Shown: piece after piece, positions 1 through 64,000 of the stretch
Position numbering within the stretch: the first letter of the stretch is position 1
How the letters are laid out: each line of letters starts with the position of its first letter
The notes under the pieces: generated by a model
Told to the model about the DNA's origin: nothing
The model's input: the letters and a program-made list of their open reading frames with translations, nothing else
The model's database searches: none
Program-made: the position numbers and the translations under genes
IMG/VR virus record: IMGVR_UViG_3300043177_000122
Location: 128,001-192,000 of that record
Reading direction: 5' to 3' (one strand)
DNA length: 64,000 nucleotides
DNA from: a virus
Taxonomy: Duplodnaviria; Caudoviricetes

Positions 1-868
1 GAATACCAAACATCCAGTTAGAATTGGCAGTATTATCTTCATTAATTTGAATTCTAACCTCATCTCTATCTTTAAAGGCGTTTCTATATGTGTTGAAGAT
101 ATCTCTTTTCATAGCCAGTATCTGTTGCAAATAATCTAATTGACCATATAAAATTGCTGCTTGTATATTAGTCATACGATAATTGTAACCCAATTCTTGA
201 TGAATAAATCTAGTAGATGATTGTCCTTGCCCTTGTAATATCTTAGCGTATTCGTAAGCTTCTTGCGAATCTGTTACGAAAGCTCCACCTTCACCACTAG
301 TAATATTTTTGTTTCCAAAAAATGAAATAGCAGAAGCAAAACCGGCTCGTCCAGTCGCTAGGCCACCATAACCGCCTAAGAATCCTTCACAATTATCTTC
401 GACAAAATAAGTAGTAGGATATTTTAATTTTAGAGCGGGAACGTTAATGACATTTCCAATGTTATGTACAATCAGTACATCAGCATCTGGATAATCTTTA
501 AGTGCAGCGTCTAACTGGTCTAAATCAATATTCCAAGTGTGCAAGCTAGCATCTATTGGAATTAGATGATATTTCTGATCAAACAAAAAAGCATTCCAGG
601 CCGCTACATAAACATTATTTGGAACAATGATTTTTCTTTTAGTGTTATTTTCTGGAGGATGCGCTTTGTATAGAGTTTTAGCCATGAGATGACAAGCACT
701 TGTTCCATTATTAAGAGGTATTACATATGGTGTATGCAATAAATCTTGAAGTCGTTCAGTGACTAATGGTAAGTATTTGCCCTGTGAGGATATCCAAGTG
801 GAATCCAATGCATCATGAGCGTATTTTAAAGAATCAGGTGGTAGATATGGTTTGTAGACTGGAATCAT
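1..868 (-). CDS. DegT/DnrJ/EryC1/StrS-family PLP-dependent sugar aminotransferase (runs off window edge)
   Basis: Not in ORF track. Manual translation from ATG at 868: MIPVYKPYLP...EDNCEG...SFFGNKNITSGEGG...GYNYRMTNIQAA; open frame to position 1. Confidence 0.9.
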   Translation of the reverse strand, partial: MIPVYKPYLPPDSLKYAHDALDSTWISSQGKYLPLVTERLQDLLHTPYVIPLNNGTSACHLMAKTLYKAHPPENNTKRKIIVPNNVYVAAWNAFLFDQKYHLIPIDASLHTWNIDLDQLDAALKDYPDADVLIVHNIGNVINVPALKLKYPTTYFVEDNCEGFLGGYGGLATGRAGFASAISFFGNKNITSGEGGAFVTDSQEAYEYAKILQGQGQSSTRFIHQELGYNYRMTNIQAAILYGQLDYLQQILAMKRDIFNTYRNAFKDRDEVRIQINEDNTANSNWMFGI

Positions 869-869
869 G

Positions 870-1175
870 TTAGTACGTCTTATGTTGGTCTTGGATAAAT
901 TGCCCGTTATTTAAGTCTTCGCCTTTAGTGGCAGCAGAAACTACTTCTGCTATTTTTTTATCAACTTCTAGAATCATAGCTTGTCTTTGAACATTTAAAT
1001 CCATTGATTTTTTGAATGCATTGAAAAGTTTTAGCATTCCTTCTTCTGATCCATAAGCTGCCTTAAATTCCTCGAAGGTCATTTTACGAACAATATAAAG
1101 CTCTTCTTGGGCCAAAAACATTTTTTGATTGACAGTTGCTAATTTATCTATTAGAGATCCGATTGTATCAGCCAT
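870..1175 (-). CDS. hypothetical protein in glycan operon
   Basis: 101 aa ORF tightly packed in operon. Confidence 0.7.
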   Translation of the reverse strand: MADTIGSLIDKLATVNQKMFLAQEELYIVRKMTFEEFKAAYGSEEGMLKLFNAFKKSMDLNVQRQAMILEVDKKIAEVVSAATKGEDLNNGQFIQDQHKTY

Positions 1176-1181
1176 ATTACC

Positions 1182-1868
1182 TCACACTGTTATGCCGCCG
1201 TCAACTACTATAGATTGGCCTGTAACAAATTTAGAAGCATCAGATAAAAGAAATTCAATCACAGAATTTACATCATCAACAGTTGCTAAACGACCAAGTG
1301 GTGTTCTTCTAGTGATTTGTTCTTTCTGTCTAGCATCTAGCGATTTAGACATATCCGTTTCCATATACCCCGGCAAAACAGAATTAATTCTAAATCCCTT
1401 AGGACCCAGTTCCCTAGCTAAACTTCTTGTCATTCCATCTAATCCGCTTTTAGTAGCAGCATAAGTGGCTAAGCCTGCATAGCCTCTGACTGCTATAATA
1501 GATGAAACGTTGACAATAGTTCCTGGTTTTCGAGCTTTTAATCTTTCTCTAATGTATCTTTTAGTTAAAATAAGGGTAGAAATCAAATTAACTTGAACTA
1601 ATTCCGTAATAGATTCTTCTCCTTGCGTAGCTAATAGACCATCAAATGCAATAGCGGCATTATTAACTAAACAGTCTGCATTTTTAAAGAATGAATCTAA
1701 CAGACCAAATGTACTAGGATCTTTGAAATTTACTCCGCTAATATGTGTAAATAATTTACTATCAGATTCTGAACGAGCACATCCTATAATAGAGTGTCCC
1801 TGTTTGGCTAAATATTCTGCCGTAGATTTACCAAGTCCTCGACTTGTACCAGTTATAATAATATTCAT
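1182..1868 (-). CDS. SDR family oxidoreductase, FabG-like (3-oxoacyl-ACP reductase-like)
   Basis: TGTSRGLG, NNAA, YAATK, RINSVLPG, VTGQSIVVDGG motifs. Confidence 0.9.
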   Translation of the reverse strand: MNIIITGTSRGLGKSTAEYLAKQGHSIIGCARSESDSKLFTHISGVNFKDPSTFGLLDSFFKNADCLVNNAAIAFDGLLATQGEESITELVQVNLISTLILTKRYIRERLKARKPGTIVNVSSIIAVRGYAGLATYAATKSGLDGMTRSLARELGPKGFRINSVLPGYMETDMSKSLDARQKEQITRRTPLGRLATVDDVNSVIEFLLSDASKFVTGQSIVVDGGITV

Positions 1869-2857
1869 CTTTTAATCTTATTAGCTGATGTCAGCTCTAT
1901 TGTAGTTACCTGTGTTATTTGAAGAGGCACAGCATATTTAGGCAGTTTTTGAGTTAGCAATAATTTCAGACTTCTAGGGTCAATATCTCCTACATATTCT
2001 AGCCCGACTATTTGCCCTAGTAGTTGATTTGCGATAGGAAATGCACGACATTGCTTGATCTGAGGAATGCTATTAACAGTATTTTCAACTTCAGTTTGCG
2101 TAGTTTTAGCGCCGCCCACATTGATAACCTCAGTATCACGACCTATGAAATAAGCTCGACCATTTTCATATTTCCACATATCACCATTTTCTAAACGTGG
2201 CATTTTATCTTCCGGGAAGCCCTCTAAACCGTCACTACAAGAACAAAGATCACCAGATTCGGTTGTTGCATAAATGTGAGTTATTCGTGCATTAGGAAAT
2301 AATGTTTTAGCATCGTCTAATATTTTTTGTGTGGCGTATTCTCCACCAAATGTAATCTGTTTAAGAGGAGCTTTTTGAAATCTATCTGAATCAGCAATCA
2401 TCATTTTTCTAAATAATGATGGTGTCAAACTAATATGTGTAACCTGATCAATACAGTTAAGCATATTATTAATTGATAGGTCTTCCGGAATAACTAGTTT
2501 GGCATTTGTCTTCATACAATGAATTATTACCGATAGACCTGCCCACCTAGCCGGATTATAAGTTAATAACCATATATCTTGTTCACTACCTTTACCTTTT
2601 TTGTTTTGGTAAATTTGTTCAAAGTCTTTCCAAATTAATTTAGGAATTCCGGTTGTACCAGAAGTACGCAAAGCTATGCTTCCACCAGAAGGAAGAGATT
2701 CTACAAAATGGGCTTCTTTACATTCAACAATCCAATCAAATCCAGGAGCTGGCTCTGTTGATAAAGCAATATTATTGTTAATATTCAATAATGATATTAA
2801 CTTTTGTACCTCTGCAATAAACTTGCCTTCTTTACCAATCCAACATTTATAGTTCAT
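1865..2857 (-). CDS. AMP-binding (acyl-CoA/acyl-ACP ligase-like) adenylation enzyme
   Basis: TSGTTGIPK P-loop, YATTE, GD, GR..INVGG.K motifs. Confidence 0.85.
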   Translation of the reverse strand: MNYKCWIGKEGKFIAEVQKLISLLNINNNIALSTEPAPGFDWIVECKEAHFVESLPSGGSIALRTSGTTGIPKLIWKDFEQIYQNKKGKGSEQDIWLLTYNPARWAGLSVIIHCMKTNAKLVIPEDLSINNMLNCIDQVTHISLTPSLFRKMMIADSDRFQKAPLKQITFGGEYATQKILDDAKTLFPNARITHIYATTESGDLCSCSDGLEGFPEDKMPRLENGDMWKYENGRAYFIGRDTEVINVGGAKTTQTEVENTVNSIPQIKQCRAFPIANQLLGQIVGLEYVGDIDPRSLKLLLTQKLPKYAVPLQITQVTTIELTSANKIKR

Positions 2858-3111
2858 AATTTTTGACTCTTATATAATAATTCAGCAAGCTGTGAAACAG
2901 TACGAACGTTCCTCCAGTCAATGCCATCTTCATTAACCTTACTACTAACAAATGTTTCACCAGCTAACATAATAGAAGCAAAATCTAGACTATCAATACC
3001 TAAATCTAGAATGACACTATCCCCACTGATTTCATTTCTGTTTATCTTTCCAAGAGAGACATCCTCAATTACTAATCTCAAATAGTTAATAATATCACTT
3101 AGCGATTTCAT
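2854..3111 (-). CDS. acyl carrier protein
   Basis: 85 aa acidic protein with LGIDSLD phosphopantetheine-attachment motif. Confidence 0.85.
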   Translation of the reverse strand: MKSLSDIINYLRLVIEDVSLGKINRNEISGDSVILDLGIDSLDFASIMLAGETFVSSKVNEDGIDWRNVRTVSQLAELLYKSQKL

Positions 3112-3661
3112 AAAATTCTTTCTCCAATGCTAATAATCGTTCCTTATTTCTTTTACCAATTAGACGCATTGGGTTGCCAGCGACTACGGTAAATTCTGGA
3201 ACTGTTTTGTTGACAAAACTTAGCGCCCCAACAGAGCAGCCGGTTTCGAGCGTAAGGTTAGGCATGATAACCGAACCACATCCGATTATAACGTGTTTCT
3301 GTAGTAAAACGGGGCCTCCCATAACTTTTTTGAATCTATCAGGAATAGTTGGATTAGTCATCCAACCTTCAGAATAGTCATCAGTAGTTGTAAAAATGTT
3401 AACTCGTGAAGAAATTCCAACAAAATCTTCTATAGTAATTGGTGCACCACCTGCGCCCAATTGTGTGTAAAGAGAGATATGTATATTATTACCTATACGA
3501 ATAGTATTTTGAGCAGAGAAAAAACAAAATGCATCAATGCGAACATTATCTCCAATGTGAACATTTTGTGGATTTAGAATGCGAACTGAAGAATCAATGC
3601 GTACATTTTTACCGCAACTTCCTAATTTAGCTAAATCTTCTTCTGTATGAAAATCAGACAT
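3095..3661 (-). CDS. left-handed beta-helix sugar N-acyltransferase (AntD/QdtC/VioB-like)
   Basis: Hexapeptide repeats; NP..I.IGDNVRID.FC, DDYS...NPTIP, VIIG.GSVI, VAGNP. Start moved to ATG 3661. Confidence 0.85.
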   Translation of the reverse strand: MSDFHTEEDLAKLGSCGKNVRIDSSVRILNPQNVHIGDNVRIDAFCFFSAQNTIRIGNNIHISLYTQLGAGGAPITIEDFVGISSRVNIFTTTDDYSEGWMTNPTIPDRFKKVMGGPVLLQKHVIIGCGSVIMPNLTLETGCSVGALSFVNKTVPEFTVVAGNPMRLIGKRNKERLLALEKEFYEIAK

Positions 3662-4574
3662 GCAAACTCTCCTCAATCAAATTTTCCACAGCATGATGTG
3701 CTGTTACAGTACTTACAGTGATTTTGGACGTATAATGAATAGTGTCTCTAAACTTATCTCCTAACCAAAAGGTATTCTCTTTTGCTGGTATCATATTAGA
3801 GAAGCAAACATGTTTTTTGGGCTTTCCGAATAAATTATCTTGAATAAAAGAGAATGTATAAGCGCCCGATGCCCTACCAACTATAACATCACAATACGTA
3901 CTAACAAATCCATTTTCATTTAAATCGAAACCATTTTTACCGATGATAGCCGATGAATATATAATGTTAGAATGTTGTGATTGGTTAAACTGACTTTCAT
4001 GATTGGTAAGTATAAATAGTTTATCTTGGTGCTTTGAAGCTAGGCTAATTACAATTGGTAATAGTGGGAAATTATCTGCCTGCCCCGAGAGTGCATTACC
4101 ATTTGCAATTAATACTTTCATTCCGGGTCTTTTTTCCAAAAAATCTTTTGCAGATCCAATATGATACTTAGTGAAATCTATTTGAGGAAACCACTTGGTA
4201 GGATCTGACTCAATTTCTGATAATGTGAAATTAAAATAGTTCTTGCAAATTTCATCAAACATAACATACAAGCAATCAAATGTGATTCCATATGTGTTCA
4301 TATAATAGAAGCGGCGCTGAGCATACCAAGTATTAATGAACATAGTATCTCCCCTTACAAACACTCCTTCATGTTCATGCCAGTTAAGCGGAATTACATT
4401 ATATCCTAAGTCAGGTATGTCGGCAATACAGTTAGAATTATTCTTATGAGAGTATGAAATATTTACATCTGGAAATCTATGTTTAAAAGCAAGAGATAGT
4501 TTTCTAACAAACTCTCTAGATACATGTATGTCTCCATTGTGAAAATGGTTATAGAAAACTATATTTTTATACAT
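3654..4574 (-). CDS. putative glycosyltransferase-like protein
   Basis: 306 aa; N-terminal HFHNGD motif and late VIVGRASG motif resemble GT-B enzymes; operon context. Confidence 0.45.
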   Translation of the reverse strand: MYKNIVFYNHFHNGDIHVSREFVRKLSLAFKHRFPDVNISYSHKNNSNCIADIPDLGYNVIPLNWHEHEGVFVRGDTMFINTWYAQRRFYYMNTYGITFDCLYVMFDEICKNYFNFTLSEIESDPTKWFPQIDFTKYHIGSAKDFLEKRPGMKVLIANGNALSGQADNFPLLPIVISLASKHQDKLFILTNHESQFNQSQHSNIIYSSAIIGKNGFDLNENGFVSTYCDVIVGRASGAYTFSFIQDNLFGKPKKHVCFSNMIPAKENTFWLGDKFRDTIHYTSKITVSTVTAHHAVENLIEESLHV

Positions 4575-5137
4575 TATAAACTCGAAGCAGGAATAGTGAG
4601 ATAAGGCTCTGGCACAACATCAGCCATCGTATAGTTACGAACACCAGAATTATGAACATGATAAGTTCTAATGGATTTACTTGGGTTACTAACAGCATAG
4701 CCCGCTTTATGAAACTCATAGGCTATTCTATTGTCGCAACCTCTGGTGCCCAAAGTAAAATCACCAAACACACCTTCTACTTTACCTTTGAAAATCCAGG
4801 TATCTTGACTGTCGGGCCTATCAAAGAAACGCACAAAAGCATCATTGCCTAACCAATCCCAACGACTTAATGCGTATAGTTGTTTTGGTTTTATGTTTTC
4901 AACTAGCACAATAGTTTCATCAAAAAAAATATCTGAATTACAGATGATATTGATGTCATCTTCAGTAGACACTTTATTAATCTGATCAAAAAAGAATTGA
5001 TAAGTCGGCTTACTAGATGATTCGCAAATGATTGTAGTAATCAATTTGTTGTTCAAGTTTCTTTGTAAACACATATCAATTTCTCGTTTACGTAATGGAT
5101 GTTTGTCTTCGTAGTAATTATAGAATAATCTTATCAT
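4574..5137 (-). CDS. putative GT-A-like protein
   Basis: NSDIFFD (DxD-like), DSQDTWIF, GCDNRIAY; operon context. Confidence 0.45.
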   Translation of the reverse strand: MIRLFYNYYEDKHPLRKREIDMCLQRNLNNKLITTIICESSSKPTYQFFFDQINKVSTEDDINIICNSDIFFDETIVLVENIKPKQLYALSRWDWLGNDAFVRFFDRPDSQDTWIFKGKVEGVFGDFTLGTRGCDNRIAYEFHKAGYAVSNPSKSIRTYHVHNSGVRNYTMADVVPEPYLTIPASSL

Positions 5138-5138
5138 C

Positions 5139-6095
5139 TTACACCAAATGTATTAAGTTAGTTATGTGTAGTAACTCTATAACCCTAGAAGTAAATGTAT
5201 GTTCTTTTAGGACTCTTTGATAGCCATTCATACCAACTTGTTTAGCAATATCTGGATTTGCTTTACAGTAGTTAACAATATCTACAATCTCTCTAGTTGA
5301 ACGTACTGTGAAAATTTCCTTACCTTCAATAAAGTAACTTTCTACTCCTGGAAAGTGCCAAGAAATTGTGGGGCGGCCAGATGCCATACAAGCCAATAAC
5401 CTATCTGAGAAATAGTGTGATACATTATTGAAGTTGCTTATACTTAGAGTACATATACTTTGATTATAAATATCATTAGATAGTGATGGGTCAACTGTTG
5501 GTGCAGGCGGTATATAACCAGAGCCAAAAATACCAAAACGAGTACCAAAGTTACTTCGTAGGGTATCAACTACTCCTACTCTTAAACTACCATCTGGAAA
5601 AGTGTGACCATAATTATTAGCCAAGAAGCTTATATCATATTTAAAATCTGTTAGATTTTTAGGATAGTGGGTCCTAGGGTTATATCCAATTTGCCAATAT
5701 TTAACATTGTGACATCCAGATTGTTTATACATGTCCAACTGGCCAGTGCTTGAAATTAGTGAGTAATCAACTACACTAGAGGTACCAGTAAATTGAGCTT
5801 GTGCCTGAGCCCTTACATCTCCGGTCCAATTAGTAATAACTACACCAGGCACAATATTACGAGCCTCTTGTATAATACTGGCATCCATAATACCGGTAAA
5901 TTGAAGTTGCATATGAATTAAATGTGGCTGTAATGTTCTTACTTTTGAAAGAAACTCATGTGAAACAGTACCTTTACTACGAGTTCTATCCCATAGTCCA
6001 CAAAAATCAAATACATCTAATTTGGCCCCAATATTTTCAAAAGCTTCTATCATGCCGGGCTGATGTCCAATTGGTAGATAAAGAACTCTTAACAT
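5139..6095 (-). CDS. glycosyltransferase, CgeB/DUF3880-like
   Basis: YDISFLAN, YFSDRLLACMASG, VLKEHTFTSRV C-terminal GT-B motifs. Confidence 0.8.
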   Translation of the reverse strand: MLRVLYLPIGHQPGMIEAFENIGAKLDVFDFCGLWDRTRSKGTVSHEFLSKVRTLQPHLIHMQLQFTGIMDASIIQEARNIVPGVVITNWTGDVRAQAQAQFTGTSSVVDYSLISSTGQLDMYKQSGCHNVKYWQIGYNPRTHYPKNLTDFKYDISFLANNYGHTFPDGSLRVGVVDTLRSNFGTRFGIFGSGYIPPAPTVDPSLSNDIYNQSICTLSISNFNNVSHYFSDRLLACMASGRPTISWHFPGVESYFIEGKEIFTVRSTREIVDIVNYCKANPDIAKQVGMNGYQRVLKEHTFTSRVIELLHITNLIHLV

Positions 6096-7885
6096 TAGAT
6101 ACCTACCAATTTCTGGACGGCCTCAACTAGGCTTGCATTATAGGTTTCATTGAATTTTGCTTGAGTTTTTGGAATTTCATTCATAAAAGTATTTATTGCT
6201 TTGTTAATATTTTCTGGTGCAGGATATGTAGAATTATTCTGAGCAATCATAACAGATCCAATCAAATTAAGAAAAGCTTGATTGTTAGTAATTATTGGTA
6301 ACGATAAAGCCCCCGCCAATTTCAAAATACCAGACATATAATAAGTATTTGTGGATATGTCAATAACTGCTTTTGCACCCATCAATAAATTAGAGATACT
6401 GGTAAAAGAAACAGTATCAGAAACAAACTCTGCAAATGTTGGTAGCTTGACACGGGTGCCGACAATGATTAACGTGCCAAAACGTTCCTCCCACAAATTC
6501 AATAAAAGTCTTGTAATATTTTCATCCTTTTCAAAATACAAAAAGTAATCATACTTGAAAGCCTGTACATTAAGCATTGGCCATGGCTTATCGACTCGAA
6601 GTACATTGGCTTCAGGAATAGATTTCAAAATTTCTTGTGCATTAATTAGAGATGGTGTTAGTATAGTTTTGCAGCTTCTTAATTTGTCAATATGTTGTTG
6701 AGTTAAGTTGCCATGAAACCATTCATCAACCCAAACTCTATCTCCGCTAACTAAAGTATCTAGTGAACACATAATAACATTAGGTGCGTCTAGAGATTTT
6801 TTAAATTCAGCCATTGCAATGGCTTTAGAAGATACAGAAATGTTTGGAAAGAATGGTGCAATTTTTCTCATCCAAAGTCTAGAGCTTGGAGAATTTGGTA
6901 AAATGATTCCCGAGTTTTGGAAGGTTGCTGGCGGCTCAAATACATCTGTTGTAATGAGCGCGAATTCTTTACTATTACGCAATACTTGAAAATTCAACGA
7001 ATCTGGCGTAGGCTCTGTATAATTGTTTGAAGTGTAAAAACTTGGAACACCTGGATGTTGTAGTCCCTCAGCCACTATACGAGAGTGCATTGGTGGCCGA
7101 GGAGATGCGGTAAGAACCGTTGGTACTCCAGTATTTTGAATGTTAGAAACAAAAGTTGAGGGAATGTTTGGCGAACCAAAATGGAAATTAGGCGCAGATG
7201 GCGGTTGAACAACTACTGCGGGTTGAGCACCAACATATGGTAACATTAACCCGCTTTCATTTTTGACAGCAAACCAAATTCTTCTTTTAAAAAGGCTTGT
7301 GCTATTATCATTTTGTGAGGCCCAGTCGTATTTATATTCTCCGGAATTAAACTTTGGATTATCAAATCTCTTAAAACTCATACCACAATTAGTAAGAATG
7401 TGCTCAACATAAGCTGCGCTAGGGCGACAACCCGAACCATTATAGGCCAAATCATAAACTTCTTTGCCCTCTTGTATGGTGACCATTTTTTCAGGATCCT
7501 CTGAATCTAAAACGGCAGTTTCTAAAACCAGATATGTAGTTGAAGAACAAACAGCTTTTAAATGCTCTTCAATTGATGATAAATGACAAATCAAACCCAA
7601 ATCTAGAACCATATCGAATTTAGATCCGAAGAATGGCCATGGCCCCTCTAAGTTTGCTCGGACAACTTTAACACCAGGAAACTTCTTTGATACTACTTTA
7701 AGATGGTCTTGTCTAGCATCTACTGCGGTTATTTCTGCGCCTAAACGGTATAAAGTGCCACTTAAATCAGCATACCCACAACCTAGATCAGCTATTTTCT
7801 TGCCATAAAAGAATTTATAACCATAGTGGTCAACAATACCTTTAATACGCTTTTGGTTCCAATCGAAATATTTTCCGTCAAACAT
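6095..7885 (-). CDS. class I SAM-dependent methyltransferase fused to a second, degenerate GT-like domain
   Basis: IADLGCGYA motif I, AVDAR, FDMVLDLGLICHL in N-terminal ~210 aa; Pro-rich linker; C-terminal ~290 aa domain. Confidence 0.7.
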   Translation of the reverse strand: MFDGKYFDWNQKRIKGIVDHYGYKFFYGKKIADLGCGYADLSGTLYRLGAEITAVDARQDHLKVVSKKFPGVKVVRANLEGPWPFFGSKFDMVLDLGLICHLSSIEEHLKAVCSSTTYLVLETAVLDSEDPEKMVTIQEGKEVYDLAYNGSGCRPSAAYVEHILTNCGMSFKRFDNPKFNSGEYKYDWASQNDNSTSLFKRRIWFAVKNESGLMLPYVGAQPAVVVQPPSAPNFHFGSPNIPSTFVSNIQNTGVPTVLTASPRPPMHSRIVAEGLQHPGVPSFYTSNNYTEPTPDSLNFQVLRNSKEFALITTDVFEPPATFQNSGIILPNSPSSRLWMRKIAPFFPNISVSSKAIAMAEFKKSLDAPNVIMCSLDTLVSGDRVWVDEWFHGNLTQQHIDKLRSCKTILTPSLINAQEILKSIPEANVLRVDKPWPMLNVQAFKYDYFLYFEKDENITRLLLNLWEERFGTLIIVGTRVKLPTFAEFVSDTVSFTSISNLLMGAKAVIDISTNTYYMSGILKLAGALSLPIITNNQAFLNLIGSVMIAQNNSTYPAPENINKAINTFMNEIPKTQAKFNETYNASLVEAVQKLVGI

Positions 7886-7918
7886 GCTTGTCCAATCCTA
7901 ATCATTATTAGATTTTAT

Positions 7919-8665
7919 TCACAGTGAAGGGTCATTGAACGGAATAAAACACGGTTTCACCCTGCTCATATAGGCGTAACAATTTTTTTGAAATTTAGTC
8001 AAATTTTCTTGGTGTTGTTTAGTTTTAAATTCACGATACTCTCCCACATCTAAATCCCCTTCACCAAAATGAGAGCCTTTGCCAGGAAGGTATCCAATTT
8101 CCCAACCAGCCATTCTAGCTCGGAAATACCAATCAGCGTCTTCTTCGCCATATAAACCATAATCTAATGTGAAGAATCCAATCTTTTTATGCAAATCACG
8201 ATGAAAAACTGAGCAGGCTGTACCTAAATTACCATCAGATTTCTTTTGGAATGATTTGCCATTTCTAGTAACTAGTGGATATTCGGTTCCTTCAAAGTTA
8301 ATTCCAATTGCTAATCTAGGATTGTCTTTGATTAAATCAATACATTGACGTAACCAATCATAATGAACGTCAATATCATTATCTATAGTACATAGATACT
8401 CTGCTTCTGGTACCAATTTATCTGCTAATTGAAGGCCTTGATTTCTTCCCACTGCAATTCCTCTGTTTTCTTTGTTAAAATGTAGTGTAATCTTTGCAGT
8501 ATTTTCTTTAACCATTTCTGTTAGCCATTCTTGAGTTCCATCAGTAGATCCATTATCTACAATTATTAAATGATAAGTACCAATTGTATTTGGAAAGAAA
8601 CTATTAAGCATTCTTTTGGTTAAATCGAGGCGGTTATAAGTAACCATCATAATAGCAGTTGTCAT
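7919..8665 (-). CDS. glycosyltransferase family 2
   Basis: VTYNR, IVDNGSTDGT, DND (DxD), YGEEDADW motifs. Confidence 0.9.
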   Translation of the reverse strand: MTTAIMMVTYNRLDLTKRMLNSFFPNTIGTYHLIIVDNGSTDGTQEWLTEMVKENTAKITLHFNKENRGIAVGRNQGLQLADKLVPEAEYLCTIDNDIDVHYDWLRQCIDLIKDNPRLAIGINFEGTEYPLVTRNGKSFQKKSDGNLGTACSVFHRDLHKKIGFFTLDYGLYGEEDADWYFRARMAGWEIGYLPGKGSHFGEGDLDVGEYREFKTKQHQENLTKFQKNCYAYMSRVKPCFIPFNDPSL

Positions 8666-8672
8666 GGTATCT

Positions 8673-8680
8673 CATATATC
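8673..8680 (-). promoter_or_regulatory. GATATAT motif 8 nt upstream of glycan-operon ATG
   Basis: Reverse strand GATATATG-agatacc-ATG(8665); same spacing as six + strand copies. Confidence 0.6.
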
Positions 8681-8727
8681 TTGATCACGATAGAATGCGA
8701 ATTTCGGCATATAGAAAAGGAAATGTT

Positions 8728-9117
8728 ATGTCATACAGCGAAAAAGTAATTGACCACGCAGAAAACCCACGAAATGTTGGTACATTGGATAAGGATGACC
8801 CAAATGTTGGTACAGGTTTGGTTGGGGCTCCAGCTTGTGGTGATGTTATGCGCCTCCAAATTAAAGTGGATCCTGTAACCGATACCATTATAGATGCTAA
8901 ATTCAAAACTTTTGGTTGTGGTTCTGCCATTGCCGCATCATCATTAGCAACTGAGTGGATCAAGGGTAAAAGCATTGATGAAGCAGAGGCTTTAAAAAAT
9001 TCTGCTATAGTAGAAGAGTTAAGTTTGCCACCAGTCAAGATACATTGCTCAATTCTTGCGGAAGATGCTATTAAGAGTGCCATAGCAGATTTTCGAAAAA
9101 AACAGTCTCAGAAATAA
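8728..9117 (+). CDS. iscU: Fe-S cluster scaffold protein IscU
   Basis: YSEKVIDH..NPRNVG, GAPACGDVMRLQIKV, FGCGSAIA, LPPVKIHCS; start at ATG 8728 with AAGGA upstream. Confidence 0.95.
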   Translation: MSYSEKVIDHAENPRNVGTLDKDDPNVGTGLVGAPACGDVMRLQIKVDPVTDTIIDAKFKTFGCGSAIAASSLATEWIKGKSIDEAEALKNSAIVEELSLPPVKIHCSILAEDAIKSAIADFRKKQSQK

Positions 9118-9184
9118 TGCATTATTCCGTATTACAATACGGAGCAATGTATGTTAGGAAAAGACTGGAAAATAGTTAAATGGA

Positions 9185-9568
9185 TTGATAACTTCAATCA
9201 CTTTTAGACCAAAAGAAACATCACTAGAGAAGATTGCAAGACAAGCTTTAGAAGAGTTGGGTATAAAATTTAAAAGCAAATTCTGGATCAATATCAAAGG
9301 CTATTCTCCCAAAGAATATGATTTCTATATTCCGAGCTTAAATCTCTTACTAGAAATCGATGGGGAATATTGGCACTCATTACCTAAAAATGTAAAGAAT
9401 GATAAATACAAAGATGAACTAGCTAAGATTGCAGGATACAAACTTCTTCGTATCCCAGAAAAGTTAGTACTTGTCGATTTGATTAAAAAATCCATAAAGA
9501 AAGAGGAAGTTAATGGCAATGATAATTCTGGGCCAGAGTTGTTGCCCACTATGCAGCAAAATACTTGA
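9185..9568 (+). CDS. DUF559/Vsr-like PD-(D/E)XK endonuclease domain, 5' end probably decayed
   Basis: YDFYIPSLNLLLEIDGEYWH...D..KD...GYKLLRI; only a TTG start. Confidence 0.7.
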   Translation: MITSITFRPKETSLEKIARQALEELGIKFKSKFWINIKGYSPKEYDFYIPSLNLLLEIDGEYWHSLPKNVKNDKYKDELAKIAGYKLLRIPEKLVLVDLIKKSIKKEEVNGNDNSGPELLPTMQQNT

Positions 9569-9764
9569 AAAGGGAGATGAGTTAAAGGCATATCCAGCTT
9601 TCTTGCCTCAAGATCATCGTTTTGGAAAATTTTCTGGTGCTGCCTTCCATAAAACATGTGCCGAAGCAGATCCTGATTTTACTAGCGTAGAGGATATGTT
9701 TTATGTGTACAAAAAAAATTATGGATGGCCGCCCAAGATTGGCCGCCTAAAAATGGAGTGGTGA
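9513..9764 (+). CDS. hypothetical protein (CPLC, FHKTC)
   Basis: 83 aa ORF with GGAAG upstream. Confidence 0.55.
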   Translation: MAMIILGQSCCPLCSKILEKGDELKAYPAFLPQDHRFGKFSGAAFHKTCAEADPDFTSVEDMFYVYKKNYGWPPKIGRLKMEW

Positions 9765-9943
9765 TCTATGAACAATGTTTTCCAGAAGACGGTACAGAGC
9801 CAGAATGGTTCTGGGCAGACAAAGACATGTGGGAAGAATGGAATGCCGCTATGGAAAAGGCAGATCAAGAGCGGAAAGAGCGCATGGAAGAATCCCTAAG
9901 AAGAGAGCGGGAAGCCTGGCGGTATGTGAGGGACGATAACTGA
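9725..9943 (+). CDS. hypothetical protein
   Basis: 72 aa acidic/Trp-rich ORF. Confidence 0.45.
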   Translation: MAAQDWPPKNGVVIYEQCFPEDGTEPEWFWADKDMWEEWNAAMEKADQERKERMEESLRREREAWRYVRDDN

Positions 9944-10109
9944 AGAAGAATTACAAGTAATTATTGAAAAAATTAAAATTCGTTTAGCAACGCCTGAAGG
10001 TCAGGAAGCTCTTAGAAAGGCGGCCGAAGCATCTGCTAAAAGAGTACAAGAGATAAAAGAAATGACTAAAATTCCTTGGGAATGGATGCATAGACCAGTT
10101 GACTTCTAA
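9936..10109 (+). CDS. small hypothetical protein, possible ATA start
   Basis: Open frame ITEEELQVIIEKIK...HRPVDF* fills gap; GAGG upstream of ATA; not in ORF track. Confidence 0.4.
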   Translation: MTEEELQVIIEKIKIRLATPEGQEALRKAAEASAKRVQEIKEMTKIPWEWMHRPVDF

Positions 10110-10127
10110 TAACTAAGCATTAACTGT

Positions 10128-10709
10128 ATGTTGCCCTCAAAGATTCGCAGAAGGATACTTAATAAATTGGCCCAAGGCGTCCTGGGCTCACCTGCGTCTC
10201 CACCTTTCCCAACGTCTCCATCGTCTCCTAATGCTCCTACAGAGCCATCTTCGACCATGGCCATCAAGAAGGGGCTTTCACCACCAGCGTCCGATATGAT
10301 GAATTTATCTATTGGATGGGGTACTTGGGCGCAATATATAAATAGTTTAGTAGGGAAATTGGATAAGGCCATTATTGCTGGAACAGAGCAAGAGTATAAT
10401 TTTAAAGATTTGTTCCAAAATAGGTTTCCATCTGGGGTAGATACTAATTATGCTCCACCAAATCCTACAAAAGATCTTATTGCTTTTGGAAGGCTGATAT
10501 TCCAAAATATTATGAATAGCGGTATCCCATTCACAGGGCCTCTAAAGAATGAAGATATGCGTGCTAAAGTGGATTTGCTATTAGGCGCCCCCGAATTAAC
10601 TAAACTGCAACAAGTTAATCAAGCTGGCCCGTTACGTAATGTAGATGTGGATTTGAGTACCGTTAGAAGCGATTTACTTACTCTGAAAAATTCTATTCCA
10701 GTCACATAA
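10128..10709 (+). CDS. hypothetical protein (possible virion protein)
   Basis: 193 aa ORF; N-terminal NKLAQ then Pro-rich segment. Confidence 0.65.
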   Translation: MLPSKIRRRILNKLAQGVLGSPASPPFPTSPSSPNAPTEPSSTMAIKKGLSPPASDMMNLSIGWGTWAQYINSLVGKLDKAIIAGTEQEYNFKDLFQNRFPSGVDTNYAPPNPTKDLIAFGRLIFQNIMNSGIPFTGPLKNEDMRAKVDLLLGAPELTKLQQVNQAGPLRNVDVDLSTVRSDLLTLKNSIPVT

Positions 10710-10773
10710 GTTATATTTTGTATTATGTCAAACAAAATTAAATAATGTCAAATAAGTTGATATATGTTTATAT

Positions 10774-11436
10774 ATGCCATATTGTATTCGATGTTATCGT
10801 GATAAATTGTCTTCAGAAATGAAGTCTGCCAAAATATGTCTTTTGTGTGCGGCCAAACGACGAAAATATTATGATAGAAATTCTACTAATCTTAGAAGAA
10901 AATCAAAGAGATATTATAAGAAGACACGAGCTGATAGACTATCTTGGCAAAAGAATTACTATCAAACGAATATAGAAAGTAGAAAGAAGTATAATAAAAA
11001 GTACTATCAAAAACATAAAGAAGATATAATAAAGCACATAATACTGAAAGCAAAACAACGTCGTAAAAATGATCCTGTTTTTAGATTGAGAAAAAGAGTG
11101 TCTGCTGATGTTTGGAGAATGATAAAAACAAATGGTGGAACTAAAAATGGTTCTGTTATTAGGTTTTTGCCCTTTTCAATAAAAGAACTTAAAGAACATC
11201 TTGAAAAACAATTTGAACCATGGATGAATTGGAGTAATTGGGGTGTTTACAGAAAAGATATTTGGGATGACAATGATTCTACCACTTGGACTTGGCAAAT
11301 TGATCATATAATACCACATTGTAATTTTCAATATTCCTCGATGAAAGAGCAGTCTTTTCTAGATTGTTGGTCATTAACTAATTTGCGACCAATCAGCTCT
11401 AAAGAAAATCTAGAAAAGAATAGGCGAATTAAATGA
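10774..11436 (+). CDS. HNH-type homing endonuclease
   Basis: Basic Tyr/Lys-rich N-terminus; HLEKQF..WM.W.N.G, WQIDHIIP, NLRP...EN..K. Confidence 0.8.
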   Translation: MPYCIRCYRDKLSSEMKSAKICLLCAAKRRKYYDRNSTNLRRKSKRYYKKTRADRLSWQKNYYQTNIESRKKYNKKYYQKHKEDIIKHIILKAKQRRKNDPVFRLRKRVSADVWRMIKTNGGTKNGSVIRFLPFSIKELKEHLEKQFEPWMNWSNWGVYRKDIWDDNDSTTWTWQIDHIIPHCNFQYSSMKEQSFLDCWSLTNLRPISSKENLEKNRRIK

Positions 11437-12224
11437 GCACCTCTAAACTAAAAGACCGTATTGAACGATATCAATCGGTTACCGACCAAAGATTACTCGA
11501 CCGAGTACCAATTATTATTTGTGTCAATGGGCGAGGTTTTTCTAAAGTAACTCAATTGCTCGACAAGCCTTATTGTCCTAAATTCGCTGAGTGCATTCTT
11601 TCCACAACTTTGCGCCTGTGTAATGATGTAGAAGGTGCTTTATTTGCTTATCAATTCAATGATGAGATTGTTGTAGTAACTCGTAATGATCAAAATATTG
11701 ATACAAATCCATGGTATGATAATAAGCTACAAAAAATCTGTTCAGTAACCTCCGCTATTGCTACCATGCATTTTAATGATTGTGCAACTACTGTGGATCT
11801 TAATATGACTGGAGACCCTATTTTTACTTCCCAAGTTTTTACGGCGCCAAATATAGGAGAAGCTATCAATACTATTATTTACAAACAGCAACAAAATTTT
11901 CACACATCTATTCAGTCTGCTTGTTTGTATGAGCTTATTAGGAAGTACGATAAGAATACCATTAAAGAAATGATGGCCGGGCTGAGCATTGATGAGAAAG
12001 TAGATTTGTTAGCACAGGAGGCAGATATTAACTTCAATGATTATCCTACCTCTTTTCGTCGAGGGGTGGCAGCCTATAGAGTTCCAATTGTATCTGGTGA
12101 ATCCATGAGGAACAAATGGTATCTCAATACGGAGCCGCCAATCTTTACCAAAGATCAATCATTCCTGACTAATATCTTTAAGAATGGCGCCGATATCTTC
12201 AGACAGGAGAGTTTTTCAAAATAA
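11433..12224 (+). CDS. tRNA(His) guanylyltransferase Thg1-like protein
   Basis: vNGRGFSK, AYQFNDEI, K..S..S.IAT..F, FRRG motifs; first catalytic Asp appears as Asn. Confidence 0.8.
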   Translation: MSTSKLKDRIERYQSVTDQRLLDRVPIIICVNGRGFSKVTQLLDKPYCPKFAECILSTTLRLCNDVEGALFAYQFNDEIVVVTRNDQNIDTNPWYDNKLQKICSVTSAIATMHFNDCATTVDLNMTGDPIFTSQVFTAPNIGEAINTIIYKQQQNFHTSIQSACLYELIRKYDKNTIKEMMAGLSIDEKVDLLAQEADINFNDYPTSFRRGVAAYRVPIVSGESMRNKWYLNTEPPIFTKDQSFLTNIFKNGADIFRQESFSK

Positions 12225-12253
12225 TTCGGTTAATTTTTTAGGATTACCGGACG

Positions 12254-12281
12254 TTGACATCTAGGCATAAGTGGTTATATT
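12254..12281 (+). promoter_or_regulatory. sigma70-like promoter for tRNA cluster
   Basis: TTGACA (12254-59), 16 nt, TATATT (12276-81), 14 nt before first tRNA. Confidence 0.6.
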
Positions 12282-12294
12282 AGATGTACGATAA

Positions 12295-12368
12295 GCTGGC
12301 TTAGTATAATGGTATTATTCCGCTCTTGTAATGCGGAGAACCGAGTTCGATTCTCGGCGCCAGCTCCA
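12295..12368 (+). tRNA. tRNA-Thr(UGU)
   Basis: Cloverleaf; loop CTTGTAA; T arm CCGAG-TTCGATT-CTCGG; U73, encoded CCA; mismatches at 7:66 and 31:39. Confidence 0.85.
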
Positions 12369-12384
12369 AATATTAGAGTAATAA

Positions 12385-12459
12385 GCCCACGTAGTATAAC
12401 GGTTATTACCCGTCTTTGGTAAAGACGAAAATTGAGTTCGACTCTCAACTTGGGCTCCA
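12385..12459 (+). tRNA. tRNA-Thr(GGU)
   Basis: CGTCT-TTGGTAA-AGACG anticodon arm; TTGAG-TTCGACT-CTCAA; U73, CCA. Confidence 0.9.
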
Positions 12460-12462
12460 TAA

Positions 12463-12537
12463 GCTGTAGTAGTACAATGGTACTGCACTTCCTTGGTACG
12501 GAAGAGACTACAGGTTCGATTCCCGTCTACAGCTCCA
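12463..12537 (+). tRNA. tRNA-Thr(GGU), second copy with a different body
   Basis: GCTGTAG/CTACAGC acceptor; CTTCC-TTGGTAC-GGAAG; U73, CCA. Confidence 0.9.
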
Positions 12538-12539
12538 AG

Positions 12540-12644
12540 CTTTTATCTAATGCTAGTAAGACTAGCACCGGCAGAACCCCCGGTAACAGACCTGACAGTG
12601 GCAGTCGAATTAACGATAGATGGTTGAAGGATGTTTGATAAAAG
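12540..12644 (+). ncRNA. candidate structured RNA in tRNA spacer
   Basis: Closing helix CTTTTATC/GATAAAAG enclosing hairpins TGCTAGT-aag-ACTAGCA, CCGG-N8-CCGG and GAC..GTC. Confidence 0.45.
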
Positions 12645-12650
12645 TCACCT

Positions 12651-12724
12651 GCTGATATCGTATAGTGGAATTACGCTGCCCTCGTAACGCAGACACATGA
12701 GTTCGATTCTCATTATCAGCTCCA
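12651..12724 (+). tRNA. tRNA-Thr(CGU)
   Basis: GCTGATA/TATCAGC acceptor; loop CTCGTAA; ATGAG-TTCGATT-CTCAT; U73, CCA. Confidence 0.88.
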
Positions 12725-12748
12725 TAGCTACGCAAGGAGCTATTTTTG
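12724..12748 (+). terminator. hairpin plus U-tract after tRNA cluster
   Basis: ATAGCT-acGCAAgg-AGCTAT followed by TTTT. Confidence 0.5.
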
Positions 12749-12762
12749 TTTAAGAGGCTATT

Positions 12763-12993
12763 ATGATTCCTTTTGAAAGAGTAGCGGAATGTATTCGCAA
12801 ATTGCAAGCTATAGTGGATGTTGAATCTAATTCTCTTAAAAAGCGTACATATAAAGATCTTTTAGAAGGACTGAAGTTAGCATATGACTCTATTGTTAAA
12901 GACAATATTCCATGTCCGCCAGAAATGGAGGAATCAGTAGGTAAATCACTTAAAGTTATTGAAGATCTATATGCTAGAATTGCGTGCAATTAA
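12763..12993 (+). CDS. hypothetical protein
   Basis: 76 aa ORF with GAGG RBS. Confidence 0.6.
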   Translation: MIPFERVAECIRKLQAIVDVESNSLKKRTYKDLLEGLKLAYDSIVKDNIPCPPEMEESVGKSLKVIEDLYARIACN

Positions 12994-13004
12994 CAAGTAG
13001 AATC

Positions 13005-13226
13005 ATGAATAAATTATTTGATGCACTGTTGATAATTGACCATTTTGGGTGGAAAAACGATTTGGATCCAAAATTCAAACCATTTTTCGACAAGGTATAT
13101 GATTATGCCGCAAATCTTTCAGATAGCGATCTTACTAAAGAAGATTTAGCTGTTGTTTCTTTGATAGATCGTATTTTAGAAGAGAAATTTCAAGCGCGTG
13201 ATGCAAAGGATTTTAACAATAACTAA
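13005..13226 (+). CDS. hypothetical protein
   Basis: ORF; ATG 13005 preferred over track start 12984. Confidence 0.55.
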   Translation: MNKLFDALLIIDHFGWKNDLDPKFKPFFDKVYDYAANLSDSDLTKEDLAVVSLIDRILEEKFQARDAKDFNNN

Positions 13227-13227
13227 T

Positions 13228-13578
13228 GGGGATGACATAGATTCGACGTGGTTTCGAATTATCGAAATGATGCAAACAGAGGATGATTGCCCCTCCAAAA
13301 GTAATCAACGTATAAATGCAAACGATAATGCATTTGCAATGGCCGCCTGAGGGCACCATTCGTTCCTAGATAAGACTGCTTGAGTAATCAATGGAACGCC
13401 AACCCACAAAGCTGGTTGATGAATATGGCTACGATGTTCAACAACAAGATTAACAGTAGATAGCTAGCCGGAGCGAATTCTTGCAGCGTTGTTGATAACG
13501 CCAATATCAACTAAGTTTGTGAATGAGTTTTGATAAGGGCATATCGCGGACTCGGCTGCAATGCCGACATCTCCACCA
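13228..13578 (+). ncRNA. ssrA: tmRNA (SsrA), tag peptide ANDNAFAMAA*
   Basis: 5' GGGGATG...ATTCGAC, 3' CATCTCC-ACCA with G3:U70; tag frame GCA AAC GAT AAT GCA TTT GCA ATG GCC GCC TGA at 13318-13350. Confidence 0.93.
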
Positions 13579-13621
13579 TTTTAAACTGCACATCTCCACA
13601 TGCGCCGATATATAGTTGTGT

Positions 13622-14171
13622 ATGGAAAAGAAAATCATACTAAACTGCGCTCATTGTGGAGAATCATTTGAAAAAGAGGCTCGTGAGCATCGCCGACAAT
13701 TAAAAGAAGGAAAAGATGTTTTCTACTGCTCTCTTTCTTGCGTATGTAAAGAGCGAAATAAAAACAACCCTCCTAAAGGTAATGTAAAAAAATCTTCAAG
13801 CAGATAACCGAAGAGATGAGTACACTCAGTTTAGATGGTTTGTTAATCGTGGTAATTACAGAGGTAAGAGGAAGAGAAAATACGGATGCGATCTAACTGT
13901 AGAGTTTCTTAAAGAATTGTGGGATCAGCAAAAGGGCGTTTGCCCATTTACTGGATGGCAATTGATTCTACCACAAGATTCTTCTTATGCTTGGGATGAA
14001 AAGAACCCAGCTAATGCTTCTCTGGACAGAATAGATAATTCTAAGGGCTATATGCAGGGCAATGTTAGATTCATTTCAGTTATGGCCAATTTAGCAAGAC
14101 AAACATTTACAGACGAACAGGTTAGAAACTTTTGCAAAGCCGTGGTAACAAATGAAATGGCCACTTCGTGA
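13622..14171 (+). pseudogene. HNH/endonuclease-VII-like homing endonuclease split by one extra A
   Basis: CAHC and FYCSLSC N-terminus, CPFTG and ASLDRIDNSKGY..GNV C-terminus; frames join if A7 at 13786-13792 is A6. Confidence 0.75.
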
Positions 14172-14634
14172 TAAAACGCCCGCAATTCCTGAAGAAAGAG
14201 CTGTGGGCGATTTTGCTTTTAGGCGCTCCTTCTATTATCATCCCGGAGTAGACGTTTATTGCGGATTTGGGCAAGAAATACAGGCGATTGAAGAAGGTGA
14301 AGTTGTTCACATGGAAAACTTTACTGGGCCTAATGCTAATCCTCCTAGTCCATGGTGGCTAGAAACCTGGAGTATTCTTATTGAAGGAGCTTCAGGCGTT
14401 TTAGGATATTGTGAAATTAAACCATTTCCACATATTAAAATTGGAGTCAAGGTTAAAGCGGGCGAACTAATCGCTACTGTTATTCCTGTTCTTAAAAAAG
14501 ATAAAGGTAATGGTACGACCATGCTTCACTTTGAACACTACGAAACTGGAACTAGACACCATGTAACGTGGGAATTAGACACCATCAAACCCGAAGAATT
14601 AAAAAACTCTCGTTATTTGCTAGAAAAAAAATAA
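14152..14634 (+). CDS. M23-family peptidase-like protein
   Basis: HPGVD motif, V..GE.IA, LHFE; HxH first His absent. Confidence 0.65.
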   Translation: MKWPLRDKTPAIPEERAVGDFAFRRSFYYHPGVDVYCGFGQEIQAIEEGEVVHMENFTGPNANPPSPWWLETWSILIEGASGVLGYCEIKPFPHIKIGVKVKAGELIATVIPVLKKDKGNGTTMLHFEHYETGTRHHVTWELDTIKPEELKNSRYLLEKK

Positions 14635-14648
14635 TCAACCAATAATTG

Positions 14649-14656
14649 GATATATA
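14649..14656 (+). promoter_or_regulatory. GATATAT motif 8 nt upstream of ATG 14664
   Basis: GATATATA-catcgtt-ATG, the same geometry as at 10759, 13607, 16523, 18838, 19319 and 8680(-). Confidence 0.6.
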
Positions 14657-14663
14657 CATCGTT

Positions 14664-15260
14664 ATGAGCTATCTATAGAACCATCTAATTAAGCAAATGA
14701 AAGAGTGTCCACAAACGGATACTCAATCTGTGTATGAACACGGTGTCTCTGTAAAAGAGCACATTTTTGAATTGATTTCATTTTTAAAAACAGGACAAGT
14801 GCCTGAAGGTTGGAGATTACCTGACTGGATGCATATGTATCGAGAGCAGATTCTAGCCTCGCTTCTTCTAGAGGATATCATCAAAGCCTACGCAGTCTTC
14901 CATGATTGTGGTAAACCTTATTGTCTAATAATAGATGATAAGGGCAGAAGACATTTTCCTGACCATCCAGAGATATCACACAACGTTTGGCTTGCTGTTA
15001 GCAATAACAAAACGATTGCTAAGTTAATTCTTATGGATATGAAAATTCATACTATGAAGGCAGCAGATGTTGAAGAATTCTGTCAGCATCAAGAAGCTAT
15101 CACTCTCCTCATTGCAGGATTAGCTGAAGTACATAGTAATGCAAAGATGTTTGGCGGCATTGATTCTGAATCCTTCAAAATCAAATGGAGTCAAATTAAC
15201 AAACGTGGCAAAGCAATTTGTCGTAAACTATTTGGAGAACATCATGTGTCTATAGGTTAA
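14664..15260 (+). CDS. HD-domain phosphohydrolase with in-frame TAG at codon 5
   Basis: ATG AGC TAT CTA TAG AAC CAT CTA ATT AAG CAA ATG... is in frame with track ORF 14697; EHG, FHDCGKP and later H residues typical of HD fold. Confidence 0.7.
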
Positions 15261-15594
15261 AGAAGGCGATAAGCTTTATGTTATTACTCGTGCAGATTTG
15301 GAACCGGGTTATCAAGCAGTGCAGAGTATGCATGCATTGAGACAATTTACGGCAGAGCATCCTGAGGTCGATAAGGCATGGTTTGAGCAATCAAACTATC
15401 TTGGACTTCTTTCGGTGCAGAATGAACAAGAACTCCTGCAGTTGTTAGAACAAGCAAACAACCAAGGGATTCAAGCTTCAGCTTTCCGAGAACCCGATAT
15501 TGATAATCAAATGACAGCCATTGCGTTATCACCTGGCCCTAAGTCTAAAAAGCTTTGTAGCCGTTTACCACTAGCATTAAGAGGTAAGCCATGA
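15244..15594 (+). CDS. Pth2-like (peptidyl-tRNA hydrolase II fold) protein with in-frame TAG at codon 4
   Basis: GGAG RBS then ATG TGT CTA TAG GTT AAA GAA GGC GAT AAG CTT TAT...; KLYVITRADL.PGYQAVQSMHA and FREPDIDNQMTAIA motifs. Confidence 0.75.
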
Positions 15595-15842
15595 GCAAAT
15601 GGATTGATAAAGAGCGTGGGCCCGAATGTTTCTGTGGCATGCCAACTGGAGTATATATTAGTGAAGATGGTAAGGCATGGTTAATGTGTATCTTTCATGA
15701 ATATGAAGCGGGAGCAATGTTCCCGCTCCCTAGAGATGGAAGACCTGATGCCTGGCCTGATATTCCTCGTGAAGAGATAAATGAGCTAATGAAACGAGGA
15801 GCAGAAGAAGATGAACAAGAACCTATTTCAGAAGATGGATAA
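15591..15842 (+). CDS. hypothetical protein (CxC...CxxH)
   Basis: 83 aa ORF, GAGG RBS, overlaps preceding stop. Confidence 0.6.
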   Translation: MSKWIDKERGPECFCGMPTGVYISEDGKAWLMCIFHEYEAGAMFPLPRDGRPDAWPDIPREEINELMKRGAEEDEQEPISEDG

Positions 15843-15996
15843 AAAAGAATACGATTACTGCTCATGTTCGGGCCATTGCTGTGACAAACCAGAGCGATTT
15901 TGCCCTGTTCACGTTTGCGAAGCAGAAAATTTCTGTGAAGAATGCTTTGTTTCAGAATGTGCTAATTGCCACAAATCATGTGCGTGTGACCTATGA
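15811..15996 (+). CDS. small Cys-rich protein
   Basis: 12 Cys in the last ~45 residues. Confidence 0.55.
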   Translation: MNKNLFQKMDKKEYDYCSCSGHCCDKPERFCPVHVCEAENFCEECFVSECANCHKSCACDL

Positions 15997-16346
15997 AAAA
16001 GACTAGTATAGCATCTTTGCAAGAACGTTTAACTGATTGGTTGCCATGGGATGAAGCTATGTATCAGGTTGGAGCTACTCTTGGTTTCTGGCCTGAGTTT
16101 GGCGCACCTCATGATAACGATCCGTGGCATGGCGTTAAAGACGTTATGCACACTAGAAAACATGAACCGCTAGGTGCTATACTGGAATGGTTTCTCAAAG
16201 ATTTGGTTGAAGTGGGTTGTCTTGAATCAAAAACAGTCGAACTTGAATTCGAATTTTCAAGTGGGAAAAAGACCACGATTCCAATCGCGCATTATCGTTG
16301 GAATGTAAAATATAAAGGACCGGCAGATTTAATATCAATGTTATAA
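15993..16346 (+). CDS. hypothetical protein
   Basis: 117 aa ORF, ATGA overlap. Confidence 0.6.
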   Translation: MKKTSIASLQERLTDWLPWDEAMYQVGATLGFWPEFGAPHDNDPWHGVKDVMHTRKHEPLGAILEWFLKDLVEVGCLESKTVELEFEFSSGKKTTIPIAHYRWNVKYKGPADLISML

Positions 16347-16352
16347 TGTAAT

Positions 16353-16426
16353 CCGCTCTTGGTATAGTGGCTGTGCCGTCGACTCTAAATCGACAGAGCC
16401 GTGTTCAAATCACGGAGAGCGGGCCA
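16353..16426 (+). tRNA. amber suppressor tRNA (CUA), copy 1
   Basis: CCGCTCT/AGAGCGG acceptor, G73, CCA; GTCGA-CTCTAAA-TCGAC (anticodon CTA 16385-87); CCGTG-TTCAAAT-CACGG. Confidence 0.88.
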
Positions 16427-16436
16427 AATAATATAT

Positions 16437-16508
16437 GCGCCGTTAGCTCAGTGGTAGAGCGGGAGCCTCTAAAACTCACGGTCGAGGGTTCAAATCCCTC
16501 ACGGCGCA
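16437..16508 (+). tRNA. amber suppressor tRNA (CUA), copy 2
   Basis: GCGCCGT/ACGGCGC acceptor, A73, CCA not encoded; GCTC-AGTGGTA-GAGC; loop CTCTAAA (CTA 16469-71) on a 3-bp stem; GAGGG-TTCAAAT-CCCTC. Confidence 0.8.
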
Positions 16509-16537
16509 CAAACTACTATTATGATATATAATCTAGC

Positions 16538-16720
16538 ATGAACAAATTTATGACTAGATTAGAAATGCAAACACGTGTTAGAACAATTCGAGAAGAATTG
16601 GAAAATAGGAATAAAACTGGTATGGCCAAAATGGCAACCGACGATGGTGCCCCTATATCTACTGAAGACTTGCAAAATGAAATGTTTTCATTGATTTACA
16701 GATTGAGTAAATTTGAATAA
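16538..16720 (+). CDS. hypothetical protein
   Basis: 60 aa ORF preceded by GATATAT-N8. Confidence 0.6.
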   Translation: MNKFMTRLEMQTRVRTIREELENRNKTGMAKMATDDGAPISTEDLQNEMFSLIYRLSKFE

Positions 16721-16727
16721 GTAGGCT

Positions 16728-17240
16728 TCAAATTAGTGATTTCTTTCGCAATCGTTTACGAAGTGCTGGATCACTACATCCGAGTTTTTTTGAAACTGCA
16801 AATATGCTATTTTCAGCAATCATTTTTATGAGTGATTGATCATCTGGCCAATTAAATCTATCTTGGGTTGTTCGACAATGATTGCATAGCCCAGATACCG
16901 ACACTCTACTTCTATAATTTCCACATTTTTTGCAAGTATAATTTCCCGTTCGTTTTCTATTTATCGCATTACCACCAGCATAGTTTTCCGTTTGAGAGTG
17001 ACAGTTAGGGCAAAGAAATCTTAAATTCTCTATTCTATGATCTTTGTTATCTCCATTAATGTGATCAACTTGTAATGTAAGAATGTTTCCATTCCACTCT
17101 GGCCCTAATCCACAGATTGCGCATTTATATGGCAACAGATTGTACTTCAAGATTTTAGTTTTAAGATGTGATCTAGTAAAAGTAGAATTTTTTACTAATG
17201 CTTCCTCAATTGGGATTTCGTGGTCGCCTTTTTTATACAT
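16728..17240 (-). CDS. HNH homing endonuclease with C-terminal Zn ribbon and HTH
   Basis: CAICG, LQVDHINGD..DHRIENLRFLCPNCHSQT. Confidence 0.88.
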   Translation of the reverse strand: MYKKGDHEIPIEEALVKNSTFTRSHLKTKILKYNLLPYKCAICGLGPEWNGNILTLQVDHINGDNKDHRIENLRFLCPNCHSQTENYAGGNAINRKRTGNYTCKKCGNYRSRVSVSGLCNHCRTTQDRFNWPDDQSLIKMIAENSIFAVSKKLGCSDPALRKRLRKKSLI

Positions 17241-17288
17241 GTAACCTCACTTAATCTAACCTTTGTATGCATGTCAATGCATAGTTTT

Positions 17289-17780
17289 ATGAAAGAACTT
17301 CGTTTGGAAATAGAACTTGTACCACAAACCTCATGGATGAATAATGTCCGTTCTATATTAACTGCTGCACAATGGGATATTCTAAGAAAGCAAGTATCTG
17401 CTGCTGCTTGGGATACTTGCCAAATTTGTGGTGGAGTAGGCCCAGAACACCCAGTTGAGTGTCATGAGATTTGGGAATATAACGATAAGACCAAGATTCA
17501 AAAATTAGCCGGAATGATTGCATTATGCCCCAATTGTCATTTGGTCAAACATTTTGGTTTTGCTAGAGTTACAGATAGAGAGGAAATTGCTTTCAATCAT
17601 TTTATGAAAGTCAATAGTCTTAAAAAAATTCAAGCAGAAGCCGAGATTGTTAAAGCATTTGATATTTGGAGAAAACGTAGTGTGATTGATTGGGAACTTG
17701 ATCTATCTGGACTAGAGCGGTACGGAATAGATATTTCTAAAATTCGGAAGCCGCTAATGAAACCTTCGGAGACTGAGTAA
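17289..17780 (+). CDS. HNH-like protein
   Basis: CQICG...VECHEIWEY...LCPNCHLVKH; ATG 17289 preferred. Confidence 0.7.
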   Translation: MKELRLEIELVPQTSWMNNVRSILTAAQWDILRKQVSAAAWDTCQICGGVGPEHPVECHEIWEYNDKTKIQKLAGMIALCPNCHLVKHFGFARVTDREEIAFNHFMKVNSLKKIQAEAEIVKAFDIWRKRSVIDWELDLSGLERYGIDISKIRKPLMKPSETE

Positions 17781-17832
17781 GAATAACACTTGATAAGATA
17801 CTATGATATACTACATTACTAGTGGTGGTAAA

Positions 17833-18222
17833 ATGCCTTCTAATACAGACGAATCTAAAAGATATTGGCTTTTAGAGGATCCTCGTAAAACCGGACTTAA
17901 GAATGGGTTACGACAATTAACAATTGAACAGTTACAAAGAGTTATCGATTATCAAGGTGAAATGGTTCTGGACAGCTATAATTATGAGGGTGGAAAATTT
18001 TGTCCTTTAACGATAGCGGTTGAACTAGATAAAACAATAATTAACCCAACACATGAAAAAGTTTTCGATGCCTTGACAAGTATGGGTTATAAAGTTTACA
18101 ATACTCGTGGGATTCCAGGCGAGTTTTACACAAATAATAGGCTGGAAGATTTGCTGGAAGCAGCAAAAGAAGTGTTACAGGAGAAAACAAATCAGAATGC
18201 AAACTGTAAATCAATCAAATAA
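17833..18222 (+). CDS. hypothetical protein
   Basis: ORF with GGTGG upstream of ATG 17833. Confidence 0.6.
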   Translation: MPSNTDESKRYWLLEDPRKTGLKNGLRQLTIEQLQRVIDYQGEMVLDSYNYEGGKFCPLTIAVELDKTIINPTHEKVFDALTSMGYKVYNTRGIPGEFYTNNRLEDLLEAAKEVLQEKTNQNANCKSIK

Positions 18223-18748
18223 TCAGCAGCGTGAATACCGTACTCGTATCAATAAATTCATTCGTGTTCCTCAAATTCGTGTAGTGCTTGCCGATGGTTC
18301 CAATGCCGGCATTATGAATACTTATGAGGCTTTGAAAATGGCACAAGACCAAGGACTTGATTTGGTGGAGATTAGTCCTAAGGCACAACCACCAGTCTGT
18401 AAAATTATGGACTATGGTAAATTTAAGTACGAAGAGAAGAAAAAGCTTCAAGCTGCTAAAAAGAATCAACAGATTCAAGAACTTAAGGAGCTAACTTTTC
18501 GACCCAACACTGATGAGAATGACCTAAAACATAAGCTTTCTCAAGCTAAAGAGTTCTTAGCTGATGGTGACAGGGTTAAATTTGCAGTACGTTTCCGTGG
18601 TCGTGAAATTGTCCATCAGGATATTGGTAAAGAGAAGTTAACTTGGATTCTTCAGGAATTGAATGGTTTAGTATCTCCTAATCCGCAAATTTCTTTAGAA
18701 GGAAAAATTATGTGGATGATTGTTTCTCCTACTAAACAAAAGTCATAA
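18197..18748 (+). CDS. infC: translation initiation factor IF-3
   Basis: RIN..IRVPQIRVV, DLVEISPKAQPPVCKIMDYGKFKYE, FL.DGDRVK..VRFRGRE. Confidence 0.95.
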   Translation: MQTVNQSNNQQREYRTRINKFIRVPQIRVVLADGSNAGIMNTYEALKMAQDQGLDLVEISPKAQPPVCKIMDYGKFKYEEKKKLQAAKKNQQIQELKELTFRPNTDENDLKHKLSQAKEFLADGDRVKFAVRFRGREIVHQDIGKEKLTWILQELNGLVSPNPQISLEGKIMWMIVSPTKQKS

Positions 18749-18758
18749 TAGTAGGAAT

Positions 18759-18835
18759 GTCCCCGTAGTCTAAAGGATAGGCACCAGTTTCCTAAACTGG
18801 CATTAATGTTGGTTCGAGTCCAATCGGGGATACCA
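18759..18835 (+). tRNA. tRNA-Arg(CCU)
   Basis: CCAGT-TTCCTAA-ACTGG anticodon arm; GTTGG-TTCGAGT-CCAAT; CCA. Confidence 0.88.
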
Positions 18836-18852
18836 CTGATATATTTGTTGGC

Positions 18853-19317
18853 ATGAGAAACAAGAACTTTTCTTCCGAAGGCCAACGTAATTCCGACAAT
18901 CTAATATCTTTATTGAGACATCGCCTACATGATAATGGTAAGGTTAAATCTAATGATGCTCATGGCAATATTATTTATGTCGATTGTGATGTGTACAGTA
19001 AATCAATGCTAGAAGCATTCATTGATCTTGCGGTTTCCGAATTCAATGCCACTCCTGAGTTTACTGATTTTACATTAGAAAATAGTAGATTTGTGGACTG
19101 CTTTGCTGAAGTGATCATAGAGGGCGCCACTCTATATGCCTTATCTTCTAAGGCTTTGATTGAGCGCGGTCGTGAGTTTCAGATTGCAGATGACGGCGTT
19201 AATTTTCAGCCGCCTGCCATATCAGATATGCTTAATACTCAATTTAGTACGCTATTAGCACATCATTGGGATAAGTTGAAGCACATCAAGGCTAGCATTA
19301 AGTCCTTCAACAAGTAA
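18853..19317 (+). CDS. hypothetical protein (possible virion protein)
   Basis: 154 aa ORF preceded by GATATAT-N8. Confidence 0.65.
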   Translation: MRNKNFSSEGQRNSDNLISLLRHRLHDNGKVKSNDAHGNIIYVDCDVYSKSMLEAFIDLAVSEFNATPEFTDFTLENSRFVDCFAEVIIEGATLYALSSKALIERGREFQIADDGVNFQPPAISDMLNTQFSTLLAHHWDKLKHIKASIKSFNK

Positions 19318-19333
19318 TGATATATATTCCGTT

Positions 19334-20071
19334 ATGAAGAACGGAATTATATTGGCCGGCGGCACCGGCTCCCGTTTGATGCCTTTAACCCAAGTTGTTA
19401 ATAAACATTTGCTAGGTGTCAACGGAAAATTTATTATTGACTATCCAATGGATACCCTTAAGAAAATGGGTTGCCAGGACGTTACTGTAATTTTGGGTGG
19501 TAATCATTATGCCCAAGTAGCAGGCTATCTCGGTGATGGTAGTCGCTATGGCTTGAATTTAAACTATGTCTATCAGGCTGAGCCAAAGGGAATTGCCCAC
19601 GCGATTAATTTGTGCAAAAGATTTGTCTATGATGATTCAGATTTCTCAGTAATTCTCGGTGATAATATTTTCGAAAATGTTCCACGATGGAATAATCCAG
19701 ATTGGAAGACGAATCCTCGTGCTCAAATTTTATTAGCACACCATCAAGATCTGAAACGCTTTGGTGTTTGCTCTGTTGATACAGATGGCAAAATTGCAAA
19801 GATTGAAGAGAAACCAAAAGAGATAGACCCTAATTATAAAAATTTAGCAATGTCGGGTTGCTATCTTTTCACTTCACGATTCTTTGAATATTTTGAGCAG
19901 CTCAAGCCTAGCGCTAGAGGCGAGTACGAGATTACTGATATTGTTCGCCATTATTTAAAAGATGACAATTTATCTTACTCGGTTCTTGACGGCCTATGGA
20001 GTGATGCTGGGACTCATGAATCTATTGCTTTTGTAAACAACTACTTCTATACTAAATCTCAAAATCATTGA
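19334..20071 (+). CDS. rmlA: glucose-1-phosphate thymidylyltransferase (RmlA/RfbA-like)
   Basis: GIILAGGTGSRL.PLT...NKHLL, Q.EP.GIAHA, LGDN, EKP, SARGEYEITD, WSDAGT. Confidence 0.92.
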   Translation: MKNGIILAGGTGSRLMPLTQVVNKHLLGVNGKFIIDYPMDTLKKMGCQDVTVILGGNHYAQVAGYLGDGSRYGLNLNYVYQAEPKGIAHAINLCKRFVYDDSDFSVILGDNIFENVPRWNNPDWKTNPRAQILLAHHQDLKRFGVCSVDTDGKIAKIEEKPKEIDPNYKNLAMSGCYLFTSRFFEYFEQLKPSARGEYEITDIVRHYLKDDNLSYSVLDGLWSDAGTHESIAFVNNYFYTKSQNH

Positions 20072-20111
20072 TATAGTAGCTTCGTATTAGTAATTAACGA
20101 TTCGAGGCATT

Positions 20112-20969
20112 ATGAAAGTATTGACATTAGGCAACGGGTTCGTAGCCGATCATTTACCGTATGATAGAGTTCTAAAAGGAACTGAACGTGTTGAGCCATA
20201 CCGAGAAAATTTAGCATACCTTCTTGGGCGTGATAAACCAGATGTGATTATAAATTGTCTTGGCAAGACTGGCCGACCCAACGTAGACTGGTGCGAGTCA
20301 CATAAAACAGAAACTTATATGGCCAATGTAACAATGCCACTTATGATTGCAGAATGGTGTGAAAGTAACAATGTTCATTTGATTAACATTGGCTCTGGCT
20401 GTATCTATTTTGGCCCATCTCCTTACAAAGGTCATACTGGGGGGGCTAAAGATCCTGGTTGGCGAGAGGATGATTTTGCTAAACCAGAATCTTTTTATTC
20501 TAAAACTAAATATGCTTGTGACATGATGATTGGTTCTCTACCACATGTTACTACATTACGTATCAGAATGCCGGTATCAGATAAATTTGTACCGCGTAAT
20601 TTGATTAGTAAGCTTAGGGGATACAAACAAGTAATTGATATCCCAAATTCCATGACGATTATGAGCGACCTAGTTCGTTGTATTGACTGGGCAGCCACTA
20701 ATCAACCTAGTGGTATTTGGCATGTTGCTAACCCACAGCCAATGACGGCAGCCCGCATTATGCAAGAATACCAGAAATACTTTCCAAAACATCAGTTTGA
20801 AATTATCACTGAAGGACAACTGGATCAGTTGACAATTGCTAAGCGCTCAAACTGTATCCTTAACACGGATAAACTTAGGGCAGCTGGATTCAAGATGAGT
20901 GATTCTGAAGAGGCTCTTGCTAGTTGCATGGCTGAGTACGTTCAAGATATGCGGAGAAACAATGTCTAA
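20112..20969 (+). CDS. NDP-4-keto-6-deoxyglucose 3,5-epimerase/4-reductase (NRS/ER, UER1-type)
   Basis: G.TGRPNVDWCESHKTET, SFYSKTK, TLRIRMP, RNLISKL..Y..VIDIPNSMT. Confidence 0.85.
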   Translation: MKVLTLGNGFVADHLPYDRVLKGTERVEPYRENLAYLLGRDKPDVIINCLGKTGRPNVDWCESHKTETYMANVTMPLMIAEWCESNNVHLINIGSGCIYFGPSPYKGHTGGAKDPGWREDDFAKPESFYSKTKYACDMMIGSLPHVTTLRIRMPVSDKFVPRNLISKLRGYKQVIDIPNSMTIMSDLVRCIDWAATNQPSGIWHVANPQPMTAARIMQEYQKYFPKHQFEIITEGQLDQLTIAKRSNCILNTDKLRAAGFKMSDSEEALASCMAEYVQDMRRNNV

Positions 20970-21156
20970 TAAGAATGTTACGATTGATTTAAAAGCTAGA
21001 AAAGATAAAGACGGCATGATCTTCTATGTTGGCAAGATCAAGGCTCCAGTTTTAATTGACTGCTCCCAAGGCGCCGTGTTTTTAGTTTTCGTTTCAGATC
21101 ATGGTGATGAACAATTACAAATTGCGTTAATGGATAATAAAGAATTGGATGATTAA
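20962..21156 (+). CDS. hypothetical protein
   Basis: GGAG RBS, ATG 20962. Confidence 0.6.
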   Translation: MSNKNVTIDLKARKDKDGMIFYVGKIKAPVLIDCSQGAVFLVFVSDHGDEQLQIALMDNKELDD

Positions 21157-21455
21157 TGCCCAACCATTTTGAAATCCTATGGGAAAAATGTGAAAACTTT
21201 CAGAAAGAAGCTAATGCTGGAGCTAGCGTTCAACAAGTTATTGAAGAGCTAGTGATGAAGATTAGTTTGTATAAAGCAATTGATACTAAAACAGAGATTC
21301 CAGAGGAAGATCGACAAAAAGTAAAATCTCGCACATTAGGCGAGATTTTATTGACACTAACAGCATTATCCCTCAAAGATAATATCAATGTTTATGATGC
21401 TTTAAACATAGCGCTTCAATATAGAAGTATTGATCATTACGTTAGAAAAACTTAA
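21156..21455 (+). CDS. hypothetical protein, weakly MazG/NTP-PPase-like
   Basis: LGEILLTL.....NINVYDAL resembles the C-terminal helices of MazG-like proteins. Confidence 0.4.
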   Translation: MPNHFEILWEKCENFQKEANAGASVQQVIEELVMKISLYKAIDTKTEIPEEDRQKVKSRTLGEILLTLTALSLKDNINVYDALNIALQYRSIDHYVRKT

Positions 21456-21814
21456 ACTCTTTCAATGTAAAAATTACCCATTGGCATTCCTGGTAGCCCT
21501 TCTTTTTGCAAAGCAACAACGGCTTCATAGATTTTATCTTCTAATGCTTTAGGATTAGCAATATTTTGTTGTGAAGAATACATTACTTTGAATGCCGCTC
21601 CGCCTTGTAATTCTGATTGAGAAATTCCAATGCTTGCAATTTGAGAGGCATGTGGTCCTAGCTTATGTCTAATGGCCACAGAAATGTTCTCTTTAACCAC
21701 ATGGCGTGGCGCTAAATGTTGAGGTGGTAATTGCTGTTGTGCAAGCTTAGTAATAATCTTTTGTTGGTTTGAAGCAATTTTTAATAGCTTCTCTAAAATC
21801 TTTTTTGAATCCAT
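21452..21814 (-). CDS. hypothetical protein, paralog A (LLKIASNQQKI)
   Basis: ATG 21814 with GGAG RBS. Confidence 0.7.
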   Translation of the reverse strand: MDSKKILEKLLKIASNQQKIITKLAQQQLPPQHLAPRHVVKENISVAIRHKLGPHASQIASIGISQSELQGGAAFKVMYSSQQNIANPKALEDKIYEAVVALQKEGLPGMPMGNFYIERV

Positions 21815-21843
21815 AAACAACTCCTGTATGAGATATAATTTTA

Positions 21844-22188
21844 TTAGTCGGTAAACACAACAAAAATATTAGATAGTTCAGGTTGGTCTGGTTTCTGTGT
21901 AGATACCATAGTCTTAAGCTGTCTAATGAATTTTTCGCGAGTAACATTGTCTTTGGGGGCGCCGGCTACTTTGACAGTGTATCCGCCCATAACTTGAATG
22001 TCAGCGGTTACATCTACCTGAGATGCATTAAATCCGTTATTGGCGGCCGTGATTTGTGCTGCGCTTTTTAAATACACAATATTAGGGTCTTGCTCTTGAG
22101 TAAGGCGTTCCAAAATCTTCTGCTGATTAGAGGCAATCTTTAGAAGCTTGCTAAGAATAATTTTCTCTTTGTTATTCATGTTTTCCAT
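21844..22188 (-). CDS. hypothetical protein, paralog B (LLKIASNQQKI)
   Basis: Shares N-terminal block with 21452-21814. Confidence 0.7.
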   Translation of the reverse strand: MENMNNKEKIILSKLLKIASNQQKILERLTQEQDPNIVYLKSAAQITAANNGFNASQVDVTADIQVMGGYTVKVAGAPKDNVTREKFIRQLKTMVSTQKPDQPELSNIFVVFTD

Positions 22189-22624
22189 CCAAACTTTGTT
22201 GTAACAAGTAAACCGCTTCCTCGCGACTACTTGCGGTTGCCATTATCATATCATCCAAACCCAGTGTTAGCTTGCCCTCTTCTTCAAAGCAGTTATAAGC
22301 ATCTTTGGAGAACTTTAGAAAATCCTTTTCTGCCAGCAAGGACATCTGAACTGGTGACCCTTCTAGATTTTTATACTTTAGTAATACCTTGTGTAGCAAT
22401 TCAGTCTGGAGATCATAATTAAGGCACTGGTCTCCAAAAACACCAATGAATTTTTCCGCTGCTAAATCAAGGTTTTCTAATGTAGACTTATACAGCCTTT
22501 CAAAAAGCAAATGATCACCATAGAATGACACACCTTTGATAGTCCAATGATTATGTTGGTGAATTAGGGACAATGCTTTGAGAGTTGCCACATACAAAGC
22601 CCCGACTTTACTGCATTTATCCAT
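22172..22624 (-). CDS. Dps/ferritin-like protein
   Basis: HQHNHWTIKG..FYGDHLLFERLY......D..AEK ferroxidase-type pattern. Confidence 0.8.
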   Translation of the reverse strand: MDKCSKVGALYVATLKALSLIHQHNHWTIKGVSFYGDHLLFERLYKSTLENLDLAAEKFIGVFGDQCLNYDLQTELLHKVLLKYKNLEGSPVQMSLLAEKDFLKFSKDAYNCFEEEGKLTLGLDDMIMATASSREEAVYLLQQSLDGKHE

Positions 22625-22802
22625 GAGCTGGTCCTAGAAGTTACGGATTAATATGGAACCGCACAAAGATATGCTTTTATTGGTAGCTTCCTCTAAAATA
22701 GTATTTTTTTCAAAAGTATATCAATTTTGAACTAGATCTCGACAACGATGAGGGGGATCTATAGGGGGAGTATAATGTTATATATGATCCTAGGATTTTT
22801 AG

Positions 22803-23153
22803 ATGAAAAAACAGAAAACAATCGTACCTTTTTACTTCAAGGACATGACTCACCAACAAATGGTTGATCATCTTAACGAGAATTATCCCATTAGTCTTAA
22901 ACATAATGAAGACATAATTAATAGAATACATGCCAGATACCCAGTACTAGATAAGTCTGAGGTAGGAATCATAGTGAAAGCGGTTTTTGCTAGCTTTCGC
23001 GACCTGTTAATCCTGGGAAAAATTATGAATTTCAATAGTTTATTTTTTGACACAAAATTGCATTTCTTTGATTACCGCCGAGCCGGCCGTATATTACCAT
23101 CCTTGAAAGTTCGCATGTCTACGCCACCTAAGCTGAGGAAACATGACAAATAA
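22803..23153 (+). CDS. HU/IHF-like DNA-binding protein (divergent)
   Basis: KSEV..IVKAVF..FRD.L..GK.M.F..LF pattern. Confidence 0.5.
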   Translation: MKKQKTIVPFYFKDMTHQQMVDHLNENYPISLKHNEDIINRIHARYPVLDKSEVGIIVKAVFASFRDLLILGKIMNFNSLFFDTKLHFFDYRRAGRILPSLKVRMSTPPKLRKHDK

Positions 23154-23487
23154 AGAATTCGAAGATTTTTTGATTGATGACGATTCGGATGAAGAGATTG
23201 AGGAGGTTAAATTAGATATTGACCAAATCAAAGCAACTTTATCAGATTATTCAAATCAGAAACTTTGTGAAATGATTGTTTGTGATAGATATTTTGGTCT
23301 GGAAAAGAAAGTATCAACTATTTGTATGGAAGAGTTAGCTAGACGACGTCTAGCCGGAGATCCTTTTAAATATGAGGATCATATTGCAGAAATAACTAAA
23401 GAAATGCCAGAGCTAGGTTTATCTGCCACTCCAGACATAAGAACTGTTCTTAATCAAGCCATTAGTAGAAAGATTAATGCTCAATGA
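23143..23487 (+). CDS. hypothetical protein
   Basis: 114 aa ORF in tightly packed run. Confidence 0.65.
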   Translation: MTNKEFEDFLIDDDSDEEIEEVKLDIDQIKATLSDYSNQKLCEMIVCDRYFGLEKKVSTICMEELARRRLAGDPFKYEDHIAEITKEMPELGLSATPDIRTVLNQAISRKINAQ

Positions 23488-24032
23488 ATCGTAATTTAAC
23501 CGAGCAAATAGCTTTGCATGTTTTAGCTAATTTAGGGGTTGTATCTGCCAACTTTGTAAACAAAGAGGCAACACAATCAATCATAAATAAATCATACTTG
23601 TTGCCTGAGAAAATCTCTTTTGAAGATAATGGGCAAATAGTTCGTAAAAACATTTACGGGTGCCAGGTATCCATAGCTGATTCTAAAGAGTTGCGATTAT
23701 TATTGGCAGATTGTACACAAGATAAAGAGTTTCCGGAATTTGCACTGTTAGTACAGCTAAAAGATGCTCCTGCTTTCGGCATATATATGATCATTTCTAA
23801 TGATCAAATGGATTCTGAAGTTTTAATTGCTGTCAGTGCCGATAAACAAAATTGGATGCCATGCAGTGTATATTTACAAGCTACATTTTTAGCAGGCATG
23901 GAACAATTAAGAGATGTTGGTTTTGGTTGGACTAAAGCGACAAACTATTCGGAACATCATCAGCAGTTACTTTCTTTTATCAAATTCCATCATAATATTT
24001 ATCAGGAGGCAAATGAGGGGCAAGAAGAGTGA
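23484..24032 (+). CDS. hypothetical protein
   Basis: 182 aa ORF, ATGA overlap. Confidence 0.65.
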   Translation: MNRNLTEQIALHVLANLGVVSANFVNKEATQSIINKSYLLPEKISFEDNGQIVRKNIYGCQVSIADSKELRLLLADCTQDKEFPEFALLVQLKDAPAFGIYMIISNDQMDSEVLIAVSADKQNWMPCSVYLQATFLAGMEQLRDVGFGWTKATNYSEHHQQLLSFIKFHHNIYQEANEGQEE

Positions 24033-24486
24033 TCAAGCATTCGTTGCCGAATTCATTTCTGAAGCTGTTCAACATGGTATTGAGACTCCAGAGGAAATAG
24101 TTCGAGATGCGAAGAAAAAGATTGAACAAATTGATGAAGATATTAGGGCTGTTGAAGCTAAAAAGATTCTAAGATCAAAACTTGTAGATGTTATACTGAC
24201 TTTTGAGAAAAAATCAAAAGAGACATCTGAGACGGCAAAGTTTCTTTCGTTTTTTAAATTAGATTATCCTGGTCACTGCAAGCTTATTTGTGAATGGGTT
24301 AAAAACAAACCTATTGATATTGGAGAAAAATTTCAAGTTCTTGGTACTGGAGAAAATGATCCACACATGAGATATTCTATTAAACAACTTTTAGAATGTA
24401 AAGTTTTAAGTAGGGTTGGTAGTCAAGTTATGCGTGGTGAAAGATATAATGAGTATATGACATTTGTATTACGCGAGGTCAAATGA
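24013..24486 (+). CDS. hypothetical protein
   Basis: AGGAGG RBS, ATG 24013. Confidence 0.65.
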   Translation: MRGKKSDQAFVAEFISEAVQHGIETPEEIVRDAKKKIEQIDEDIRAVEAKKILRSKLVDVILTFEKKSKETSETAKFLSFFKLDYPGHCKLICEWVKNKPIDIGEKFQVLGTGENDPHMRYSIKQLLECKVLSRVGSQVMRGERYNEYMTFVLREVK

Positions 24487-24848
24487 TTATTCTAGTACAG
24501 GATAGAAAAGATAATTTACATCTCTCAAATTATACTCCTTATAATGGTCACAAGTATACTCTTTGTAATCTCATTTACTGTTTAAAAGATATTGTTAATA
24601 CGATAGCGTTAGACAATACATTCCCTGGTATTTGTCGTACTTGTTATGAAAATTATGAGGCCATGTATCTTGATGATTTAGATTATGATCCACGTATTGC
24701 TCATAGCTCTTTAAACAAAAATTTAATCTATAAGTACACTGATACTTCTAAGCAGTATTCAAGCCTTGATGTAAAACACTGGGATGCAGTTAATAAAAAT
24801 TGGGGAACATTACGTAAGTTACAGCGTAAAGTGACTGTGAGGAAATAA
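24483..24848 (+). CDS. hypothetical protein
   Basis: 121 aa ORF, ATGA overlap. Confidence 0.6.
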   Translation: MIILVQDRKDNLHLSNYTPYNGHKYTLCNLIYCLKDIVNTIALDNTFPGICRTCYENYEAMYLDDLDYDPRIAHSSLNKNLIYKYTDTSKQYSSLDVKHWDAVNKNWGTLRKLQRKVTVRK

Positions 24849-25174
24849 TGCCTTTAAGTATAAGCAAAAGAGATTTGTGGCATTATGTAAATCGAAAAAT
24901 CAAGCGTTTAATTCATCACTATCATGTCTTCAGTGTTATTAGTCTTTTGTTTGAAGAGATGCTTAGAGATTTAAAAGCCGGTAAAGAAATTAAGATTGTC
25001 AATCTTGGAACTTTAGTACTCAAAGATACGACTCCACGCAAATATCATGATGTAAGGTTTCACCGTGTAATGGAGTCTCCTGGTCACCGTGTCATGAGAT
25101 TATTTTTAGCCAAACCTATTCGTAAAAAATTATGTGAATCCCTAGATCTTGACAAGAAAATGAAGGGTAATTAA
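24848..25174 (+). CDS. HU/IHF-like DNA-binding protein
   Basis: SKRDL...V, L..G.EIKI.NLGTL.LK....RK......P..RV..LF..K..RK. Confidence 0.75.
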   Translation: MPLSISKRDLWHYVNRKIKRLIHHYHVFSVISLLFEEMLRDLKAGKEIKIVNLGTLVLKDTTPRKYHDVRFHRVMESPGHRVMRLFLAKPIRKKLCESLDLDKKMKGN

Positions 25175-25175
25175 A

Positions 25176-25562
25176 ATGAGAAAAAGAGGACCGCGTCCAG
25201 TGGTGTTCGTTTGTGTAGGGATAGATCCAAATAAGCCAGGCGACCCAATATCAAAACAAATTACGGCTGCTTCTCAGAATGAAGCGGCTTCTTTGTTTTT
25301 TGAGATGACGAAGGTGAAAGCTAAAAATATTCATGGCCCATATAGACCTAAAAGGGCTCAAGTTTTAGAGAACACTCGTAACATGAGATTTGGTGAACAA
25401 TCTAAAAAAGCAATTTATAATGATTGGGAAGTTACTGCCTTTTATCTAAAAGAACCTGAGAACCATGCATATTTAGTCTTTCAGAGAAGAGTTGATGGTC
25501 AAAAGCTAGCAGCCCCCAAAGGCACTGTCATTGTGCCCATTTCCGATTTGAGGTTATCATAA
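25176..25562 (+). CDS. hypothetical protein
   Basis: 128 aa ORF. Confidence 0.65.
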   Translation: MRKRGPRPVVFVCVGIDPNKPGDPISKQITAASQNEAASLFFEMTKVKAKNIHGPYRPKRAQVLENTRNMRFGEQSKKAIYNDWEVTAFYLKEPENHAYLVFQRRVDGQKLAAPKGTVIVPISDLRLS

Positions 25563-25912
25563 TGAATAAAACCTTTCTTAAAAAGATAAAGGCTTTGTTA
25601 TTAGAGCAAAAGACAGAGCTGATTAAATCTACAAAACAAGATTTAGCTGTAGATACCGATGGCGATGAGACTGATGAAATTCAAGCCAACCAATTGATTG
25701 AATTGAATAACCAGTTAATAGTACGCTCATCTGCTAAAATGTCTCAGATTGATGCGGCTCTTAAACGTATTGAAGATGGTACGTATGGACTATGTCAAGA
25801 TTGCGAAGAATCTATCCCCGAAAAAAGACTACTAAGTAATCCGTATTTTCAAACTTGTGTATCATGTGCTGAAGAGCGTGAAGCAGAAGAAAAACAAAGA
25901 AAGAGGTTTTGA
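25562..25912 (+). CDS. dksA: DksA/TraR C4 zinc-finger protein
   Basis: GDETDE acidic tip, AL.RIEDGTYGLCQDCEE.IP..RL...P....CVSC. Confidence 0.9.
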   Translation: MNKTFLKKIKALLLEQKTELIKSTKQDLAVDTDGDETDEIQANQLIELNNQLIVRSSAKMSQIDAALKRIEDGTYGLCQDCEESIPEKRLLSNPYFQTCVSCAEEREAEEKQRKRF

Positions 25913-26499
25913 TCTTGAATACATTAGTATTAGAACAAACTGAACATGGCGAAATGCCAATGGATGTGTATCAGAAATTGGCTAACGACCGAATTTTGTT
26001 TATCACAGATTACATTGATGACGCAATTGCAACTGATATTATTGCAACTTTGCTTTTAAAAGATCATGAAGATAATGAGAAAAAGATTACACTTTTTATC
26101 AATTCTCCAGGTGGCGATATTCGTAATACCTTTATGATCTATGACGTCATGATGCTAATCAACGCTCCAATTGAGACTGTTTGTATTGGTGCAGCAATGG
26201 ATGAAGCTGCAATCTTATTGGCGGGCGGCGAAAAGGGCATGCGACTAGCAACTAAGAATTCTATTATTGCTGTAAGTCAGCTTGTTAATAATTGGCATAT
26301 GCATACCAATATAACAAACGCTAAGAATCTCATGGAACAATTCAAAATCGATAACGATCGTTTAGTAGAAATTATTAGCAAATCAACTGGTAAAAGTGTT
26401 AAACAGATTAGGGAAGATTTTGATCGTCGAGTATTTTTCACTGCTTCTAAAGCGTTGAAGTATGGTTTGATTGATAAAGTTGTAACACCAAACAAATGA
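25909..26499 (+). CDS. ClpP-family subunit, catalytically inactive (ClpR-like)
   Basis: DRILF, FINSPGG, RR.FF.A..AL.YGLID.V; catalytic Ser and His positions read D and S; TTG start. Confidence 0.85.
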   Translation: MILNTLVLEQTEHGEMPMDVYQKLANDRILFITDYIDDAIATDIIATLLLKDHEDNEKKITLFINSPGGDIRNTFMIYDVMMLINAPIETVCIGAAMDEAAILLAGGEKGMRLATKNSIIAVSQLVNNWHMHTNITNAKNLMEQFKIDNDRLVEIISKSTGKSVKQIREDFDRRVFFTASKALKYGLIDKVVTPNK

Positions 26500-26507
26500 G
26501 ATAGACA

Positions 26508-27098
26508 ATGCCCAAACAAGATCATGATCATGGTGCGCCATTTCAAGCCCCCTTGCTTAGGGGTTATGCTGATAGCTATCTCAAGATGTCAAAAAATCGA
26601 GCTATCTTTTTTGCAGAAGATGTGAATGATAAAGTTGCTGCAGAATTATCTGCTCTGTTACTTTACTACGATAACATTGATCAGGAAGAGCCTATTCATT
26701 TGTATATTCATTCTAATGGTGGTGCTGTTAGTGGCCTTAGTAATATTTATGATGTTATGCAAATGATTCACGCCCCAGTTAAAACAATTCTGTTGGGTAA
26801 ATGTTATTCTGCAGGAGCTGTTTTATTAGCTGCTGGCACTAAGGGGGAACGTTATGCTCTTAGAAGCTCTAACGTTATGATCCATGGTATACAATTTGTA
26901 TTTCCTCTTCCTGGCGATGACATTACAACATCTAAGAATTATTTGGAATTCATAGAAGAAAACAATGATCTTTTGATGAAAATTCTAGCTAAGCATACCG
27001 GTCAGCCGCTTGAAAAGATTAAGGCAGATTGTTCTAGAGAATATTGGATGGACGCTAAGTCTGCCAAAGAATATGGCATTATCGATCATATATTGTAA
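26508..27098 (+). CDS. clpP: ATP-dependent Clp protease proteolytic subunit
   Basis: YIHSNGG, GKCYSAG (Ser), VMIHG (His), A.HTGQ.LEKI..D..RE.WM.A..AKEYGIID. Confidence 0.9.
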   Translation: MPKQDHDHGAPFQAPLLRGYADSYLKMSKNRAIFFAEDVNDKVAAELSALLLYYDNIDQEEPIHLYIHSNGGAVSGLSNIYDVMQMIHAPVKTILLGKCYSAGAVLLAAGTKGERYALRSSNVMIHGIQFVFPLPGDDITTSKNYLEFIEENNDLLMKILAKHTGQPLEKIKADCSREYWMDAKSAKEYGIIDHIL

Positions 27099-27099
27099 G

Positions 27100-27543
27100 A
27101 TGAGTAGCATCATTTTTGATTTAGTATATTCTGATTATGACTGGCAGGAGCATCATTTTATACAAGCTCCCGAAGGTACTACATTAGAAGATTTTCAAAA
27201 TCTTTGTGACCACCTTATGCCAAAGGCTGGTTATAAGGCAACTCTTAAAAGATCATCACCTAAAGTTGGAGGATGGATTTGTTGGAGTGATGTTGTGGAG
27301 TCGTTGGTATCCTTGTTAGAAAAACAAGGATACCAACGAATTATTCTTGGTTCTTATGTGGTTAATGGTGGTGTTATTGTTAGACCAGAGGAGTCTAAGA
27401 ATAAAGATAAATTAGGTTTTTCTTATCAAGCTATTGCCTCTTATAATGGTAAATTAGAAAGAAAATTAGCAGAAGAGCGAAAAGCTAAGAAACTATTGCG
27501 AATTGGTGTTTTAAAGAAAAAGATGGTTCAAATCATCAAATAA
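27100..27543 (+). CDS. hypothetical protein
   Basis: ATG 27100 preferred to track start 27010. Confidence 0.6.
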   Translation: MSSIIFDLVYSDYDWQEHHFIQAPEGTTLEDFQNLCDHLMPKAGYKATLKRSSPKVGGWICWSDVVESLVSLLEKQGYQRIILGSYVVNGGVIVRPEESKNKDKLGFSYQAIASYNGKLERKLAEERKAKKLLRIGVLKKKMVQIIK

Positions 27544-27704
27544 ATACGTATATCTCACCATGTGCTCATTTAAAGTCCAATTGTGTGCCTTGCTATAAAG
27601 TTTGTAATATAATGAAGAAGAACTTTAGCATGGAGTATTTTACCACTCATATCAAGCGAATACTAGATAATCTGAGCGGGATACTAAAATAAACACATAT
27701 TGTT

Positions 27705-29102
27705 ATGGAAAAGACTGCTAGAAAACCATCTATGGATCCAGCCCAGGAGCGATTAAGACAGAATAAGGCTATTTGGAACAAAGAAGTATCGACTTTTATC
27801 AATGATTTGATTCACTTCAAGAAAACGATGAATGGTTGGCCTTCTAAGTTTTTCAAAGAGCGCTCTCGTATTACTCAGCCTATTCCGGCTGATCCGGCTA
27901 CTATTATTGGTTCCTTGGCTGGCGATTTTCAAGAGATTGTTCAGAAAGGCAATAGTCTTATTCAAGAGCAAATTAATTATACTAAGAACCGTCGCCAAAA
28001 ACAACCGAAACAACTCAATCTTCCATTACCGGAGCCAACTCAAAAAGCACCAGAACCACCACAACCTCCAACTCCTGATTTGTCAAAACAGCTTTCTTTA
28101 GGGTTGAACGCCTCAGAAGAGCACATTGAGTTGTTTAAAGTAGCTTCCGACATGGAATCTAAATATCTTTTAGAGTCACAAGCTTCTAATCCAGTTACTC
28201 GTTTCATTGCCAGGTTATTCAATCCAAAATTTGGTTTTGGTGAAGCTGCTCGTATGCGACGTTTACGTATGACAATGTTAGATAGTTGTGCTAAAACTTA
28301 TAAAACGCTTAAAATATTACAGGCCACGATAGTTAAGTCATCAGATGATAGTATTGAACAGTCTCATAAAATGATGACAATGGCTTGGAATAACTGGAAT
28401 ATAGTTTATCGACTTGTAACTGCGTTCAAAGGATTAAAACCTAATGACGTTAAAGAGTCTGGCGGTCTAATTGAAGATCCTGAATTGGCTAGAGAAAGAG
28501 AAGCTGAACAAGGATATGAAGAGATTGGCAATAAGCTGCAGCCTGCTAGTGAGCCAACTCATGGAGTTCCAACATCTGATCTGGTAAAAGATTTTCAGTC
28601 TGCTGTCAATTACCTAGGTGCAGTCGTACAAAATCAAGAGTTCCAAAATCTTAATTCTTTTGTGGAACAACTTAAAGCGGCTCCTAATGATAAAAAAGTT
28701 GGCCTATTAGCTAAGTCTTTCATAGCATCAGACTATGCACAAGCTTTGGCGTCTACCAATCAAGAACTTGGAACTATGGGAAGTTCTTTCCAAGATATTA
28801 TGCAACAGCATAAAAGTAAACCAAAGAAAGAAGCGCAGGAATTTCGTGGTTGGCTTGGTAAAATTAGGCATCAACTAATTCCGGGCGGCACCTCTGGTTC
28901 AAGACTAGAAATCTATAATACTATTGATCAAACAAAGAAAGACGTAGATGCGTTAATGAATTTGCTTGAAAAGGGATATGATCGAAATAGTATTGAGAAG
29001 CAGGTTGTTCAAATTCATCGCCAGATGTCTTCGCTTCGTACTATGATTAGGTCTTTGTTTTATTCTATTAAGCCCGAGAAAGCTTCTTCACCGTTTTTCT
29101 GA
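27705..29102 (+). CDS. hypothetical protein (possible virion protein)
   Basis: 465 aa ORF with Pro/Gln linker. Confidence 0.75.
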   Translation: MEKTARKPSMDPAQERLRQNKAIWNKEVSTFINDLIHFKKTMNGWPSKFFKERSRITQPIPADPATIIGSLAGDFQEIVQKGNSLIQEQINYTKNRRQKQPKQLNLPLPEPTQKAPEPPQPPTPDLSKQLSLGLNASEEHIELFKVASDMESKYLLESQASNPVTRFIARLFNPKFGFGEAARMRRLRMTMLDSCAKTYKTLKILQATIVKSSDDSIEQSHKMMTMAWNNWNIVYRLVTAFKGLKPNDVKESGGLIEDPELAREREAEQGYEEIGNKLQPASEPTHGVPTSDLVKDFQSAVNYLGAVVQNQEFQNLNSFVEQLKAAPNDKKVGLLAKSFIASDYAQALASTNQELGTMGSSFQDIMQQHKSKPKKEAQEFRGWLGKIRHQLIPGGTSGSRLEIYNTIDQTKKDVDALMNLLEKGYDRNSIEKQVVQIHRQMSSLRTMIRSLFYSIKPEKASSPFF

Positions 29103-29108
29103 GGTCAA

Positions 29109-29513
29109 ATGGAACAAGGATATATTTATCTACATGAAAGTATCTTTCCTTCATTGCTTGCCATCTCATCAGATGAACAACAACGCGGGCTGATGCATCA
29201 AGAGTGGCCCCCTCCAGTCATGACCTTTGTGTATGGAGCCCCACGAACTAATCGATTTTGGATGAAGAATACTCCTAGTCCTTTAGATATTGTGTTCTGT
29301 CATAATGGGAAAGTATCGGAGATTTGCTTTGGTGAACCAAATTCTACTGAGGTTATAGGTTCGAAAGTTAGCGATCTTGTCATTGAGTTACCATATGGAA
29401 CAGTGGATTCAATTGGTTTGAAGATTGGTCAATCAGCGGGACTCGTTCTCCCTACACCAGATGACCTACGCAAAATTTTTGCTACAAAATACGGATTATT
29501 TGTAAAATTCTGA
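29109..29513 (+). CDS. DUF192 family protein
   Basis: RGLM, FWMKNT.SPLDIVF, VIELP.G motifs. Confidence 0.85.
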   Translation: MEQGYIYLHESIFPSLLAISSDEQQRGLMHQEWPPPVMTFVYGAPRTNRFWMKNTPSPLDIVFCHNGKVSEICFGEPNSTEVIGSKVSDLVIELPYGTVDSIGLKIGQSAGLVLPTPDDLRKIFATKYGLFVKF

Positions 29514-29559
29514 TACCCCTTGCCTTATCAATTTGTATGATTATATTGATGGGGACGAC

Positions 29560-30543
29560 ATGGATACTATACAGCAATTCAACCAGATTTTAAACAACTT
29601 TAACATCAAAGCTACTTGTCTCAGTGTGAATCAGGTCGATAACTATGTTTATTATGATCTGAAGCTGCATCCACGAGCTAAGGTTAAAGAGATTCAGAAA
29701 TACAGTGATGAAATTTCTTTGGCACTCAAGAAAGGTAAACCAAGCGTAAAGGTACTTCATGAACAAGGTGTTGTACGAGTAGAGTTTGCTTCTCCACGAG
29801 AAACTCCTTTGAAGTTGTTTGATTTGTTCACCAATGACAATATTCCCAATGGTGGTCTTGTTTGTTTACTAGGCCAAACAGTTGATGGTAATAAAGTATG
29901 GGTTGATTTATTAGATAACCCTCATTGTTTAGTTGCTGGCACTACGGGTTCTGGTAAAAGTACATTACTACATAATGTTATTGCTAACGTATTTAATTAT
30001 AATGATGCTGATTTATACCTAATTGATCCAAAACGTATTGAGTTTACTCGATATGAAGGGATTCGCGGCACTCAGGTATACAATACATATGATGATACGG
30101 TAGAGTTTTTGTCTAATATGATTGAAATAATGGAAGATAGGTATACTAAACTACGAGCTGGGTGGGATGTTTCTGCTTTGAAACCAGTCTTAATTATTAT
30201 TGATGAGTTTGCTGATTTGGTTATGCAAGACAAAGGAGATCTATTTTTTGATAAACTATGTCGTCTTGCCCAGAAGTGTCGAGCCGCACGGATTTCTATT
30301 ATGATTGCCACGCAGCGCCCCTCTGTTGATGTTATCAATGGAGCGATTAAAGCTAACTTTCCGGCCCGTATTGCCTGTAAAGTTGCAAGTCATGTTGATT
30401 CTAAAGTTATTTTAGATGCAGTGGGTGCAGAAAATTTACTTGGAAAAGGCGATGCGCTGTTACGCGACAATAATCACAACATGGAGCGTTTCCAGGTGGC
30501 ATATACAGATGCAACTGAAATTTGTGAGATTTTCGGAGTCTAA
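29560..30543 (+). CDS. FtsK/SpoIIIE-like ATPase (motor core only)
   Basis: PHCLVAGTTGSGKS, LIDPKR.E, IIDEFADL, RLAQK.RAA.I....ATQRPSVDVI.G.IKANFP.RIA, GAE.LLG.GD.L. Confidence 0.9.
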   Translation: MDTIQQFNQILNNFNIKATCLSVNQVDNYVYYDLKLHPRAKVKEIQKYSDEISLALKKGKPSVKVLHEQGVVRVEFASPRETPLKLFDLFTNDNIPNGGLVCLLGQTVDGNKVWVDLLDNPHCLVAGTTGSGKSTLLHNVIANVFNYNDADLYLIDPKRIEFTRYEGIRGTQVYNTYDDTVEFLSNMIEIMEDRYTKLRAGWDVSALKPVLIIIDEFADLVMQDKGDLFFDKLCRLAQKCRAARISIMIATQRPSVDVINGAIKANFPARIACKVASHVDSKVILDAVGAENLLGKGDALLRDNNHNMERFQVAYTDATEICEIFGV

Positions 30544-31880
30544 TGGAAGCTGCTGTGAATACATTAAATTTGATGGATGTTGATTTTCTAGTAGAGAATT
30601 TCCTCAAAGAACGCGAACAAGGAATTGCTACCCTACATCGAATCTATTTCAAGAATGGCAATTCTTTATCATTACGTGCCTTAGTTGAGAGTTTAAAAGA
30701 TGAGTTGCGTACTGGCTGTGTTACATTCATTAACAATGCATCTCCTGTAGATGAGATTAATGATTATCTTTTCTATATTGTAAATGCTTTTTGCAAAAAA
30801 CAAGCGCTCCCGAGTTTTAAACATAAAGCTGAGTATATTTGTCCCGGTTGTGTTTTCTTGGGCAAAGAATATGGCGTGTTGAACTTTAACAAAGTTCTGT
30901 ATTGTGATGAGTGCGAAGAAGAACTAAAAAATACTACTGATCCTAAAATGGTTTATTTCTTTAAAACTTTTTATCGTCATAACAAAAATGGATATCGATG
31001 TCCTGATTGTGAAAGATTTATTCCGCACCCAATAGATAATTCATATACAGTTTCGTGTCCATATTTTGATTGTTTGTTTGTAGGTGCCGTAGGTGATCTA
31101 AACAAAATGCATCATCCTACTTCAAAGTCTAATCCTGAGAAATTAATTCTTGATGCTTCTCACGATGGTTTATCTTTAAAAGACAATATTCAATCTCAAG
31201 ATGTAGATGTACAAACTCAATTAGAGTTTGCTGAGGATATGCAAGATAAGATTAAGTCCATCAGGGAAATCATAGAGACACAAAGTAATAATGCAGCGTA
31301 TAGTAGTTCTAGTGCTACCGTGAAGCATAAACAGTGTGTTTATCAGGCATTTTCTAATTTATTAGAACGTCACCCTGAAGAAATGGTTGCATATATTCTT
31401 CATAGCACAAATAGTCATATGGGCTTTCAACATAAGATATTTCAAGAGTATGTTTCATTATTGGAAGCATCTTTACCTTTTGTAATTTTCAAAAATAGAC
31501 AACCGGTAAAGATTGACAACATTATGGACGCTAATCTAGGTATATTTGATGAAATCTCCATTTTTGATGGTATTGTTAATGATAAACTAGTTATCAAAAA
31601 TGAGACTAAAGATTTCTATATTGGTGGTAGAAAAAGCACTTATGCTAAACCTTATTATATTGGTAAACTATTAAACATAATAGAGAGGGGCTCTAAAAAG
31701 ACTTTGCTGTCTAATGTTAAAGAGTATACTTTCTCTAAAATTTATATGCAAGACATTAGACCCGGTACGTTAGTTACGGTTACACATCTTCGAGTGCCGC
31801 CCCATTATCAAATGGGCGGGATGACTTATGTTAATAGAATTAGAAAGAAGATTGTTGAAAGGGCTAGGAGTATCATATGA
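30543..31880 (+). CDS. hypothetical protein with Zn-ribbon motifs
   Basis: CPGC, CDEC, CPDC, CPYFDC. Confidence 0.7.
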   Translation: MEAAVNTLNLMDVDFLVENFLKEREQGIATLHRIYFKNGNSLSLRALVESLKDELRTGCVTFINNASPVDEINDYLFYIVNAFCKKQALPSFKHKAEYICPGCVFLGKEYGVLNFNKVLYCDECEEELKNTTDPKMVYFFKTFYRHNKNGYRCPDCERFIPHPIDNSYTVSCPYFDCLFVGAVGDLNKMHHPTSKSNPEKLILDASHDGLSLKDNIQSQDVDVQTQLEFAEDMQDKIKSIREIIETQSNNAAYSSSSATVKHKQCVYQAFSNLLERHPEEMVAYILHSTNSHMGFQHKIFQEYVSLLEASLPFVIFKNRQPVKIDNIMDANLGIFDEISIFDGIVNDKLVIKNETKDFYIGGRKSTYAKPYYIGKLLNIIERGSKKTLLSNVKEYTFSKIYMQDIRPGTLVTVTHLRVPPHYQMGGMTYVNRIRKKIVERARSII

Positions 31881-32341
31881 GAATGCAATCTTTTAAACTT
31901 CTATCTAAATCGGAAGTTATCAAAATTAACATTTCAGAGTCTTTTATGGCCCGCGCCCGCTGTAAAGAATGTGGTAAAGGGCCAGATTATTACTATGGCA
32001 CGATGAGGCCATTTATGTGGAAAGAAGTGAAATACTTTTTAATTTTTTCTGAGATTTCTAAAAAGTGGTTTGCTAGAAATAATAATTGGTTCAAAGAGTA
32101 TCAGCCTCGCAATTTTAATAAGCTAGGAGATTTTTCTCGTACTTTAGATGAAAAATCTTACAATCCAATTGTACATAGAACTAAGGGCGCTGATATTAGT
32201 GATCGTTATAATATAGTCGAATATGTTGGTTGTGGTTGCGGTGCGACCGTATGGGCATTTAATAATGTCTCAGTACAAAAACGAGCAGAAATTACAAACC
32301 GAAAGGGCAGATATAAATACCCTCAGAAGTTTTTGTATTGA
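31877..32341 (+). CDS. hypothetical protein (CKEC...CGC)
   Basis: 154 aa ORF, ATGA overlap. Confidence 0.55.
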   Translation: MRMQSFKLLSKSEVIKINISESFMARARCKECGKGPDYYYGTMRPFMWKEVKYFLIFSEISKKWFARNNNWFKEYQPRNFNKLGDFSRTLDEKSYNPIVHRTKGADISDRYNIVEYVGCGCGATVWAFNNVSVQKRAEITNRKGRYKYPQKFLY

Positions 32342-32738
32342 GTTTTGGAAGTCGCTGACGCACTTGTTCTTCAAGCGATAAAAAATCATCAGCCAACTCT
32401 TCAAATAACTTCCATTCACGATTAATTAGCCTGTAGCATGAATAGTAAGATAGTCTAGCTACAGTATCATAATATTCTTTGCTTGCAAATTGGAGATGTT
32501 GAGGGGCTAGCGTATTAGCGAAAAAAATCCAATCTCCCAAATTTTGGTAGCGTAAAAAATCTTGTTTGTCACGGGCTTGTGCAAACAACAAAGTGACACT
32601 ATCTTTTGACAGGTCGAACTCGGCGCTTTTGTATTTTCCATAAATGCTAACAATGTAAGCTTTCGTATCACGTTGGCAATGCAGATCGTTTAGTAGTTCT
32701 TCAAAAAAAATACTAATATTCTTATGAAAGACATCCAT
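32292..32738 (-). CDS. hypothetical protein
   Basis: 148 aa ORF on - strand filling the gap before topA. Confidence 0.65.
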   Translation of the reverse strand: MDVFHKNISIFFEELLNDLHCQRDTKAYIVSIYGKYKSAEFDLSKDSVTLLFAQARDKQDFLRYQNLGDWIFFANTLAPQHLQFASKEYYDTVARLSYYSCYRLINREWKLFEELADDFLSLEEQVRQRLPKLNTKTSEGIYICPFGL

Positions 32739-32775
32739 AAAGATGATACAAGAATATTGAAAGACTCGGTGATAA

Positions 32776-34575
32776 ATGAAGACATTAGTGATAGTAGAAT
32801 CGCCAGCTAAGGCGGAAAAGATTCAAGGTTATTTAGGTAAGGACTTTATTGTTCTTGCTAGCAAGGGCCATATCACTGACCTTGCTAAAGGGGGCCGTTT
32901 TGGTCTAGGCGTTGATGTTGATAATGATTTTCGACCACGTTATGTTCTTCAAGAAGACAAAATCGAAACCCTTGATATGCTACTCAAAGCGGCTAAAAAA
33001 TGCGACGCTATCTTGATTGCAAGCGACCCTGACCGTGAAGGGGAAGCAATTGCATGGCACCTTCAAGAGAGACTTAAAGACACCGGATTGCCAATCAAAA
33101 GGGTTGTCTTTAATGAAATTAAGAAAGATAAAATTCAGAAAGCTATCAAATCACCACGAGATGTGGATGTGAATCTATTTCACTCCCAAGAAGCCCGTCG
33201 CATTTTGGATCGTTTGGTAGGATTTATGGCCTCACCATTTTTAATGAACTATTTTGGCCCCAAACTATCTGCTGGCCGTGTTCAGTCAGTTGTTACTCGT
33301 ATGGTGATTGATCGTGAGCGTGAAATTGAAGCATTTGTGCCAGAGACTTTTTGGACAATTAGTGTGATGCTTGCACCAGCCACTAATGTAAAAGCCGGCT
33401 TCATGACTAAGTTCAATGGTCGTCCAACCAATGAGAAAGATGCAAAATCTATTAAGGATACTTTAAATGTAGATCCTTATATTGTTTCAGAAGTAATTTC
33501 TGATGAAGAGGCAAAATATCCACAACCACCATTGGTAACTTCTACACTACAAAGAATTATGTCCAAGGAGCATGGCTTTAGCGCAGATCGTACTATGAAA
33601 GCCGCTCAGTCTCTTTATGAGAATGGCTATTGTACATATATTCGTACCGACTCAGTTCGTGTTGGTGATGAAGCTCTGGAAGATGTTCGTAAGTGGATTC
33701 AAGATCATAAGTATGGTCTACCTAAGAAAGCTTATACTTACAAAAATAAAGATGCAGCACAGGATGCACACGAATGTATCCGACCGTCTGATCTTTCATT
33801 AGAGCCCAACAATAACTATGCTATGGTCGACCCAGATGAAAAGTTGGTTTATGAAACTATTTGGAAGTATTTTGTGGCCAGTCAAATGATGCCGGCAGTA
33901 TATGATACCATGAAAATAACCGCTCATATTAAAGGCGATCCAACTCATGAGGTAAAGGCTTCTGGTAAAGCGCTTAAGAGTAAAGGTTTCCTTGAAGTTC
34001 TTGGCGTTCAGGATGATTCCAAGATTGATATTCCATTACTGAAAGTAGGAGATATCTTACAGCGCTTTGGAAAGATTCCAGTTCAATTGGAAAAGAAGCA
34101 GACTCAACCACCTCCTCGTTATTCTGAAGATAAGCTTATCAAAGAGCTAGTTAATAAGAACATTGGTCGACCAGCCACTTATGCTGAGCTATTAAGCAAG
34201 ATTAGCTCTCGTAACTATGTTGAGAAGAAAGGTAATGTTTTCCATGCCACAGATTTAGGTAAAAAGATTACTGATGAGCTTCTACAGTTTTTCACTTTTA
34301 TGGATTATGATTATACCGCCAAAATGGAGCAACAGCTTGATGAGATTGAAAGTGGTAAAGTCAATCATACCGATATGTTGAAAAAGTTTTATCCTGAATT
34401 TAAGAAAGAATTGGACAAGGCATATGTAGGACACGGAGCCAATATGTGTCCAAAATGTGGCAGTTCGATGTCAATTCGTACGACAAAGACTGGTAAGTTT
34501 TGGGGATGCTCCGGATATCCCAAGTGTAAACACACTGTAAATATTGCGTCTTCGCCATCAACAAATGTTGCTTAA
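32776..34575 (+). CDS. topA: DNA topoisomerase I (type IA)
   Basis: LVIVESPAKA, ASDPDREGE, SAGRVQS, AQSLYE, TYIRTDS (active Tyr), AHECIRP, IGRPATY, C-terminal Zn ribbon. Confidence 0.97.
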   Translation: MKTLVIVESPAKAEKIQGYLGKDFIVLASKGHITDLAKGGRFGLGVDVDNDFRPRYVLQEDKIETLDMLLKAAKKCDAILIASDPDREGEAIAWHLQERLKDTGLPIKRVVFNEIKKDKIQKAIKSPRDVDVNLFHSQEARRILDRLVGFMASPFLMNYFGPKLSAGRVQSVVTRMVIDREREIEAFVPETFWTISVMLAPATNVKAGFMTKFNGRPTNEKDAKSIKDTLNVDPYIVSEVISDEEAKYPQPPLVTSTLQRIMSKEHGFSADRTMKAAQSLYENGYCTYIRTDSVRVGDEALEDVRKWIQDHKYGLPKKAYTYKNKDAAQDAHECIRPSDLSLEPNNNYAMVDPDEKLVYETIWKYFVASQMMPAVYDTMKITAHIKGDPTHEVKASGKALKSKGFLEVLGVQDDSKIDIPLLKVGDILQRFGKIPVQLEKKQTQPPPRYSEDKLIKELVNKNIGRPATYAELLSKISSRNYVEKKGNVFHATDLGKKITDELLQFFTFMDYDYTAKMEQQLDEIESGKVNHTDMLKKFYPEFKKELDKAYVGHGANMCPKCGSSMSIRTTKTGKFWGCSGYPKCKHTVNIASSPSTNVA

Positions 34576-34599
34576 AGAAAGAACGAGTACCTTGTTAAA

Positions 34600-35904
34600 A
34601 TGATAACTAAAGAACAATATCTAACTCCAGAGGTTTTGGAGAAACAGGAGCACCTTTCGCCTGAGAGATTGGCGAAACTTGCTCCTACCAATAGGGTAGT
34701 TCCAGATCAGAAAAGACCGCCAGCAAATTTCATTGATTTAATGAATTGGACAACTGAACAATTCAAGACTGCCCTCAAAGATCAAGTTGGTTTAGAGAAA
34801 TTTGTACATAACCGCATTATTGTTGATGGGCAATTCCTTCAGTTTGCTGAAGAGAATAATGTTACTATCGAATGCTTGTATAAAGATTCTTCTATCTCTT
34901 GGACTACTGAACATGATTATGAAAAGTTTTTTATGCAAGGAGTTTTCTATATTAAGGCTAGAGGGTTAGAATTTTTGCACGCCGCTTTGTTTCATAAAGG
35001 AAATCAACAAGAAGATGAAGTTAGCTTCTTTGTAGTTGTTTCAAAAAACAACTATGAAGCTTATGTTAAGTTTCGCAATCAGTTTGATGACTGGGTACAA
35101 GAACGCGATCGTAGCAACTTACATATTCGCGTAATTGAAGGCGATGACATTCCTTATACCAAAGATCATTCTTGGGAAGATTTGTTTTTACCAGAAACTA
35201 TTAAAGTTGAAATTAGGGGGTTAGTAGAGAGTTTCTTGTCTTCCAAGGAATTTTATCTAAAGAACAAAATTCCTTGGAAACGAGGAATTTTGTTATATGG
35301 TAAACCTGGTAATGGAAAAACATCAATTATTCGCACTGTTATCTCTCAATATAATTTCAAACCAGTTACTATTGTAGCTGGAGCAAATGATGATGCAGTA
35401 CGAGAAGCATTCTCTTATGCGGAGGAGCAAAGCCCTTCGCTGCTTTATTTTGAAGACTTAGACTCTCTTCTTGCAAAGAGTGTTGATATCTCATCCTTCC
35501 TTAATTTAATGGATGGTATTTCAGCAAAGAATGGGTTGTTAATTATTGCTACCGCAAATGAGGTAAAAAAATTAGCACCCAACATTACTGATAGGCCATC
35601 TAGGTTTGATAGAAAATTCGAGATACCACTTCCAAATGCAGAAATGGCTTATATATATCTTAAAAGATGGTTCGGTAATCTCATTACAGTAAAACAATGT
35701 AGAGAGCTTGCCAAATATGCTACTAAATACGAGTTTTCTTATGCTTACTTAAAGGAATTGTATATATCTTCTATGTTTGAAGCTCTTGCGAATAATCGTA
35801 AAAGTCCAACTGAAAAGGATATTCAAAAAGCCTTTAACCGAACAGTTAAAGACAAAAATGCTTTAAGTGGCGGTTCTGTTAATCTTGATAAGTACATTAA
35901 GTGA
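34600..35904 (+). CDS. AAA+ ATPase (BCS1/FtsH-like core)
   Basis: WKRGILLYGKPGNGKT, YFEDLD, FLNLMDG, RPSRFD. Confidence 0.88.
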   Translation: MITKEQYLTPEVLEKQEHLSPERLAKLAPTNRVVPDQKRPPANFIDLMNWTTEQFKTALKDQVGLEKFVHNRIIVDGQFLQFAEENNVTIECLYKDSSISWTTEHDYEKFFMQGVFYIKARGLEFLHAALFHKGNQQEDEVSFFVVVSKNNYEAYVKFRNQFDDWVQERDRSNLHIRVIEGDDIPYTKDHSWEDLFLPETIKVEIRGLVESFLSSKEFYLKNKIPWKRGILLYGKPGNGKTSIIRTVISQYNFKPVTIVAGANDDAVREAFSYAEEQSPSLLYFEDLDSLLAKSVDISSFLNLMDGISAKNGLLIIATANEVKKLAPNITDRPSRFDRKFEIPLPNAEMAYIYLKRWFGNLITVKQCRELAKYATKYEFSYAYLKELYISSMFEALANNRKSPTEKDIQKAFNRTVKDKNALSGGSVNLDKYIK

Positions 35905-35928
35905 TAAGGTTAAAACGGGTCATTACAA

Positions 35929-36303
35929 ATGAAAGACCATAATAGAAAAGGTAAGAGGTTCTCTAAAAAGGCACCGAGGGGAGGTGAATCGCAGCCAGTC
36001 GCAGTCAACGACAAATTCGCACATATTGAAGCAGTGCAAGCCCAACCCCTCGAAGTTAAAGTGTATGGGAACAATTTCGATAAAGCTTTGAGAGCTTTTC
36101 GAGCCCTCGTTCAAAAAGAACGTATTCTCTCGTCATATAAAGAGAAGCAATCGTACGAGAAGCCATCTGACAAACGTAGGAGAAAGCGTAACGAATCCAA
36201 AAGGAAACAACTTGAACTTTGTAGCAAAGGTGACTGTAGACACTCAGGCCATGCTAAAAACCGCAAGGAAAGAAAGTTCAAGAGAGGCTCTTCTCCAGAA
36301 TAA
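35929..36303 (+). CDS. rpsU: ribosomal protein bS21 with N- and C-terminal extensions
   Basis: VKVYGNNFDKALRAF...VQKE.IL...KEKQSYEKPSDKRRRK. Confidence 0.88.
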   Translation: MKDHNRKGKRFSKKAPRGGESQPVAVNDKFAHIEAVQAQPLEVKVYGNNFDKALRAFRALVQKERILSSYKEKQSYEKPSDKRRRKRNESKRKQLELCSKGDCRHSGHAKNRKERKFKRGSSPE

Positions 36304-36315
36304 TCTGGAAACAAC

Positions 36316-37032
36316 ATGTCTGATACTGACGGTAAAATTAAACTAATCAAAAACCCTGATAGAAATAAACCTACGGCATATAAACCATATGTGCCGCAGT
36401 ATCAGGTACATGGTAAAGAACCTCAAGAATATCAAGGCGGTGCAGTGGCGCCTGGTCATCAAATGACTAGGCCCACTTCTCTGCCAAGTGATAATCCAAG
36501 ATCTAAAAGAGTGCCACTTCGTCAACCATATGCTGAGGTAGCTCCCTCACCTATTGGAAGGGGGCCGGTTCCAAATGTAGGAAATAATATGGAACATACA
36601 TGGTCTAGTGTAGATGGTGAAATTATTGATGATTTATCCAATCCGGAGTTTGACCCTAATCAACAAATGATTGATAATAATGATTTCGTGACTGAAACAG
36701 CTTTAGGATATCAAAGTGGACCAACAGCGGCAGATATTTTTCCACACTATCAAGCCTACGCTCCACAAGCTATTGAGCAGGAAATTGAAGCTATCCATCA
36801 GCCGGCCGATCCAGATGATTTGCTGCCCGTTCTAACCAGTTTAGATGATGAGTCTTATTTGTTAATTGTAGCTGGGGTGCCAGTTTGTTCTGGTCCTAAG
36901 ACCGAAATTGAAGACCAAGCTAGAGCTTTAGTATTTGGTGAGCACGAATTAAGCGACGGAAATCCTGTGCCAATTGATGATATAATTATTCTTAAGAGAG
37001 TCAAGGTAAAAGTTGGTTTATTCTTAGAATAA
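36316..37032 (+). CDS. hypothetical protein (Pro-rich, acidic)
   Basis: 238 aa ORF. Confidence 0.7.
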   Translation: MSDTDGKIKLIKNPDRNKPTAYKPYVPQYQVHGKEPQEYQGGAVAPGHQMTRPTSLPSDNPRSKRVPLRQPYAEVAPSPIGRGPVPNVGNNMEHTWSSVDGEIIDDLSNPEFDPNQQMIDNNDFVTETALGYQSGPTAADIFPHYQAYAPQAIEQEIEAIHQPADPDDLLPVLTSLDDESYLLIVAGVPVCSGPKTEIEDQARALVFGEHELSDGNPVPIDDIIILKRVKVKVGLFLE

Positions 37033-37039
37033 AGGTATC

Positions 37040-37855
37040 ATGGGACAAGAACCAAGAAAAGCTACTGATGTATTATTAGATTTAGAATCTAAAGTAGGTA
37101 TGTTATTAGACATCATACGTGCTCAAGATTTAAACATCAAAGTATTATCTAATAAATTAAATGATGTAATTGGGCGCTTAGATAAACAGCAAGCTGGTCC
37201 ACCTAAGATTGTTGTAGAAGCAATGCAGACTCCTGTACGGCAGGCATCTGTTGTTCCACCAGGGTTTACTCAAATTCCGGCTGGCGATCCAGAGAAGAAT
37301 ATTCCAATAGCTGCCGAATCTAAACTAATACAAACGGAAATGCCAAATGGCTTCCGCCGTAGTTCACGACCAGAAACTTATGCTGGTGATAATGTCTATT
37401 TACCTCATCCCGAAAATGAAATGAAGTTGCCAGTGCAGCTTCCAAAGCAAACACCTCGTCAACAAGCAATGACTCCGCCTCCTGGTCGCTCTGAAGCTAT
37501 AGTACCGCCCGAAGCAACTAAGAATACAAAAATAGCTCCTCCGCCAGCGCCCGATGAACCTTTACCTCAAGTTTCAACTGGTCAAATTCCAGTTCAACAA
37601 CGCTGTGTTGACAAGAATGGCAAATCTATTTTCTTGGCTCCCGTTGAAATTGTAGATGCAACAACTGGATTGCCAGTTTTTAAAACAAGAACAAATGGAA
37701 CTGGTAAATGGATGGCTGCACTTGGTATAGGTGTGTATCGAGTAACGATCACCAAGCAAGCTAATATAAGTAAAGAAAAGCTTGAAGCGGTACAAAACAT
37801 TCAAGTGGATGGCACCCAATCACCACTCGAATTACCGATGATCATCATCAAGTGA
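37040..37855 (+). CDS. hypothetical protein: N-terminal coiled coil, Pro-rich linker, C-terminal beta-sandwich-like domain
   Basis: C-terminal KTRTNGTGKW...LG.G.Y.VTI.K pattern. Confidence 0.65.
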   Translation: MGQEPRKATDVLLDLESKVGMLLDIIRAQDLNIKVLSNKLNDVIGRLDKQQAGPPKIVVEAMQTPVRQASVVPPGFTQIPAGDPEKNIPIAAESKLIQTEMPNGFRRSSRPETYAGDNVYLPHPENEMKLPVQLPKQTPRQQAMTPPPGRSEAIVPPEATKNTKIAPPPAPDEPLPQVSTGQIPVQQRCVDKNGKSIFLAPVEIVDATTGLPVFKTRTNGTGKWMAALGIGVYRVTITKQANISKEKLEAVQNIQVDGTQSPLELPMIIIK

Positions 37856-37863
37856 GTGCAACA

Positions 37864-38094
37864 ATGTCTGTAAAAATTTCTACTGAAAGGGCTGAGCAAT
37901 TATTCTAAGCTGAACTAAAAATGAAGCTTATGAAATCTTTGCTTGAAGCAATGGACTCCGGCACATGGTCTATGTCAGAAAATAGACCAGATTTAGATAT
38001 TCATACTGGACATATTGGTGATACAGATATTGAGATTACGTTTAATCATCCAGAATTTGGAGAGATAAAAATTAGCGGTAAGAATTTCGTTTAA
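37864..38094 (+). pseudogene. small ORF interrupted by TAA at codon 15 (or a 57 aa ORF from ATG 37921)
   Basis: MSVKISTERAEQLF*AELKMKLMKSLLEAM...KNFV*; not in ORF track. Confidence 0.4.
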
Positions 38095-38124
38095 CCCACC
38101 TTGGCATAATTTGCCGTGTAGGGT
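38094..38124 (+). promoter_or_regulatory. hairpin occluding the translation start of the downstream endonuclease gene
   Basis: ACCC/GGGT and GGCA/TGCC stems end immediately before ATG 38125. Confidence 0.4.
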
Positions 38125-38658
38125 ATGCCAGATTACAAAAATTATAACGAAGATCGCACCAAGAAGCTTTGTTTTGCTTGTAAAGATATGCTTGACATCG
38201 AATTGTTTCGAATGAAAGAAAAGAAACGGGGTCGAGGTAAAGGTAAATATCGAAACAGTGTTTGCAAGAAATGCGAACAACGACAAGTCGAAGAATATAG
38301 AACAACTGATATTGGTATAGCAGCCGAGATTGCTCGTCGACATAAGCATGTTTGTAAAGTTGATTCATTACCATATGATTTGGATAAATATTGGATTTTA
38401 GAAAAACTTAACTCGATAAGTTGGAAATGTGAGCTAACAGGGCTGCCCTTTAACTTAAAAAGAAATATCAATGACAAACGACAGGGGTTTCAGTGGGACT
38501 CTGTGTCAGTTGATAGATTAAATCCTAAAGGCGGCTACACCAAAGATAACATAAGGTTCGTTATAAATCAGGTTAATGTCTTTAGGCAAAACCACCCTGA
38601 CGAACAGATGTATATGGTGGCTAAGGCACTGTTAGATTACAGGAGCAAAAGTGAGTAA
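38125..38658 (+). CDS. HNH/endonuclease-VII-like homing endonuclease
   Basis: CFACK..CKKC N-terminus; CELTGLPF, SVDRLNP..GYTKDNIRFV. Confidence 0.8.
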   Translation: MPDYKNYNEDRTKKLCFACKDMLDIELFRMKEKKRGRGKGKYRNSVCKKCEQRQVEEYRTTDIGIAAEIARRHKHVCKVDSLPYDLDKYWILEKLNSISWKCELTGLPFNLKRNINDKRQGFQWDSVSVDRLNPKGGYTKDNIRFVINQVNVFRQNHPDEQMYMVAKALLDYRSKSE

Positions 38659-39352
38659 GAAAAAATTCAGTGTGATTGTTGCCGATTGTCCATGGCCTTT
38701 CAAAGATTCTTTAAAAATGTCCGATGTCAAGCGTGGTGCCCAGGCTAACTACGACACCATGACAATGCAACAAATTCGTGAGATGCCCGTAACTGAGGCT
38801 TGCGATCCAGATGGGGCAGTCTTATGTTTATGGGTGCCCGGCTCATTGCTTCAGGATGGTCTCGACACTATGAAAGCGTGGGGGTTTGACCACAAACAAA
38901 CTTATGTATGGGTCAAAATCAAGAAGCACAGATTTCAGAGATTTACCAAGTGGATAAAGAAAAGTGTACTAAGACACCCACAAATTGCCTATGAGAGATT
39001 TGCTTGTGTAAGGGCAATTAATGCCATCATAGATAATTTACCTAATGTAAATTTTAATGAAGAATTAGCATTTGGAATGGGGCATTTATTTAGACAGACC
39101 CACGAGATTTGTTTAATTGGTACACGCGGGAAAATACTTAAGCAATTAGCTAACAAGTCACAGCGCTCTGTAAGCTTTGCTGAAAATTTGAGGCATTCGG
39201 CCAAACCGGATGACTTACAAGAATCTTTGGAAACTATGTTTCCAAAAGCTCGGAAACTAGAATTGTTCGCCAGAAGACTCCGACCTGGTTGGACTTGTCT
39301 AGGGAACGAGATTGATGGTAAGGACATATATGATGCTCTTGCCGAACTATAA
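38651..39352 (+). CDS. MT-A70 family adenine methyltransferase
   Basis: VIVADCPW (DPPW variant), Y.TM, LCLWV, WGF....YVWVK, FRQTHEICLIG.RG, HSAKP, KLELFAR...GW...GNE. Confidence 0.88.
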   Translation: MSKKKFSVIVADCPWPFKDSLKMSDVKRGAQANYDTMTMQQIREMPVTEACDPDGAVLCLWVPGSLLQDGLDTMKAWGFDHKQTYVWVKIKKHRFQRFTKWIKKSVLRHPQIAYERFACVRAINAIIDNLPNVNFNEELAFGMGHLFRQTHEICLIGTRGKILKQLANKSQRSVSFAENLRHSAKPDDLQESLETMFPKARKLELFARRLRPGWTCLGNEIDGKDIYDALAEL

Positions 39353-39367
39353 ACGGAGAATAGAACA

Positions 39368-39877
39368 ATGCCGAAGAAAACGCTATTATTGAATGCTAGT
39401 TATGAGGTGCTTTCTTTTATTCCAGAAAGGAAAGTTTTCAAGTTACTTTTCAAAGACAAGGTTGAAGTCGTCTCTAACTGGGATGAATTCATTACTTGGG
39501 GCAATGGAAAGATTAAGCACCCTTCTATCTTGAGATTGAAGACTCACGTAAAACGAAATTATTTCAACTCAAACTTCAGTCGTAAAGCTTTAGTTAAAAG
39601 AGATAGAAGCACTTGTCAGTACTGCGGTAAGAAGCTTACAGCTTCTCAAATTACAATCGACCACGTATTACCTAGAGCACAAGGCGGCATTACTTCCTTC
39701 GTGAACTGTGTAGTTTCATGCCAGATTTGTAACAATGCGAAGGCTGACAAAACGCCTGAACAAGTAAATATGAAGCTTCTTAAGAAGCCAACTCACCCAT
39801 CTTTCTCTGCACATTACTATGTCGCAGATCCTCAGGAATACTGGCATAAGGATTGGGATGACTTTTTGCGAGGCTAA
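39368..39877 (+). CDS. HNH endonuclease
   Basis: LLLNASYE, RD..TCQYCG, TIDHVLPR.QGG...F.N.V.SC..CN..K..KTP. Confidence 0.9.
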   Translation: MPKKTLLLNASYEVLSFIPERKVFKLLFKDKVEVVSNWDEFITWGNGKIKHPSILRLKTHVKRNYFNSNFSRKALVKRDRSTCQYCGKKLTASQITIDHVLPRAQGGITSFVNCVVSCQICNNAKADKTPEQVNMKLLKKPTHPSFSAHYYVADPQEYWHKDWDDFLRG

Positions 39878-39892
39878 AATCTGAGTTCCGTA

Positions 39893-39922
39893 AATGGGGA
39901 TAATCAAAATATTATCCCCATT
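39893..39922. terminator. perfect 12-bp inverted repeat (terminator or operator)
   Basis: AATGGGGATAAT-caaaat-ATTATCCCCATT right after the HNH stop; only a weak U-tract. Confidence 0.5.
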
Positions 39923-39978
39923 CTTCGGCCAATAATATGGAATACCTATATACTTTTCCATGATATATAGGAAGCACC

Positions 39979-40233
39979 ATGACCCAGGTAACATCTTGCA
40001 ACTGCATTGTTTGTGCAAAAGAATTTGATCCAGACGAGCTACAGAGCGTAGCTTTGTCTAAAATCAATGTTACTCGTTTCAAGATTTGCCAATCTTGTTT
40101 GGGTCATTGTGATCCTGCTGAAGATTATCGCCAAGCTCGCGAAATTATTAGTTCTTATTTGTGGTTTGCTGAGGCTAAAGGTTTATTCAAAGAAGCCTCT
40201 GATATCTTAGAGGATATTTCTAAGAAGAAATAA
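39979..40233 (+). CDS. hypothetical Zn-finger protein
   Basis: CIVC...CQSC; GATATAT upstream. Confidence 0.65.
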   Translation: MTQVTSCNCIVCAKEFDPDELQSVALSKINVTRFKICQSCLGHCDPAEDYRQAREIISSYLWFAEAKGLFKEASDILEDISKKK

Positions 40234-40235
40234 TA

Positions 40236-40388
40236 TCACAATTCAATGATGATAACTCGTGGAGATTCTTCTTTATCATCTTTTTCTTGGCGTACTGGCG
40301 GCGGCTCTAATTCAACATAGAGGGGTTGTAGCTCTTCATCGTTCTTCTTTTTTTCGATTTTGTGGATAAAAGGGAAGAATGCGTCCAT
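40236..40388 (-). CDS. small hypothetical protein
   Basis: GAGG RBS, ATG 40388, 50 aa. Confidence 0.55.
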   Translation of the reverse strand: MDAFFPFIHKIEKKKNDEELQPLYVELEPPPVRQEKDDKEESPRVIIIEL

Positions 40389-40425
40389 AGTAACCTCTAG
40401 TCTGTGTATATGACGGAATATTAGT

Positions 40426-40626
40426 ATGATGTGCTCATCCTGCTCCAAGCTAGCTTTACTGTATGTTAGTAATAAGCAATGTATGCGTTGTCAAGGCGCA
40501 GTCGTTGTCAATATGGCTGTAATTTGTGAAGTTTGTTCCGCTACTGATAAAATTTGTACCGTTTGTTTGAAAAAACTAACTCCATTACAACCTAAACCTG
40601 GCGGTTGTAACTGTGGTAAAAAATGA
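40426..40626 (+). CDS. small Cys-rich protein
   Basis: Four CxxC pairs plus CxC in 66 aa. Confidence 0.6.
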   Translation: MMCSSCSKLALLYVSNKQCMRCQGAVVVNMAVICEVCSATDKICTVCLKKLTPLQPKPGGCNCGKK

Positions 40627-40654
40627 TTACGATCCTTGGGGACATAGGTAAAGC

Positions 40655-41182
40655 ATGATAATCACAAATAATGAAGCTGCGCTACGTGTATTTTGCGAAC
40701 CTGTTACCATGGAAGAGGTGGGTTCACTAATAGAAACTTTAGAAAAAGAGCTAGACTATGCTAATCGTTTAGGAAAAAATGGTATTGGTTTAGCTGCTCC
40801 ACAGATAGGTATCGCTAAAGATATTGCTATTGTACGATTACCAAAGATGAATTTCAATCTAGTAAATGCTAAATTGGTTCAAGGATATGACCCTGCTGTT
40901 TTTACAGATGAAGGGTGTTTGTCTTTTCCGGGTCGATTAGAGACTACTACGAGATTTCAAGAAGTACACATTACTAACAATTTGACTGAGCCACATAGTT
41001 TTATTGCTACTGGATTTGTAGCTGTTGTATGTCAACATGAATTAGATCATTTGAATTCAACTTTGTTTATGGATCGTAGTATTCCAAAACCAGTTCCAAT
41101 TGTAAATAAGGTTAAAATTGGGCCAAACCAACCATGCATTTGTGGTTCTGGTAAGAAATATAAGAAATGTTGTGGCAGATGA
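40655..41182 (+). CDS. def: peptide deformylase with C-terminal SEC-C motif
   Basis: GIGLAAPQIG, EGCLSFP, QHELDHL; NQPCICGSGKKYKKCCG. Confidence 0.95.
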   Translation: MIITNNEAALRVFCEPVTMEEVGSLIETLEKELDYANRLGKNGIGLAAPQIGIAKDIAIVRLPKMNFNLVNAKLVQGYDPAVFTDEGCLSFPGRLETTTRFQEVHITNNLTEPHSFIATGFVAVVCQHELDHLNSTLFMDRSIPKPVPIVNKVKIGPNQPCICGSGKKYKKCCGR

Positions 41183-41364
41183 AGTGTCCAAAATGCAACA
41201 GTTCAGATACCAAAAAAGTTTATGTTAGTGATCCTGAATGGCATATAGGTCATCAACGCTGCCAAAATCCACTTTGCAAATATCAGGGCGATTGGTTAGA
41301 ATTCTGTGACCTTCCTATTGTGTTTAAACAGGTTATAATAGATATAGGAGATAACAATGACTGA
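41179..41364 (+). CDS. small Zn-ribbon protein
   Basis: CPKC...CQNPLC; ATGA overlap with def. Confidence 0.55.
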   Translation: MKCPKCNSSDTKKVYVSDPEWHIGHQRCQNPLCKYQGDWLEFCDLPIVFKQVIIDIGDNND

Positions 41365-41620
41365 CAAAAAAGATGACAGAATAGAATTAAATACTGATAT
41401 TTTAGTGGCTGATGTGATGCTGAGAATAACTGCTTTAGAAAAACTTTTAATTGAAAAGGGAGTTTTTACGCAAGCAGAACTATCTGCTATAACTGATGAA
41501 ATAGCTAAAAAAGTAGCCAAAGTAGTTTTGGAAAAAGCAAAAGTTTCTAAAAATATAGAAGAATTCGTTGCGACACTAGAAAAGTCTGATAGTTCAGATA
41601 AGAAAGATTTTGATAATTAA
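41357..41620 (+). CDS. hypothetical protein
   Basis: GGAG RBS, 87 aa. Confidence 0.65.
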   Translation: MTDKKDDRIELNTDILVADVMLRITALEKLLIEKGVFTQAELSAITDEIAKKVAKVVLEKAKVSKNIEEFVATLEKSDSSDKKDFDN

Positions 41621-41928
41621 TGCAATTCATCACTCAAGAAGAAGAAATACAAATAGACTTACCATTACAAGCTTTATATTTTTATGCTTCTTGGATGCCG
41701 TATCATCATAAGTTTATCACTATGATTTCTAAAATAGAAGAAAAGCACAAGAATATAGCATTCTTTGCTATTGATGTAGAGTCTTTTCCTAATCAGTGTA
41801 AAAGATTTTCTGTTGAATCTATACCTGAAGTTATTATTCTTAAAGGCGGTAAAGAGGTGAAAAGGATTAGCGGGCTTACTCTTACCAGCGCTTTTAGAAG
41901 TGCTTTTGCTGATATATGTACTTCTTGA
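41620..41928 (+). CDS. thioredoxin-fold protein lacking CxxC
   Basis: FYASWMPYH in place of WCxxC; IDVE, F.VESIP..I..KGGKEV.RI.G. Confidence 0.7.
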   Translation: MQFITQEEEIQIDLPLQALYFYASWMPYHHKFITMISKIEEKHKNIAFFAIDVESFPNQCKRFSVESIPEVIILKGGKEVKRISGLTLTSAFRSAFADICTS

Positions 41929-41936
41929 ACCTTTAA

Positions 41937-42359
41937 ATGGAGAAAGTTATGCCAAAGAAAACCAGCAAGAAATCTAGTAAGAAAACCAAGGTTACTAAGC
42001 CTGCCAAAAAGACAGTAAAAACCAAGAAGGTAGATAAGCCGGTGGCACCTCCACAAACTGCTAACCCCCCAGTTCCTCAGGTATTGCCGCCAGTTGCTGT
42101 CAAGACGGAAGCAGAAAAGATTTGGGATGAAATTAAGAATCGTCCTATTGAAATGTTTGGTCTGCCAGATCAGTATGTATTTCAACACGCCACCTTTGTG
42201 CCTGTTGAACCAAATACGCTGTATGTAACTATTCGCTCTACTGCAACTCTCCCTTCACTGGAGGCTGCAATTGCCCCTCATTTTACTGTTGAGTTAGCTG
42301 ATAAGTTTGTGCTTATCAAGCGAGTTTCTAAACCATTAATTCCTTTCAAGAAGAGATAA
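41937..42359 (+). CDS. hypothetical protein with Lys-rich N-terminus
   Basis: 140 aa ORF. Confidence 0.65.
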   Translation: MEKVMPKKTSKKSSKKTKVTKPAKKTVKTKKVDKPVAPPQTANPPVPQVLPPVAVKTEAEKIWDEIKNRPIEMFGLPDQYVFQHATFVPVEPNTLYVTIRSTATLPSLEAAIAPHFTVELADKFVLIKRVSKPLIPFKKR

Positions 42360-42362
42360 TAT

Positions 42363-42893
42363 ATGACAAATAGAGGCGGCCCACCAAATCCACCCGGACA
42401 ACCAACATTACAAGGACCTGACGAATATACTCCTAAGATTGGAGTGAAAGGTCAAGGACAATCTATATTTGATAGTCGACGTAAAAAACCAACTCAGCAA
42501 GAATTTCAACAACAAGTACAACAAACGCAAGAAACTCTATCTGGTTACAAAAAACGAGCCGCCGAATTGTTTGTACAGTTTCAAAGAGCTATGGCCGATA
42601 AAACTCTACCACAGAATCGCAACATATTTAATCTAGAATCAGAAAAAGAACTTCTTCAGAATATGATTGTGTTGGCAGCAGAAATTAATAGTGATCCAAA
42701 TGAAAGAGAAAGTGAAGGCTCGCTTACTTGGATTGTGCTTTTATTAAAAACTTGTTTCACTCAAAGAGATAAGTTGAATGAGCTAGAATATGCAATAGCA
42801 CAGCTTCATAAAAAAACAGATCCTATTGCTATGGCTGATTTTATAAACAAAGAAATTACTAAAGCTCTTGACACGAAAAAAGGTAATGAATAA
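42363..42893 (+). CDS. hypothetical protein
   Basis: 176 aa ORF. Confidence 0.65.
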   Translation: MTNRGGPPNPPGQPTLQGPDEYTPKIGVKGQGQSIFDSRRKKPTQQEFQQQVQQTQETLSGYKKRAAELFVQFQRAMADKTLPQNRNIFNLESEKELLQNMIVLAAEINSDPNERESEGSLTWIVLLLKTCFTQRDKLNELEYAIAQLHKKTDPIAMADFINKEITKALDTKKGNE

Positions 42894-43080
42894 ATTGACC
42901 ATGACACCCAAAGAGCTACTTTTATCTTTAATTTCTGAAGAAAAAGAGCGCTTCGGTCAATATTCTCAATTATGTGCCATATACCAAGTACCGCCCGATC
43001 CAATAGCAATAGCGAGACACCAGGGGAAACTGGAAGTGTTGCAGCGGCTTTTGCAGGAAAAGATTATTATCAAGAGTTGA
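42886..43080 (+). CDS. small hypothetical protein
   Basis: ORF overlaps both neighbours; AAGG upstream. Confidence 0.45.
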   Translation: MNKLTMTPKELLLSLISEEKERFGQYSQLCAIYQVPPDPIAIARHQGKLEVLQRLLQEKIIIKS

Positions 43081-43589
43081 TTAGTAGGGCCAATACAGTA
43101 CCCATTACAAAGTTATTTCGTCATTATGGCATCCGCCTGGATGAACATAATAAGAAAACAGCTTGTCCATTCAAATCGCATGCGGGTGGCCGTGAGCGTT
43201 CACCTTCATTCTGGTATTATCCTCATACAAATACGTTCCACTGTTTTGGTTGCCACAAAGGTCCATCTTGTTGTGACTTTGTAGTAGAGATGGAACAATG
43301 TACGAAGGTACAAGCAGCTCAAAAGATACTACATCTATTTGAATCAGATGTAGATGAGGATAATATGTACAACATGCAGGATTTTGATGAGCGTCTCAAA
43401 ATAATGATGGACTTTTCAAACACTGTACGTGAGTTTTATCAGACTTATTCGACCGAAAAAGCGGGGGTATATGTTGAGCAAGCGTGTAAAAAATTCGACA
43501 CGCTGAACCTAAAGAAAAAGCTTAATAATGAGGCGTTAAGCCGAACTGTTGAGAAACTGAAGGAATACATAAACCTATATAAACCATGA
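42972..43589 (+). CDS. CHC2 zinc-finger protein (primase zinc-binding domain, no TOPRIM)
   Basis: CPFKSH...ERSPSF......FHCFGC.KG....DFV.EME; true start uncertain. Confidence 0.75.
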   Translation: MCHIPSTARSNSNSETPGETGSVAAAFAGKDYYQELISRANTVPITKLFRHYGIRLDEHNKKTACPFKSHAGGRERSPSFWYYPHTNTFHCFGCHKGPSCCDFVVEMEQCTKVQAAQKILHLFESDVDEDNMYNMQDFDERLKIMMDFSNTVREFYQTYSTEKAGVYVEQACKKFDTLNLKKKLNNEALSRTVEKLKEYINLYKP

Positions 43590-43898
43590 AGAAAACTTGG
43601 GAAGAAAAACTAGAAGAAATTCTAGAAAATCATGATGATGTGTTCGGACATAATACCGAAGTAGATATCCATCGTTTTATGCGCGGGCTCAAAAAAAGCC
43701 GCTCGCACATGTGAAGAATTAGAGATTGATGTGGTTGATTATTACACCATAAGAATCAAGCTTCCTGATCTTGTTTTTAAAGAAAGAGCAAAAGATAGGG
43801 AATTGGTATTGTTGTATATCTTAACGTCAAGCCCAATGCCAACTGAATGCCGATACAATAAAAAGAAGGATCATTTGACTATAGAGTGGCATTATTAA
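43586..43898 (+). pseudogene. hypothetical protein split by one extra A
   Basis: Frames join if A7 at 43691-43697 is A6 (...RGLKKAARTCEELEIDV...EWHY*). Confidence 0.55.
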
Positions 43899-43936
43899 TG
43901 GCGATGTGCATGTAGGTAAATTTTCACATTCATTGT

Positions 43937-44538
43937 ATGAAGTATTTTTATCTGTACAGGATTACAAACATAATTAACGGAAAAGTTTATATTGGGCAAA
44001 GTGTTAATCCATGGGCTCGTTGGCGCAGACATAAATCTGATGTTAAACTCGGCAAAGACAAAAAGCACTTTGCAAATGCTATTAGAAAGCATGGAGTACA
44101 TAATTTCATTTTGATGTGATTGCGCAAGCAAAAACTCTAGAAGATATTGATCAAACAGAAATCGATTGCATAAAACAGTACAAATCATCGGATAAAAAAT
44201 ATGGCTACAACATTGCGCTTGGTGGTAATGGTAAAAGGATAGTTTCCGAACGAACAAGAAAAAAAGATAGCTAAGTTTAGAATGGGCAAGAAAGCGACAG
44301 AAGAGACTAAACGTAGAATGTCTCAATCTATGATTGGTAAAATGCCGGAGAGAAGAATGGTATGTTCGGACTTTCAAGTGAAGATACCTCATGTGCTAAG
44401 TTGACATTGAGTCAAGCTAACGATATAAGAAGAGAGTACTTTGCTGGTGGCATTTCATCTATCAAATTAGCTGTGAAGTATGGCGTAAGCAAGAAAACTG
44501 TATGGAACATACTTCACAACAAGATTTACAAAAGCTAA
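43937..44538 (+). pseudogene. GIY-YIG homing endonuclease with NUMOD3/HTH, three frameshifts
   Basis: LYRITNIINGKVYIGQS...RW..H; GYNI..GG; indels in T4 (44109-12), A7 (44259-65) and A4 (~44338-41). Confidence 0.8.
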
Positions 44539-44546
44539 GGGACTGA

Positions 44547-45743
44547 ATGTCAACGGTAATAATTCTAGGTGATCCACACGTCGGTAAAGGAACAAACATC
44601 GGTAAAGGCGGTGTTGGTTCTACGCTCAATAGTCGCATTGTTGACCAACTAAACTTATTAGATTGGACGTTGGATCAGGCTGTTGAGCATCATGCAGATC
44701 ACATCATCATCACTGGAGATGTATTTGAAGAGCCAAAGCCTCATCCAGCTTTAATTACTCTATTTATTTCTTGGCTCAAAAAATGTCAAGTACATGACAT
44801 CAATGTGCATATCATTGTTGGCAACCACGATATTCTACGCAATGGTCTAGTATCAACTTCACCATTAGATATTGTGAGTGAAGTTGAATTAGACGGGATT
44901 AGTGTCTACAAAGACATTAACACAATCATAATTGGTACTACAGCTTTTACGCTCGTGCCATTTCGTGATAGAAAATCATTTAGCTCCAATTCTAACGCTG
45001 AAGCAATTGCGTTGGTTCGCGATAGTCTTGTCTATGAACTTGCTAGCATTCCAACCACCTATCGAAAAGTGTTGATAGGACATTTAGCGATCGAAGGTTC
45101 AATTCCAATTGGTGATGAAATTGACGATTTGGCTAACGAGTTGTTTTGTCCTTTGGATATGTTCCAAGGATATGATTATGTGTGGATGGGACATGTTCAT
45201 AAACCTCAAGTAATGAAAAAGAAAAACCCTTATATTGCACACATTGGCAGTATGGATATTTCTAATTTTGGTGAAACAGATCATAAGAAACACATTGTAA
45301 TTTTCCATTGTGATGAAGAGAATGGATGGAGTTCAGCGTATTTACCAACAAGACCATTGCAAAAAATCACAGTCAGTGTACCCAAAGGTACCGATGATAC
45401 CACGGCCTATGTTTTGAGCGAAATCAAGAAGGCTGGGGTTCAAGATAAGGCGATTGTAAAAGTAGAGGTATCACTTGCATCTCCTGAGTTGAAATCAATC
45501 AACAAATCAACAATCGAAAAGTATTTGACAGGGCAAGGCGCTTTCAATGTCAATGCAATCTCAGAATTTAAGAAAGTTAACCTTATCAAAAAGGATAATA
45601 ACAATACCATCGACTCAAAGATGGATGTGGCTGCCGCAATCAAAACTTATGCGCAAACCTATATAGAAGATGCTGTAAGACCTGGCTTTATTGAATTAGC
45701 TATGGATATTCTTACCATCTACAAGGCCGAGGGCAAAGAATGA
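44547..45743 (+). CDS. sbcD: SbcD/Mre11-like nuclease
   Basis: GDPH, GDVFE, GNHD, GHL, GHVH metallophosphoesterase motifs. Confidence 0.9.
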   Translation: MSTVIILGDPHVGKGTNIGKGGVGSTLNSRIVDQLNLLDWTLDQAVEHHADHIIITGDVFEEPKPHPALITLFISWLKKCQVHDINVHIIVGNHDILRNGLVSTSPLDIVSEVELDGISVYKDINTIIIGTTAFTLVPFRDRKSFSSNSNAEAIALVRDSLVYELASIPTTYRKVLIGHLAIEGSIPIGDEIDDLANELFCPLDMFQGYDYVWMGHVHKPQVMKKKNPYIAHIGSMDISNFGETDHKKHIVIFHCDEENGWSSAYLPTRPLQKITVSVPKGTDDTTAYVLSEIKKAGVQDKAIVKVEVSLASPELKSINKSTIEKYLTGQGAFNVNAISEFKKVNLIKKDNNNTIDSKMDVAAAIKTYAQTYIEDAVRPGFIELAMDILTIYKAEGKE

Positions 45744-47968
45744 AACCATCCAGGCTCTATGTAAAAGATTTTATGTGCTATGATGATGCTTATATTGATT
45801 TTTCTCAGTTTAGTTCAGCATTAATTGTTGGGAAAACAGAAAACAATAATGAAGTTTCTAATGGTGTAGGTAAAACTACACTATTCCGAGCGATCGAATA
45901 TTTACTCTTTAACTATTCAGATGTTAATCTAGAGGATATTATTCGTGATGATGCTGATAAGTGTAGTGTGACATTTGATTTTATTGTTGGTAACGAAGAA
46001 TATAGAGTCACGCGCACGCGCACGCGCAAAGGCGCCACCGATCTTACGCTCTACAAACGTACTGCTCTAGATGGCGATGAAACCGAAGCTCTTCACTCTA
46101 TTAGTGGCGATCGTTATACTCCTATTGTAGATGATACTGATAAGTATTGGAAAGACATATCGGGCCGTCGCTCTGCCGATACAGATAAAGAGTTAGCCAA
46201 GTTAGTTAAAGTGAACTTGAAATCTTTTAGAATTTTCATACATTTTCTACAGCGCGATTTTGGCGGTTTAACCACCGCTACTCCTGAGGCTCGTAAGAAA
46301 ATTCTCAAAGATGCCTTGAACCTTATTGTATATTCAAAGCTAGAAAAGATTGCTAAAGATAAATCATCAGCCCTTTCTAAAGAGGCTGATAAGTTTCGTA
46401 CACTTATAAGTAGCTTAGGAGATCCAGATGCTGTTATGACAGACATCTCTGCTAAACTTATGGATGTAGAAAAAGAAATATCCGTTCGTTCTCTTAAAGT
46501 AGGAGATTTTGAAGTTCAGATTAATGTCATTAATGAAAAAATTAATCAACTAGTAAATGAGCATTCTAATCTAGAAAGTAAATTCTCTAATTTGGTGGCT
46601 AAAGAACAATCTCTTAATATTGAAAAAACAAAGATAGAAACTTCTATTAAAGAATATACTACTAAGAAATCTAATATAGTTAAACTTGCTCACGAAACCG
46701 TAGCAGAATTAAAAGAGTTTGAAGATACTCAAATTAAATTGGCTGAGCTAGATTTTAACCAAATAGATATTCTTTCAGAGAAGATTATTGCAAATAAAGA
46801 AAAGATAGCTCAGTTAAGTTTAACTATTCAAAATGATATGACGCGAGCTGAAAAGCTAAGAAAACCAATTCCTGAAGATGGCGAATGTGAAGAATGTCGT
46901 CAGCCTATCACAATAGAACATAGAAAAATTTGTCAGAAAAAAATCGATCAAGAATTGCGTGAAAAGCAAATTAACATTCAAAATTGTAAGAAAGAGATTT
47001 CAACTTTGAATACGGAGAATGCTGTTCACCAGCAAACTATTAATACGCTTACATTGTCTAAACAGAATCTTGAAAGTATCAATGGTAAAATATCTGCCAA
47101 AAAGAAAGAAGTGGCAGATAGGCGCACTATTCATGATGAGTATAAGATCCTACTAGATAAATTCAATGAGGAGTTGGAAGAGAAGATAAAAGAAATGGAT
47201 GCTATATCCCAGCAACTTCAAAATTCTTCAGCAATTAAAGAAGCTAAGATTCTTGAAAAACAAATACAAGAAGAAAAGCAAAAGGCAAAAACTATTGAGT
47301 CACAAAACTTGATTAACAATAAAGAGCTAAACCATTTTAATAGTACTAAAGCTGTTCTTCAGCATGATTTAAACCAAAGGATTGATGAAAAGCGCAAAAA
47401 GATTGAATACAGTAAACTACTTAAAGAAATTGAAGATAAACTGGGAATGTATCCGGCCGTTGTACAAGCATTTTCTAGTACTGGTATTCCTAATCTAATA
47501 ATTCAAAATGTCCTTGATGATTTACAAATTGAGTCCAATGCTTTACTTACGCAATTAAAACCTGGGTTGCAGTTATCTTTTTCTGTTGAAAAGACTATTG
47601 AAAAGACAGGAGACCAAGCGGACACTTTAGATATTCATTATACTGTTAATGGTAAAAAACGATATTATGAGAATATCTCTGGTGCTATGCAGTTGGCTGT
47701 CAATTTTAGTTTGAAATTGGGGCTTTCATTTTTGTTACAAAAATTAAGTGGTGTAGATGTTCGATTCCTATTATTAGATGAAATTGATCAGTCTTTGGAT
47801 AAAGCAAGTGTAGATTTCTTTGCAGATATAGTTAAGCTTTTCTCAAAGGACTATACTATTTTAGTCATTACCCATAATGATCGTTTGAAAGATAAATTCT
47901 CACATGCAGTATTGGTAGAACAAGATATAAACATGGTATCACGTGCGAAAGTTGTTTCATCGTGGTAA
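45740..47968 (+). CDS. sbcC: SbcC/Rad50-like ATPase
   Basis: SNGVGKT Walker A, coiled coils with CEEC zinc hook, ISGA signature, LLDEID Walker B, ITH. Confidence 0.92.
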   Translation: MKPSRLYVKDFMCYDDAYIDFSQFSSALIVGKTENNNEVSNGVGKTTLFRAIEYLLFNYSDVNLEDIIRDDADKCSVTFDFIVGNEEYRVTRTRTRKGATDLTLYKRTALDGDETEALHSISGDRYTPIVDDTDKYWKDISGRRSADTDKELAKLVKVNLKSFRIFIHFLQRDFGGLTTATPEARKKILKDALNLIVYSKLEKIAKDKSSALSKEADKFRTLISSLGDPDAVMTDISAKLMDVEKEISVRSLKVGDFEVQINVINEKINQLVNEHSNLESKFSNLVAKEQSLNIEKTKIETSIKEYTTKKSNIVKLAHETVAELKEFEDTQIKLAELDFNQIDILSEKIIANKEKIAQLSLTIQNDMTRAEKLRKPIPEDGECEECRQPITIEHRKICQKKIDQELREKQINIQNCKKEISTLNTENAVHQQTINTLTLSKQNLESINGKISAKKKEVADRRTIHDEYKILLDKFNEELEEKIKEMDAISQQLQNSSAIKEAKILEKQIQEEKQKAKTIESQNLINNKELNHFNSTKAVLQHDLNQRIDEKRKKIEYSKLLKEIEDKLGMYPAVVQAFSSTGIPNLIIQNVLDDLQIESNALLTQLKPGLQLSFSVEKTIEKTGDQADTLDIHYTVNGKKRYYENISGAMQLAVNFSLKLGLSFLLQKLSGVDVRFLLLDEIDQSLDKASVDFFADIVKLFSKDYTILVITHNDRLKDKFSHAVLVEQDINMVSRAKVVSSW

Positions 47969-47976
47969 GGGGCCAG

Positions 47977-48579
47977 ATGTATAAGATTGCAATCTGCGGC
48001 AAAGCCAATACAGGCAAAAACACATTAGCCAATCTATTGCTAGATGAGATTTTCAAAATTAATAATAATGAGTATTTTACTCCTAAGTTTATGGCATTTG
48101 CTGATCCAATCAAAGAGATTATAATGACCATGTTTCCGCGTGCTAACAAAGAATTTCTATATGGACCATCTCATTTTAGAGCGGAGGTTATTCCAGGAGC
48201 ATTTAAGGATGGTAAGCCTCTTACTTACCGTCAAGCACTAATTGATATTGGAACAGAAGTTGGTCGTAAGTATAGTGACCGTATTTGGTTAGAGAATTTT
48301 GACCATCGTTTTGAAAACTTATCAAAAGAGTCTTTTACATCCAATGTCGTGATTGTAACGGATGTTCGATTCCGAAATGAATTTGATCACCTAAAAGAAA
48401 AAGGATTTTTTCAGATACGTTTGTATCGAGATACTGGTGCCCCCGAGATTCAACATATTAGTGAAACCGGCCAAAGTTCTATTAAGGATGAAGAATTTGA
48501 CTATGTATTGTTTAATACTAAATCATTGGAAGAGCTAAGAGAGGAGGTTCGTTGTCAGATCATACCCAGAATTTCTTAA
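47977..48579 (+). CDS. deoxynucleoside monophosphate kinase
   Basis: GKANTGKN, FADPIKE, RQALIDIGTE.GR, VTDVRF.NE, H.SE. Confidence 0.88.
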   Translation: MYKIAICGKANTGKNTLANLLLDEIFKINNNEYFTPKFMAFADPIKEIIMTMFPRANKEFLYGPSHFRAEVIPGAFKDGKPLTYRQALIDIGTEVGRKYSDRIWLENFDHRFENLSKESFTSNVVIVTDVRFRNEFDHLKEKGFFQIRLYRDTGAPEIQHISETGQSSIKDEEFDYVLFNTKSLEELREEVRCQIIPRIS

Positions 48580-48614
48580 TAGGCAAGACTATTAATACTT
48601 TCGTATGTTCTCAA

Positions 48615-48929
48615 ATGAGCGTTGAAGCCCTAAAAAAGAATTTTGTACCGAAATACTTGGCGACAGGAGAGCGGAAATTCTATCGCTTTCTAATCCTTTA
48701 CGCTCTAAACAAACTAATATACATTGAAAAAGGCTCCTTCAAGGGTAAACCGCCCGAGTTGGAGTTTTTAGATTATTACGACCAATTCATAATTTTGTAT
48801 AGAAGAGAAGGTGAGGAAGTCTATTTAGAGCTAGCTAGAGTCTTTAGAAGGGTAGCTCATAAAGTTTATCGAGTTATGTTAAAAAAGAACATGACAGAAA
48901 GAAATGCAAAATTTCTCAATTTGGTATAA
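48615..48929 (+). CDS. hypothetical protein
   Basis: ATG 48615 preferred. Confidence 0.6.
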   Translation: MSVEALKKNFVPKYLATGERKFYRFLILYALNKLIYIEKGSFKGKPPELEFLDYYDQFIILYRREGEEVYLELARVFRRVAHKVYRVMLKKNMTERNAKFLNLV

Positions 48930-48930
48930 T

Positions 48931-49965
48931 ATGGCAGTTATTAGCGTTACAGTTACACAATCGTCAGAACAAGTAGTAGCAGGAATACCAAAAACAGTTT
49001 CCATTACTACTAACATCACATCCACTATTTTCTATACTTTGGATGGAACAGATCCAACCTTATTCTCTACTATTTATACTGGGCCTATTTTTTTACCATT
49101 TGACCAATTATTGGTTACGCTTAAAATATTAGCTACTAATGGTGTTGATTCATCTCCAATTGTGGTTGAGCAATATATGACCAACATAGTAGATGGTAAT
49201 GCACGTTTAGGGCATGCTGGAACTACCGCTCAAGCAGGGAGTGTAGTTCCGAATGCTTACCCATTTGGTACACCTCCATTTCAACCTCAACAAGGTTATG
49301 TTAATCCTGCCGAGGCTGGGCCATATGGTGGAGCTGTCTATAATCCAGAGCTACCAGCCACTCCTACAGGTTTTGATGGACAAGGTAACCCAACAGGGTA
49401 TACCAATCAGCCGTACAATATTACAAATTATCAGATAACATATACTAATAGAGATGCTTTGGGCAATCAAGGAAGCAACATCGGTAACTTACCAGGTAAA
49501 ACCATTTTACCCTATCCAAGTGATGTTCAACCAGACAAAGGGCAAACTTCAGGACAAGGTCCAGAAGAGACTAATCAATTTACATCATTATTTGATCCAC
49601 GAGCAATGGTTATTTTTCAGGATTTCAGTACCGAAGATCCAAGTGATCCTCCACAAATTAATAGACAGTTTTTCTCACTAGAAAATGCTGAGAGAGCAAG
49701 AGATGGAACTTTCTATTTTAATACAGGATTAGATGCTTCGGCTCCAGTTAGTGGTTCTTTTGTAAGAGCACATTACAATCCACGCACTAATACAATGACT
49801 CATTACTATAGAGATTCTTGGTCTAATAAATGGATTATTTCAACTGCACCTTATCAACCAACTGGAACATTTGATGGTAATATGGCTCAAATGGCAATGG
49901 GAACTAAGAGTGGCGCGGGAGTTATTTTTGAATGGTTGCCCTTCGCAAGACGTGTTCTATTCTAA
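48931..49965 (+). CDS. protein with N-terminal chitobiase/FN3-associated domain, Pro/Gly/Thr-rich (possible virion protein)
   Basis: IFYTLDGTDPT..S..YTGPI. Confidence 0.7.
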   Translation: MAVISVTVTQSSEQVVAGIPKTVSITTNITSTIFYTLDGTDPTLFSTIYTGPIFLPFDQLLVTLKILATNGVDSSPIVVEQYMTNIVDGNARLGHAGTTAQAGSVVPNAYPFGTPPFQPQQGYVNPAEAGPYGGAVYNPELPATPTGFDGQGNPTGYTNQPYNITNYQITYTNRDALGNQGSNIGNLPGKTILPYPSDVQPDKGQTSGQGPEETNQFTSLFDPRAMVIFQDFSTEDPSDPPQINRQFFSLENAERARDGTFYFNTGLDASAPVSGSFVRAHYNPRTNTMTHYYRDSWSNKWIISTAPYQPTGTFDGNMAQMAMGTKSGAGVIFEWLPFARRVLF

Positions 49966-50005
49966 ATCGATATATAAGTATTACACATTAAACGAAAGAA
50001 TATTA

Positions 50006-50791
50006 ATGACAGAAGATTTACGTTTGTCGGCGAGTAAAACCAAGACTTTCTTGGATTGTAAAGCCAAGTACAAGTTTTGTTATATTGAAAAACTGCCACG
50101 CAAAGACTGGGACTTTCATATTTTTGGCAAATTCTGCCATAGTGTTTTAGAGTTTTTTCACAAGCAGTATATTGAAGGTTGTTTGTTACCATACAATGTT
50201 ACAATGAATGATGCCTTTAAACATGCACTGGAAGAGTTTAAAGATAAGATGACTCCTGAAATGAAGAAGGAGTGTTTTCAAATTATTGACCAGTATTTGC
50301 GTTTAATTACCAAAGATAAACAAGGTGGCATGCCAGCCAACGTAATTGCGGTTGAAAAAAGATTTGACTTTGCCATCGCTGAAAATCTTGTATTAAACGG
50401 AGCAATTGACAGGATTCAATTGGATGTTGATAATGTAATCCACGTGGCGGACTACAAAACCACGAAAAACAAAAAATATCTCAAAAACGACTTCTTTCAG
50501 CTTTTAACATATGCTTATGTTATAGTGTCTGAAGACCCGAGTATAGAGAAAGTGCGAGCGTCTTATATTTTACTCAGACATAATTTTGAATATGTGACAG
50601 TTGAGTTTAATAAGGAAGAAATTTTAGCGGTAAAAGATAAGTACGAAGAGTATGCAAAGCAAATGCTTTCTGAGAAAGAGTTTAGACCAAATCCTACGAT
50701 TCTCTGTCGTTTCTGTGATTATTCTGATGTATGTGTAGAAGGAAAGAAAATGTTAGAACCTTCGAAAATATATGGAGAAGTTGCGTGGTAA
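50006..50791 (+). CDS. PD-(D/E)XK nuclease (RecB/AddB/Cas4-like)
   Basis: LSASK.KTFLDC...Y, G...H..LE, GAIDRI, ADYKT, QL..Y, CRFCDY..VC. Confidence 0.9.
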   Translation: MTEDLRLSASKTKTFLDCKAKYKFCYIEKLPRKDWDFHIFGKFCHSVLEFFHKQYIEGCLLPYNVTMNDAFKHALEEFKDKMTPEMKKECFQIIDQYLRLITKDKQGGMPANVIAVEKRFDFAIAENLVLNGAIDRIQLDVDNVIHVADYKTTKNKKYLKNDFFQLLTYAYVIVSEDPSIEKVRASYILLRHNFEYVTVEFNKEEILAVKDKYEEYAKQMLSEKEFRPNPTILCRFCDYSDVCVEGKKMLEPSKIYGEVAW

Positions 50792-50994
50792 ACAAAATTT
50801 GTAATAAAGCAATCAATGAAATTATTGAACAGCTTATTGCTAATGAAAGTCAACATAAAGTATCTCAAAGTGATCCGAATGCCACTTTTCAAGCTGTCGA
50901 TCTTAATGTTAAGTTTGTGCTAAACATTGAAGATAAAGATAACAGAGTAAAGCCGTTTCAGATGTTCTGCAATCCCGTAGTAGATTTAAAGTAA
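50785..50994 (+). CDS. small hypothetical protein
   Basis: GGAG RBS, GTG start. Confidence 0.45.
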   Translation: MVNKICNKAINEIIEQLIANESQHKVSQSDPNATFQAVDLNVKFVLNIEDKDNRVKPFQMFCNPVVDLK

Positions 50995-51003
50995 GAGGAA
51001 ACA

Positions 51004-52254
51004 ATGCAAATTGAAGTAACTGAATTAGAACCATGCAGATTGTCTGTTCACTATGAAGCTAACTTCCTGGAAATCTCTGATAAGAGAGCAGAAGTAGAAA
51101 ATGCTTTTAAGAAAGCCCCAGTGCCCGGATTTAGGCCAGGTAAGCCTGTACCACCAGACGCTATTAGGGTGTATTATCGTCAACAAATTGATGATTCTCT
51201 AAAGCGAGCTTTGGCAGAAGATGCATTTCACAATACTCTTTTCGAAAAGAAGATTAGACCACATGGCGCCCCTCGTTTCAATAATTTACTATTAGATGGT
51301 GGTAAGTTTACTTGTGATTTTGAAATTTTGACAAAACCAGATTTTGAAATTCCTGATTGGAAAAATATGGAAGTTGTAAAACCACATGGTGAAGTAGAGG
51401 CGTCTGTACTTGCCGAAAAGATGATGCAGGAGTTGCGTGTCCGTTTAGGTGAAGTATCTCCTTATGGCGATACGGACTTTGTTCAATCTGGCGATAATGT
51501 TCTCATCGATTACAAAGGTAGTGTAGACGGTGAAGTTGTAGAAAGCTTAGTTGCTGAAGGCGAAATGATTACCGTAGGTAATAGTCCATTAGCAGCATTT
51601 GATAACAACTTATTGGGCATGTCACTAGATGAGACTCGTGAATTTGATTTTATTGCTCCTGCTCAAGGGCTTCCTTCTTTAGCAGGAAAGACCATTCATT
51701 TCGTAGTTACTGTAAAGATGGGAACTAAAACTGTACCATGTGCTCTTGATGATGAAATGGCTAAGAAGATGGGTAAAACTACCTTTGCTGAATTGCAAGA
51801 AACTGTTGCTCAGGCTGCCTTTGCACGTTCAGCCAGTATGAAGAAACTAGCAATTCAAGAGGCTGTGGCCAGAAAGCTTGTTGATAGTGTTGATATTAAA
51901 GTTCCAAACTGGATGTCTTTGTCTGAGGCTCAATATTTGAGCCACCAATCACAAGTAGATTGGAATACTATGCCAGATGTAGACCGAGAGAAGATGATTG
52001 AAATGGCCGAGCAAAATGTTAAGCTATCTCTAATTTTAGATAAGATTAGAGAGGCTGAGCCAGAAGCACAGCTAACTGATCAAGAGGTGTTTGAAATCAT
52101 CAAGCAAAATTTGGCTAATACCAAAGTAACTCAAAGCTTAGATGAAGTTATTCAACAGATGAACAAGACTGGTTATTTGCAAATCTTGTTCTCACGTATT
52201 AAAGATGAAAATACTATGGACTTCATAGTGAAGTCAATAAAATTGATTGATTAA
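51004..52254 (+). CDS. tig: trigger factor
   Basis: VPGFRPGK ribosome-binding loop; FKBP-like domain (GD.V.IDY.G.VDGE, F...L.GM...E.REF); helical C-domain. Confidence 0.9.
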   Translation: MQIEVTELEPCRLSVHYEANFLEISDKRAEVENAFKKAPVPGFRPGKPVPPDAIRVYYRQQIDDSLKRALAEDAFHNTLFEKKIRPHGAPRFNNLLLDGGKFTCDFEILTKPDFEIPDWKNMEVVKPHGEVEASVLAEKMMQELRVRLGEVSPYGDTDFVQSGDNVLIDYKGSVDGEVVESLVAEGEMITVGNSPLAAFDNNLLGMSLDETREFDFIAPAQGLPSLAGKTIHFVVTVKMGTKTVPCALDDEMAKKMGKTTFAELQETVAQAAFARSASMKKLAIQEAVARKLVDSVDIKVPNWMSLSEAQYLSHQSQVDWNTMPDVDREKMIEMAEQNVKLSLILDKIREAEPEAQLTDQEVFEIIKQNLANTKVTQSLDEVIQQMNKTGYLQILFSRIKDENTMDFIVKSIKLID

Positions 52255-52269
52255 CAGGGAGAAAGTATA

Positions 52270-52590
52270 ATGGGAAAGAAAGATAATGGTCCTTTAACCT
52301 CTTTACCAAAGAAGTGGGACGATCTCATTAAGAAGATGCCGGAATTCAAAGACACTGCTGATGCAGCTAGTGTTGATGAATTAAAGAAAATTATCGTTGA
52401 ATGTGAGGGTAATATCTACACAGTCAATCGAGAAGAAGATGCAGATGATAAGTTAACCGCAGCTAGAGAAATGTCTAAAGAGCTAGCTGCTCCTTATCGT
52501 GATGCTAAGAAAGTACAACAGGCAAAAATTCAATATGCTCTACTTTGCTTAGAGAGCAAGGGAGTAGACCTAGATAACAAAGGCGACTAA
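52270..52590 (+). CDS. hypothetical protein
   Basis: GGAG RBS, 106 aa. Confidence 0.65.
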   Translation: MGKKDNGPLTSLPKKWDDLIKKMPEFKDTADAASVDELKKIIVECEGNIYTVNREEDADDKLTAAREMSKELAAPYRDAKKVQQAKIQYALLCLESKGVDLDNKGD

Positions 52591-52868
52591 TGAAAGTCGA
52601 AAGGTTCCTTATTCAAGCATGCTGTAACAAGAAGCAAATAGTTTTTAAACTAGATAGGCCAATTGATAATAGCTTACTTGAAGTTCTGAAAAGTAATGGG
52701 TATACAGAAGCTGCCCACTTTACTAAAGCAGGAATGCTATATGCCGATAATCTGGACTTAATAGTGACGGGTCCATTTGGTGGCGATAAGCTAAATGCTA
52801 AGTGTAAAAGAGCAGACTGTGACCAAATCCTCAATGATCTTGAGGCGTTGCTTGTCAGAACGGAGTGA
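52590..52868 (+). CDS. hypothetical protein
   Basis: 92 aa, TAATG overlap. Confidence 0.65.
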   Translation: MKVERFLIQACCNKKQIVFKLDRPIDNSLLEVLKSNGYTEAAHFTKAGMLYADNLDLIVTGPFGGDKLNAKCKRADCDQILNDLEALLVRTE

Positions 52869-52870
52869 GG

Positions 52871-53536
52871 ATGGCAAAGGGTAAAGGTTCTATCACTGAA
52901 GTCAGAAAGAAAGTTACCAAAACCCACGAATTTATTTCAACTTCCTATCATGAGGCAGGACATGCTGTTATTGCATTGTTATACCTTATGAAAGTTAGTT
53001 CCGTGTCTGTTTTTGAAAATAAGCAATTTAAAAGAATTCACGGTATTTGTTATTATGATTATCCTAGTGATTTTGATGAAATTCAAGACCCTGAATTATT
53101 GAATACTCTAGTTAGAGCAGAAATTGGTATTAGTTATGCTGGTTTAATTGCTGAAACTTCTTTATTTAGAAGTATTTCAGGGTCTAAACAAACTCCAACT
53201 TTTATCAGTTATGGTTCTGCAGATGATAACAAATCAGCCCGAGAGGTGATTAAAAAGTATAACCTGGCACCTCCAGGGCCTAAAAGAACAGCTTATAAAA
53301 GAAAATTAATGGCTGAAGTGCAAAATGAACTTCATGAACATTGGGACGCAGTGATGGCAATAGCTCATGCTCTTTTCCGTCATCGTCGATTGTCTTTTGT
53401 TGATTTACAAGAATTGCTGACTAAGAAGACTCGTAACAAAAAATTCTGGAAAGATCAATTCAAGAAGATTAGTTATTTTTACGATAATAGTCAGAACCTT
53501 GACGAAAAAGATTTGAAATCTATATTGTCAAGGTAA
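52871..53536 (+). CDS. M41/FtsH-like zinc metallopeptidase domain, standalone
   Basis: SYHEAGHAVIA; YAG..AE; G..DD; L.EHW..V..IA..L. Confidence 0.75.
   Translation: MAKGKGSITEVRKKVTKTHEFISTSYHEAGHAVIALLYLMKVSSVSVFENKQFKRIHGICYYDYPSDFDEIQDPELLNTLVRAEIGISYAGLIAETSLFRSISGSKQTPTFISYGSADDNKSAREVIKKYNLAPPGPKRTAYKRKLMAEVQNELHEHWDAVMAIAHALFRHRRLSFVDLQELLTKKTRNKKFWKDQFKKISYFYDNSQNLDEKDLKSILSR
53499..53526 (+). promoter_or_regulatory. sigma70-like promoter upstream of dnaE leader
   Basis: TTGACG (53499-504), 16 nt, TATATT (53521-26). Confidence 0.45.
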
Positions 53537-53551
53537 CGTAACCACCACACC

Positions 53552-53637
53552 GTATTCCCTGGCACAGTACACGCAGTCTATCCTTAGACTGAAAACTCCC
53601 CTGAGATTGGGTAAGATGTACATACGTGTTACAATAC
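53552..53637 (+). ncRNA. candidate structured cis-regulatory leader of dnaE
   Basis: Nested stems GTATT/AATAC, GTACACG/CGTGTTAC, CAGTCTA-tcct-TAGACTG and CCC-N8-GGG; ends 13 nt before GGAGG RBS. Confidence 0.45.
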
Positions 53638-53659
53638 ACAAACCATATCAGGAGGTCTT

Positions 53660-56600
53660 ATGACCGACTTTGTTTCGCTGCATAATCAGACGCAGTTTTC
53701 TATTCTTGATTCTATCATCACACCCAAGGCATTGTTCAAGCGAGCAAAAGAACTAGGGCAAACAGCAGTGGCAATAACAGACCATGGTTCTTTAGCTGGA
53801 ACATGGGATGCATGGAAGGCTTCAAAAGAAACTGGTGTAAAACTTATTATTGGATGTGAATGTTATTTTCAAGATGATGCCTCCAATGTTAATGAGAAAT
53901 TTCGTCACATTGTATTATTAGCCAAGAATGCTGTTGGCTATCGTAATTTGTTGACATTGAATAAGAAAGGTTTCGATCAGAGTTCCTTTGTTGGTAAGCG
54001 CGTTTATTCTGTGCTTGATTGGAAATTATTGGAACAGTATTCTGAAGGACTAATTTGTTTGACCGCTTGCGGTAATGGCATCATCAGCCAGCCTATTATG
54101 AAGGGTAAAATGGATGAAGCAGAGAAAACTCTGTTGCGCCTCAAAGATTTGTTTGCTGATAATTTGGGGATTGAAATTCAGCCCAACAACATGAAGCGCG
54201 GTTCAAATATCTTTAATGATGAAATTGATCAAGATTTTTTGAACAGACAATTAGTAAAGCTCGGCAAAAAACACAATGTTCGTGTTGTGGCTGCCTGTAA
54301 TGCTCATTATCTAACAAAAGAAGATGCGGATGTACATGACGCATTCCTTGCTATTGGTGCGCATCAGCCAAAACATTCTGGTTTCCGCCTTAAGTATCCG
54401 GTTCCCGAGTTTTATCTTAAAACGGGCGATGAAGTTAAAGAATTTTTTGCACGTGTTTATAAAGACGAAGCGCAAACCTTCGTAGATAATTCTATTTACT
54501 TTGCTAACTTGTGCGAGAAGCCTGAATGGATTGATCCGAAGTTTTCTAATCCATCAGGAAAAGAATTGCCAGTATTCCCTGTTAAAGATGAGCCTGATTA
54601 TCCTCAATTCCGTGAATGGGTTACCAAACAGCCAGAAGACATTCAGAAATTGGATGAGGATAAATTGTTCTTGCGCTACCGCTGTATTGAACGATTTGAT
54701 TCTCGTGTCAAGAATCTTACCCCAGAGCAACGTGAGCAATATAATAAACGTATAGAAGAGGAGCTGGATGTTTTAGAATTCCATGGATTCTCCAGTTATA
54801 TGCTCATTGTTGCAGATTTTATAGATTGGGCTAGAAAGCATGAAATTGCTGTAGGAGAAGGTCGAGGTTCTGTTGGCGGCTCACTAGTAGCTTATCTATT
54901 GGGAATTCACCAGGCCGATCCGATTAAATACAATTTGATTTTTGCTCGTTTTCATAATAAAGAAAAGAGTTCATTTCCAGATATTGATACTGACTTTGCG
55001 CCATCTGGTCGTGAGTTAGTTCAAAATTATTTGCGTAAGAAATATGGCGAAGATCATGTAGCACACGTTAGTAATGTTAACACAATTACACCAAAAGTGT
55101 ACGTTAAAGATATTGCGCGTATTTTTGAATTTGGAGGATCCAAAGAAGAAGCGTTTAAGATTGGCAATGAAGTTGCAAACTGTATTCCTGCAGATATACA
55201 CTCTATTGATGACGCTTTGACAAAAGTTCCCCTCTTTGCAGAGTATGCTAAGAAATATCCAGAGTTTGTAAAATACAAAGATATCTGTGGTAAATATCGA
55301 GCTTGGTCTACCCATGCTGGTGGTATCATTATCTCTGCCCGCCCTTTGACTGGACTCGTTCCGCTTAGAAAGGATAAGGATGGAGCCTTAGCCATTGAGT
55401 ATGATAAGGATAAAGCAGAAGAAAACGGCCTGGTCAAGATGGATACTTTGGGACTTTCAACTCTAGATATCATTGGTCAAGCTATGAAGTTAATTAAGGA
55501 GTCTGGCAAACCAGTTCCAGAAAATATTAGTTATGATGAATATGATCAAGAAGCATATGATATCATTTCTAGTGGCGATACATTTTGTGTATTCCAGTTA
55601 GGAACCTCTGGCGGAACTATTGATCTTTGTAAGCAGATTAAACCAAAGTCGGTTAATGATATTAGTTATATTAACTCTTTGGCAAGACCTTCTGCCCGAG
55701 ACATGCGTAAAGATTTTATCTTAACCAAAGTCGGCAAAAAACCATTCGCACTGTTGCATCCAACATTAGGTCGAGCATTCAATAATACATTCGGTTTCGG
55801 TCTTTATGAAGAGTCTTTGATGTATCTTGCCCAGGACGTAGCTGGATGGAGCTTACATGAAGCAGACCGTCTTCGTAAGTTAACTAAAGAAAAAGGTAAG
55901 AATCCTAAGAAGGTTCAAGAATGGAGAAATGAGTTTATTAAAGGCGCTGTAGAAAATAATGTAGATGAGGCTATTGCTAAACGTATTTGGGACGAAGTTG
56001 TTGATAAGTTCCAGGGTTACGGTTTTAACATGTCTCACAGTATTTTATACTCAATGACGAGTTACAAGACCGCTTATCTTAAAGCTCATTATCCAATTGA
56101 ATTCTTAATGGCTAACTTAATGGCAGAAGTTAAATCGAACTCTCCAGATGCAAAGGGCAACATTGAGAAGATCAAAAAAGAGATTCGTAAACGCAGGGTC
56201 AAAATTGTCCCTCCGGATATTAACAAATCACAACTATCTTATACCATTGAAGATGGTAACAAATTAATTACTGGTTTGGATGCAATTAAGTTTGTTGGTG
56301 CTGATGCTATAAATGATATTCTTGAAAAGAGACCTTTTACTAGTTTCTTTGATTTTATGTCTAGAGTTAGTTCAAAAACAGTTCGAGCAAATAGTATTCA
56401 GGCTTTAGCTGCATGTGGCGCGTTAGATTCGTTTGGTATTCCGCGCAAATTGATGTACTTGTATGTTTCTGACTATCGTAAGAAATTGCAAGTTTGGTTA
56501 AAGAAGCATGATCCTACTCAAGAGGAATTTATTTATCCATGGCCACAAGAGTCTGCTTGGACTATGCCAGAGATTTATGCTCTTGAGCATTATTATCTAG

Positions 56601-57172
56601 GTGAGTCATTTAGCTGCAAACCATCACTAGCATATGGTAAATTCTTTGATGGAGATGCTACAACTGTACAAGAAATTAAACGAATGAAGGATAAGACCAA
56701 TGTATCTTCTGTCAAAGGTATCATTCGTGATTTCTTTGAATTCCGTGTGAAAAAAGAAGGTAAGTATTATGGTCAGTCTATGATTAAAGCTGTAATGGAA
56801 GATAAAAATGGCGACCAATGTACTCTAACTATTTTCCCGGACCGCTGGAAAACCGTACAGGAACGAATTGCAGAACTTAATAAGAAGGCTGAATTTGATA
56901 TAGGTATAGCATTGTACTTCTCGGGTAACACCAATTCTTATGAAGATGATATGGGAATCATATTGGATCAATTATACCATATCGCGTTGCCGCCGTCTTT
57001 GCCGGCCGATCTAAAAGCTAAGAAAATCAATCTTAAAGAGGCAAAAGCTAAGCTTTTTGGAGAGGTAAAAGAGGAAAAACCTAAGAGTCCTCAGGAGATA
57101 CTAGATCAAATTGAAGATACTCTCTATGATGAGGGCCTAATTGATTTAGATGACGAAAATGAAGATGATTGA
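53660..57172 (+). CDS. dnaE: DNA polymerase III alpha subunit (family C)
   Basis: PHP domain (AITDHG), GRGS.GGSLVAY.LGI, PDIDTDF, HAGG, GL.K.D.LGL, YGFN.SH; no intein seen. Confidence 0.97.
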   Translation: MTDFVSLHNQTQFSILDSIITPKALFKRAKELGQTAVAITDHGSLAGTWDAWKASKETGVKLIIGCECYFQDDASNVNEKFRHIVLLAKNAVGYRNLLTLNKKGFDQSSFVGKRVYSVLDWKLLEQYSEGLICLTACGNGIISQPIMKGKMDEAEKTLLRLKDLFADNLGIEIQPNNMKRGSNIFNDEIDQDFLNRQLVKLGKKHNVRVVAACNAHYLTKEDADVHDAFLAIGAHQPKHSGFRLKYPVPEFYLKTGDEVKEFFARVYKDEAQTFVDNSIYFANLCEKPEWIDPKFSNPSGKELPVFPVKDEPDYPQFREWVTKQPEDIQKLDEDKLFLRYRCIERFDSRVKNLTPEQREQYNKRIEEELDVLEFHGFSSYMLIVADFIDWARKHEIAVGEGRGSVGGSLVAYLLGIHQADPIKYNLIFARFHNKEKSSFPDIDTDFAPSGRELVQNYLRKKYGEDHVAHVSNVNTITPKVYVKDIARIFEFGGSKEEAFKIGNEVANCIPADIHSIDDALTKVPLFAEYAKKYPEFVKYKDICGKYRAWSTHAGGIIISARPLTGLVPLRKDKDGALAIEYDKDKAEENGLVKMDTLGLSTLDIIGQAMKLIKESGKPVPENISYDEYDQEAYDIISSGDTFCVFQLGTSGGTIDLCKQIKPKSVNDISYINSLARPSARDMRKDFILTKVGKKPFALLHPTLGRAFNNTFGFGLYEESLMYLAQDVAGWSLHEADRLRKLTKEKGKNPKKVQEWRNEFIKGAVENNVDEAIAKRIWDEVVDKFQGYGFNMSHSILYSMTSYKTAYLKAHYPIEFLMANLMAEVKSNSPDAKGNIEKIKKEIRKRRVKIVPPDINKSQLSYTIEDGNKLITGLDAIKFVGADAINDILEKRPFTSFFDFMSRVSSKTVRANSIQALAACGALDSFGIPRKLMYLYVSDYRKKLQVWLKKHDPTQEEFIYPWPQESAWTMPEIYALEHYYLGESFSCKPSLAYGKFFDGDATTVQEIKRMKDKTNVSSVKGIIRDFFEFRVKKEGKYYGQSMIKAVMEDKNGDQCTLTIFPDRWKTVQERIAELNKKAEFDIGIALYFSGNTNSYEDDMGIILDQLYHIALPPSLPADLKAKKINLKEAKAKLFGEVKEEKPKSPQEILDQIEDTLYDEGLIDLDDENEDD

Positions 57173-57274
57173 TATATACGATGTTGGTTGATAACAAAAT
57201 TGGCCGTATCGTCGAAAAATGATAAAGATGATATCATTTGTATATAAAATCTATGCATAGTAAGGAATGTAGTT

Positions 57275-58213
57275 ATGTCAAGAATAAAGCTAAAGGAATG
57301 GGCAGATAGAAATAACCTGTCATACATTACCGCAAATAGACATTTCCACCAAGGATTAATCCCTGGGGCTGTCCAGCTTGATTCTGGTACTATCCTTGTA
57401 GAGGATGACTCTTTGGAGCAGAATATGGCAGCTAATTCTAGTGCAAATGATGCAATGTCCCTTTTTCTGAAAAAGACGGTCGAGTTCAGTAAAAATAATT
57501 CCACAGTGGAAGACTTTGCCGCTTTTATTATCTCGAATTTTCAGCTTAAACTAAATTCAGTTCCAGAGAGCCCTCGCTACTCTCGTAATAGACCAAAAGC
57601 AGATGAAGTGCAAAAACACTTTCAGCAATTCCTTCCAGATAAAGAATCTGTTGAACATATGAAAGCAGTCGCAGCTCTTTTGAAGCAAGGTAAAACGGCT
57701 GGAAATGTTGTGCCTGCTGCAAGTGTGCCTGCTGCAAGTGCGCCTGAGGCAGCAGCCACTTCACCTGCTGATGGTTTGTTAAGTGAAGAAGAATTGCAAA
57801 GTTTATTTGCGGCATCTCCTAGTGCCGTAACAGACATGCATGCGTATACAGGTGTACACATGTATGGGGGAGAAACTACTGAAGGTCTGGTATCACGAAG
57901 TGTTGATTTAAACACAACTCCACAACAAATCAACTATACCGGCTCTACAAGCCAGACCTTCAGTAGCACATCTTCTATTATTGGAGGTATGCAAGCCAAC
58001 GCTAGTCATCTTGTTGGCGCCGCTCCGTTTGGAGAAGTTGCTATGAATGGAATATTTTTAGCCGCTCCAGCATCTGCTAGTTCTGTGCCCGTTACTTTCC
58101 AACCAACTCAAAAAGAAATATTATCAGCAACTCAAATTATTGAAACTGTCGATTCTGATGAAGTTAATGAGTTCCCACGCAAACGTGGCAGAAAACCATC
58201 TAAGAAGAGATAA
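57275..58213 (+). CDS. putative DNA-binding protein: IS607/MerR-like HTH, low-complexity linker, AT-hook
   Basis: KLKEWA..N.LSY.TA.R.F..G.IP N-terminus; PRKRGRKP C-terminus. Confidence 0.6.
   Translation: MSRIKLKEWADRNNLSYITANRHFHQGLIPGAVQLDSGTILVEDDSLEQNMAANSSANDAMSLFLKKTVEFSKNNSTVEDFAAFIISNFQLKLNSVPESPRYSRNRPKADEVQKHFQQFLPDKESVEHMKAVAALLKQGKTAGNVVPAASVPAASAPEAAATSPADGLLSEEELQSLFAASPSAVTDMHAYTGVHMYGGETTEGLVSRSVDLNTTPQQINYTGSTSQTFSSTSSIIGGMQANASHLVGAAPFGEVAMNGIFLAAPASASSVPVTFQPTQKEILSATQIIETVDSDEVNEFPRKRGRKPSKKR
57710..57754 (+). repeat. 15-bp coding tandem repeat (VPAAS x2 plus a degenerate third unit)
   Basis: GTGCCTGCTGCAAGT repeated. Confidence 0.7.
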
Positions 58214-58215
58214 TA

Positions 58216-59233
58216 ATGCAATTGTCAAGTCGTCTTACAAAATTATTTCAATCACAAACTGATAAGATATTTAAATATCTTTTTTCAGAGAATCCTGATG
58301 TTATTAAGTCTTATGTCAATGGTGGTTTATCTGCTATTAGCATGATATTAGCACCAGTTAATGTATTTATGAGGCATCTACTAACGGTTCAAGGTTTAGA
58401 CCCTGATGCGGTTCCTGGGGAAGCTCAGAGAGAATTGCTTCAAACTGCTTTTAATAGTATATTTGAAGCCACTCATGAAAAAGATTATGATGACGATTAT
58501 GATGTTTCGTGGGCTCGTAATAGATATAAGTCTGTGAAAGAAAAGCTAGATATTACTGAAGATAATTATAAGTCTCTGACAGATTTATCTAGGTTTAATG
58601 ATGACCCACCAGTTTTGACTAAAGAAAAATTTGATGATTTAGTGCAAAAGGTTAATCCAGTAGCATTAGAGTCGGAAAAACGCGAATTACCATTAGTAAC
58701 AACTTATTTCCAAGATGAAATTCAAGCTCTTAAAAGTTTTGTTGATTCTATGGAAGAAAGCAAAGCTAAGAAAAATAATCTTAAACCATCCTCTAAAAAG
58801 GTAAATAAAGGTAAGAGATCGGGAGGTATAATTCGTAGAATAACTTCTAATGAGACGCCAAAAGAAGAACCATCAACTTTGGAGGTTAAATCTGATCGTA
58901 AAGTTCGTCCATCTTCTAAGAGACCCCCCAGGTCGTAATTTAAGTGAATTAGCTGCGGAAAAGAAAGTTAAGGTAAAAGAAGCTATCCCAGAATTTCACG
59001 CAGAAATGAAAAGAAAACTAACTAAAGCTACAGAACTAACCAACCTAATGATTGCAAATGGTCTTTGTCAACCGGATAATAAATCTCGTAGAGACCAAAT
59101 TAAGTCAATGATAAATTGGACTGATAACAATTTTGAAGCTCTAGAAAGAGTTATCAAAAAAAAATACGCTCCCACGAAAGATGCAGTAGTTGAGAATAAA
59201 TTTAAAGGCTCTTTTAGAAGAGTTCGGAAATAA
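58216..59233 (+). pseudogene. probable single gene split at a C6 run (track ORFs 58216-58938 and 58850-59233)
   Basis: Removing one C at 58924-58929 gives ...SSKRPPGRNLSELAAEKK... Confidence 0.5.
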
Positions 59234-59240
59234 GGTATAA

Positions 59241-59702
59241 ATGCCAATTAGACGTGTTCAACAACAATCAGATAGTGGAAGTATCCAAAACCTACAAAAT
59301 AGGAACGAGGAAGAACTTCCTCCAACCGATTATGAGCTTCGAGTGAAAGAGCTTTATGAACATGCATTGGTAACTAGAAATCAAGCCCTAGTTGACTCCC
59401 TGAGTTTGATTCCACTTAATGGGGCTGCCAATGATCCGGTTTCTATTTTTTTTAGACACAGAGAATATGTTAAATCACTTAGCGCCTCGCTAGCTGAAAA
59501 AATTCGGCAGGCAGCTAAAGAAATTGCAAGCTGCTTACATGTGGATGAATCTTCTTTACCACAAGAAATAAAATGGTCTAGATATAAGCAATCTCATTAT
59601 CTTACAGCTATTACTGAAGATATTGATATAGTTAAAGTAGCAAGTGCTGATGGCCAAACTTATACGAGGACAAAAAGAAGTTTTAGAAGGGTAATCGAAT
59701 GA
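59241..59702 (+). CDS. hypothetical protein
   Basis: 153 aa; ends RSFRRVIE. Confidence 0.65.
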   Translation: MPIRRVQQQSDSGSIQNLQNRNEEELPPTDYELRVKELYEHALVTRNQALVDSLSLIPLNGAANDPVSIFFRHREYVKSLSASLAEKIRQAAKEIASCLHVDESSLPQEIKWSRYKQSHYLTAITEDIDIVKVASADGQTYTRTKRSFRRVIE

Positions 59703-60511
59703 AGTGCGTATCCTGTGAAATAGAAATTAATCCAAAATGGAAATATGCTATTGATATGAATGTGTGTCCCTTTTGTGGCAAACATATTATGGAAGAGCAT
59801 CTTAAGAACTGTCTAACTACTTTGGCTGCTGCTATGGAAGCGATGCTTAAGTACCCTGAACAGTTAGATGATTGGCTGCTATCTAATCATAACTATATTA
59901 AAACAGACTCTCCCGATCTAAAACAATATCTTCCAAAAGAAGCTTTCGAAGAAATACGCAAAGAACTTGATGAAGCAGAATTTCAAGAGAAGAAAAAGTC
60001 TGTTGTTAAGATTAAGGTTCCGACAGAAGATGGTGATGTTATTGAACAAGAAGTTGTTGTTGAAAAGATGGCAACCGATGATAGAACTCAAACTTTCCAC
60101 GATCGCGCAAACAATATGTTGAAGCAAGAGAAAGCTGTGAATGGTGACCCTAAAAGTGTCGCCGCAAAAACTAGGGATCTTAAAGCAATGGCAGAAAAAA
60201 TCAAGCGAGAAGCTGCAATTCAAGCGAAAGCCGAAGGTGGTATGGCACCTATGATGAGCAAGGAAATGATCGCTTCTGGTGATATAGTGTCTTCGAGCTT
60301 GCCACCAGCTTCCGATGGTGATGACGATGAAATTTCAGATGTTGTTTTAGCAATGAATAATATGAAAAAATTTGGAGGGGTTGGTGGTGCGAACGAAAAA
60401 GATTTGCATGCCCTAGCTAAGATGCAGGCAAAAGCTCAAGGCGCTTTCAAACGATTGGGTTCTGGTCAAGGAAGTTTTTCAAGAGTAAACCATGGCAATC
60501 AGAGTCGTTGA
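59699..60511 (+). CDS. hypothetical protein with N-terminal Zn ribbon
   Basis: CVSC...CPFC. Confidence 0.7.
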   Translation: MKCVSCEIEINPKWKYAIDMNVCPFCGKHIMEEHLKNCLTTLAAAMEAMLKYPEQLDDWLLSNHNYIKTDSPDLKQYLPKEAFEEIRKELDEAEFQEKKKSVVKIKVPTEDGDVIEQEVVVEKMATDDRTQTFHDRANNMLKQEKAVNGDPKSVAAKTRDLKAMAEKIKREAAIQAKAEGGMAPMMSKEMIASGDIVSSSLPPASDGDDDEISDVVLAMNNMKKFGGVGGANEKDLHALAKMQAKAQGAFKRLGSGQGSFSRVNHGNQSR

Positions 60512-60779
60512 CAATAAGAAACTGGAAATGACAGATGATGAATGGGATATGTACCAAAAGATTTGTAAGTCTTATACAGATGTAACTGGTAAAGGCGAAG
60601 ATCTTTTTATGGATTTGTTTGAGACTAATGATGAAGGTATTATTATTTTTTTAAAACCTCCCGCTAAGAGAAGAACTAGTTTAGAAGTATTCTTATTTTT
60701 GATGTCATTAATGCAACACCAACATTTACGTTTAATGTATCAACAGATTGATGACGCCATTAAAGAAATCAAGAAGTAA
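60492..60779 (+). CDS. hypothetical protein
   Basis: 95 aa ORF. Confidence 0.65.
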   Translation: MAIRVVDNKKLEMTDDEWDMYQKICKSYTDVTGKGEDLFMDLFETNDEGIIIFLKPPAKRRTSLEVFLFLMSLMQHQHLRLMYQQIDDAIKEIKK

Positions 60780-60780
60780 A

Positions 60781-61035
60781 ATGGGACATTATTCCGAAAA
60801 GATAAGCAATAAAGATAAGCAATTTGTCAAAGATTTCATAATGGATAAAATATCTCATAAAATAGATGAGGCTTTAGCTAATTTAGAAAGTGCTTATGAT
60901 TACAACCATTTTTGTAATGAAATATGGATTGATAGTTTTCATGGTAGTTTTAAGCTACATTTTACGCCGGCCAATGAGATGAATGATGGGCAGAATTATT
61001 ATTTATCATTTGATTATTTTGGTCGTGGCAAATAA
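60781..61035 (+). CDS. hypothetical protein
   Basis: ATG 60781 preferred. Confidence 0.55.
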   Translation: MGHYSEKISNKDKQFVKDFIMDKISHKIDEALANLESAYDYNHFCNEIWIDSFHGSFKLHFTPANEMNDGQNYYLSFDYFGRGK

Positions 61036-61088
61036 TTATTTGTCGAGAAAAAGTTCGGTTAATTCAATTATATAGGGGAAAGACAAAC

Positions 61089-61595
61089 ATGAGCCAACAA
61101 GTAAGACTCGGCGATGTTTTAGGTGCTAACCTTGAGGAAGACTTTAAGAATTTTGACCTTACGGAAATACAAAGTGTATTGGAACAATTAAGGGATGTAG
61201 ATGCTATTGATTTAGCACATGCAGAACTTTTACAACAAAAATCATTAAGAGGAGCAGATATTTTAGCAGATTATCTAGCTAAGATGGTAAAGACAGTAGC
61301 ATATCTAGAATCGAAAGTAAATAGTACAAAGAATAAAGTGTCCTTAGAATATGCGTCTCCTGATGGAGCGCGAACGACCGTGGACATGAAGAAATGGGCG
61401 GGAGAATCATCGCCCGAAGTCGAAGCAATACTAGTAAAATTAGCAGAAGCCAAAGGTGCTAAAATGGCCCTGGACCGAAAATACGAGATTTTGATCAAAG
61501 CTCACCACCATTTTAAAGACATTGCTGGCGGGCTCCGAAAGACGATCCTCGGTTATAGTTCAGGCACCGGCAACCCGCCAGGCGAGGGCTATTGA
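61089..61595 (+). CDS. UvsY-like recombination mediator (putative)
   Basis: Helical 168 aa protein directly before recA; ends in K...H..K pattern. Assignment rests largely on context. Confidence 0.45.
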   Translation: MSQQVRLGDVLGANLEEDFKNFDLTEIQSVLEQLRDVDAIDLAHAELLQQKSLRGADILADYLAKMVKTVAYLESKVNSTKNKVSLEYASPDGARTTVDMKKWAGESSPEVEAILVKLAEAKGAKMALDRKYEILIKAHHHFKDIAGGLRKTILGYSSGTGNPPGEGY

Positions 61596-61606
61596 TAGGA
61601 GAAAAA

Positions 61607-62803
61607 ATGTCAGATGATAAAAAAAAGAAAGCCGATAAGCTAACCGCATTTTTCCGAAGCTTTGCAGAAGCAGACGCTCAGTTAGATGTTAGACTCGCCC
61701 ATGAAACTATTGGAGAAAAACTTCCTGTTATTTCATCTGGCTCTATGGTTCTTGACGATGCTTTGTCATCCGGTGGTTTACCAAAAGGCAGATTGATTCA
61801 GTATTATGGCGCCCCCGGCAGTGGCAAAACCCTAATGGCAATGCTGGCTATGAAAGAAGCGCAACTACAAGACCCAACATCTCAACAGATGTTCATTGAT
61901 GCAGAAGGCACATTCGATGCTAAGTGGGCAGAGATTCTTGGACTAGATGTCACTAGAATTATTGTTGTAGATGGTGAAACGGCCGTTATTGGTCGTAGCT
62001 GTTTTGAGATGATTCTTGGGGTTCCTAAGGAAGATAAAAAGACTCATGAGCTAGTCGGCAAATCTAAGCAAGGACTACTCGATATGATTATGGCGGGAGA
62101 ATTCAATATCAACATGGTTGTGTTGGATTCACTCGGCGCCATTATTCCACCAGGCGAAGATGTTTCGGTTGTTGGAAAGATGAATATGGCTTTACTTGCC
62201 AGATTCTTAACTACTACTTTCCGTAAGCTTTCTCTTGATGCAAATAGGGCAATGGTGCCATTTATTTTCATCAACCATAAGAAAGCCAATATGGATCCTT
62301 ATGGTGTAGACCACTCGTTTTCTGGCGGAAATACTTACGCTCACTTCTTGAGTGCTAACGTTTACTTTGAAGCGGTAGCTCGTGCAGATGCGCAAATCTT
62401 GGATGAAAAAGAGCAAAAGGTCGGACATACGATGCGTGCAACCATTGAAAAATCGAAGTTTGGCCCTTACCCTCGTAAGTGTGAATTCAAAGTAAACTTC
62501 GGAGTCGGCGTTATAGATAAGCATGAAGAAATTGCACAGCTAGCTTTAGATTACAACGTGGTCGTTAAGACCTCCACAGTATCTCATGAATATGGTGATA
62601 AGAAGTGGGTTGGATTTCCAAAGTTCTGTGAAGCTCTTAAAGATGATCCAGCTCTTGCGACTGAACTAGCTTTGAAGATTAGCCAGGCGCGTGAGCAAAA
62701 GTGGGAAACAGCTCGTAAGGAACAAGAGGCCAAGAAAAATGGCGTTACTGCTGATGAAGCTGGTATAGAAACAGAAGCAAAGAAGGGCAAGAAAGGTAAG
62801 TAA
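61607..62803 (+). CDS. recA: RecA/UvsX recombinase
   Basis: SGS..LD.AL..GGLPKGR, YG.PGSGKT, FIDAE, VLDSL.A, GGN...H, K.K.G. Confidence 0.93.
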   Translation: MSDDKKKKADKLTAFFRSFAEADAQLDVRLAHETIGEKLPVISSGSMVLDDALSSGGLPKGRLIQYYGAPGSGKTLMAMLAMKEAQLQDPTSQQMFIDAEGTFDAKWAEILGLDVTRIIVVDGETAVIGRSCFEMILGVPKEDKKTHELVGKSKQGLLDMIMAGEFNINMVVLDSLGAIIPPGEDVSVVGKMNMALLARFLTTTFRKLSLDANRAMVPFIFINHKKANMDPYGVDHSFSGGNTYAHFLSANVYFEAVARADAQILDEKEQKVGHTMRATIEKSKFGPYPRKCEFKVNFGVGVIDKHEEIAQLALDYNVVVKTSTVSHEYGDKKWVGFPKFCEALKDDPALATELALKISQAREQKWETARKEQEAKKNGVTADEAGIETEAKKGKKGK

Positions 62804-62805
62804 TT

Positions 62806-63156
62806 ATGCCAATTGAGTTGGGTCCAAATAGTCTTTTAGGCGCTCAAGCTGCCTCCCTCAAGAAACCACCATTTTTAATTACATTAGAAGATGGTCTTTC
62901 TGGGAAGACTCGTAATTTTCAGAGATTTATTTCTTTGGATAAGCCTGAATCAATTAACGGTTTTGTCCAAGTCAAGGGAATTTTCTGTGATAAGGACGAA
63001 GAGGAAATAATCAAAACCTTTGCGGACATCTTGACAAATACTTCCAAAGAATTAATTTTGGAGATGATGTTTCCGCTACATAGAATTCATAGCATTAGAA
63101 GCTTAGTATTCAATGCTGTAAAGACTGTGACAGTTCCTAATAAAGAACAGAAGTAA
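62806..63156 (+). CDS. hypothetical protein
   Basis: 116 aa ORF. Confidence 0.65.
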   Translation: MPIELGPNSLLGAQAASLKKPPFLITLEDGLSGKTRNFQRFISLDKPESINGFVQVKGIFCDKDEEEIIKTFADILTNTSKELILEMMFPLHRIHSIRSLVFNAVKTVTVPNKEQK

Positions 63157-63174
63157 GATATTACGAATAGGAAA

Positions 63175-63465
63175 GTGAGTAATACAATGGTTAACGCGAA
63201 TGAAACAAATGAGGTGATTTTTCGTGGGGTCACCTCAGTAATAGAACAATCTGGAGGCATTTGGAAAGGAACGATGACAAATTTGACTACTGCTTTGAAC
63301 CGTGTTCTTAGTCAACGTCAGAGGACTCTTCTTCCTGGTTCACCAGGCGCCCTCAGAGTGGTGATTAACAGAATAGCTAATAGGCTACGTAATAGAGGTA
63401 TTGGAGTAAGATTTGGCCGTACCACTGACCACACCCGCACTCGCTACGTACGATTTACACACTAA
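63175..63465 (+). CDS. small basic protein, winged-helix-like
   Basis: W.GT...L...L....P.SP..L...I.R....LR..GI.V.F.R pattern; GTG start. Confidence 0.5.
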   Translation: MSNTMVNANETNEVIFRGVTSVIEQSGGIWKGTMTNLTTALNRVLSQRQRTLLPGSPGALRVVINRIANRLRNRGIGVRFGRTTDHTRTRYVRFTH

Positions 63466-63549
63466 TGTGATAGAAAATACGATCGATTGTTTTTGTTAAG
63501 TAGATAAACGTACTATAAGTACAAAATAGAATAACATTTGGAGATCAAA

Positions 63550-64000
63550 ATGAGTACATTCGGTGAAGTATCTTGGAATGATGATGTGTTCCCAGGCGAT
63601 AACAAGAAGCAAACAAACAGCAAAGACCTCTTTCTTCGTTTAGATGAGGGCCCGAACGAAATCCGTATTCTGACCCAACCATACCAGTACTTGGTTCATA
63701 AGTACAAGAAAGAAGGTGACAACGGTTTCGGACAGAAAGTTCAGTGTTCTGCAATTCATGGAAGCTGCCCTCTCTGTGCGGATGGCGACAAGGCTAAGCC
63801 GCGTTGGTTACTAGGAGTTATTAGTCGTAAGACTGGTACCTACAAGATTTTGGACATCTCTTTTGCTGTGTTTTCACAGATTAGAAAATATAACAAAAAT
63901 CCAAGATTTGGTGATCCAACTAAGTATGACATCAACATTGAAGTTGATAAGAACGGCGGTGCCACTGGATACTACAGTGTTCAAGCCTTGCCAAAGGAAC
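63550..64000 (+). CDS. single-stranded DNA-binding protein, T4 gp32-like (runs off window edge)
   Basis: Not in track. From ATG 63550: FLRL..G.NEIRIL, C......CPLC, RWLLGVI.R, GDPTKYDI.I. Confidence 0.75.
   Translation, partial: MSTFGEVSWNDDVFPGDNKKQTNSKDLFLRLDEGPNEIRILTQPYQYLVHKYKKEGDNGFGQKVQCSAIHGSCPLCADGDKAKPRWLLGVISRKTGTYKILDISFAVFSQIRKYNKNPRFGDPTKYDINIEVDKNGGATGYYSVQALPKE

What the first reader, a model, noticed from the sequence alone, without database searches (positions are those of the whole stretch)
870..63465. TAG is unused as a stop and almost unused as sense: possible codon-reassignment intermediate
Seen: the roughly 100 plausible gene ends I read by eye are all TAA or TGA. TAG appears only as a second stop (after 18748 and 61595) and at the two N-terminal sites. 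Long genes (dnaE, sbcC, topA) have no in-frame TAG. TAG is often the rarest stop in AT-rich genomes, so a formal test is needed. Inference: TAG has been vacated, as codon-capture models predict, and is used only as a switch.
Basis: partly seen in the sequence, partly recalled or inferred. Interest (0 to 1): 0.7.

Follow-up and report, generated by a model that had tools for sequence, protein, structure and literature searches.

The report
Rare TAG stops, amber-gated phage genes
This 359-kb freshwater phage still uses the standard genetic code: it rarely ends genes in TAG, carries its own TAG-reading tRNAs, and keeps one in-frame TAG at the start of each of two tRNA-related genes, a conserved arrangement in huge phages that looks like a translational switch rather than a code change in progress.

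Summary
All about 104 credible gene ends are TAA or TGA, and the only in-frame TAGs sit at codon 5 of an HD-like gene and codon 4 of a Pth2-like gene, next to two tRNA(CUA) genes.

It does not hold for the whole genome:
- TAG ends 2-4% of confident genes, including RNase HII, two phosphoesterases, a kinase-like protein and two homing endonucleases.
- Coding density is the same under code 11 and with TAG read as sense, so TAG is neither vacated nor reassigned.
- TAG is about 3-fold rarer than in four suppressor-less control phages pooled, but not significantly rarer than in T4 alone.
- TAG stops are evolutionarily unstable.

The depletion tracks a sub-clade whose complete genomes encode release factor 2 (TAG 1-3.6%, TGA 25-37%). 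Two unrelated huge phages with the same Pth2/tRNA(CUA) pair use TAG at 7% and 17%.

The "switch" idea is well supported. Of 68 distinct viral contigs with a Pth2-like gene, 50 have a TAG just before the first β-strand with no start codon after it, and 40 of those 50 have a tRNA(CUA) within 6 kb.

The state is old and stable, not transitional. Read-through itself has not been shown. Other notes of this scan had already flagged the gated genes and the rare TAG stops.

The parts
870..63465 (.). Stretch in which every credible gene end is TAA (60) or TGA (44); no credible TAG terminator
   Evidence: Greedy ORF set of the window; ORF list
14664..15260 (+). HD-like gene (fold resembles the C-terminal part of class II tRNA nucleotidyltransferases). 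Starts at ATG 14664, has an in-frame TAG at codon 5 (14676-14678), next ATG at 14697
   Evidence: TAG and the downstream N-x-L-I codons are conserved with synonymous changes in 12 relatives. AlphaFold2 model pLDDT 89.5 and matches to 3WFO-3WFS
15244..15594 (+). Pth2-like peptidyl-tRNA hydrolase gene. GGAG lies 6 nt before ATG 15244; in-frame TAG at codon 4 (15253-15255); first later start is TTG 15298, which would remove the first strand of the domain
   Evidence: PF01981 E = 3.9e-8, profile positions 2-104 begin 6 residues after the TAG. TAG conserved in 19/19 and then 50/68 viral contigs
16353..16426 (+). tRNA with anticodon CUA (amber suppressor type), body 'a': C1-G72, G73, encoded CCA
   Evidence: ARAGORN; Rfam tRNA 47.2 bits; relatives
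16437..16509 (+). tRNA with anticodon CUA, body 'b': G1-C72, A73, no encoded CCA
   Evidence: ARAGORN; Rfam tRNA 65.7 bits; relatives
13228..13578 (+). Phage-encoded tmRNA (ribosome rescue), in the same translation-related island
   Evidence: Rfam RF00023, 104.2 bits, E = 1.3e-40
18746..18754 (+). TAA TAG TAG at the end of the IF-3 gene (18107-18748): TAG only as back-up stop
   Evidence: IF3_N and IF3_C domains
61593..61598 (+). TGA TAG at the end of ORF 61089-61595: TAG only as back-up stop

Best explanation
The phage uses the standard code but carries tools for decoding UAG: two tRNA(CUA) genes here, plus a release factor 2 gene in its complete relatives.

UAG has two roles.
1. It is a conserved sensor codon at codon 3-5 of a Pth2-like peptidyl-tRNA hydrolase gene and, in this sub-clade, of the adjacent HD-like tRNA-end enzyme gene. 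Full-length protein is made only when UAG is read by the phage's suppressor tRNA instead of by host RF1.
2. It is a rare, leaky terminator elsewhere. Because the phage reads UAG through, and RF2 covers UAA and UGA, TAG ends are mildly harmful. They are replaced by TAA or TGA faster than they arise, most thoroughly in the replication and virion core that includes this window. They persist at a few percent in the accessory, tRNA-rich left third of the genome and in mobile endonuclease genes.

Shown: the codon counts, the conservation, the co-location, the equal coding density. Inferred: that read-through happens, that it is the cause of the depletion, and what the gate is for.
For: - Toolkit. 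Two tRNA(CUA) genes. Full-length RF2 with SPF and GGQ motifs in complete relatives G002, G003 and G004. The window's contig is 83% complete and covers G002 coordinates 21.8-388 kb, so it lacks the stretch where G002 has RF2 at 407 kb.
- No bulk recoding. Coding density is 0.917 under both codes here and nearly equal in five other genomes.
- Depletion. TAG ends 3.6% of ORFs >=150 aa here, 1.6%, 1.0% and 3.5% in the phage parts of G002, G004 and G003, against 6.7-16.3% in T4, phiKZ, phage G and KVP40. Pooled: 25/1028 vs 70/596, p = 6e-14.
- The TGA:TAG ratio is 92:9 here vs 106:70 in controls, p = 1.5e-8. AT-richness alone does not predict this, because TAA mutates to TAG and to TGA by equivalent transitions.
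- Instability. Between G000 and G002, TAA is kept in 146/177 orthologues, TGA in 78/109, TAG in 3/9.
- Gate. Among 22 genomes or contigs, mini-ORF-stop-ORF patterns are equally common for TAG, TAA and TGA (67/65/60), but the only recurrent families are Pth2-like (19/19 TAG) and HD-like (12/12 TAG).
- In a wider profile search, 50 of 68 distinct contigs have the gate. tRNA(CUA) lies within 6 kb in 40/50 gated vs 3/12 non-TAG loci (odds ratio 12, p = 6e-4).
- The codons between the TAG and the next ATG change synonymously: Leu CTA/TTA/TTG/CTC, Ile ATT/ATC/ATA. The PTH2 domain begins 6 residues after the TAG, and no start codon lies in between.
Against: - No protein or ribosome data show read-through, and no RNA runs hold the sequence.
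- T4, with no suppressor, has only 6.7% TAG ends. G000 alone does not differ significantly from it (p = 0.19; TGA:TAG p = 0.07).
- G005 (GC 31%) and G006 (GC 58%) carry the gated Pth2 and a tRNA(CUA) yet end 7.3% and 17.1% of long ORFs in TAG. A suppressor alone therefore does not purge TAG.
- TAG ends are not followed by closer back-up stops than TAA or TGA ends (p = 0.82).
- RF2 is not seen in the window's own (incomplete) contig.
- The link between RF2 and depletion rests on one sub-clade, which is effectively one evolutionary event.
- The ORF sets are my own crude calls, not a trained gene finder.
Confidence: 0.55

Rival explanations
1. The rarity of TAG stops is ordinary: the low tail of AT-rich phage stop usage, or a copy of the host's release-factor balance. 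It is unrelated to the suppressor tRNAs, which serve only the one or two gated genes.
For: T4 has 6.7% TAG without any suppressor, and G000 vs T4 is not significant. G005 and G006 have the cassette with 7% and 17% TAG. There is no back-up-stop signal. Borges et al. report TAG rarer than TGA in low-GC standard-code relatives of recoded phages.
Against: The pooled sub-clade is lower than T4 (p = 0.016) and than G005 (p = 8e-4), and its TGA:TAG ratio is higher than both (p = 0.005 and 2e-6). TAG stops turn over far faster than TAA or TGA stops. The core regions of G002 and G004 reach 1-1.6%.
Confidence: 0.25
2. This is a true intermediate on the way to code 15 (TAG = amino acid): TAG nearly emptied, suppressor acquired, and the first sense TAGs just appearing.
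For: It matches the route proposed by Borges et al.: depletion, then a suppressor tRNA, then in-frame stops. The toolkit (tRNA-CUA plus RF2) is that of code-15 jumbo phages.
Against: The same two-gene gate is conserved down to 38% protein identity and occurs in phages sharing about 20 of 461 ORFs with this one. None of six whole genomes shows a recoded block. The TAGs sit at codon 3-5 of translation-related genes, not scattered in late or lysis genes.
Confidence: 0.1
3. The N-terminal TAGs are real terminators of 2-7-codon leader ORFs that regulate the downstream gene by coupling, re-initiation or peptidyl-tRNA drop-off. The tRNA(CUA) genes act on host messages instead.
For: By count, mini-ORF-stop-ORF patterns are no commoner for TAG than for TAA or TGA in single genomes. 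For the HD-like gene an ATG lies 6 codons after the TAG. Very short ORFs are known to provoke drop-off, which is Pth's substrate (general knowledge of lambda bar minigenes).
Against: For Pth2 no canonical start lies between the TAG and the first strand of the domain, and the distance to the next start varies from 6 to 62 codons. Codons after the TAG evolve as coding sequence. The stop is always TAG, never TAA or TGA, and it co-occurs with tRNA(CUA).
Confidence: 0.1

Closest known systems
TAG-recoded (code 15) phages: Lak megaphages, crAss-like and other gut phages (Borges et al., bioRxiv 10.1101/2021.08.26.457843; Peters et al., PMC9523058; jumbo-phage survey PMC13037316)
   Same: Phage-encoded tRNA(CUA). 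RF2 that reads UAA and UGA but not UAG (seen in the complete relatives). TAG rare as a terminator. The idea that a stop codon gates expression.
   Different: Coding density is not improved by reading TAG as sense. In-frame TAG is confined to one or two genes, always at codon 3-5, and those genes are tRNA-end enzymes next to the suppressor genes, not late or lysis genes. Freshwater or soil huge phages, not gut phages.
Standard-code close relatives of recoded phages that have acquired a suppressor tRNA (Agate phage example in Borges et al.)
   Same: Standard code, depleted rare stop codon, suppressor tRNA present.
   Different: That state was seen in a phage >90% identical to recoded ones and was read as short-lived. 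Here it is shared by very divergent phages, and I found no recoded relative among six genomes.
Autoregulation of bacterial RF2 (prfB) through an early in-frame UGA (textbook knowledge, not checked in a paper here)
   Same: An early in-frame stop codon in a translation-related gene makes that gene's output depend on how the cell currently decodes that stop.
   Different: prfB escapes by a +1 frameshift and senses RF2. Here escape would be by a suppressor tRNA, and the codon would sense the suppressor-to-RF1 balance. The gated proteins are not release factors.
Codon capture (Osawa-Jukes) and ambiguous-intermediate (Schultz-Yarus) models of code change (general knowledge)
   Same: A stop codon that is rare and is read in two ways.
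   Different: Codon capture needs the codon to vanish first, and it has not. The data fit a stable ambiguous state better, with no sign of progress to reassignment.

Membership tests
Code 15 (TAG-recoded) phage | Many genes interrupted by in-frame TAG; coding density clearly higher with TAG as sense | tested here: not met
   Density 0.917 vs 0.917, 461 vs 460 ORFs. Same in G002-G006. Apparent TAG-spanning frames are antisense shadows or adjacent genes.
Code 15 (TAG-recoded) phage | Phage-encoded tRNA with anticodon CUA | tested here: met
   Two genes at 16353-16426 and 16437-16509.
Code 15 (TAG-recoded) phage | Phage-encoded RF2 | tested here: inconclusive
   None in the 83%-complete contig. 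Present with SPF/GGQ motifs in complete relatives G002, G003 and G004, at a place missing from this contig. Absent from complete G005.
Code 15 (TAG-recoded) phage | In-frame TAG concentrated in late, structural or lysis genes | tested here: not met
   The only conserved in-frame TAGs are in the Pth2-like and HD-like genes.
Proposed precursor state of recoding (Borges et al.) | Standard code, TAG depleted relative to TGA, suppressor tRNA acquired | tested here: met
   TGA:TAG is 92:9 vs 106:70 in controls; tRNA(CUA) present.
Proposed precursor state of recoding (Borges et al.) | Close relatives that are recoded | tested here: not met
   None among G002-G006. Only six genomes were read in full, so absence is not proven.
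Codon capture: vacated codon | The codon has disappeared from coding use before being reassigned | tested here: not met
   TAG ends RNase HII, two Metallophos proteins, an AAA_33 protein, and GIY-YIG and LAGLIDADG endonucleases.
PTH2 peptidyl-tRNA hydrolase (PF01981) | Match to the family profile above its curated cut-off, over the whole domain | tested here: met
   33.9 bits vs cut-off 23, profile positions 2-104 of 115. Below the NCBIfam equivalog cut-offs, so it is a divergent member.
Pyrrolysine system (ARAGORN labels any CUA tRNA 'Pyl') | PylS synthetase encoded | tested here: not met
   No match over the cut-off in G000 or G002-G005. The weak hits in G002 and G003 are to a lysyl-tRNA synthetase.

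The most novel reading that the evidence does not exclude
A compact 'amber gate' is a widespread, self-contained translational sensor in huge phages. It consists of a Pth2-like gene with UAG at codon 3-5 plus its own tRNA(CUA), and it reports whether UAG is being read or terminated. In the sub-clade that also carries RF2, it has pushed the genome towards RF1-independent termination. That would be a stable, long-lived ambiguous state of the genetic code rather than a step towards reassignment.
Probability: 0.4. Interest if true: 0.8.

Novelty: new variant of a known kind. Interest (0 to 1): 0.6.

Why it matters
Phage stop-codon recoding is usually described as all-or-partial reassignment that times late genes. 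Here the same toolkit (suppressor tRNA, RF2) sits in phages that keep the standard code and spend the rare codon on one or two conserved gates in tRNA-end enzymes.

If read-through is confirmed, three things follow:
- It is a natural minimal amber-suppression circuit.
- It shows that an 'ambiguous' stop codon can be held stable over long evolutionary times.
- It gives a concrete system for testing how carrying a suppressor shapes a genome's stop-codon usage.

There is also a practical point. Standard gene callers truncate these genes, so the gate is invisible in current annotations.

Tried and rejected
- Other TAG-gated genes in G000. Candidates at genome positions 154502, 204640 and 308026 failed. 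One has an ATG right after the TAG. One lies inside the end of the upstream gene in another frame. One is not conserved.
- Two-segment frames joined by TAG (15722-16294, 49078-49926 and others). No orthologue spans the TAG, and the RNase HII orthologues end in TAA.
- A recoded block in the high-GC segments of G002 and G004. Pfam domains do not span TAGs, and the cross-genome matches are antisense shadows full of stops.
- Back-up stops after TAG: no enrichment.
- Identity of the suppressor tRNAs. No close paralogue among the phage's 57 tRNAs (best 68-72% identity), and the bodies differ between relatives. The amino acid inserted is unresolved.
- Sequence families for the HD-like protein: no Pfam or NCBIfam match.
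- No close relatives in the cultured-phage collection; DnaE is at most 31% identical.
- RNA evidence: no RNA holder listed. The only full holders are two freshwater DNA runs that may be the source.
- Literature searches for an amber-gated Pth2 or suppressor-bearing standard-code huge phages found no description. That covers the held library only.
Full report
**What the window is.** The window is bases 128001-192000 of a single 358,993-base contig with 38% G+C and 57 tRNA genes. IMG/VR classes it as a linear virus record, about 83% complete. It is an uncultivated huge phage. Its DnaE is at most 31% identical to anything in the cultured-phage collection. The only runs that hold it fully are two freshwater metagenomes. 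Two adjacent tRNA genes with anticodon CUA lie at 16353-16426 and 16437-16509. Both pass the Rfam tRNA model, at 47 and 66 bits.

**The observation inside the window.**
- A greedy non-overlapping ORF set (>=40 aa) has 107 members: 60 end in TAA, 44 in TGA, 3 in TAG.
- The three TAG ORFs are 41-76 aa, lie on the minus strand within plus-strand gene blocks, and are not credible.
- In the 69 ORFs >=100 aa, TAG occurs 725 times out of frame and never in frame, so the trinucleotide itself is not rare.
- TAG follows the true stop of the IF-3 gene (TAA TAG TAG at 18746-18754) and of ORF 61089-61595 (TGA TAG).
- The 'two N-terminal sites' were located with the help of earlier notes of this scan. One is ATG 14664 ... 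TAG 14676-78 in an HD-like gene. The other is ATG 15244 ... TAG 15253-55 in a Pth2-like gene.

**The observation genome-wide.** Coding density is 0.917 under code 11 and 0.917 with TAG as sense, with 461 vs 460 ORFs. There is no bulk recoding. TAG does terminate genes:

| ORF set | TAG ends |
|---|---|
| Crude ORFs | 30/461 |
| Coding score >=5 | 11/337 (3.3%) |
| >=150 aa | 9/252 (3.6%) |

These are real genes. They include a GIY-YIG endonuclease, RNase HII, two calcineurin-like phosphoesterases, an AAA_33 kinase-like protein and a LAGLIDADG endonuclease. Most have orthologues in relatives. TAG ends are commoner in the left 128 kb (8/132), which holds tRNA arrays, small genes and mobile endonucleases, than in the remaining 231 kb (3/205; p = 0.027). 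Given the genome's own rate, a window with none is unremarkable (P about 0.09).

**Is TAG rarer than expected?** I applied the same ORF procedure to four suppressor-less phages of similar composition.

| Phage | TAG share of ORFs >=150 aa |
|---|---|
| T4 | 6.7% |
| phiKZ | 10.6% |
| Phage G (first 200 kb) | 16.3% |
| KVP40 | 13.0% |
| This phage (G000) | 3.6% |

G000 is lower than the pooled controls (p = 8.5e-5) but not lower than T4 alone (p = 0.19). The more specific signal is the asymmetry between the two non-TAA stops. TGA:TAG is 92:9 here against 106:70 in the controls (odds ratio 6.8, p = 1.5e-8). AT-richness does not predict this asymmetry. TAG ends are also unstable. Between G000 and its 76%-identical relative G002, TAA is retained in 146/177 orthologues, TGA in 78/109 and TAG in 3/9. 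TAG ends have no closer back-up stops than other ends.

**Relatives.** Searches of IMG/VR with the two gated proteins returned 28 loci. I read six related genomes largely or wholly. All are standard-code by coding density.
- G002, G003 and G004 are complete. Their DnaE is 73-89% identical to this phage's.
- Each encodes a full-length RF2 with SPF and GGQ motifs.
- G000 aligns to G002 coordinates 21.8-388 kb, so it lacks the stretch where G002 has RF2 at 407 kb.
- In this sub-clade TAG ends 1.0-3.6% and TGA 25-37% of long ORFs in the phage parts. Pooled, that is 25/1028. It is lower than T4 (p = 0.016), than all controls (p = 6e-14) and than G005 (p = 8e-4).
- G005 (GC 31%, no RF) and G006 (GC 58%, only a short RF-1-domain ORF) share about 20 of 461 ORFs with G000.
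- Both still carry a tRNA(CUA) and the gated Pth2, and they end 7.3% and 17.1% of long ORFs in TAG.

Depletion therefore goes with the RF2-bearing sub-clade, not with the suppressor alone. This correlation amounts to one evolutionary event and is weak evidence for cause.

**The two in-frame TAGs are conserved and specific.**
- In 13 of 16 HD-like loci and 12 of 12 Pth2-like loci, a TAG lies 2-5 codons after an ATG.
- In the HD-like gene, the codons between the TAG and the next ATG keep N-x-L-I while changing synonymously (Leu CTA/TTA/TTG/CTC; Ile ATT/ATC/ATA). Homologues without the TAG read the same residues from an upstream ATG.
- In the Pth2-like gene, a GGAG sits 5-8 nt before the upstream ATG in this phage and its closer relatives. 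The PF01981 domain starts 6 residues after the TAG. No ATG, GTG or TTG lies between.
- A blind scan of 22 genomes or contigs looked for 'ATG, 1-6 codons, stop, then >=90 open codons with the next start >=5 codons away'. It found equal numbers for TAG, TAA and TGA (67/65/60). The only families recurring across genomes were Pth2-like (19, all TAG) and HD-like (12, all TAG).
- A profile search found 203 Pth2-like stretches in viral contigs. Among the best 80 (68 distinct), 50 have the TAG with no start after it. A tRNA(CUA) lies within 6 kb in 40 of these 50 against 3 of 12 loci without the TAG (odds ratio 12, p = 6e-4).
- The residue after the TAG is Ile or Val in 45 of 56, so the next base is nearly always a purine. 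In E. coli that context favours amber suppression (general knowledge), but the residue is also conserved in ungated homologues.
- Other candidate gated genes in G000 did not survive inspection.

**What is gated.**
- The Pth2-like protein is a divergent PTH2 member.
- The HD-like protein has no Pfam or NCBIfam match. It folds confidently (pLDDT 89.5).
- By sequence profile (E = 0.045) and by fold (TM 0.5-0.57), it resembles the C-terminal part of a class II tRNA nucleotidyltransferase (PDB 3WFO-3WFS). There are weaker matches to HD phosphohydrolases.
- Both would act at tRNA 3' ends.
- They sit in an island with a Thg1-like gene, four tRNA-Thr genes, a tmRNA (104 bits), IF-3 and tRNA-Arg(CCU).

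**Reading.** TAG has not been vacated and is not being reassigned. The phage lineage keeps UAG in two roles: a rare, unstable terminator, and a conserved early gate on one or two tRNA-end enzymes beside the suppressor genes. The most economical mechanism is that full-length enzyme is made only when the phage's own suppressor outcompetes RF1. In the RF2-bearing sub-clade, read-through makes TAG ends slightly harmful, so they drift to TAA or TGA. Whether the gate is a feed-forward timer, or a negative feedback in which the enzymes act on the suppressor itself, cannot be told from sequence. Read-through is inferred, not shown.

**Comparison with what is known.** Borges et al. proposed the route depletion, then suppressor, then in-frame stops in late genes, and they show a standard-code phage with a newly gained suppressor. 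Jumbo-phage surveys report tRNA(CUA) plus RF2 in code-15 genomes. The present case has the same toolkit but differs in three ways. The state is shared by very divergent phages. The in-frame TAGs are confined to codon 3-5 of tRNA-related genes. No recoded relative was found. I found no description of an amber-gated Pth2 in the papers I could search.

Other notes of this scan had already flagged the gated genes, the tRNA pair and the rare-TAG pattern on overlapping windows.

Noticed in passing
L032:9632-11242 (G002, a part missing from this contig); also G003:C1:77156-77518: Complete relatives encode a full-length lysyl-tRNA synthetase (TIGR00499, 496 bits, above cut-off). tRNA(CUA) body 'b' has A73 and is 70% identical to the phage's tRNA-Lys(CUU). 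A Lys-charging partner for the suppressor is therefore a lead, untested.
   Followed up: partly
L053-L055 (G002 420-480 kb) and L168-L172 (G004 20-130 kb): Both complete relatives have a 60-110 kb segment of much higher G+C (0.49-0.59 vs 0.34-0.42) next to the RF2 gene. It has short ORFs and TAG at 10-17% of ends. IMG/VR calls these records 'provirus'. It could be host flank, chimera or a distinct genomic island. I found no sign of TAG recoding.
   Followed up: partly
window 13228-13578: Phage-encoded tmRNA (Rfam RF00023, 104 bits). ARAGORN did not report it.
   Followed up: partly
G002 50073-50149 (within L034): ARAGORN calls a tRNA with anticodon TTA (ochre-suppressor type) in relative G002. 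None is present in G000.
   Followed up: no
L145 (G010:C1:126116-126436) and L146 (G006:C1:157378-157698): Two cassette-bearing phages without full RF2 have a short RF-1-domain ORF (178-195 aa), possibly an ArfB-like ribosome-rescue factor.
   Followed up: no
L241, L247, L257, L258: In some phages the Pth2-like gene has a normal start and no TAG, yet a tRNA(CUA) still lies about 350 nt downstream. This hints at a functional tie between Pth2 and the suppressor beyond gating.
   Followed up: no
G000:C1:49093-49926 (L138:494-1327): RNase HII ends in TAG, and the next ORF (76 aa) follows in the same frame after three codons. Read-through would fuse them. Orthologues in G002 and G003 end in TAA, so this is probably incidental.
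   Followed up: partly
whole G000 contig: The 57 tRNAs cover every amino acid except Trp. G003 and G005 have a tRNA-Trp(CCA); G002 has none either.
   Followed up: no

Follow-up and report, generated by a model that had tools for sequence, protein, structure and literature searches.

Huge phages have been reported to carry genes for Thg1, PTH2, IF-3, tmRNA and CCA-adding enzymes as well as large tRNA sets, which have been read as helping phage translation, mending tRNA and rescuing ribosomes (Iyer et al. 2021, PMC7824862; Al-Shayeb et al. 2020, PMC7162821). The same gene types meet in one block (11433-18835) of the 359-kb genome of a freshwater huge phage, of which we analysed a stretch of 64,000 nucleotides, hereafter the window. 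Is this block a single module, or several unrelated functions that share an address? A preliminary description proposed the former, one unit covering tRNA 5' ends, 3' ends, acyl blocks and stalled ribosomes. That proposal finds only partial support. We consider it probable that the block is a clade-conserved mosaic of translation accessory genes, within which the HD and PTH2-like genes form one real, amber-gated tRNA-end unit.

Composition and conservation of the block

All parts listed in the preliminary description are present, namely a Thg1-like gene, four tRNA-Thr, a tmRNA, an HD hydrolase, a PTH2-like gene, two tRNA(CUA), IF-3 and tRNA-Arg(CCU). Missing from that list are four or five ORFs for HNH endonucleases, a gene for an M23 peptidase and eight small ORFs with no assigned function. 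Unless stated otherwise, the features described below lie on the plus strand.

The first gene (11433-12224) encodes a Thg1-like (TLP-type) protein of 263 aa (Pfam PF04446, E 4e-17; phrog_4717, E 3e-42), which among solved structures comes closest to 4KGK, a TLP from Bacillus thuringiensis (E 2e-26). Its NDE motif is intact, but the first catalytic Asp is replaced by Asn (VNGRGF) in all clade members, a change absent from phages BF, G and XacN1. The gene proposed for 5'-end repair is there, in an atypical form. It is followed by an array of four tRNA-Thr genes (UGU, GGU, GGU, CGU; 12295-12724; ARAGORN, Rfam) with a promoter-like site beside it (TTGACA-16-TATATT, 12254-12281), and by two small ORFs of 76 and 80 aa (12763-13226). 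These have no match in Pfam, PHROG or NCBIfam; they are kept in close relatives, with tblastn matches in loci L001, L005 and L006. The tmRNA (13228-13578, tag peptide ANDNAFAMAA) is called by Rfam though not by ARAGORN; it is full length (RF00023 model positions 1-374), scores 104 bits (gathering threshold 47), and occupies the same place in relatives. A search of the phage genome turned up no SmpB gene.

Two short HNH-endonuclease-like ORFs come next (13616-14171; individually 13616-13807 and 13917-14171; phrog_3322, E 6e-19, and weak HNH PHROG matches), possibly a single split homing endonuclease, and then an M23-family peptidase (14152-14634; PF01551, E 4e-7, 30.7 bits), which is syntenic in relatives and has no tRNA connection. 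Beyond the HD and PTH2-like genes lie three ORFs of 83, 61 and 117 aa (15591-16346), retained in close relatives, for which family searches gave no matches and an Atlas search yielded nothing usable. The two tRNA(CUA) genes, amber suppressors (16353-16509; ARAGORN, Rfam), precede a 60-aa ORF of unassigned function that is kept in relatives (16538-16720), an HNH homing endonuclease on the minus strand (16728-17240; PF01844; phrog_10822, E 6e-38) with DNA-level matches to HNH genes in unrelated phages, and another HNH endonuclease (17220-17780; phrog_5200, E 6e-50). The block closes with a 139-aa ORF (17803-18222) that is syntenic with IF-3, has no family match and gives a low-confidence Atlas model; with IF-3 itself (18197-18748; PF05198, E 2e-32; PF00707, E 4e-26; TIGR00168, 209 bits), whose sequence reads an ATG start; and with tRNA-Arg(CCU) (18759-18835; ARAGORN, Rfam). 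A second promoter-like site lies near IF-3 (18073-18102), and the sequence suggests that the block is probably transcribed from several promoters.

Several observations favour taking the whole 7.4 kb as one integrated island directed against host toxins that attack tRNA. Besides the complete set of parts there is the gene order, which about a dozen close collinear huge-phage relatives share, and jumbo-phage Thg1, PTH2 and IF-3 were earlier interpreted as RNA repair or ribosome rescue in tRNA conflicts (PMC7824862). The toxSAS toxin FaRel2 targets tRNA-Thr and tRNA-Gly, and a phage-encoded small alarmone hydrolase undoes its modification (PMC11245113). Bixzunavirus (cluster C) mycobacteriophages carry a PTH2-like gene of the same subfamily (40% identity) embedded in a tRNA array, where an HNH gene, three tRNA-Thr, tRNA-Arg(CCU) and a tmRNA fall within 6 kb. 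Unlike in our phage, the annotation of this region lists no HD partner, tRNA(CUA), Thg1 or IF-3.

However, the flanking sugar-nucleotide genes (NTP-transferase, RmlD) are as syntenic as the block in close relatives, which makes the synteny one of whole-genome collinearity. Thg1, tmRNA and IF-3 are linked to HD and PTH2-like genes in collinear close relatives only, and in cultured jumbo phages having both (Serratia phage BF, XacN1, Xoo-sp13, Erwinia and Yersinia jumbo phages) some 180-200 kb separate Thg1 from HD, an unlinked arrangement of the kind that the preliminary description had itself named as speaking against its proposal. Two RNA ligases and two CCA-adding-type genes sit outside the block, as does a canonical Pth2, which has GK and DAGLTE motifs and is found at 70.3 kb of the same genome, 73 kb away. 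The atypical Thg1-like protein, the HNH genes, the peptidase, the ORFs of unassigned function and the probable multiplicity of promoters also argue against integration, and we regard a single counter-defence island as unlikely. On the sequence evidence, the HD and PTH2-like genes are the only demonstrable unit within the block; the tRNA-Thr array, tmRNA, tRNA-Arg, IF-3 and Thg1-like gene belong to the translation equipment usual in huge phages and lie among homing endonuclease genes.

Amber codons in the HD and PTH2-like genes

The HD phosphohydrolase gene (14664-15260; phrog_14850, E 6e-59) has an in-frame TAG as codon 5 (14676-14678), and the gene for a divergent PTH2-fold hydrolase (15244-15594; PF01981), whose first 17 nt are shared with the end of the HD gene, has one as codon 4 (15253-15255). 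Both genes thus begin with a leader of 2-5 codons closed by UAG, MSYL-UAG and MCL-UAG respectively. These amber codons, from which the preliminary description had deduced control by suppression, are real and keep their position across at least 15 phage lineages, the cultured XacN1 and RsoM2USA among them. In the HD gene, TAG follows ATG plus 1-9 codons in 15 of 18 distinct loci at 38-89% identity (TAG-bearing: the window, L001-L012, L014, L015, L022, XacN1 and RsoM2USA), whereas in Serratia phage BF it is internal rather than leader-ending; in the PTH2-like gene it is found in 14 of 15 distinct loci. Across the compared relatives UAG swaps with CAG only. Those with a sense codon have Gln at this position and encode proteins of 198 aa for HD (MSYLQN...) and 116 aa for PTH2-like (MCLQVKEGDKLY...).

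Gene callers give truncated or split ORFs here (for example BF gp515/gp514), as they would if the amber codons were decay or sequencing errors in dispensable genes. This explanation is hardly credible, because the TAG recurs at the same codon position in independent assemblies and in cultured, finished genomes, and both proteins are under clear purifying selection: HD relatives fall into about 481 clusters, and H26, H80-D81, H101, D125 and H129 are invariant among 65 HD homologues.

A second alternative is control by a leader peptide without suppression, the 2-5 codons being upstream mini-ORFs after which ribosomes terminate and restart, at Met12 in HD or at a non-AUG codon in PTH2-like. The HD gene does have an in-frame ATG 6 codons past the TAG (ATG 14697, giving 187 aa instead of the 198 aa obtained by read-through). 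Very short ORFs cause peptidyl-tRNA drop-off, which would fit a Pth-like gene. Yet every interrupting stop in about 30 gene copies is TAG, with no case of TAA or TGA, and, as noted, relatives carry CAG in its place. The HD residues between TAG and Met12 are conserved as protein (L-I-x-D-M, through synonymous changes), and residues 3-14 are modelled by AF2 as a confident helix (pLDDT 95). In the PTH2-like gene, of 116 aa if read through, the first PTH2 strand, KLYVITRADL, lies ahead of every canonical start codon past the TAG, and no such start would retain it. We therefore think restart very improbable; by these sequence criteria the codons 3' of UAG are in each gene part of the protein.

TAG is rare as a terminator in this genome (8 of 222 long plus-strand ORFs). 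Genome-wide, long frames are preceded by such leaders at similar rates for TAG (13%), TAA (12%) and TGA (11%), and a genome-wide scan found no credible mid-gene TAG, nor was credible amber read-through found in any other gene of this genome. Since TAG leaders are no commoner than others and mid-gene cases are lacking, the two amber genes are specific cases.

The HD and PTH2-like proteins

The HD protein has no Pfam HD match above threshold. Its AF2 model (pLDDT 96) matches only HD-superfamily folds. The best match is to the Aquifex CC-adding enzyme (3WFO-3WFS), in the C-terminal half that holds the tRNA (PMC4810234): against 3WFO residues 249-448 it gives Z 13.4 and rmsd 3.3 A over 162 residues, for an all-helical fold in which middling Z-scores are common. 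The next-best entry reaches Z 10.4, and a solved small alarmone hydrolase, also an HD-superfamily member, Z 7.3. Judged by the model, the domain thus most resembles the part of a class-II tRNA nucleotidyltransferase that binds tRNA, its C-terminal half, and it conserves the metal-binding H, HD and D residues of class-II CCA- and CC-adding enzymes. Unlike these, it is standalone or fused to PTH2, lacks the nucleotidyltransferase head, shares 17% identity and is known here from sequence and model. This lends some substance to the 3'-end role proposed earlier. In E. coli, the class-II CCA-adding enzyme uses its HD domain to clear 2',3'-cyclic phosphate from tRNA ends (PMC6961547).

The PTH2-like protein scores 31.9 bits with PF01981 (cut-off 23). 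It shares this family score with archaeal and eukaryotic Pth2 (2ZV3, 1WN2, 1XTY, human Bit1 1Q7S), and also their fold, by way of a natural PTH2-HD fusion whose N-terminal domain matches Pth2 structures at TM 0.72-0.73. Unlike them, its family has altered motifs (GK to GY, GA or GQ; DAGxT to EPDxx) and its own invariants (W46, N51, E83, D85, T91). The canonical catalytic Lys and DAG motif are missing, and the family has no conserved Lys, which makes a substrate other than peptidyl-tRNA possible. Both this protein and the Thg1-like one depart from catalytic consensus, in contrast to the huge-phage sets described before (PMC7824862, PMC7162821). In neither of those papers did we find PTH2 described as paired with or fused to an HD protein, or these genes described as having in-frame amber codons.

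Natural fusions in both orders mark the two as functional partners: PTH2-HD in P0126, P0129, P0131, P0143, P0150 and P0201, and HD-PTH2 in XacN1 ORF364. The PTH2-like gene also occurs with no adjoining HD gene (L024, L026, L030).

Suppressor tRNAs and the function of the pair

The two tRNA(CUA) genes have unrelated bodies. Their closest genomic tRNAs are only 68-72% identical, and the amino acid is for this reason not readable from either. Relatives have one or two tRNA(CUA) genes at the same place, and in most compared loci one lies within 3.5 kb; none was found within 10 kb for the TAG-bearing L011/L012 and L030, whose contigs are fragmentary or only partly sampled. In XacN1, RsoM2USA and L015 a tRNA(CUA) is also found elsewhere in the genome. 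The UAG codons are most likely read by the phage's own suppressor tRNAs: a tRNA(CUA) encoded 0.8 kb downstream would insert an amino acid, most likely Gln, and the output of both enzymes would therefore depend on suppression and follow its level.

Genome-wide UAG-to-Gln recoding (code 15) is known from crAss-like, Lak and other phages (PMC9523058, PMC10879173, PMC11210395). As in our phage, these have a phage tRNA(CUA), UAG as a sense codon (most likely Gln), avoidance of UAG as a stop and a proposed timing of expression by suppression. Unlike there, UAG is confined here to the first few codons of two adjacent small genes and the remaining genome fits the standard code, which points to a gene-specific gate and not a code change. 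A closer parallel is XacN1 (Yoshikawa et al. 2018, PMC5852040), a standard-code jumbo phage that also has two tandem tRNA(CUA) genes besides its HD-PTH2 fusion. When its authors read past 18 amber stops at gene ends, no target emerged (PMC5852040). We note that ORF364 has an in-frame MK-UAG leader just upstream of its annotated start, which makes it a candidate target of the XacN1 suppressor tRNAs.

What might such a pair do? Fold and fusion suggest that it acts on the tRNA 3' end, where an acyl or peptidyl ester could be stripped by the PTH2-like part and a phosphate, cyclic phosphate or pyrophosphate by the HD part. A phage-encoded small alarmone hydrolase is described that removes the tRNA 3' pyrophosphate added by toxSAS toxins (PMC11245113). 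Counting against tRNA-end repair, a repair system induced by damage would need the reverse of a gate that depends on a working tRNA. The pair might instead act on UAG read-through products or on tRNA(CUA) itself, for example by deacylating or disabling this tRNA, with the amber codons as negative feedback that caps suppression and the tmRNA clearing ribosomes that have read through and run off host messages. This would agree with the restriction of credible in-frame UAG to these two genes, their tight linkage to tRNA(CUA), the avoidance of TAG as a stop, the tRNA(CUA) pair located 1 kb from a tmRNA in XacN1, and the separate canonical Pth2, which may leave the PTH2-like paralogue a special substrate. 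The idea is pure inference, however, as tRNA(CUA) specificity is not readable from sequence, and enzymes and tRNAs are far apart in several phages (more than 200 kb in XacN1); we give it only a small chance of being correct. Under the amber-gated tRNA-end unit that we favour, the UAG codons of the HD and PTH2-like genes represent a candidate target for these long-unexplained suppressor tRNAs.

Translation-related genes between 11433 and 18835

The phage record comprises 358,993 bases (38% G+C), of which the window spans 128001-192000; it is estimated to be 83% complete and carries 57 tRNA genes. All of the components listed in the preliminary description for positions 11433-18835 of the window were recovered with Pfam, PHROG, NCBIfam, ARAGORN, Rfam and structure models. 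ARAGORN and Rfam detected four tRNA-Thr, two tRNA(CUA) and tRNA-Arg(CCU), and the ORF with its ATG at 18197 is unambiguously IF-3 (TIGR00168, 209 bits against a cut-off of 60; both IF-3 domains, PF05198 and PF00707). The tmRNA (13228-13578) was overlooked by ARAGORN and required Rfam for its detection; it covers the full RF00023 model (positions 1-374, 104 bits), with a tRNA-like domain and a CCA end, and its tag reading frame encodes ANDNAFAMAA followed by a stop. When the 359 kb of the record (83% complete by estimate) were searched for a phage SmpB partner, PF01668 gave no hit, so this tmRNA would need the SmpB of the host. Genes absent from the preliminary description also occur in the block: HNH endonuclease ORFs, which number four or five and include one on the minus strand, together with an M23 peptidase gene and eight short ORFs with no assigned function. 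Two short adjacent ORFs beside the tmRNA (13616-14171) both match HNH/endonuclease PHROGs and recur as a pair in five compared contigs (L004, L006, L014, L023, L026); a homing endonuclease that has split or degenerated may account for them. For ORFs 17803-18222 and 15993-16346 the Protein Atlas yielded no usable result, and HNH genes were the only matches of the whole stretch, at the DNA level, to 50,697 phage records.

The ORF at 11433-12224 is Thg1-like (PF04446, E 4e-17, 62.7 bits against a cut-off of 29.2; phrog_4717, E 3e-42), and among solved structures the Bacillus thuringiensis TLP matches it best (4KGK, E 2e-26). Catalysis by Thg1 depends on metal-binding carboxylates: the first Asp in (R)xDG and the DE pair in SDE. 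In the window protein and in 10/10 clade relatives, Asn (VNGRGF) replaces this first Asp (riDGahF in BtTLP), and the Asn is strictly conserved in the clade (relatives L001-L014); BtTLP retains Asp, as does the Thg1 of phages BF, G and XacN1. The second metal site is retained as NDE. The Asn-bearing Thg1-like proteins of this clade may be pseudo-enzymes or have an altered chemistry. A role as the G-1-adding enzyme for the phage tRNA-His was rejected as unnecessary: the tRNA-His gene resembles its bacterial counterparts in that G-1, facing C73, is already encoded. Together, the lost catalytic Asp and the encoded G-1 put the polymerase activity of this protein in doubt.

The block had been proposed to form one integrated tRNA-repair and ribosome-rescue island directed against host defence. 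Its parts are all present and their order (Thg1, tRNA-Thr, tmRNA, M23, HD, PTH2-like, tRNA(CUA), HNH, ORF, IF-3, tRNA-Arg(CCU)) is widely kept among 16 viral contigs recruited with the HD protein and 16 recruited with Thg1, but their coupling into a single module is not supported. The syntenic contigs are collinear relatives (Thg1 identity 52-90%), and gene order is kept to the same degree past the end of the block, for an NTP-transferase and an RmlD-like reductase gene, so that synteny is no proof of functional coupling. This flanking pair (19334-20969; nucleotidyl-transferase PF00483, E 1e-47) corresponds to sugar-nucleotide genes with no tie to translation. In the most distant contigs, L013, L015 and L016 (HD identity 38-51%), nothing more is retained than HD accompanied by PTH2-like, by nearby tRNAs or by both. 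Unlinked genes in relatives had been named in advance as refuting the island, and in the cultured jumbo phages having both Thg1 and HD (Serratia phage BF, the Erwinia pEa_SNUABM phages, Yersinia fHe-Yen9, XacN1 and Xoo-sp13) the two genes lie about 180-200 kb apart.

Other repair genes are scattered in the genome. An Rnl1-type RNA ligase at 119.6 kb and an RNA_ligase-family gene at 37.5 kb both fall outside the block (genome 139.4-146.8 kb), which therefore does not hold a T4-type Pnk and Rnl repair set; two CCA-adding-type genes are encoded at 202 and 232 kb. Genes for RtcB, SmpB or release factors were not found in the 359 kb of this record, estimated as 83% complete. Both the tRNA-Thr array and IF-3 are directly preceded by promoter-like sites, identified as consensus matches only, which suggest separate transcription units; the promoter/terminator scan showed no enrichment over shuffled sequences (36 sites vs 28.5 +/- 5.1).

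The broad island is an ordinary translation-gene neighbourhood of huge phages, and others of its type have been reported before (PMC7824862, PMC7162821); collinear relatives make such neighbourhoods poor proof of functional islands. A comparable cluster of PTH2-like, tRNA and tmRNA genes occurs in Bixzunavirus mycobacteriophages. In Mycobacterium phage HyRo (91-97 kb), which belongs to an unrelated lineage, the arrangement of the window is partly mirrored: a tRNA array that includes three tRNA-Thr and tRNA-Arg(CCU) also contains a tmRNA, an HNH gene and a PTH2-like gene of the same subfamily. As for a possible counter-defence role, one study (PMC11245113) describes a phage small alarmone hydrolase that strips the pyrophosphate added by toxSAS from tRNA, phage tRNAs that evade tRNA-targeting defences, and a preference of FaRel2 for tRNA-Thr and tRNA-Gly. 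We regard these precedents as leads and not as evidence on this locus.

A putative HD phosphohydrolase and its PTH2-like partner

The HD gene (14664/14697-15260) and the PTH2-like gene (15244-15594) overlap slightly. In an alignment of 65 homologues the metal ligands of the HD protein (H26, H80-D81, H101, D125, H129) are invariant. The window protein had no match in a Pfam PF01966 search, and three homologues (P0129, P0143, P0147) scored 17.7-19.6 bits, below the cut-off of 22. The top structural matches of its model (pLDDT 96) are all HD-superfamily, all-helical folds. The best is residues 249-448 of 3WFO (Z 13.4, rmsd 3.3 A over 162 residues), an entry for the Aquifex class-II CC-adding enzyme (PMC4810234, bioRxiv 10.1101/2021.08.20.456953), followed by a structure at Z 10.4. 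The small alarmone hydrolase 7QOE (Z 7.3) and SpoT 7QPR (Z 7.9) score well under the 13.4 of the CC-adding enzyme.

The partner ORF belongs to PF01981 (31.9 bits against a cut-off of 23). Canonical Pth2 enzymes rely on the Lys of a GK motif and the Asp of DAGxT for catalysis. Here, GY stands in place of GK and EPDID (EPDxx in the family) in place of DAGxT; the Lys position is variable among 33 family members, and the family has invariants of its own (W46, N51, E83, D85, T91). Family membership and fold are those of Pth2 but the two catalytic residues are not, and where such residues are altered a family name is no guide to activity. A canonical Pth2 (PF01981, 70.6 bits, with GK...Q..HA and DAGLTE) is encoded at genome 70318-70812, outside the window and 73 kb upstream of the block, making the PTH2-like gene a divergent paralogue.

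The two proteins also occur as fusions. The HD relatives form 481 clusters, many of them 260-340 aa long, and 6/10 of those tested carry PF01981 at the N-terminus, corresponding to PTH2-HD fusions; phrog_14850 aligns with the HD protein over positions 90-268 and with PTH2-like over 6-73. XacN1 ORF364 is a fusion in the reverse order (HD-PTH2), and in contig L016 the two genes are adjacent with their order reversed. In the model of fusion P0129 (pLDDT 95), the N-terminal domain matches archaeal Pth2 2ZV3 and human Bit1 1Q7S (TM 0.72-0.73, rmsd 2.3-2.7 A), and the C-terminal domain matches the same 3WFO region as the stand-alone HD protein. Profile comparison found no PTH2-like gene beside HD in Serratia phage BF or RsoM2USA. 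In some relatives (L024, L026, L030/L031) the place of HD upstream of an amber-led PTH2-like gene is taken by an ORF rich in Cys (CxxC...CxxC) and about 200 aa long.

Because the HD protein matches a region of a class-II CC-adding enzyme and has relatives fused to a PTH2 fold, the putative substrate of the pair is most likely the tRNA 3' end. HD and its PTH2-fold partner would represent a widespread, uncharacterised enzyme whose relatives form about 480 clusters and whose probable site of action is the 3' end of tRNA.

Amber codons at the start of both genes

Of special interest is the way both genes open. The HD gene starts ATG AGC TAT CTA TAG AAC (TAG at 14676-14678) and the PTH2-like gene ATG TGT CTA TAG GTT (TAG at 15253-15255). 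The preliminary description had proposed two members switched on by amber suppression; the amber codons of these two genes are in-frame, conserved in position across relatives and replaced by Gln where a sense codon is found. An in-frame TAG follows ATG plus 1-9 codons in the HD gene of 15/18 distinct loci, including the cultured phages XacN1 (MK-TAG-TIKAMK) and RsoM2USA (MKS-TAG-ISKEEL), and a TAG is present in the PTH2-like gene of 14/15 distinct loci. Neither TAA nor TGA occurs as the interrupting stop among the HD and PTH2-like copies compared. Relatives with a sense codon at this position have Gln in both genes: MSYLQN... for HD, and MCLQVKEGDKLY..., MSLQIKEGD... or MTQIKEGD... for PTH2-like. 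These CAG counterparts suggest that Gln would be the residue inserted at UAG.

The sequence beyond the TAG also appears to be that of protein. The HD residues that follow it (N-x-L-I-x-D-M) are preserved via synonymous changes, are present in two loci that have no TAG, and are modelled as a helix (pLDDT about 95). In PTH2-like, the strand that opens the fold (KLYVITRADL) is encoded before the first canonical start codon downstream of the TAG. In Serratia phage BF (NC_041917.1, 286.4-289.7 kb) the leader TAG is lacking and an internal in-frame TAG precedes the HD motif instead, and the homologue is consequently annotated as two hypothetical fragments, gp515 and gp514. The same split annotation is seen in Erwinia, Yersinia, Cronobacter and Pectobacterium relatives.

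Reassignment of UAG across the whole genome (code 15) would account for such codons, and the phage does have two traits of this kind: it carries two tRNA(CUA) genes and avoids UAG as a stop (8/222 long plus-strand ORFs). All the same, this explanation was rejected, as reading TAG as sense yields no greater gain in coding density than reading TGA or TAA: the total span of long plus-strand ORFs is 234 kb with code 11 and becomes 250 kb with TAG, 262 kb with TGA and 270 kb with TAA as sense. Nor are amber leaders a genome-wide habit, because the fractions of long frames with an ATG 1-10 codons before the stop are alike for TAG (13%), TAA (12%) and TGA (11%). There were five mid-gene TAG candidates, among them ones near 49.7 kb and 261.6 kb. 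The two that were read proved spurious or doubtful: the paired candidates near 341.6-341.8 kb run antisense to a gene for a repeat protein, and the one near 16 kb resembles two neighbouring genes.

A short motif, GGATATAT, lies at 14646-14666, 16-17 nt upstream of the HD ATG, and is kept upstream of HD in relatives. It also precedes a few other genes (genome 192336 and 280538) and is not enriched genome-wide (14 copies vs 13 expected). The amber-led HD/PTH2-like unit is well supported as the new part of this locus.

Suppressor tRNAs and their possible target

The two tRNA(CUA) genes of the window lie at 16353-16509. The first encodes its CCA; the second (16437-16509) ends in ...GCGCAC without one. 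Their similarity to the other tRNAs of the phage allowed no amino-acid identity to be assigned, the tRNA bodies not being diagnostic. In most of the compared loci a tRNA(CUA) gene is found within 3.5 kb; the pattern YTCTAAR was too short to search for these genes, and a longer anticodon-to-T-loop pattern proved effective. Serratia phage BF has a tRNA-Sup(CUA) 2.7 kb downstream of its HD gene, RsoM2USA has one 12 kb from HD, and contig L015 has one elsewhere. In XacN1, a tandem pair lies away from HD, 1 kb from the tmRNA in the terminal repeat (L039, 36 kb).

Translation genes in huge phages and genome-wide UAG recoding in some phages are already known. Suppressor tRNAs of standard-code jumbo phages have so far had no known target, as stated outright by the XacN1 authors, who read through terminal amber stops and could find no target for their suppressor tRNAs (PMC5852040). 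We found that the annotated start of XacN1 ORF364 (AP018399.1, 243.7 kb) is preceded, in the same frame, by an MK-TAG leader, a position that their target search would have missed.

We advance, tentatively and at somewhat less than even chances, that a gene-specific amber switch is conserved in several lineages of jumbo phages whose code is otherwise standard, where tRNA(CUA) mainly licenses, or is checked by, a UAG-opening HD and PTH2-fold tRNA 3'-end enzyme. The orphan suppressor tRNAs found in XacN1, in RsoM2USA and in the Serratia BF/Pectobacterium CBB group would thereby gain the target they have lacked. Such an amber gate may serve timing, dosage or feedback on suppression, and could work as a feedback circuit that couples the read-through of stop codons to tRNA end chemistry and to rescue by tmRNA. 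If true, an early UAG conserved in one enzyme pair, and alternating only with CAG, would give suppressor tRNAs a concrete job and provide a minimal natural case of translational gating by a private tRNA.

Follow-up and report, generated by a model that had tools for sequence, protein, structure and literature searches.

In Streptomyces, the chromosomally encoded bldA tRNA-Leu(UAA) acts as a developmental regulator that reads the rare sense codon TTA in adpA and other genes. The release factor gene prfB (RF2) contains an in-frame UGA that is passed by a +1 frameshift, its product itself acting on the stop, and infC (IF3) uses an AUU start codon. Short peptidyl-tRNAs are most prone to drop off the ribosome at early codons and then become substrates of peptidyl-tRNA hydrolase (Pth); the bar minigenes of phage lambda (AUG AUA UAA) yield short peptidyl-tRNAs of this kind, which drop off and need Pth.

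Reassignment of TAG to Gln ("code 15") has been described in Lak, crAss-like and Agate phages with suppressor tRNAs (Borges et al., bioRxiv 10.1101/2021.08.26.457843), in a text where the word "hydrolase" does not occur. The authors of the XacN1 genome sought a target of its suppressor tRNA and found none (PMC5852040). The presence of PTH2 in jumbo phages was noted by Iyer et al. (2021; PMC7824862); that text holds five passages on PTH2, all silent on an in-frame stop, with "amber" occurring once (in a reference title) and "suppressor" absent. No published description of a stop-gated Pth2/HD operon with tRNA-CUA, as presented below, was found.

The locus analysed here lies in a 64,000-nt stretch of DNA (the window) from the 359-kb, 83%-complete record of a giant freshwater phage with an otherwise standard genetic code. 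Positions 14649–16509 contain, in this order, a GATATAT motif, a gene for an HD-motif hydrolase, a Pth2-like gene, three small ORFs and two tRNA-CUA genes, and are best read from their arrangement as one self-contained phage operon. Its features are as follows:

14649..14655, plus strand: GATATAT motif, exactly 8 nt 5' of ATG 14664
14664..15260, plus strand: HD-motif hydrolase gene, with TAG as codon 5
14676..14678, plus strand: in-frame TAG of the HD gene (codon 5)
15234..15237, plus strand: GGAG Shine-Dalgarno sequence, 6 nt 5' of ATG 15244
15244..15594, plus strand: Pth2-like gene, 116 aa with TAG read; stop codon TGA at 15592-15594
15253..15255, plus strand: in-frame TAG of the Pth2-like gene (codon 4), followed by G, a purine
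15591-15842, 15811-15996 (Cys-rich) and 15993-16346, plus strand: three small overlapping ORFs between the Pth2-like gene and the tRNAs
16353..16426, plus strand: tRNA-CUA copy 1 (ARAGORN; Rfam tRNA, 47 bits)
16437..16509, plus strand: tRNA-CUA copy 2 (ARAGORN; Rfam tRNA, 66 bits)

The start of the Pth2-like gene overlaps the HD stop codon, and its own stop overlaps the next ATG (ATGA). Searches of the three small ORFs (15591..16346) against Pfam and PHROG gave no match. The GATATAT motif at 14649 is likely a phage promoter or leaderless-start signal and marks where the operon begins: the window has 8 instances of GATATAT-N8-ATG (0.26 expected), and in relatives L002–L005 and L007 the upstream ATG is preceded by the motif at an unchanged distance. 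The next GATATAT start signal follows the operon at 16523, and no plus-strand terminator was found between 14664 and 16510. The sequence of 14600–16600 is identical in independently assembled contigs from two freshwater runs (13x and 27x), which may represent the source sample. A megablast of the region against the phage collection revealed no near relative.

Early in-frame stops in the Pth2-like and HD genes

The leader of the Pth2-like gene comprises GGAG, six bases, ATG 15244, TGT, CTA and TAG (15253-15255), continuing with GTT AAA GAA GGC GAT AAG CTT TAT GTT ATT ACT CGT GCA GAT TTG (15298). An earlier sequence-only reading, which had placed a TAG at codon 4 after GGAG-N6-ATG TGT CTA, agrees with the sequence letter for letter, as does its statement that both genes share the CTA-TAG context, the HD leader being ATG 14664 AGC TAT CTA TAG 14676. 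The frame is identical 5' and 3' of the Pth2 TAG, and a slippery site is absent.

With the TAG read, the 116-aa product matches Pfam PTH2 (PF01981) over residues 10-102 with 33.8 bits (cut-off 23). The profile of the Pth2-like family matches archaeal Pth2 2zv3, residues 10-110 corresponding to chain residues 2-114 (E 2e-7). The AlphaFold model (pLDDT 94.9) places strand beta1 at residues 10-16, and its Foldseek matches are 3erj, 2zv3, 1wn2, 1xty and 1q7s (TM 0.70-0.76). No ATG, GTG or TTG is present between TAG 15253 and TTG 15298. The latter codon is residue 19, so a start at 15298 would delete beta1; the proposal that no alternative start keeps the Pth2 fold is thus borne out. Catalysis by archaeal Pth2 has been proposed to depend on a GKGK-loop Lys and on the Asp of DAG. 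In the alignment made with the profile, a 2-residue gap takes the place of the GKGK loop and an invariant EPD that of DAG; the acidic residue is kept but the lysine is not, and peptidyl-tRNA hydrolase activity is therefore not assured.

The HD protein is assigned to phrog_14850 (E 6e-59). Its AlphaFold model (pLDDT 95.2) has 3wfo-3wfs, annotated as "tRNA processing enzyme", as best Foldseek matches (TM 0.54-0.58, E 0.01), and in its predicted fold the protein is similar to the C-terminal, tRNA-binding portion of class II tRNA nucleotidyltransferases. The H..HD..D residues of the family (H15, H69-D70, H86/H90, D114 and H118) are wholly or almost wholly invariant; PF01966 was detected at E 0.001 in one of seven family members, and the HD protein of the window itself has no Pfam match. 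A complex prediction for the HD and Pth2-like proteins gave no verdict (score 0.00). The HD TAG is kept in L002–L008 with synonymous changes on both sides. Of 71 distinct leaders in the HD family, about 50 have an ATG followed by up to 12 codons and TAG. Some other HD homologues carry a TAG inside the gene. The coding signal of the 6-codon HD leader is moderate (144 synonymous : 108 nonsynonymous), and a conserved internal Met at 14697 could yield a shorter HD product without read-through.

XacN1, RAS14, L199 and L216 encode fusions of the two proteins, in either order, and an early TAG precedes all four. The leader is ATG AAG TAG in both XacN1 and RAS14; in XacN1 it lies in frame upstream of the fusion gene ORF364 as AGAGGA-N8-ATG AAG TAG. 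The 22 conserved codons that follow ATG AAG TAG in RAS14 include no canonical start, and the annotated GTG start removes conserved sequence. Truncated calls of 98 aa and 88 aa are likewise present in public databases.

Were the Pth2 TAG a private nonsense mutation, as the sequence-only reading had considered, relatives would carry a sense codon; the opposite was found. The TAG is kept in 12/12 of the first relatives, at amino-acid identities from 94% down to 38%, and in relatives GGAG, AGGAG or GGGAG stands 5' of the upstream ATG with unchanged spacing. Among the Pth2-like loci found in IMG/VR by profile, about 60/80 have an ATG, 1-6 codons and TAG before the domain. The 54 distinct stop-gated leaders comprise 52 with TAG, one with TAA and one with TGA, and the stop occupies codon 3 in 29, codon 4 in 15 and codon 5 in 7 of them, so that the expected conservation of the stop at codons 3-5 holds among homologues. 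Immediately 3' of the stop, 40 leaders have A, 13 have G, one has C and none has T (purine in 53/54); a purine following UAG reportedly favours amber suppression (Bossi 1983; Miller and Albertini 1983). Single-base codon differences in the segment after the TAG are 1460 synonymous versus 354 nonsynonymous (27 distinct leaders), with entropies of 0.84/0.49/1.45 at codon positions 1/2/3. These patterns show coding selection on the 14 codons that separate the TAG from the first canonical start.

The same layout occurs in dozens of unrelated phages, including the cultivated Bxz1, Catera, Myrna and Phabba (M. smegmatis), XacN1 and RAS14. In the mycobacteriophages a GTG lies directly after the TAG and is the annotated start in the Bxz1 family, so that read-through is not strictly required there. 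Outside Pth2, the arrangement "ATG, few codons, stop, long ORF" is not commoner with TAG (about 20) than with TGA (23) or TAA (16); by this comparison, the early-stop design is specific to the HD and Pth2 families.

Linkage of the stop to suppressor tRNAs

The two tRNA-CUA genes of the operon differ from each other. Copy 1 has C1-G72, G73 and an encoded CCA; copy 2 has G1-C72, A73, a mismatch at 31-39, a weak anticodon stem and no encoded CCA. No clear parent was found for either among the 55 other tRNAs of the phage, identities being 68-72% to its Lys, Phe and Arg tRNAs. An amber-initiator function was rejected: neither copy has a C1xA72 mismatch or the three G-C pairs typical of an initiator's anticodon stem, and the upstream ATG is always kept.

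A tRNA-CUA gene is located within 5 kb of 48/60 gated Pth2 loci, often directly after the gene. With near-duplicates removed at 90% identity and the same 5-kb limit, gated loci with and without tRNA-CUA number 43 and 10, and ungated loci 4 and 13, an odds ratio of 14 (p 3e-5) that ignores kinship. Four loci with a normal start still have the tRNA next to the gene. The remaining 12/60 gated loci lack a tRNA-CUA within 5 kb; the tRNA can sit far off, as in RAS14 and XacN1. A whole-record pattern search for tRNA-CUA proved too strict, missing the known copies of XacN1, and the tRNA-CUA of RAS14 was found by the Rfam tRNA search.

Comparison between loci shows that the type of stop covaries with the anticodon of the neighbouring tRNA. 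The leader ATG ACG TAG of L045 is accompanied by tRNA-CUA, and its relative L056 has ATG GCT TAA and a tRNA-UUA in the same place; L079 combines a TGA inside the domain with tRNA-UCA. The "tRNA-UUA" call at L038 is 95 nt long and doubtful, and no tRNA-UCA was found near the TGA leader of L072.

Proposed translational gate and alternative readings

From these data we consider it probable, at about 70%, that the first two cistrons depend on the two tRNA-CUA from the operon's 3' end; the arrangement suggests that the HD and Pth2-like proteins are made only when a UAG-reading tRNA works. The gating of Pth2-like synthesis by suppressor tRNA, proposed earlier from this sequence, gains support from the conserved stop, the anticodon linkage, the TAA/tRNA-UUA switch, the coding selection and the lack of another start. 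The further suggestions made with it, a feedback sensor of termination versus read-through and a link to bar minigenes, are speculative.

Ribosomes would start at ATG 14664 and, through GGAG, at ATG 15244, and would meet UAG after 4 sense codons in the HD gene and 3 in the Pth2-like gene. Without a UAG-reading tRNA, a tri- or tetrapeptide would be released or dropped and no enzyme made. Once the operon's own tRNA-CUA has been processed and charged, a residue would be inserted in the unstructured N-terminal tail, giving full-length HD and Pth2-like proteins. The stop codon may thereby act as a lock and the co-transcribed tRNA as its key, forming a feed-forward AND gate that would make the synthesis of two enzymes of tRNA 3' ends conditional on a functional suppressor tRNA. 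Their roles may be removal of peptidyl or acyl groups and, probably, of 3' phosphate. A stop at codon 3-5 would make a failed attempt cheap and the identity of the inserted residue irrelevant. We infer that the tRNAs are expressed and charged and that read-through occurs with insertion of a residue; the reason for gating that we prefer is that it could keep clean-up capacity, together with tmRNA (whose gene neighbours the operon), in step with the read-through and drop-off load of the suppressor. More tentatively, and doubtfully as a general rule, the suppressor tRNAs of many standard-code large phages might serve mainly as the key of such a translational switch, with a two-enzyme module for clearing tRNA 3' ends (Pth2-like and HD proteins, at times fused) as conserved clients and mutual regulation of enzymes and tRNA sensing and buffering the state of the tRNA pool or of termination in infected cells.

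The alternative that survives best, albeit unlikely in our estimate, is an autoregulatory feedback, in which the HD and Pth2-like enzymes would have as substrate either the suppressor tRNA, acylated or in its peptidyl form, or short peptidyl-tRNAs that drop off at the early UAG. Suppressor activity and enzyme level would then control each other, comparably to RF2, whose own level depends on the in-frame UGA of prfB; UAG read-through would still be needed, and only the purpose would differ. Such a feedback would account for the clients of the tRNA being repeatedly and specifically two enzymes of tRNA 3' ends, for the joining of enzymes and tRNA in one operon, and for the position of the stop at codon 3-5, where short peptidyl-tRNAs drop off most. 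The suppressor tRNA bodies near Pth2, however, differ widely between loci and phages, which argues against specific recognition of the tRNA by the enzymes, and the sign of such a feedback is not predictable.

Considerably less probable is that the TAG really terminates a mini-ORF of 3 codons, with the Pth2-like protein arising by re-initiation at a non-canonical codon just 3' of the TAG or from TTG 15298, or that the gene is a pseudogene and yields no protein. The codon after the TAG is mostly ATT, GTT, ATC or GTA, the GTG of the mycobacteriophages is an annotated start, and the phage encodes its own IF3, which could alter start-codon selection. Other loci, however, have the non-start codons AAC, AAT, AGC, GGC, GAA, ACA, ACG, ACT or CTG after the stop, and near-cognate restart after the TAG was dropped once AAC, AAT, AGC, GGC, GAA, ACN and CTG had been seen there. 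A start at TTG 15298 would also skip the 14 codons under coding selection besides losing beta1, re-initiation leaves the tRNA-CUA linkage and the stop/anticodon covariation unexplained, and conservation over 38-94% identity excludes a pseudogene.

It is very improbable that the phage simply uses code 15, with TAG as sense throughout and both TAGs as ordinary rare codons of no regulatory meaning. Such a code would fit the two tRNA-CUA genes, the Q that public pipelines put at the Pth2 TAG position in close relatives, and the rarity of TAG as a terminator, which ends 0/111 ORFs of at least 300 aa and 3/144 of at least 250 aa. Against it, TAG is depleted yet used: 10/301 to 27/461 well-scoring ORFs (about 3-6%) end in it. 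These TAG-ended proteins also count against the gate, because a strong suppressor reading TAG would extend them. Under code 11 the window's structural genes have open frames, and its coding coverage grows by only 2 points, from 0.887 to 0.907, when TAG is read as sense; in related loci the gain is about equal to that with TGA as sense. No convincing in-frame TAG gene other than the HD and Pth2-like genes was found in the 359-kb record, 13 "internal TAG" candidates proving to be same-frame neighbour genes or antisense frames. Start codons just 5' of TAG-bounded ORFs show no genome-wide excess (34% vs 29-31% for TAA and TGA). Moreover, dozens of distant phages would not retain a random rare sense codon at codon 3-5 in the same two gene families. 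Searches of the 83%-complete record for RF-1, SmpB and Gln/GluRS domains found none.

Finally, a programmed +1 frameshift in the overlapping bases GGT TAA A that would join the HD and Pth2-like proteins, leaving ATG-TGT-CTA-TAG unused, is scarcely credible. HD-Pth2 fusions do exist in XacN1 and RAS14, the HD stop TAA (15258-15260) lies 3 nt past the Pth2 TAG, and relative to HD the Pth2 frame is +1. However, both frames are open over only 2 nt without a slippery sequence, most gated Pth2 loci lack an upstream HD gene, and the TAG has an ATG with a well-spaced Shine-Dalgarno sequence 5' of it.

Comparison with known systems

With the proposed gate, the suppressor tRNAs of jumbo phages that keep the standard code would have a definite and conserved target. 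The observed leaders mean that the starts of these genes are systematically misplaced in annotation, both automated and manual. If the gate is real, a stop at codon 3-5 and a tRNA from the same operon would constitute a compact, natural and portable stop-codon lock-and-key circuit, ranging from mycobacteriophages to 700-kb phages, and such a circuit could stand near the beginning of the path proposed to lead to full stop-codon reassignment. The presence of the design in cultivated phages makes the hypothesis directly testable.

As in code-15 phages, a phage tRNA-CUA is proposed to act as a post-transcriptional switch for genes with in-frame TAG, which could be translated only once the tRNA is present. 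In those phages, however, TAG occurs throughout many structural and lysis genes, the code-change genes themselves being in standard code, whereas here the genome is in standard code, the clients are only two tRNA-end enzymes, the stop is at codon 3-5 and the operon is shared with the tRNA. The phage resembles large phages of the XacN1 type in having many tRNAs, a suppressor tRNA and a peptidyl-tRNA hydrolase gene with an otherwise standard code; studies of the latter sought read-through where annotated ORFs end and found no target, whereas the candidate target here is a 5' leader.

The phage Pth2-like protein shares its fold over the whole length with archaeal and eukaryotic Pth2 (2zv3, 3erj, 1wn2, 1xty and 1q7s, Bit1), but its subfamily has invariants of its own (R16, D18, Q24, Q27, H30, E83-P84-D85 and T91) and is missing the archaeal Lys-containing loop. 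Like the lambda bar minigenes, the leader consists of a start, one to few sense codons and a stop; unlike these stand-alone minigenes, its frame continues into conserved coding sequence and its stop type follows the tRNA anticodon. As with prfB and infC, a translation-factor gene carries an early in-frame signal that would report on its own process, although the slippery or frameshift site of prfB is absent here and an action of Pth2 on the UAG event is only a proposal. Like bldA, a single dedicated tRNA would gate a few genes through its otherwise avoided codon; unlike bldA, the codon read is a stop, a release factor would compete for it, and the tRNA and its clients are encoded in what appears to be one phage operon.

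Probable translation of the Pth2-like gene across its early stop

The Pth2-like gene (15244–15594, plus strand) opens with the leader GGAG-AACATC-ATG(15244) TGT CTA TAG(15253) GTT AAA GAA GGC GAT AAG CTT TAT GTT ATT ACT CGT GCA GAT TTG(15298), and its frame remains open until TGA 15592–15594. Re-reading confirmed this sequence as described by the sequence-only reading, and the contigs of two freshwater runs, possibly from the source sample itself, are identical to the window over 14600–16600. If TAG 15253 is read through, the product comprises 116 aa and scores above the Pfam PTH2 cut-off over residues 10–102; the profile of the family aligns residues 10–110 to residues 2–114 of the M. jannaschii Pth2 (115 residues). 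The AlphaFold model (pLDDT 94.9) resembles archaeal Pth2 and human Bit1 with TM 0.70–0.76. Between TAG 15253 and 15298 the frame contains no ATG, GTG or TTG. Since strand beta1 is formed by residues 10–16, a start at TTG 15298 would remove the opening strand of the fold, as had been supposed.

An in-frame TAG is located 1–7 codons past the ATG in all 12 first IMG/VR relatives (94% to 38% identity), each with one or more tRNA-CUA genes no further than 3 kb away. A private nonsense mutation, named beforehand as what would overturn the gating, is therefore at odds with the relatives, which keep the TAG (12/12) and show no sense codon. Among 80 Pth2-like loci from a profile search, 60 carry ATG, 1–6 codons and then TAG directly ahead of the Pth2 domain, and 49 of these 60 have no canonical start whatever ahead of beta1. 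The distinct stop-gated leaders (n = 54) comprise 52 with TAG, one with TAA and one with TGA, with the stop at codon 3 (29), codon 4 (15) or codon 5 (7). The base following the stop is A in 40, G in 13, C in one and T in none. Amber suppression is classically efficient with a purine after the stop, a context that the leaders fit.

The 14 codons after the TAG were compared in 27 distinct leaders of equal spacing. Third positions account for most of the variation (entropy 0.84/0.49/1.45 for positions 1/2/3 of the codon), and single-base codon differences are 1460 synonymous vs 354 nonsynonymous, a pattern indicating that the segment is translated. As it lacks a start codon, ribosomes must enter it by crossing the stop from upstream. 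The codon after the stop can be AAC, AAT, AGC, GGC, GAA, ACA, ACG, ACT or CTG, which excludes near-cognate restart there.

Homologous loci L015 (LR756501), L108, L158, L200 and L212 carry an in-frame TAG within the Pth2 or HD domain itself, instead of or besides the leader TAG. Apparently the gene must contain a TAG somewhere, preferably at its 5' end. Homologous loci L046 (1935), L052 (1714), L053 (4200) and L075 (4248) contain a second ORF of ~250 codons that opens with M-T-TAG-I-N-H-K-L-I-I-I-T-R-R-D-L, the N-terminus of the Pth2 domain, followed by unrelated sequence; it may represent a Pth2 gene broken by an inserted element.

Association with the suppressor tRNA

A tRNA-CUA gene is present within 5 kb of 48 of the 60 TAG-gated loci, often immediately past the Pth2 stop codon. 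Most loci with an ordinary start are high-GC, and most lack tRNA-CUA. A matching suppressor tRNA is present/absent at 43/10 gated vs 4/13 ungated loci (odds ratio 14, p 3e-5, 90% identity dereplication, uncorrected for shared ancestry); dereplication at 70% identity gives an odds ratio of 11 (p 9e-4, shared ancestry likewise uncorrected). The most telling case of stop–anticodon pairing is provided by two homologous loci: L045 combines ATG ACG TAG AAT with tRNA-CUA, and L056 has ATG GCT TAA AAC with tRNA-UUA in the same position. Another locus, L079, has TGA within the Pth2 domain and tRNA-UCA. Such pairing also occurs in five 'genome' MAG contigs, with the TAG deeper inside the gene in one. 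The Pth2-like gene of Prevotella phage Lak-B8 (MK250027) is without an early TAG; ARAGORN places a tRNA with anticodon UUA ~600 nt upstream of it.

The operon, the HD gene and the genetic code

The features of the region are as follows.

Features of the operon and its neighbourhood
13228–13578, plus strand: tmRNA (Rfam RF00023, 104 bits; tag ANDNAFAMAA)
14664–15260, plus strand: HD gene, in-frame TAG at 14676
15244–15594, plus strand: Pth2-like gene, in-frame TAG at 15253
15811–15996, plus strand: 61-aa ORF
16353–16426: tRNA-CUA copy 1, anticodon CUA
16437–16509: tRNA-CUA copy 2, anticodon CUA, CCA not encoded
18107–18748, plus strand: IF3 gene, IF3_N domain from residue 48 of the longest ORF
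8663, 10759, 13607, 14649, 16523, 18838, 19319, 29119: GATATAT-N8-ATG sites

GATATAT, 8 nt ahead of the HD ATG 14664, is kept in relatives, and GATATAT-N8-ATG occurs 8 times in the window vs 0.26 expected. The fixed spacing leaves no room for a Shine-Dalgarno sequence, and the sites are possibly phage promoters yielding leaderless mRNAs. From 14664 to 16510 the plus strand has no terminator, and GATATAT does not recur as a start signal until 16523; HD(TAG) and Pth2(TAG) therefore form one unit with three small ORFs and the two tRNA-CUA genes. The bodies of the two CUA tRNAs are unrelated to each other. The 61-aa ORF inside the operon, with 14 cysteines (CSCSGHCC...CPVHVC...CEEC...CANCHKSCAC), has no family match.

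The operon is neighboured by the tmRNA, four tRNA-Thr genes and the IF3 gene. ARAGORN detected the tmRNA in relatives L003, L007 and L008 but not in the window. The phage record (358,993 bp in IMG/VR, 38% GC, ~83% complete by estimate), of which the window is positions 128001–192000, yielded no SmpB domain. The 57 tRNA genes of this 83%-complete record span 19 amino acids, tRNA-Trp (CCA) not being found among them. The longest IF3 ORF overlaps the gene before it; translation may in fact begin further downstream, or at a non-canonical codon as in bacterial infC.

The HD leader, ATG(14664) AGC TAT CTA TAG(14676), shares the CTA-TAG context with the Pth2-like gene, as the sequence-only reading stated. 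The pattern M-S-[YH]-L-TAG-N-x-L-I-x-[QD]-M is kept in seven relatives, with synonymous changes flanking the TAG on both sides. A family-wide search (79 loci, 71 distinct leaders) revealed ATG, up to 12 codons and TAG ahead of the conserved N-terminal helix in 49 of the 71 leaders; 2 further leaders belong to Pth2-HD fusions behind an early TAG, and some homologues counted as ungated have a TAG inside the gene instead. The HD gene is thus a probable second gated client. Its case in the window is weaker than that of Pth2, because a shorter product is possible from a conserved internal Met at 14697 and the coding signal of the 6-codon leader is moderate (144 synonymous vs 108 nonsynonymous). Ordinary-start HD homologues begin upstream of the equivalent of this Met and include the same helix, and the Met is absent in phage RAS14. 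The H..HD..D residues are invariant, and the closest structural counterpart of the model (pLDDT 95.2) is the tRNA-binding C-terminal part of class II tRNA nucleotidyltransferases (3wfo–3wfs; TM 0.54–0.58, E ~0.01). Because this structural match is weak, the function of the HD protein is putative.

The phage is otherwise standard-code, the large genes in the window being open under code 11. TAG is a depleted yet real terminator: it ends none of 111 ORFs of at least 300 aa, and 10/301 to 27/461 of well-scoring ORFs. Coding coverage of the window rises only from 0.887 to 0.907 when TAG counts as sense and falls to 0.872 when TGA does; in the related loci, TAG as sense adds about as much as TGA as sense. 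A scan for a start, few codons, TAG and an ORF lacking an early start picked out Pth2 alone, apart from a less clear signal at the HD gene. Across 80 related loci, such leaders outside Pth2 showed no excess of TAG over TGA or TAA. In a hexamer scan of the whole record, coding signal flanked 13 TAGs on either side, and every one of these is a case of adjacent genes sharing a frame or of an antisense frame.

Cultivated phages and the proposed role of gating

Early TAGs were also found in cultivated phages.

Hydrolase genes of cultivated phages
XacN1 (Xanthomonas), AP018399 243756–244595: HD-Pth2 fusion, in-frame ATG AAG TAG ahead
RAS14 (Stenotrophomonas), OP752703 88311–89096: HD-Pth2 fusion, in-frame ATG AAG TAG ahead
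Mycobacteriophages Bxz1, Catera, Myrna and Phabba: 'peptidyl tRNA hydrolase' gene

XacN1 has two tRNA-CUA, the target of which was not identifiable (PMC5852040). Its fusion, ORF364, is preceded in frame by AGAGGA-N8-ATG AAG TAG ACC ATT AAA GCG ATG. In RAS14, with one tRNA-CUA within its tRNA cluster, the 22 codons past ATG AAG TAG contain no canonical start and include the conserved GQTILQHGLS motif; the annotated GTG start yields a shortened protein without this N-terminal motif. The mycobacteriophage genes are preceded by TTGACA, 17–18 nt, TAC(T/A/C)GT, 6–7 nt, ATG or GTG, TAG and GTG, which, judging from mycobacterial promoter geometry, looks like a leaderless transcript with TAG as the second codon. 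Read-through is not compulsory there, because GTG directly follows the TAG. A tRNA located 130–300 nt downstream, annotated as tRNA-OTHER, Arg(tct) or Ser, has the anticodon CUA in its best fold.

Most likely, the HD and Pth2-like enzymes would be made only once the operon's own tRNA-CUA is functional. Early placement of the stop would make a failed attempt cheap, and the inserted residue would land in the lower-confidence N-terminal tail of the Pth2-like protein (pLDDT block averages of 83 for residues 1–10 and at least 94 for residues 11–110). Gating of Pth2-like synthesis by suppressor tRNA, as originally proposed, thus finds support in comparative evidence. The favoured reason for gating tRNA-end enzymes is that clean-up capacity would be coupled to the load created by the suppressor; the main alternative to such coupling is a feedback loop via the tRNA itself.

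Earlier work describes PTH2 in jumbo phages as well as phage-borne suppressor tRNAs. The word 'hydrolase' is absent from the stop-codon recoding paper of Borges et al.; Iyer et al. (2021; PMC7824862) mention PTH2, with 'suppressor' absent; the XacN1 (PMC5852040) and Atu_ph07 papers list hydrolase and suppressor tRNA separately; and a 2026 jumbo-phage survey contains neither 'hydrolase' nor 'Pth'. Neither full-text search nor these papers gave a description of a stop-gated Pth2 or HD gene. Gating would answer the open question of what the suppressor tRNAs of standard-code jumbo phages target, and is testable in cultivated phages. The gated pair appears to be a variant of tRNA-dependent translational control and of phage stop-codon recoding.
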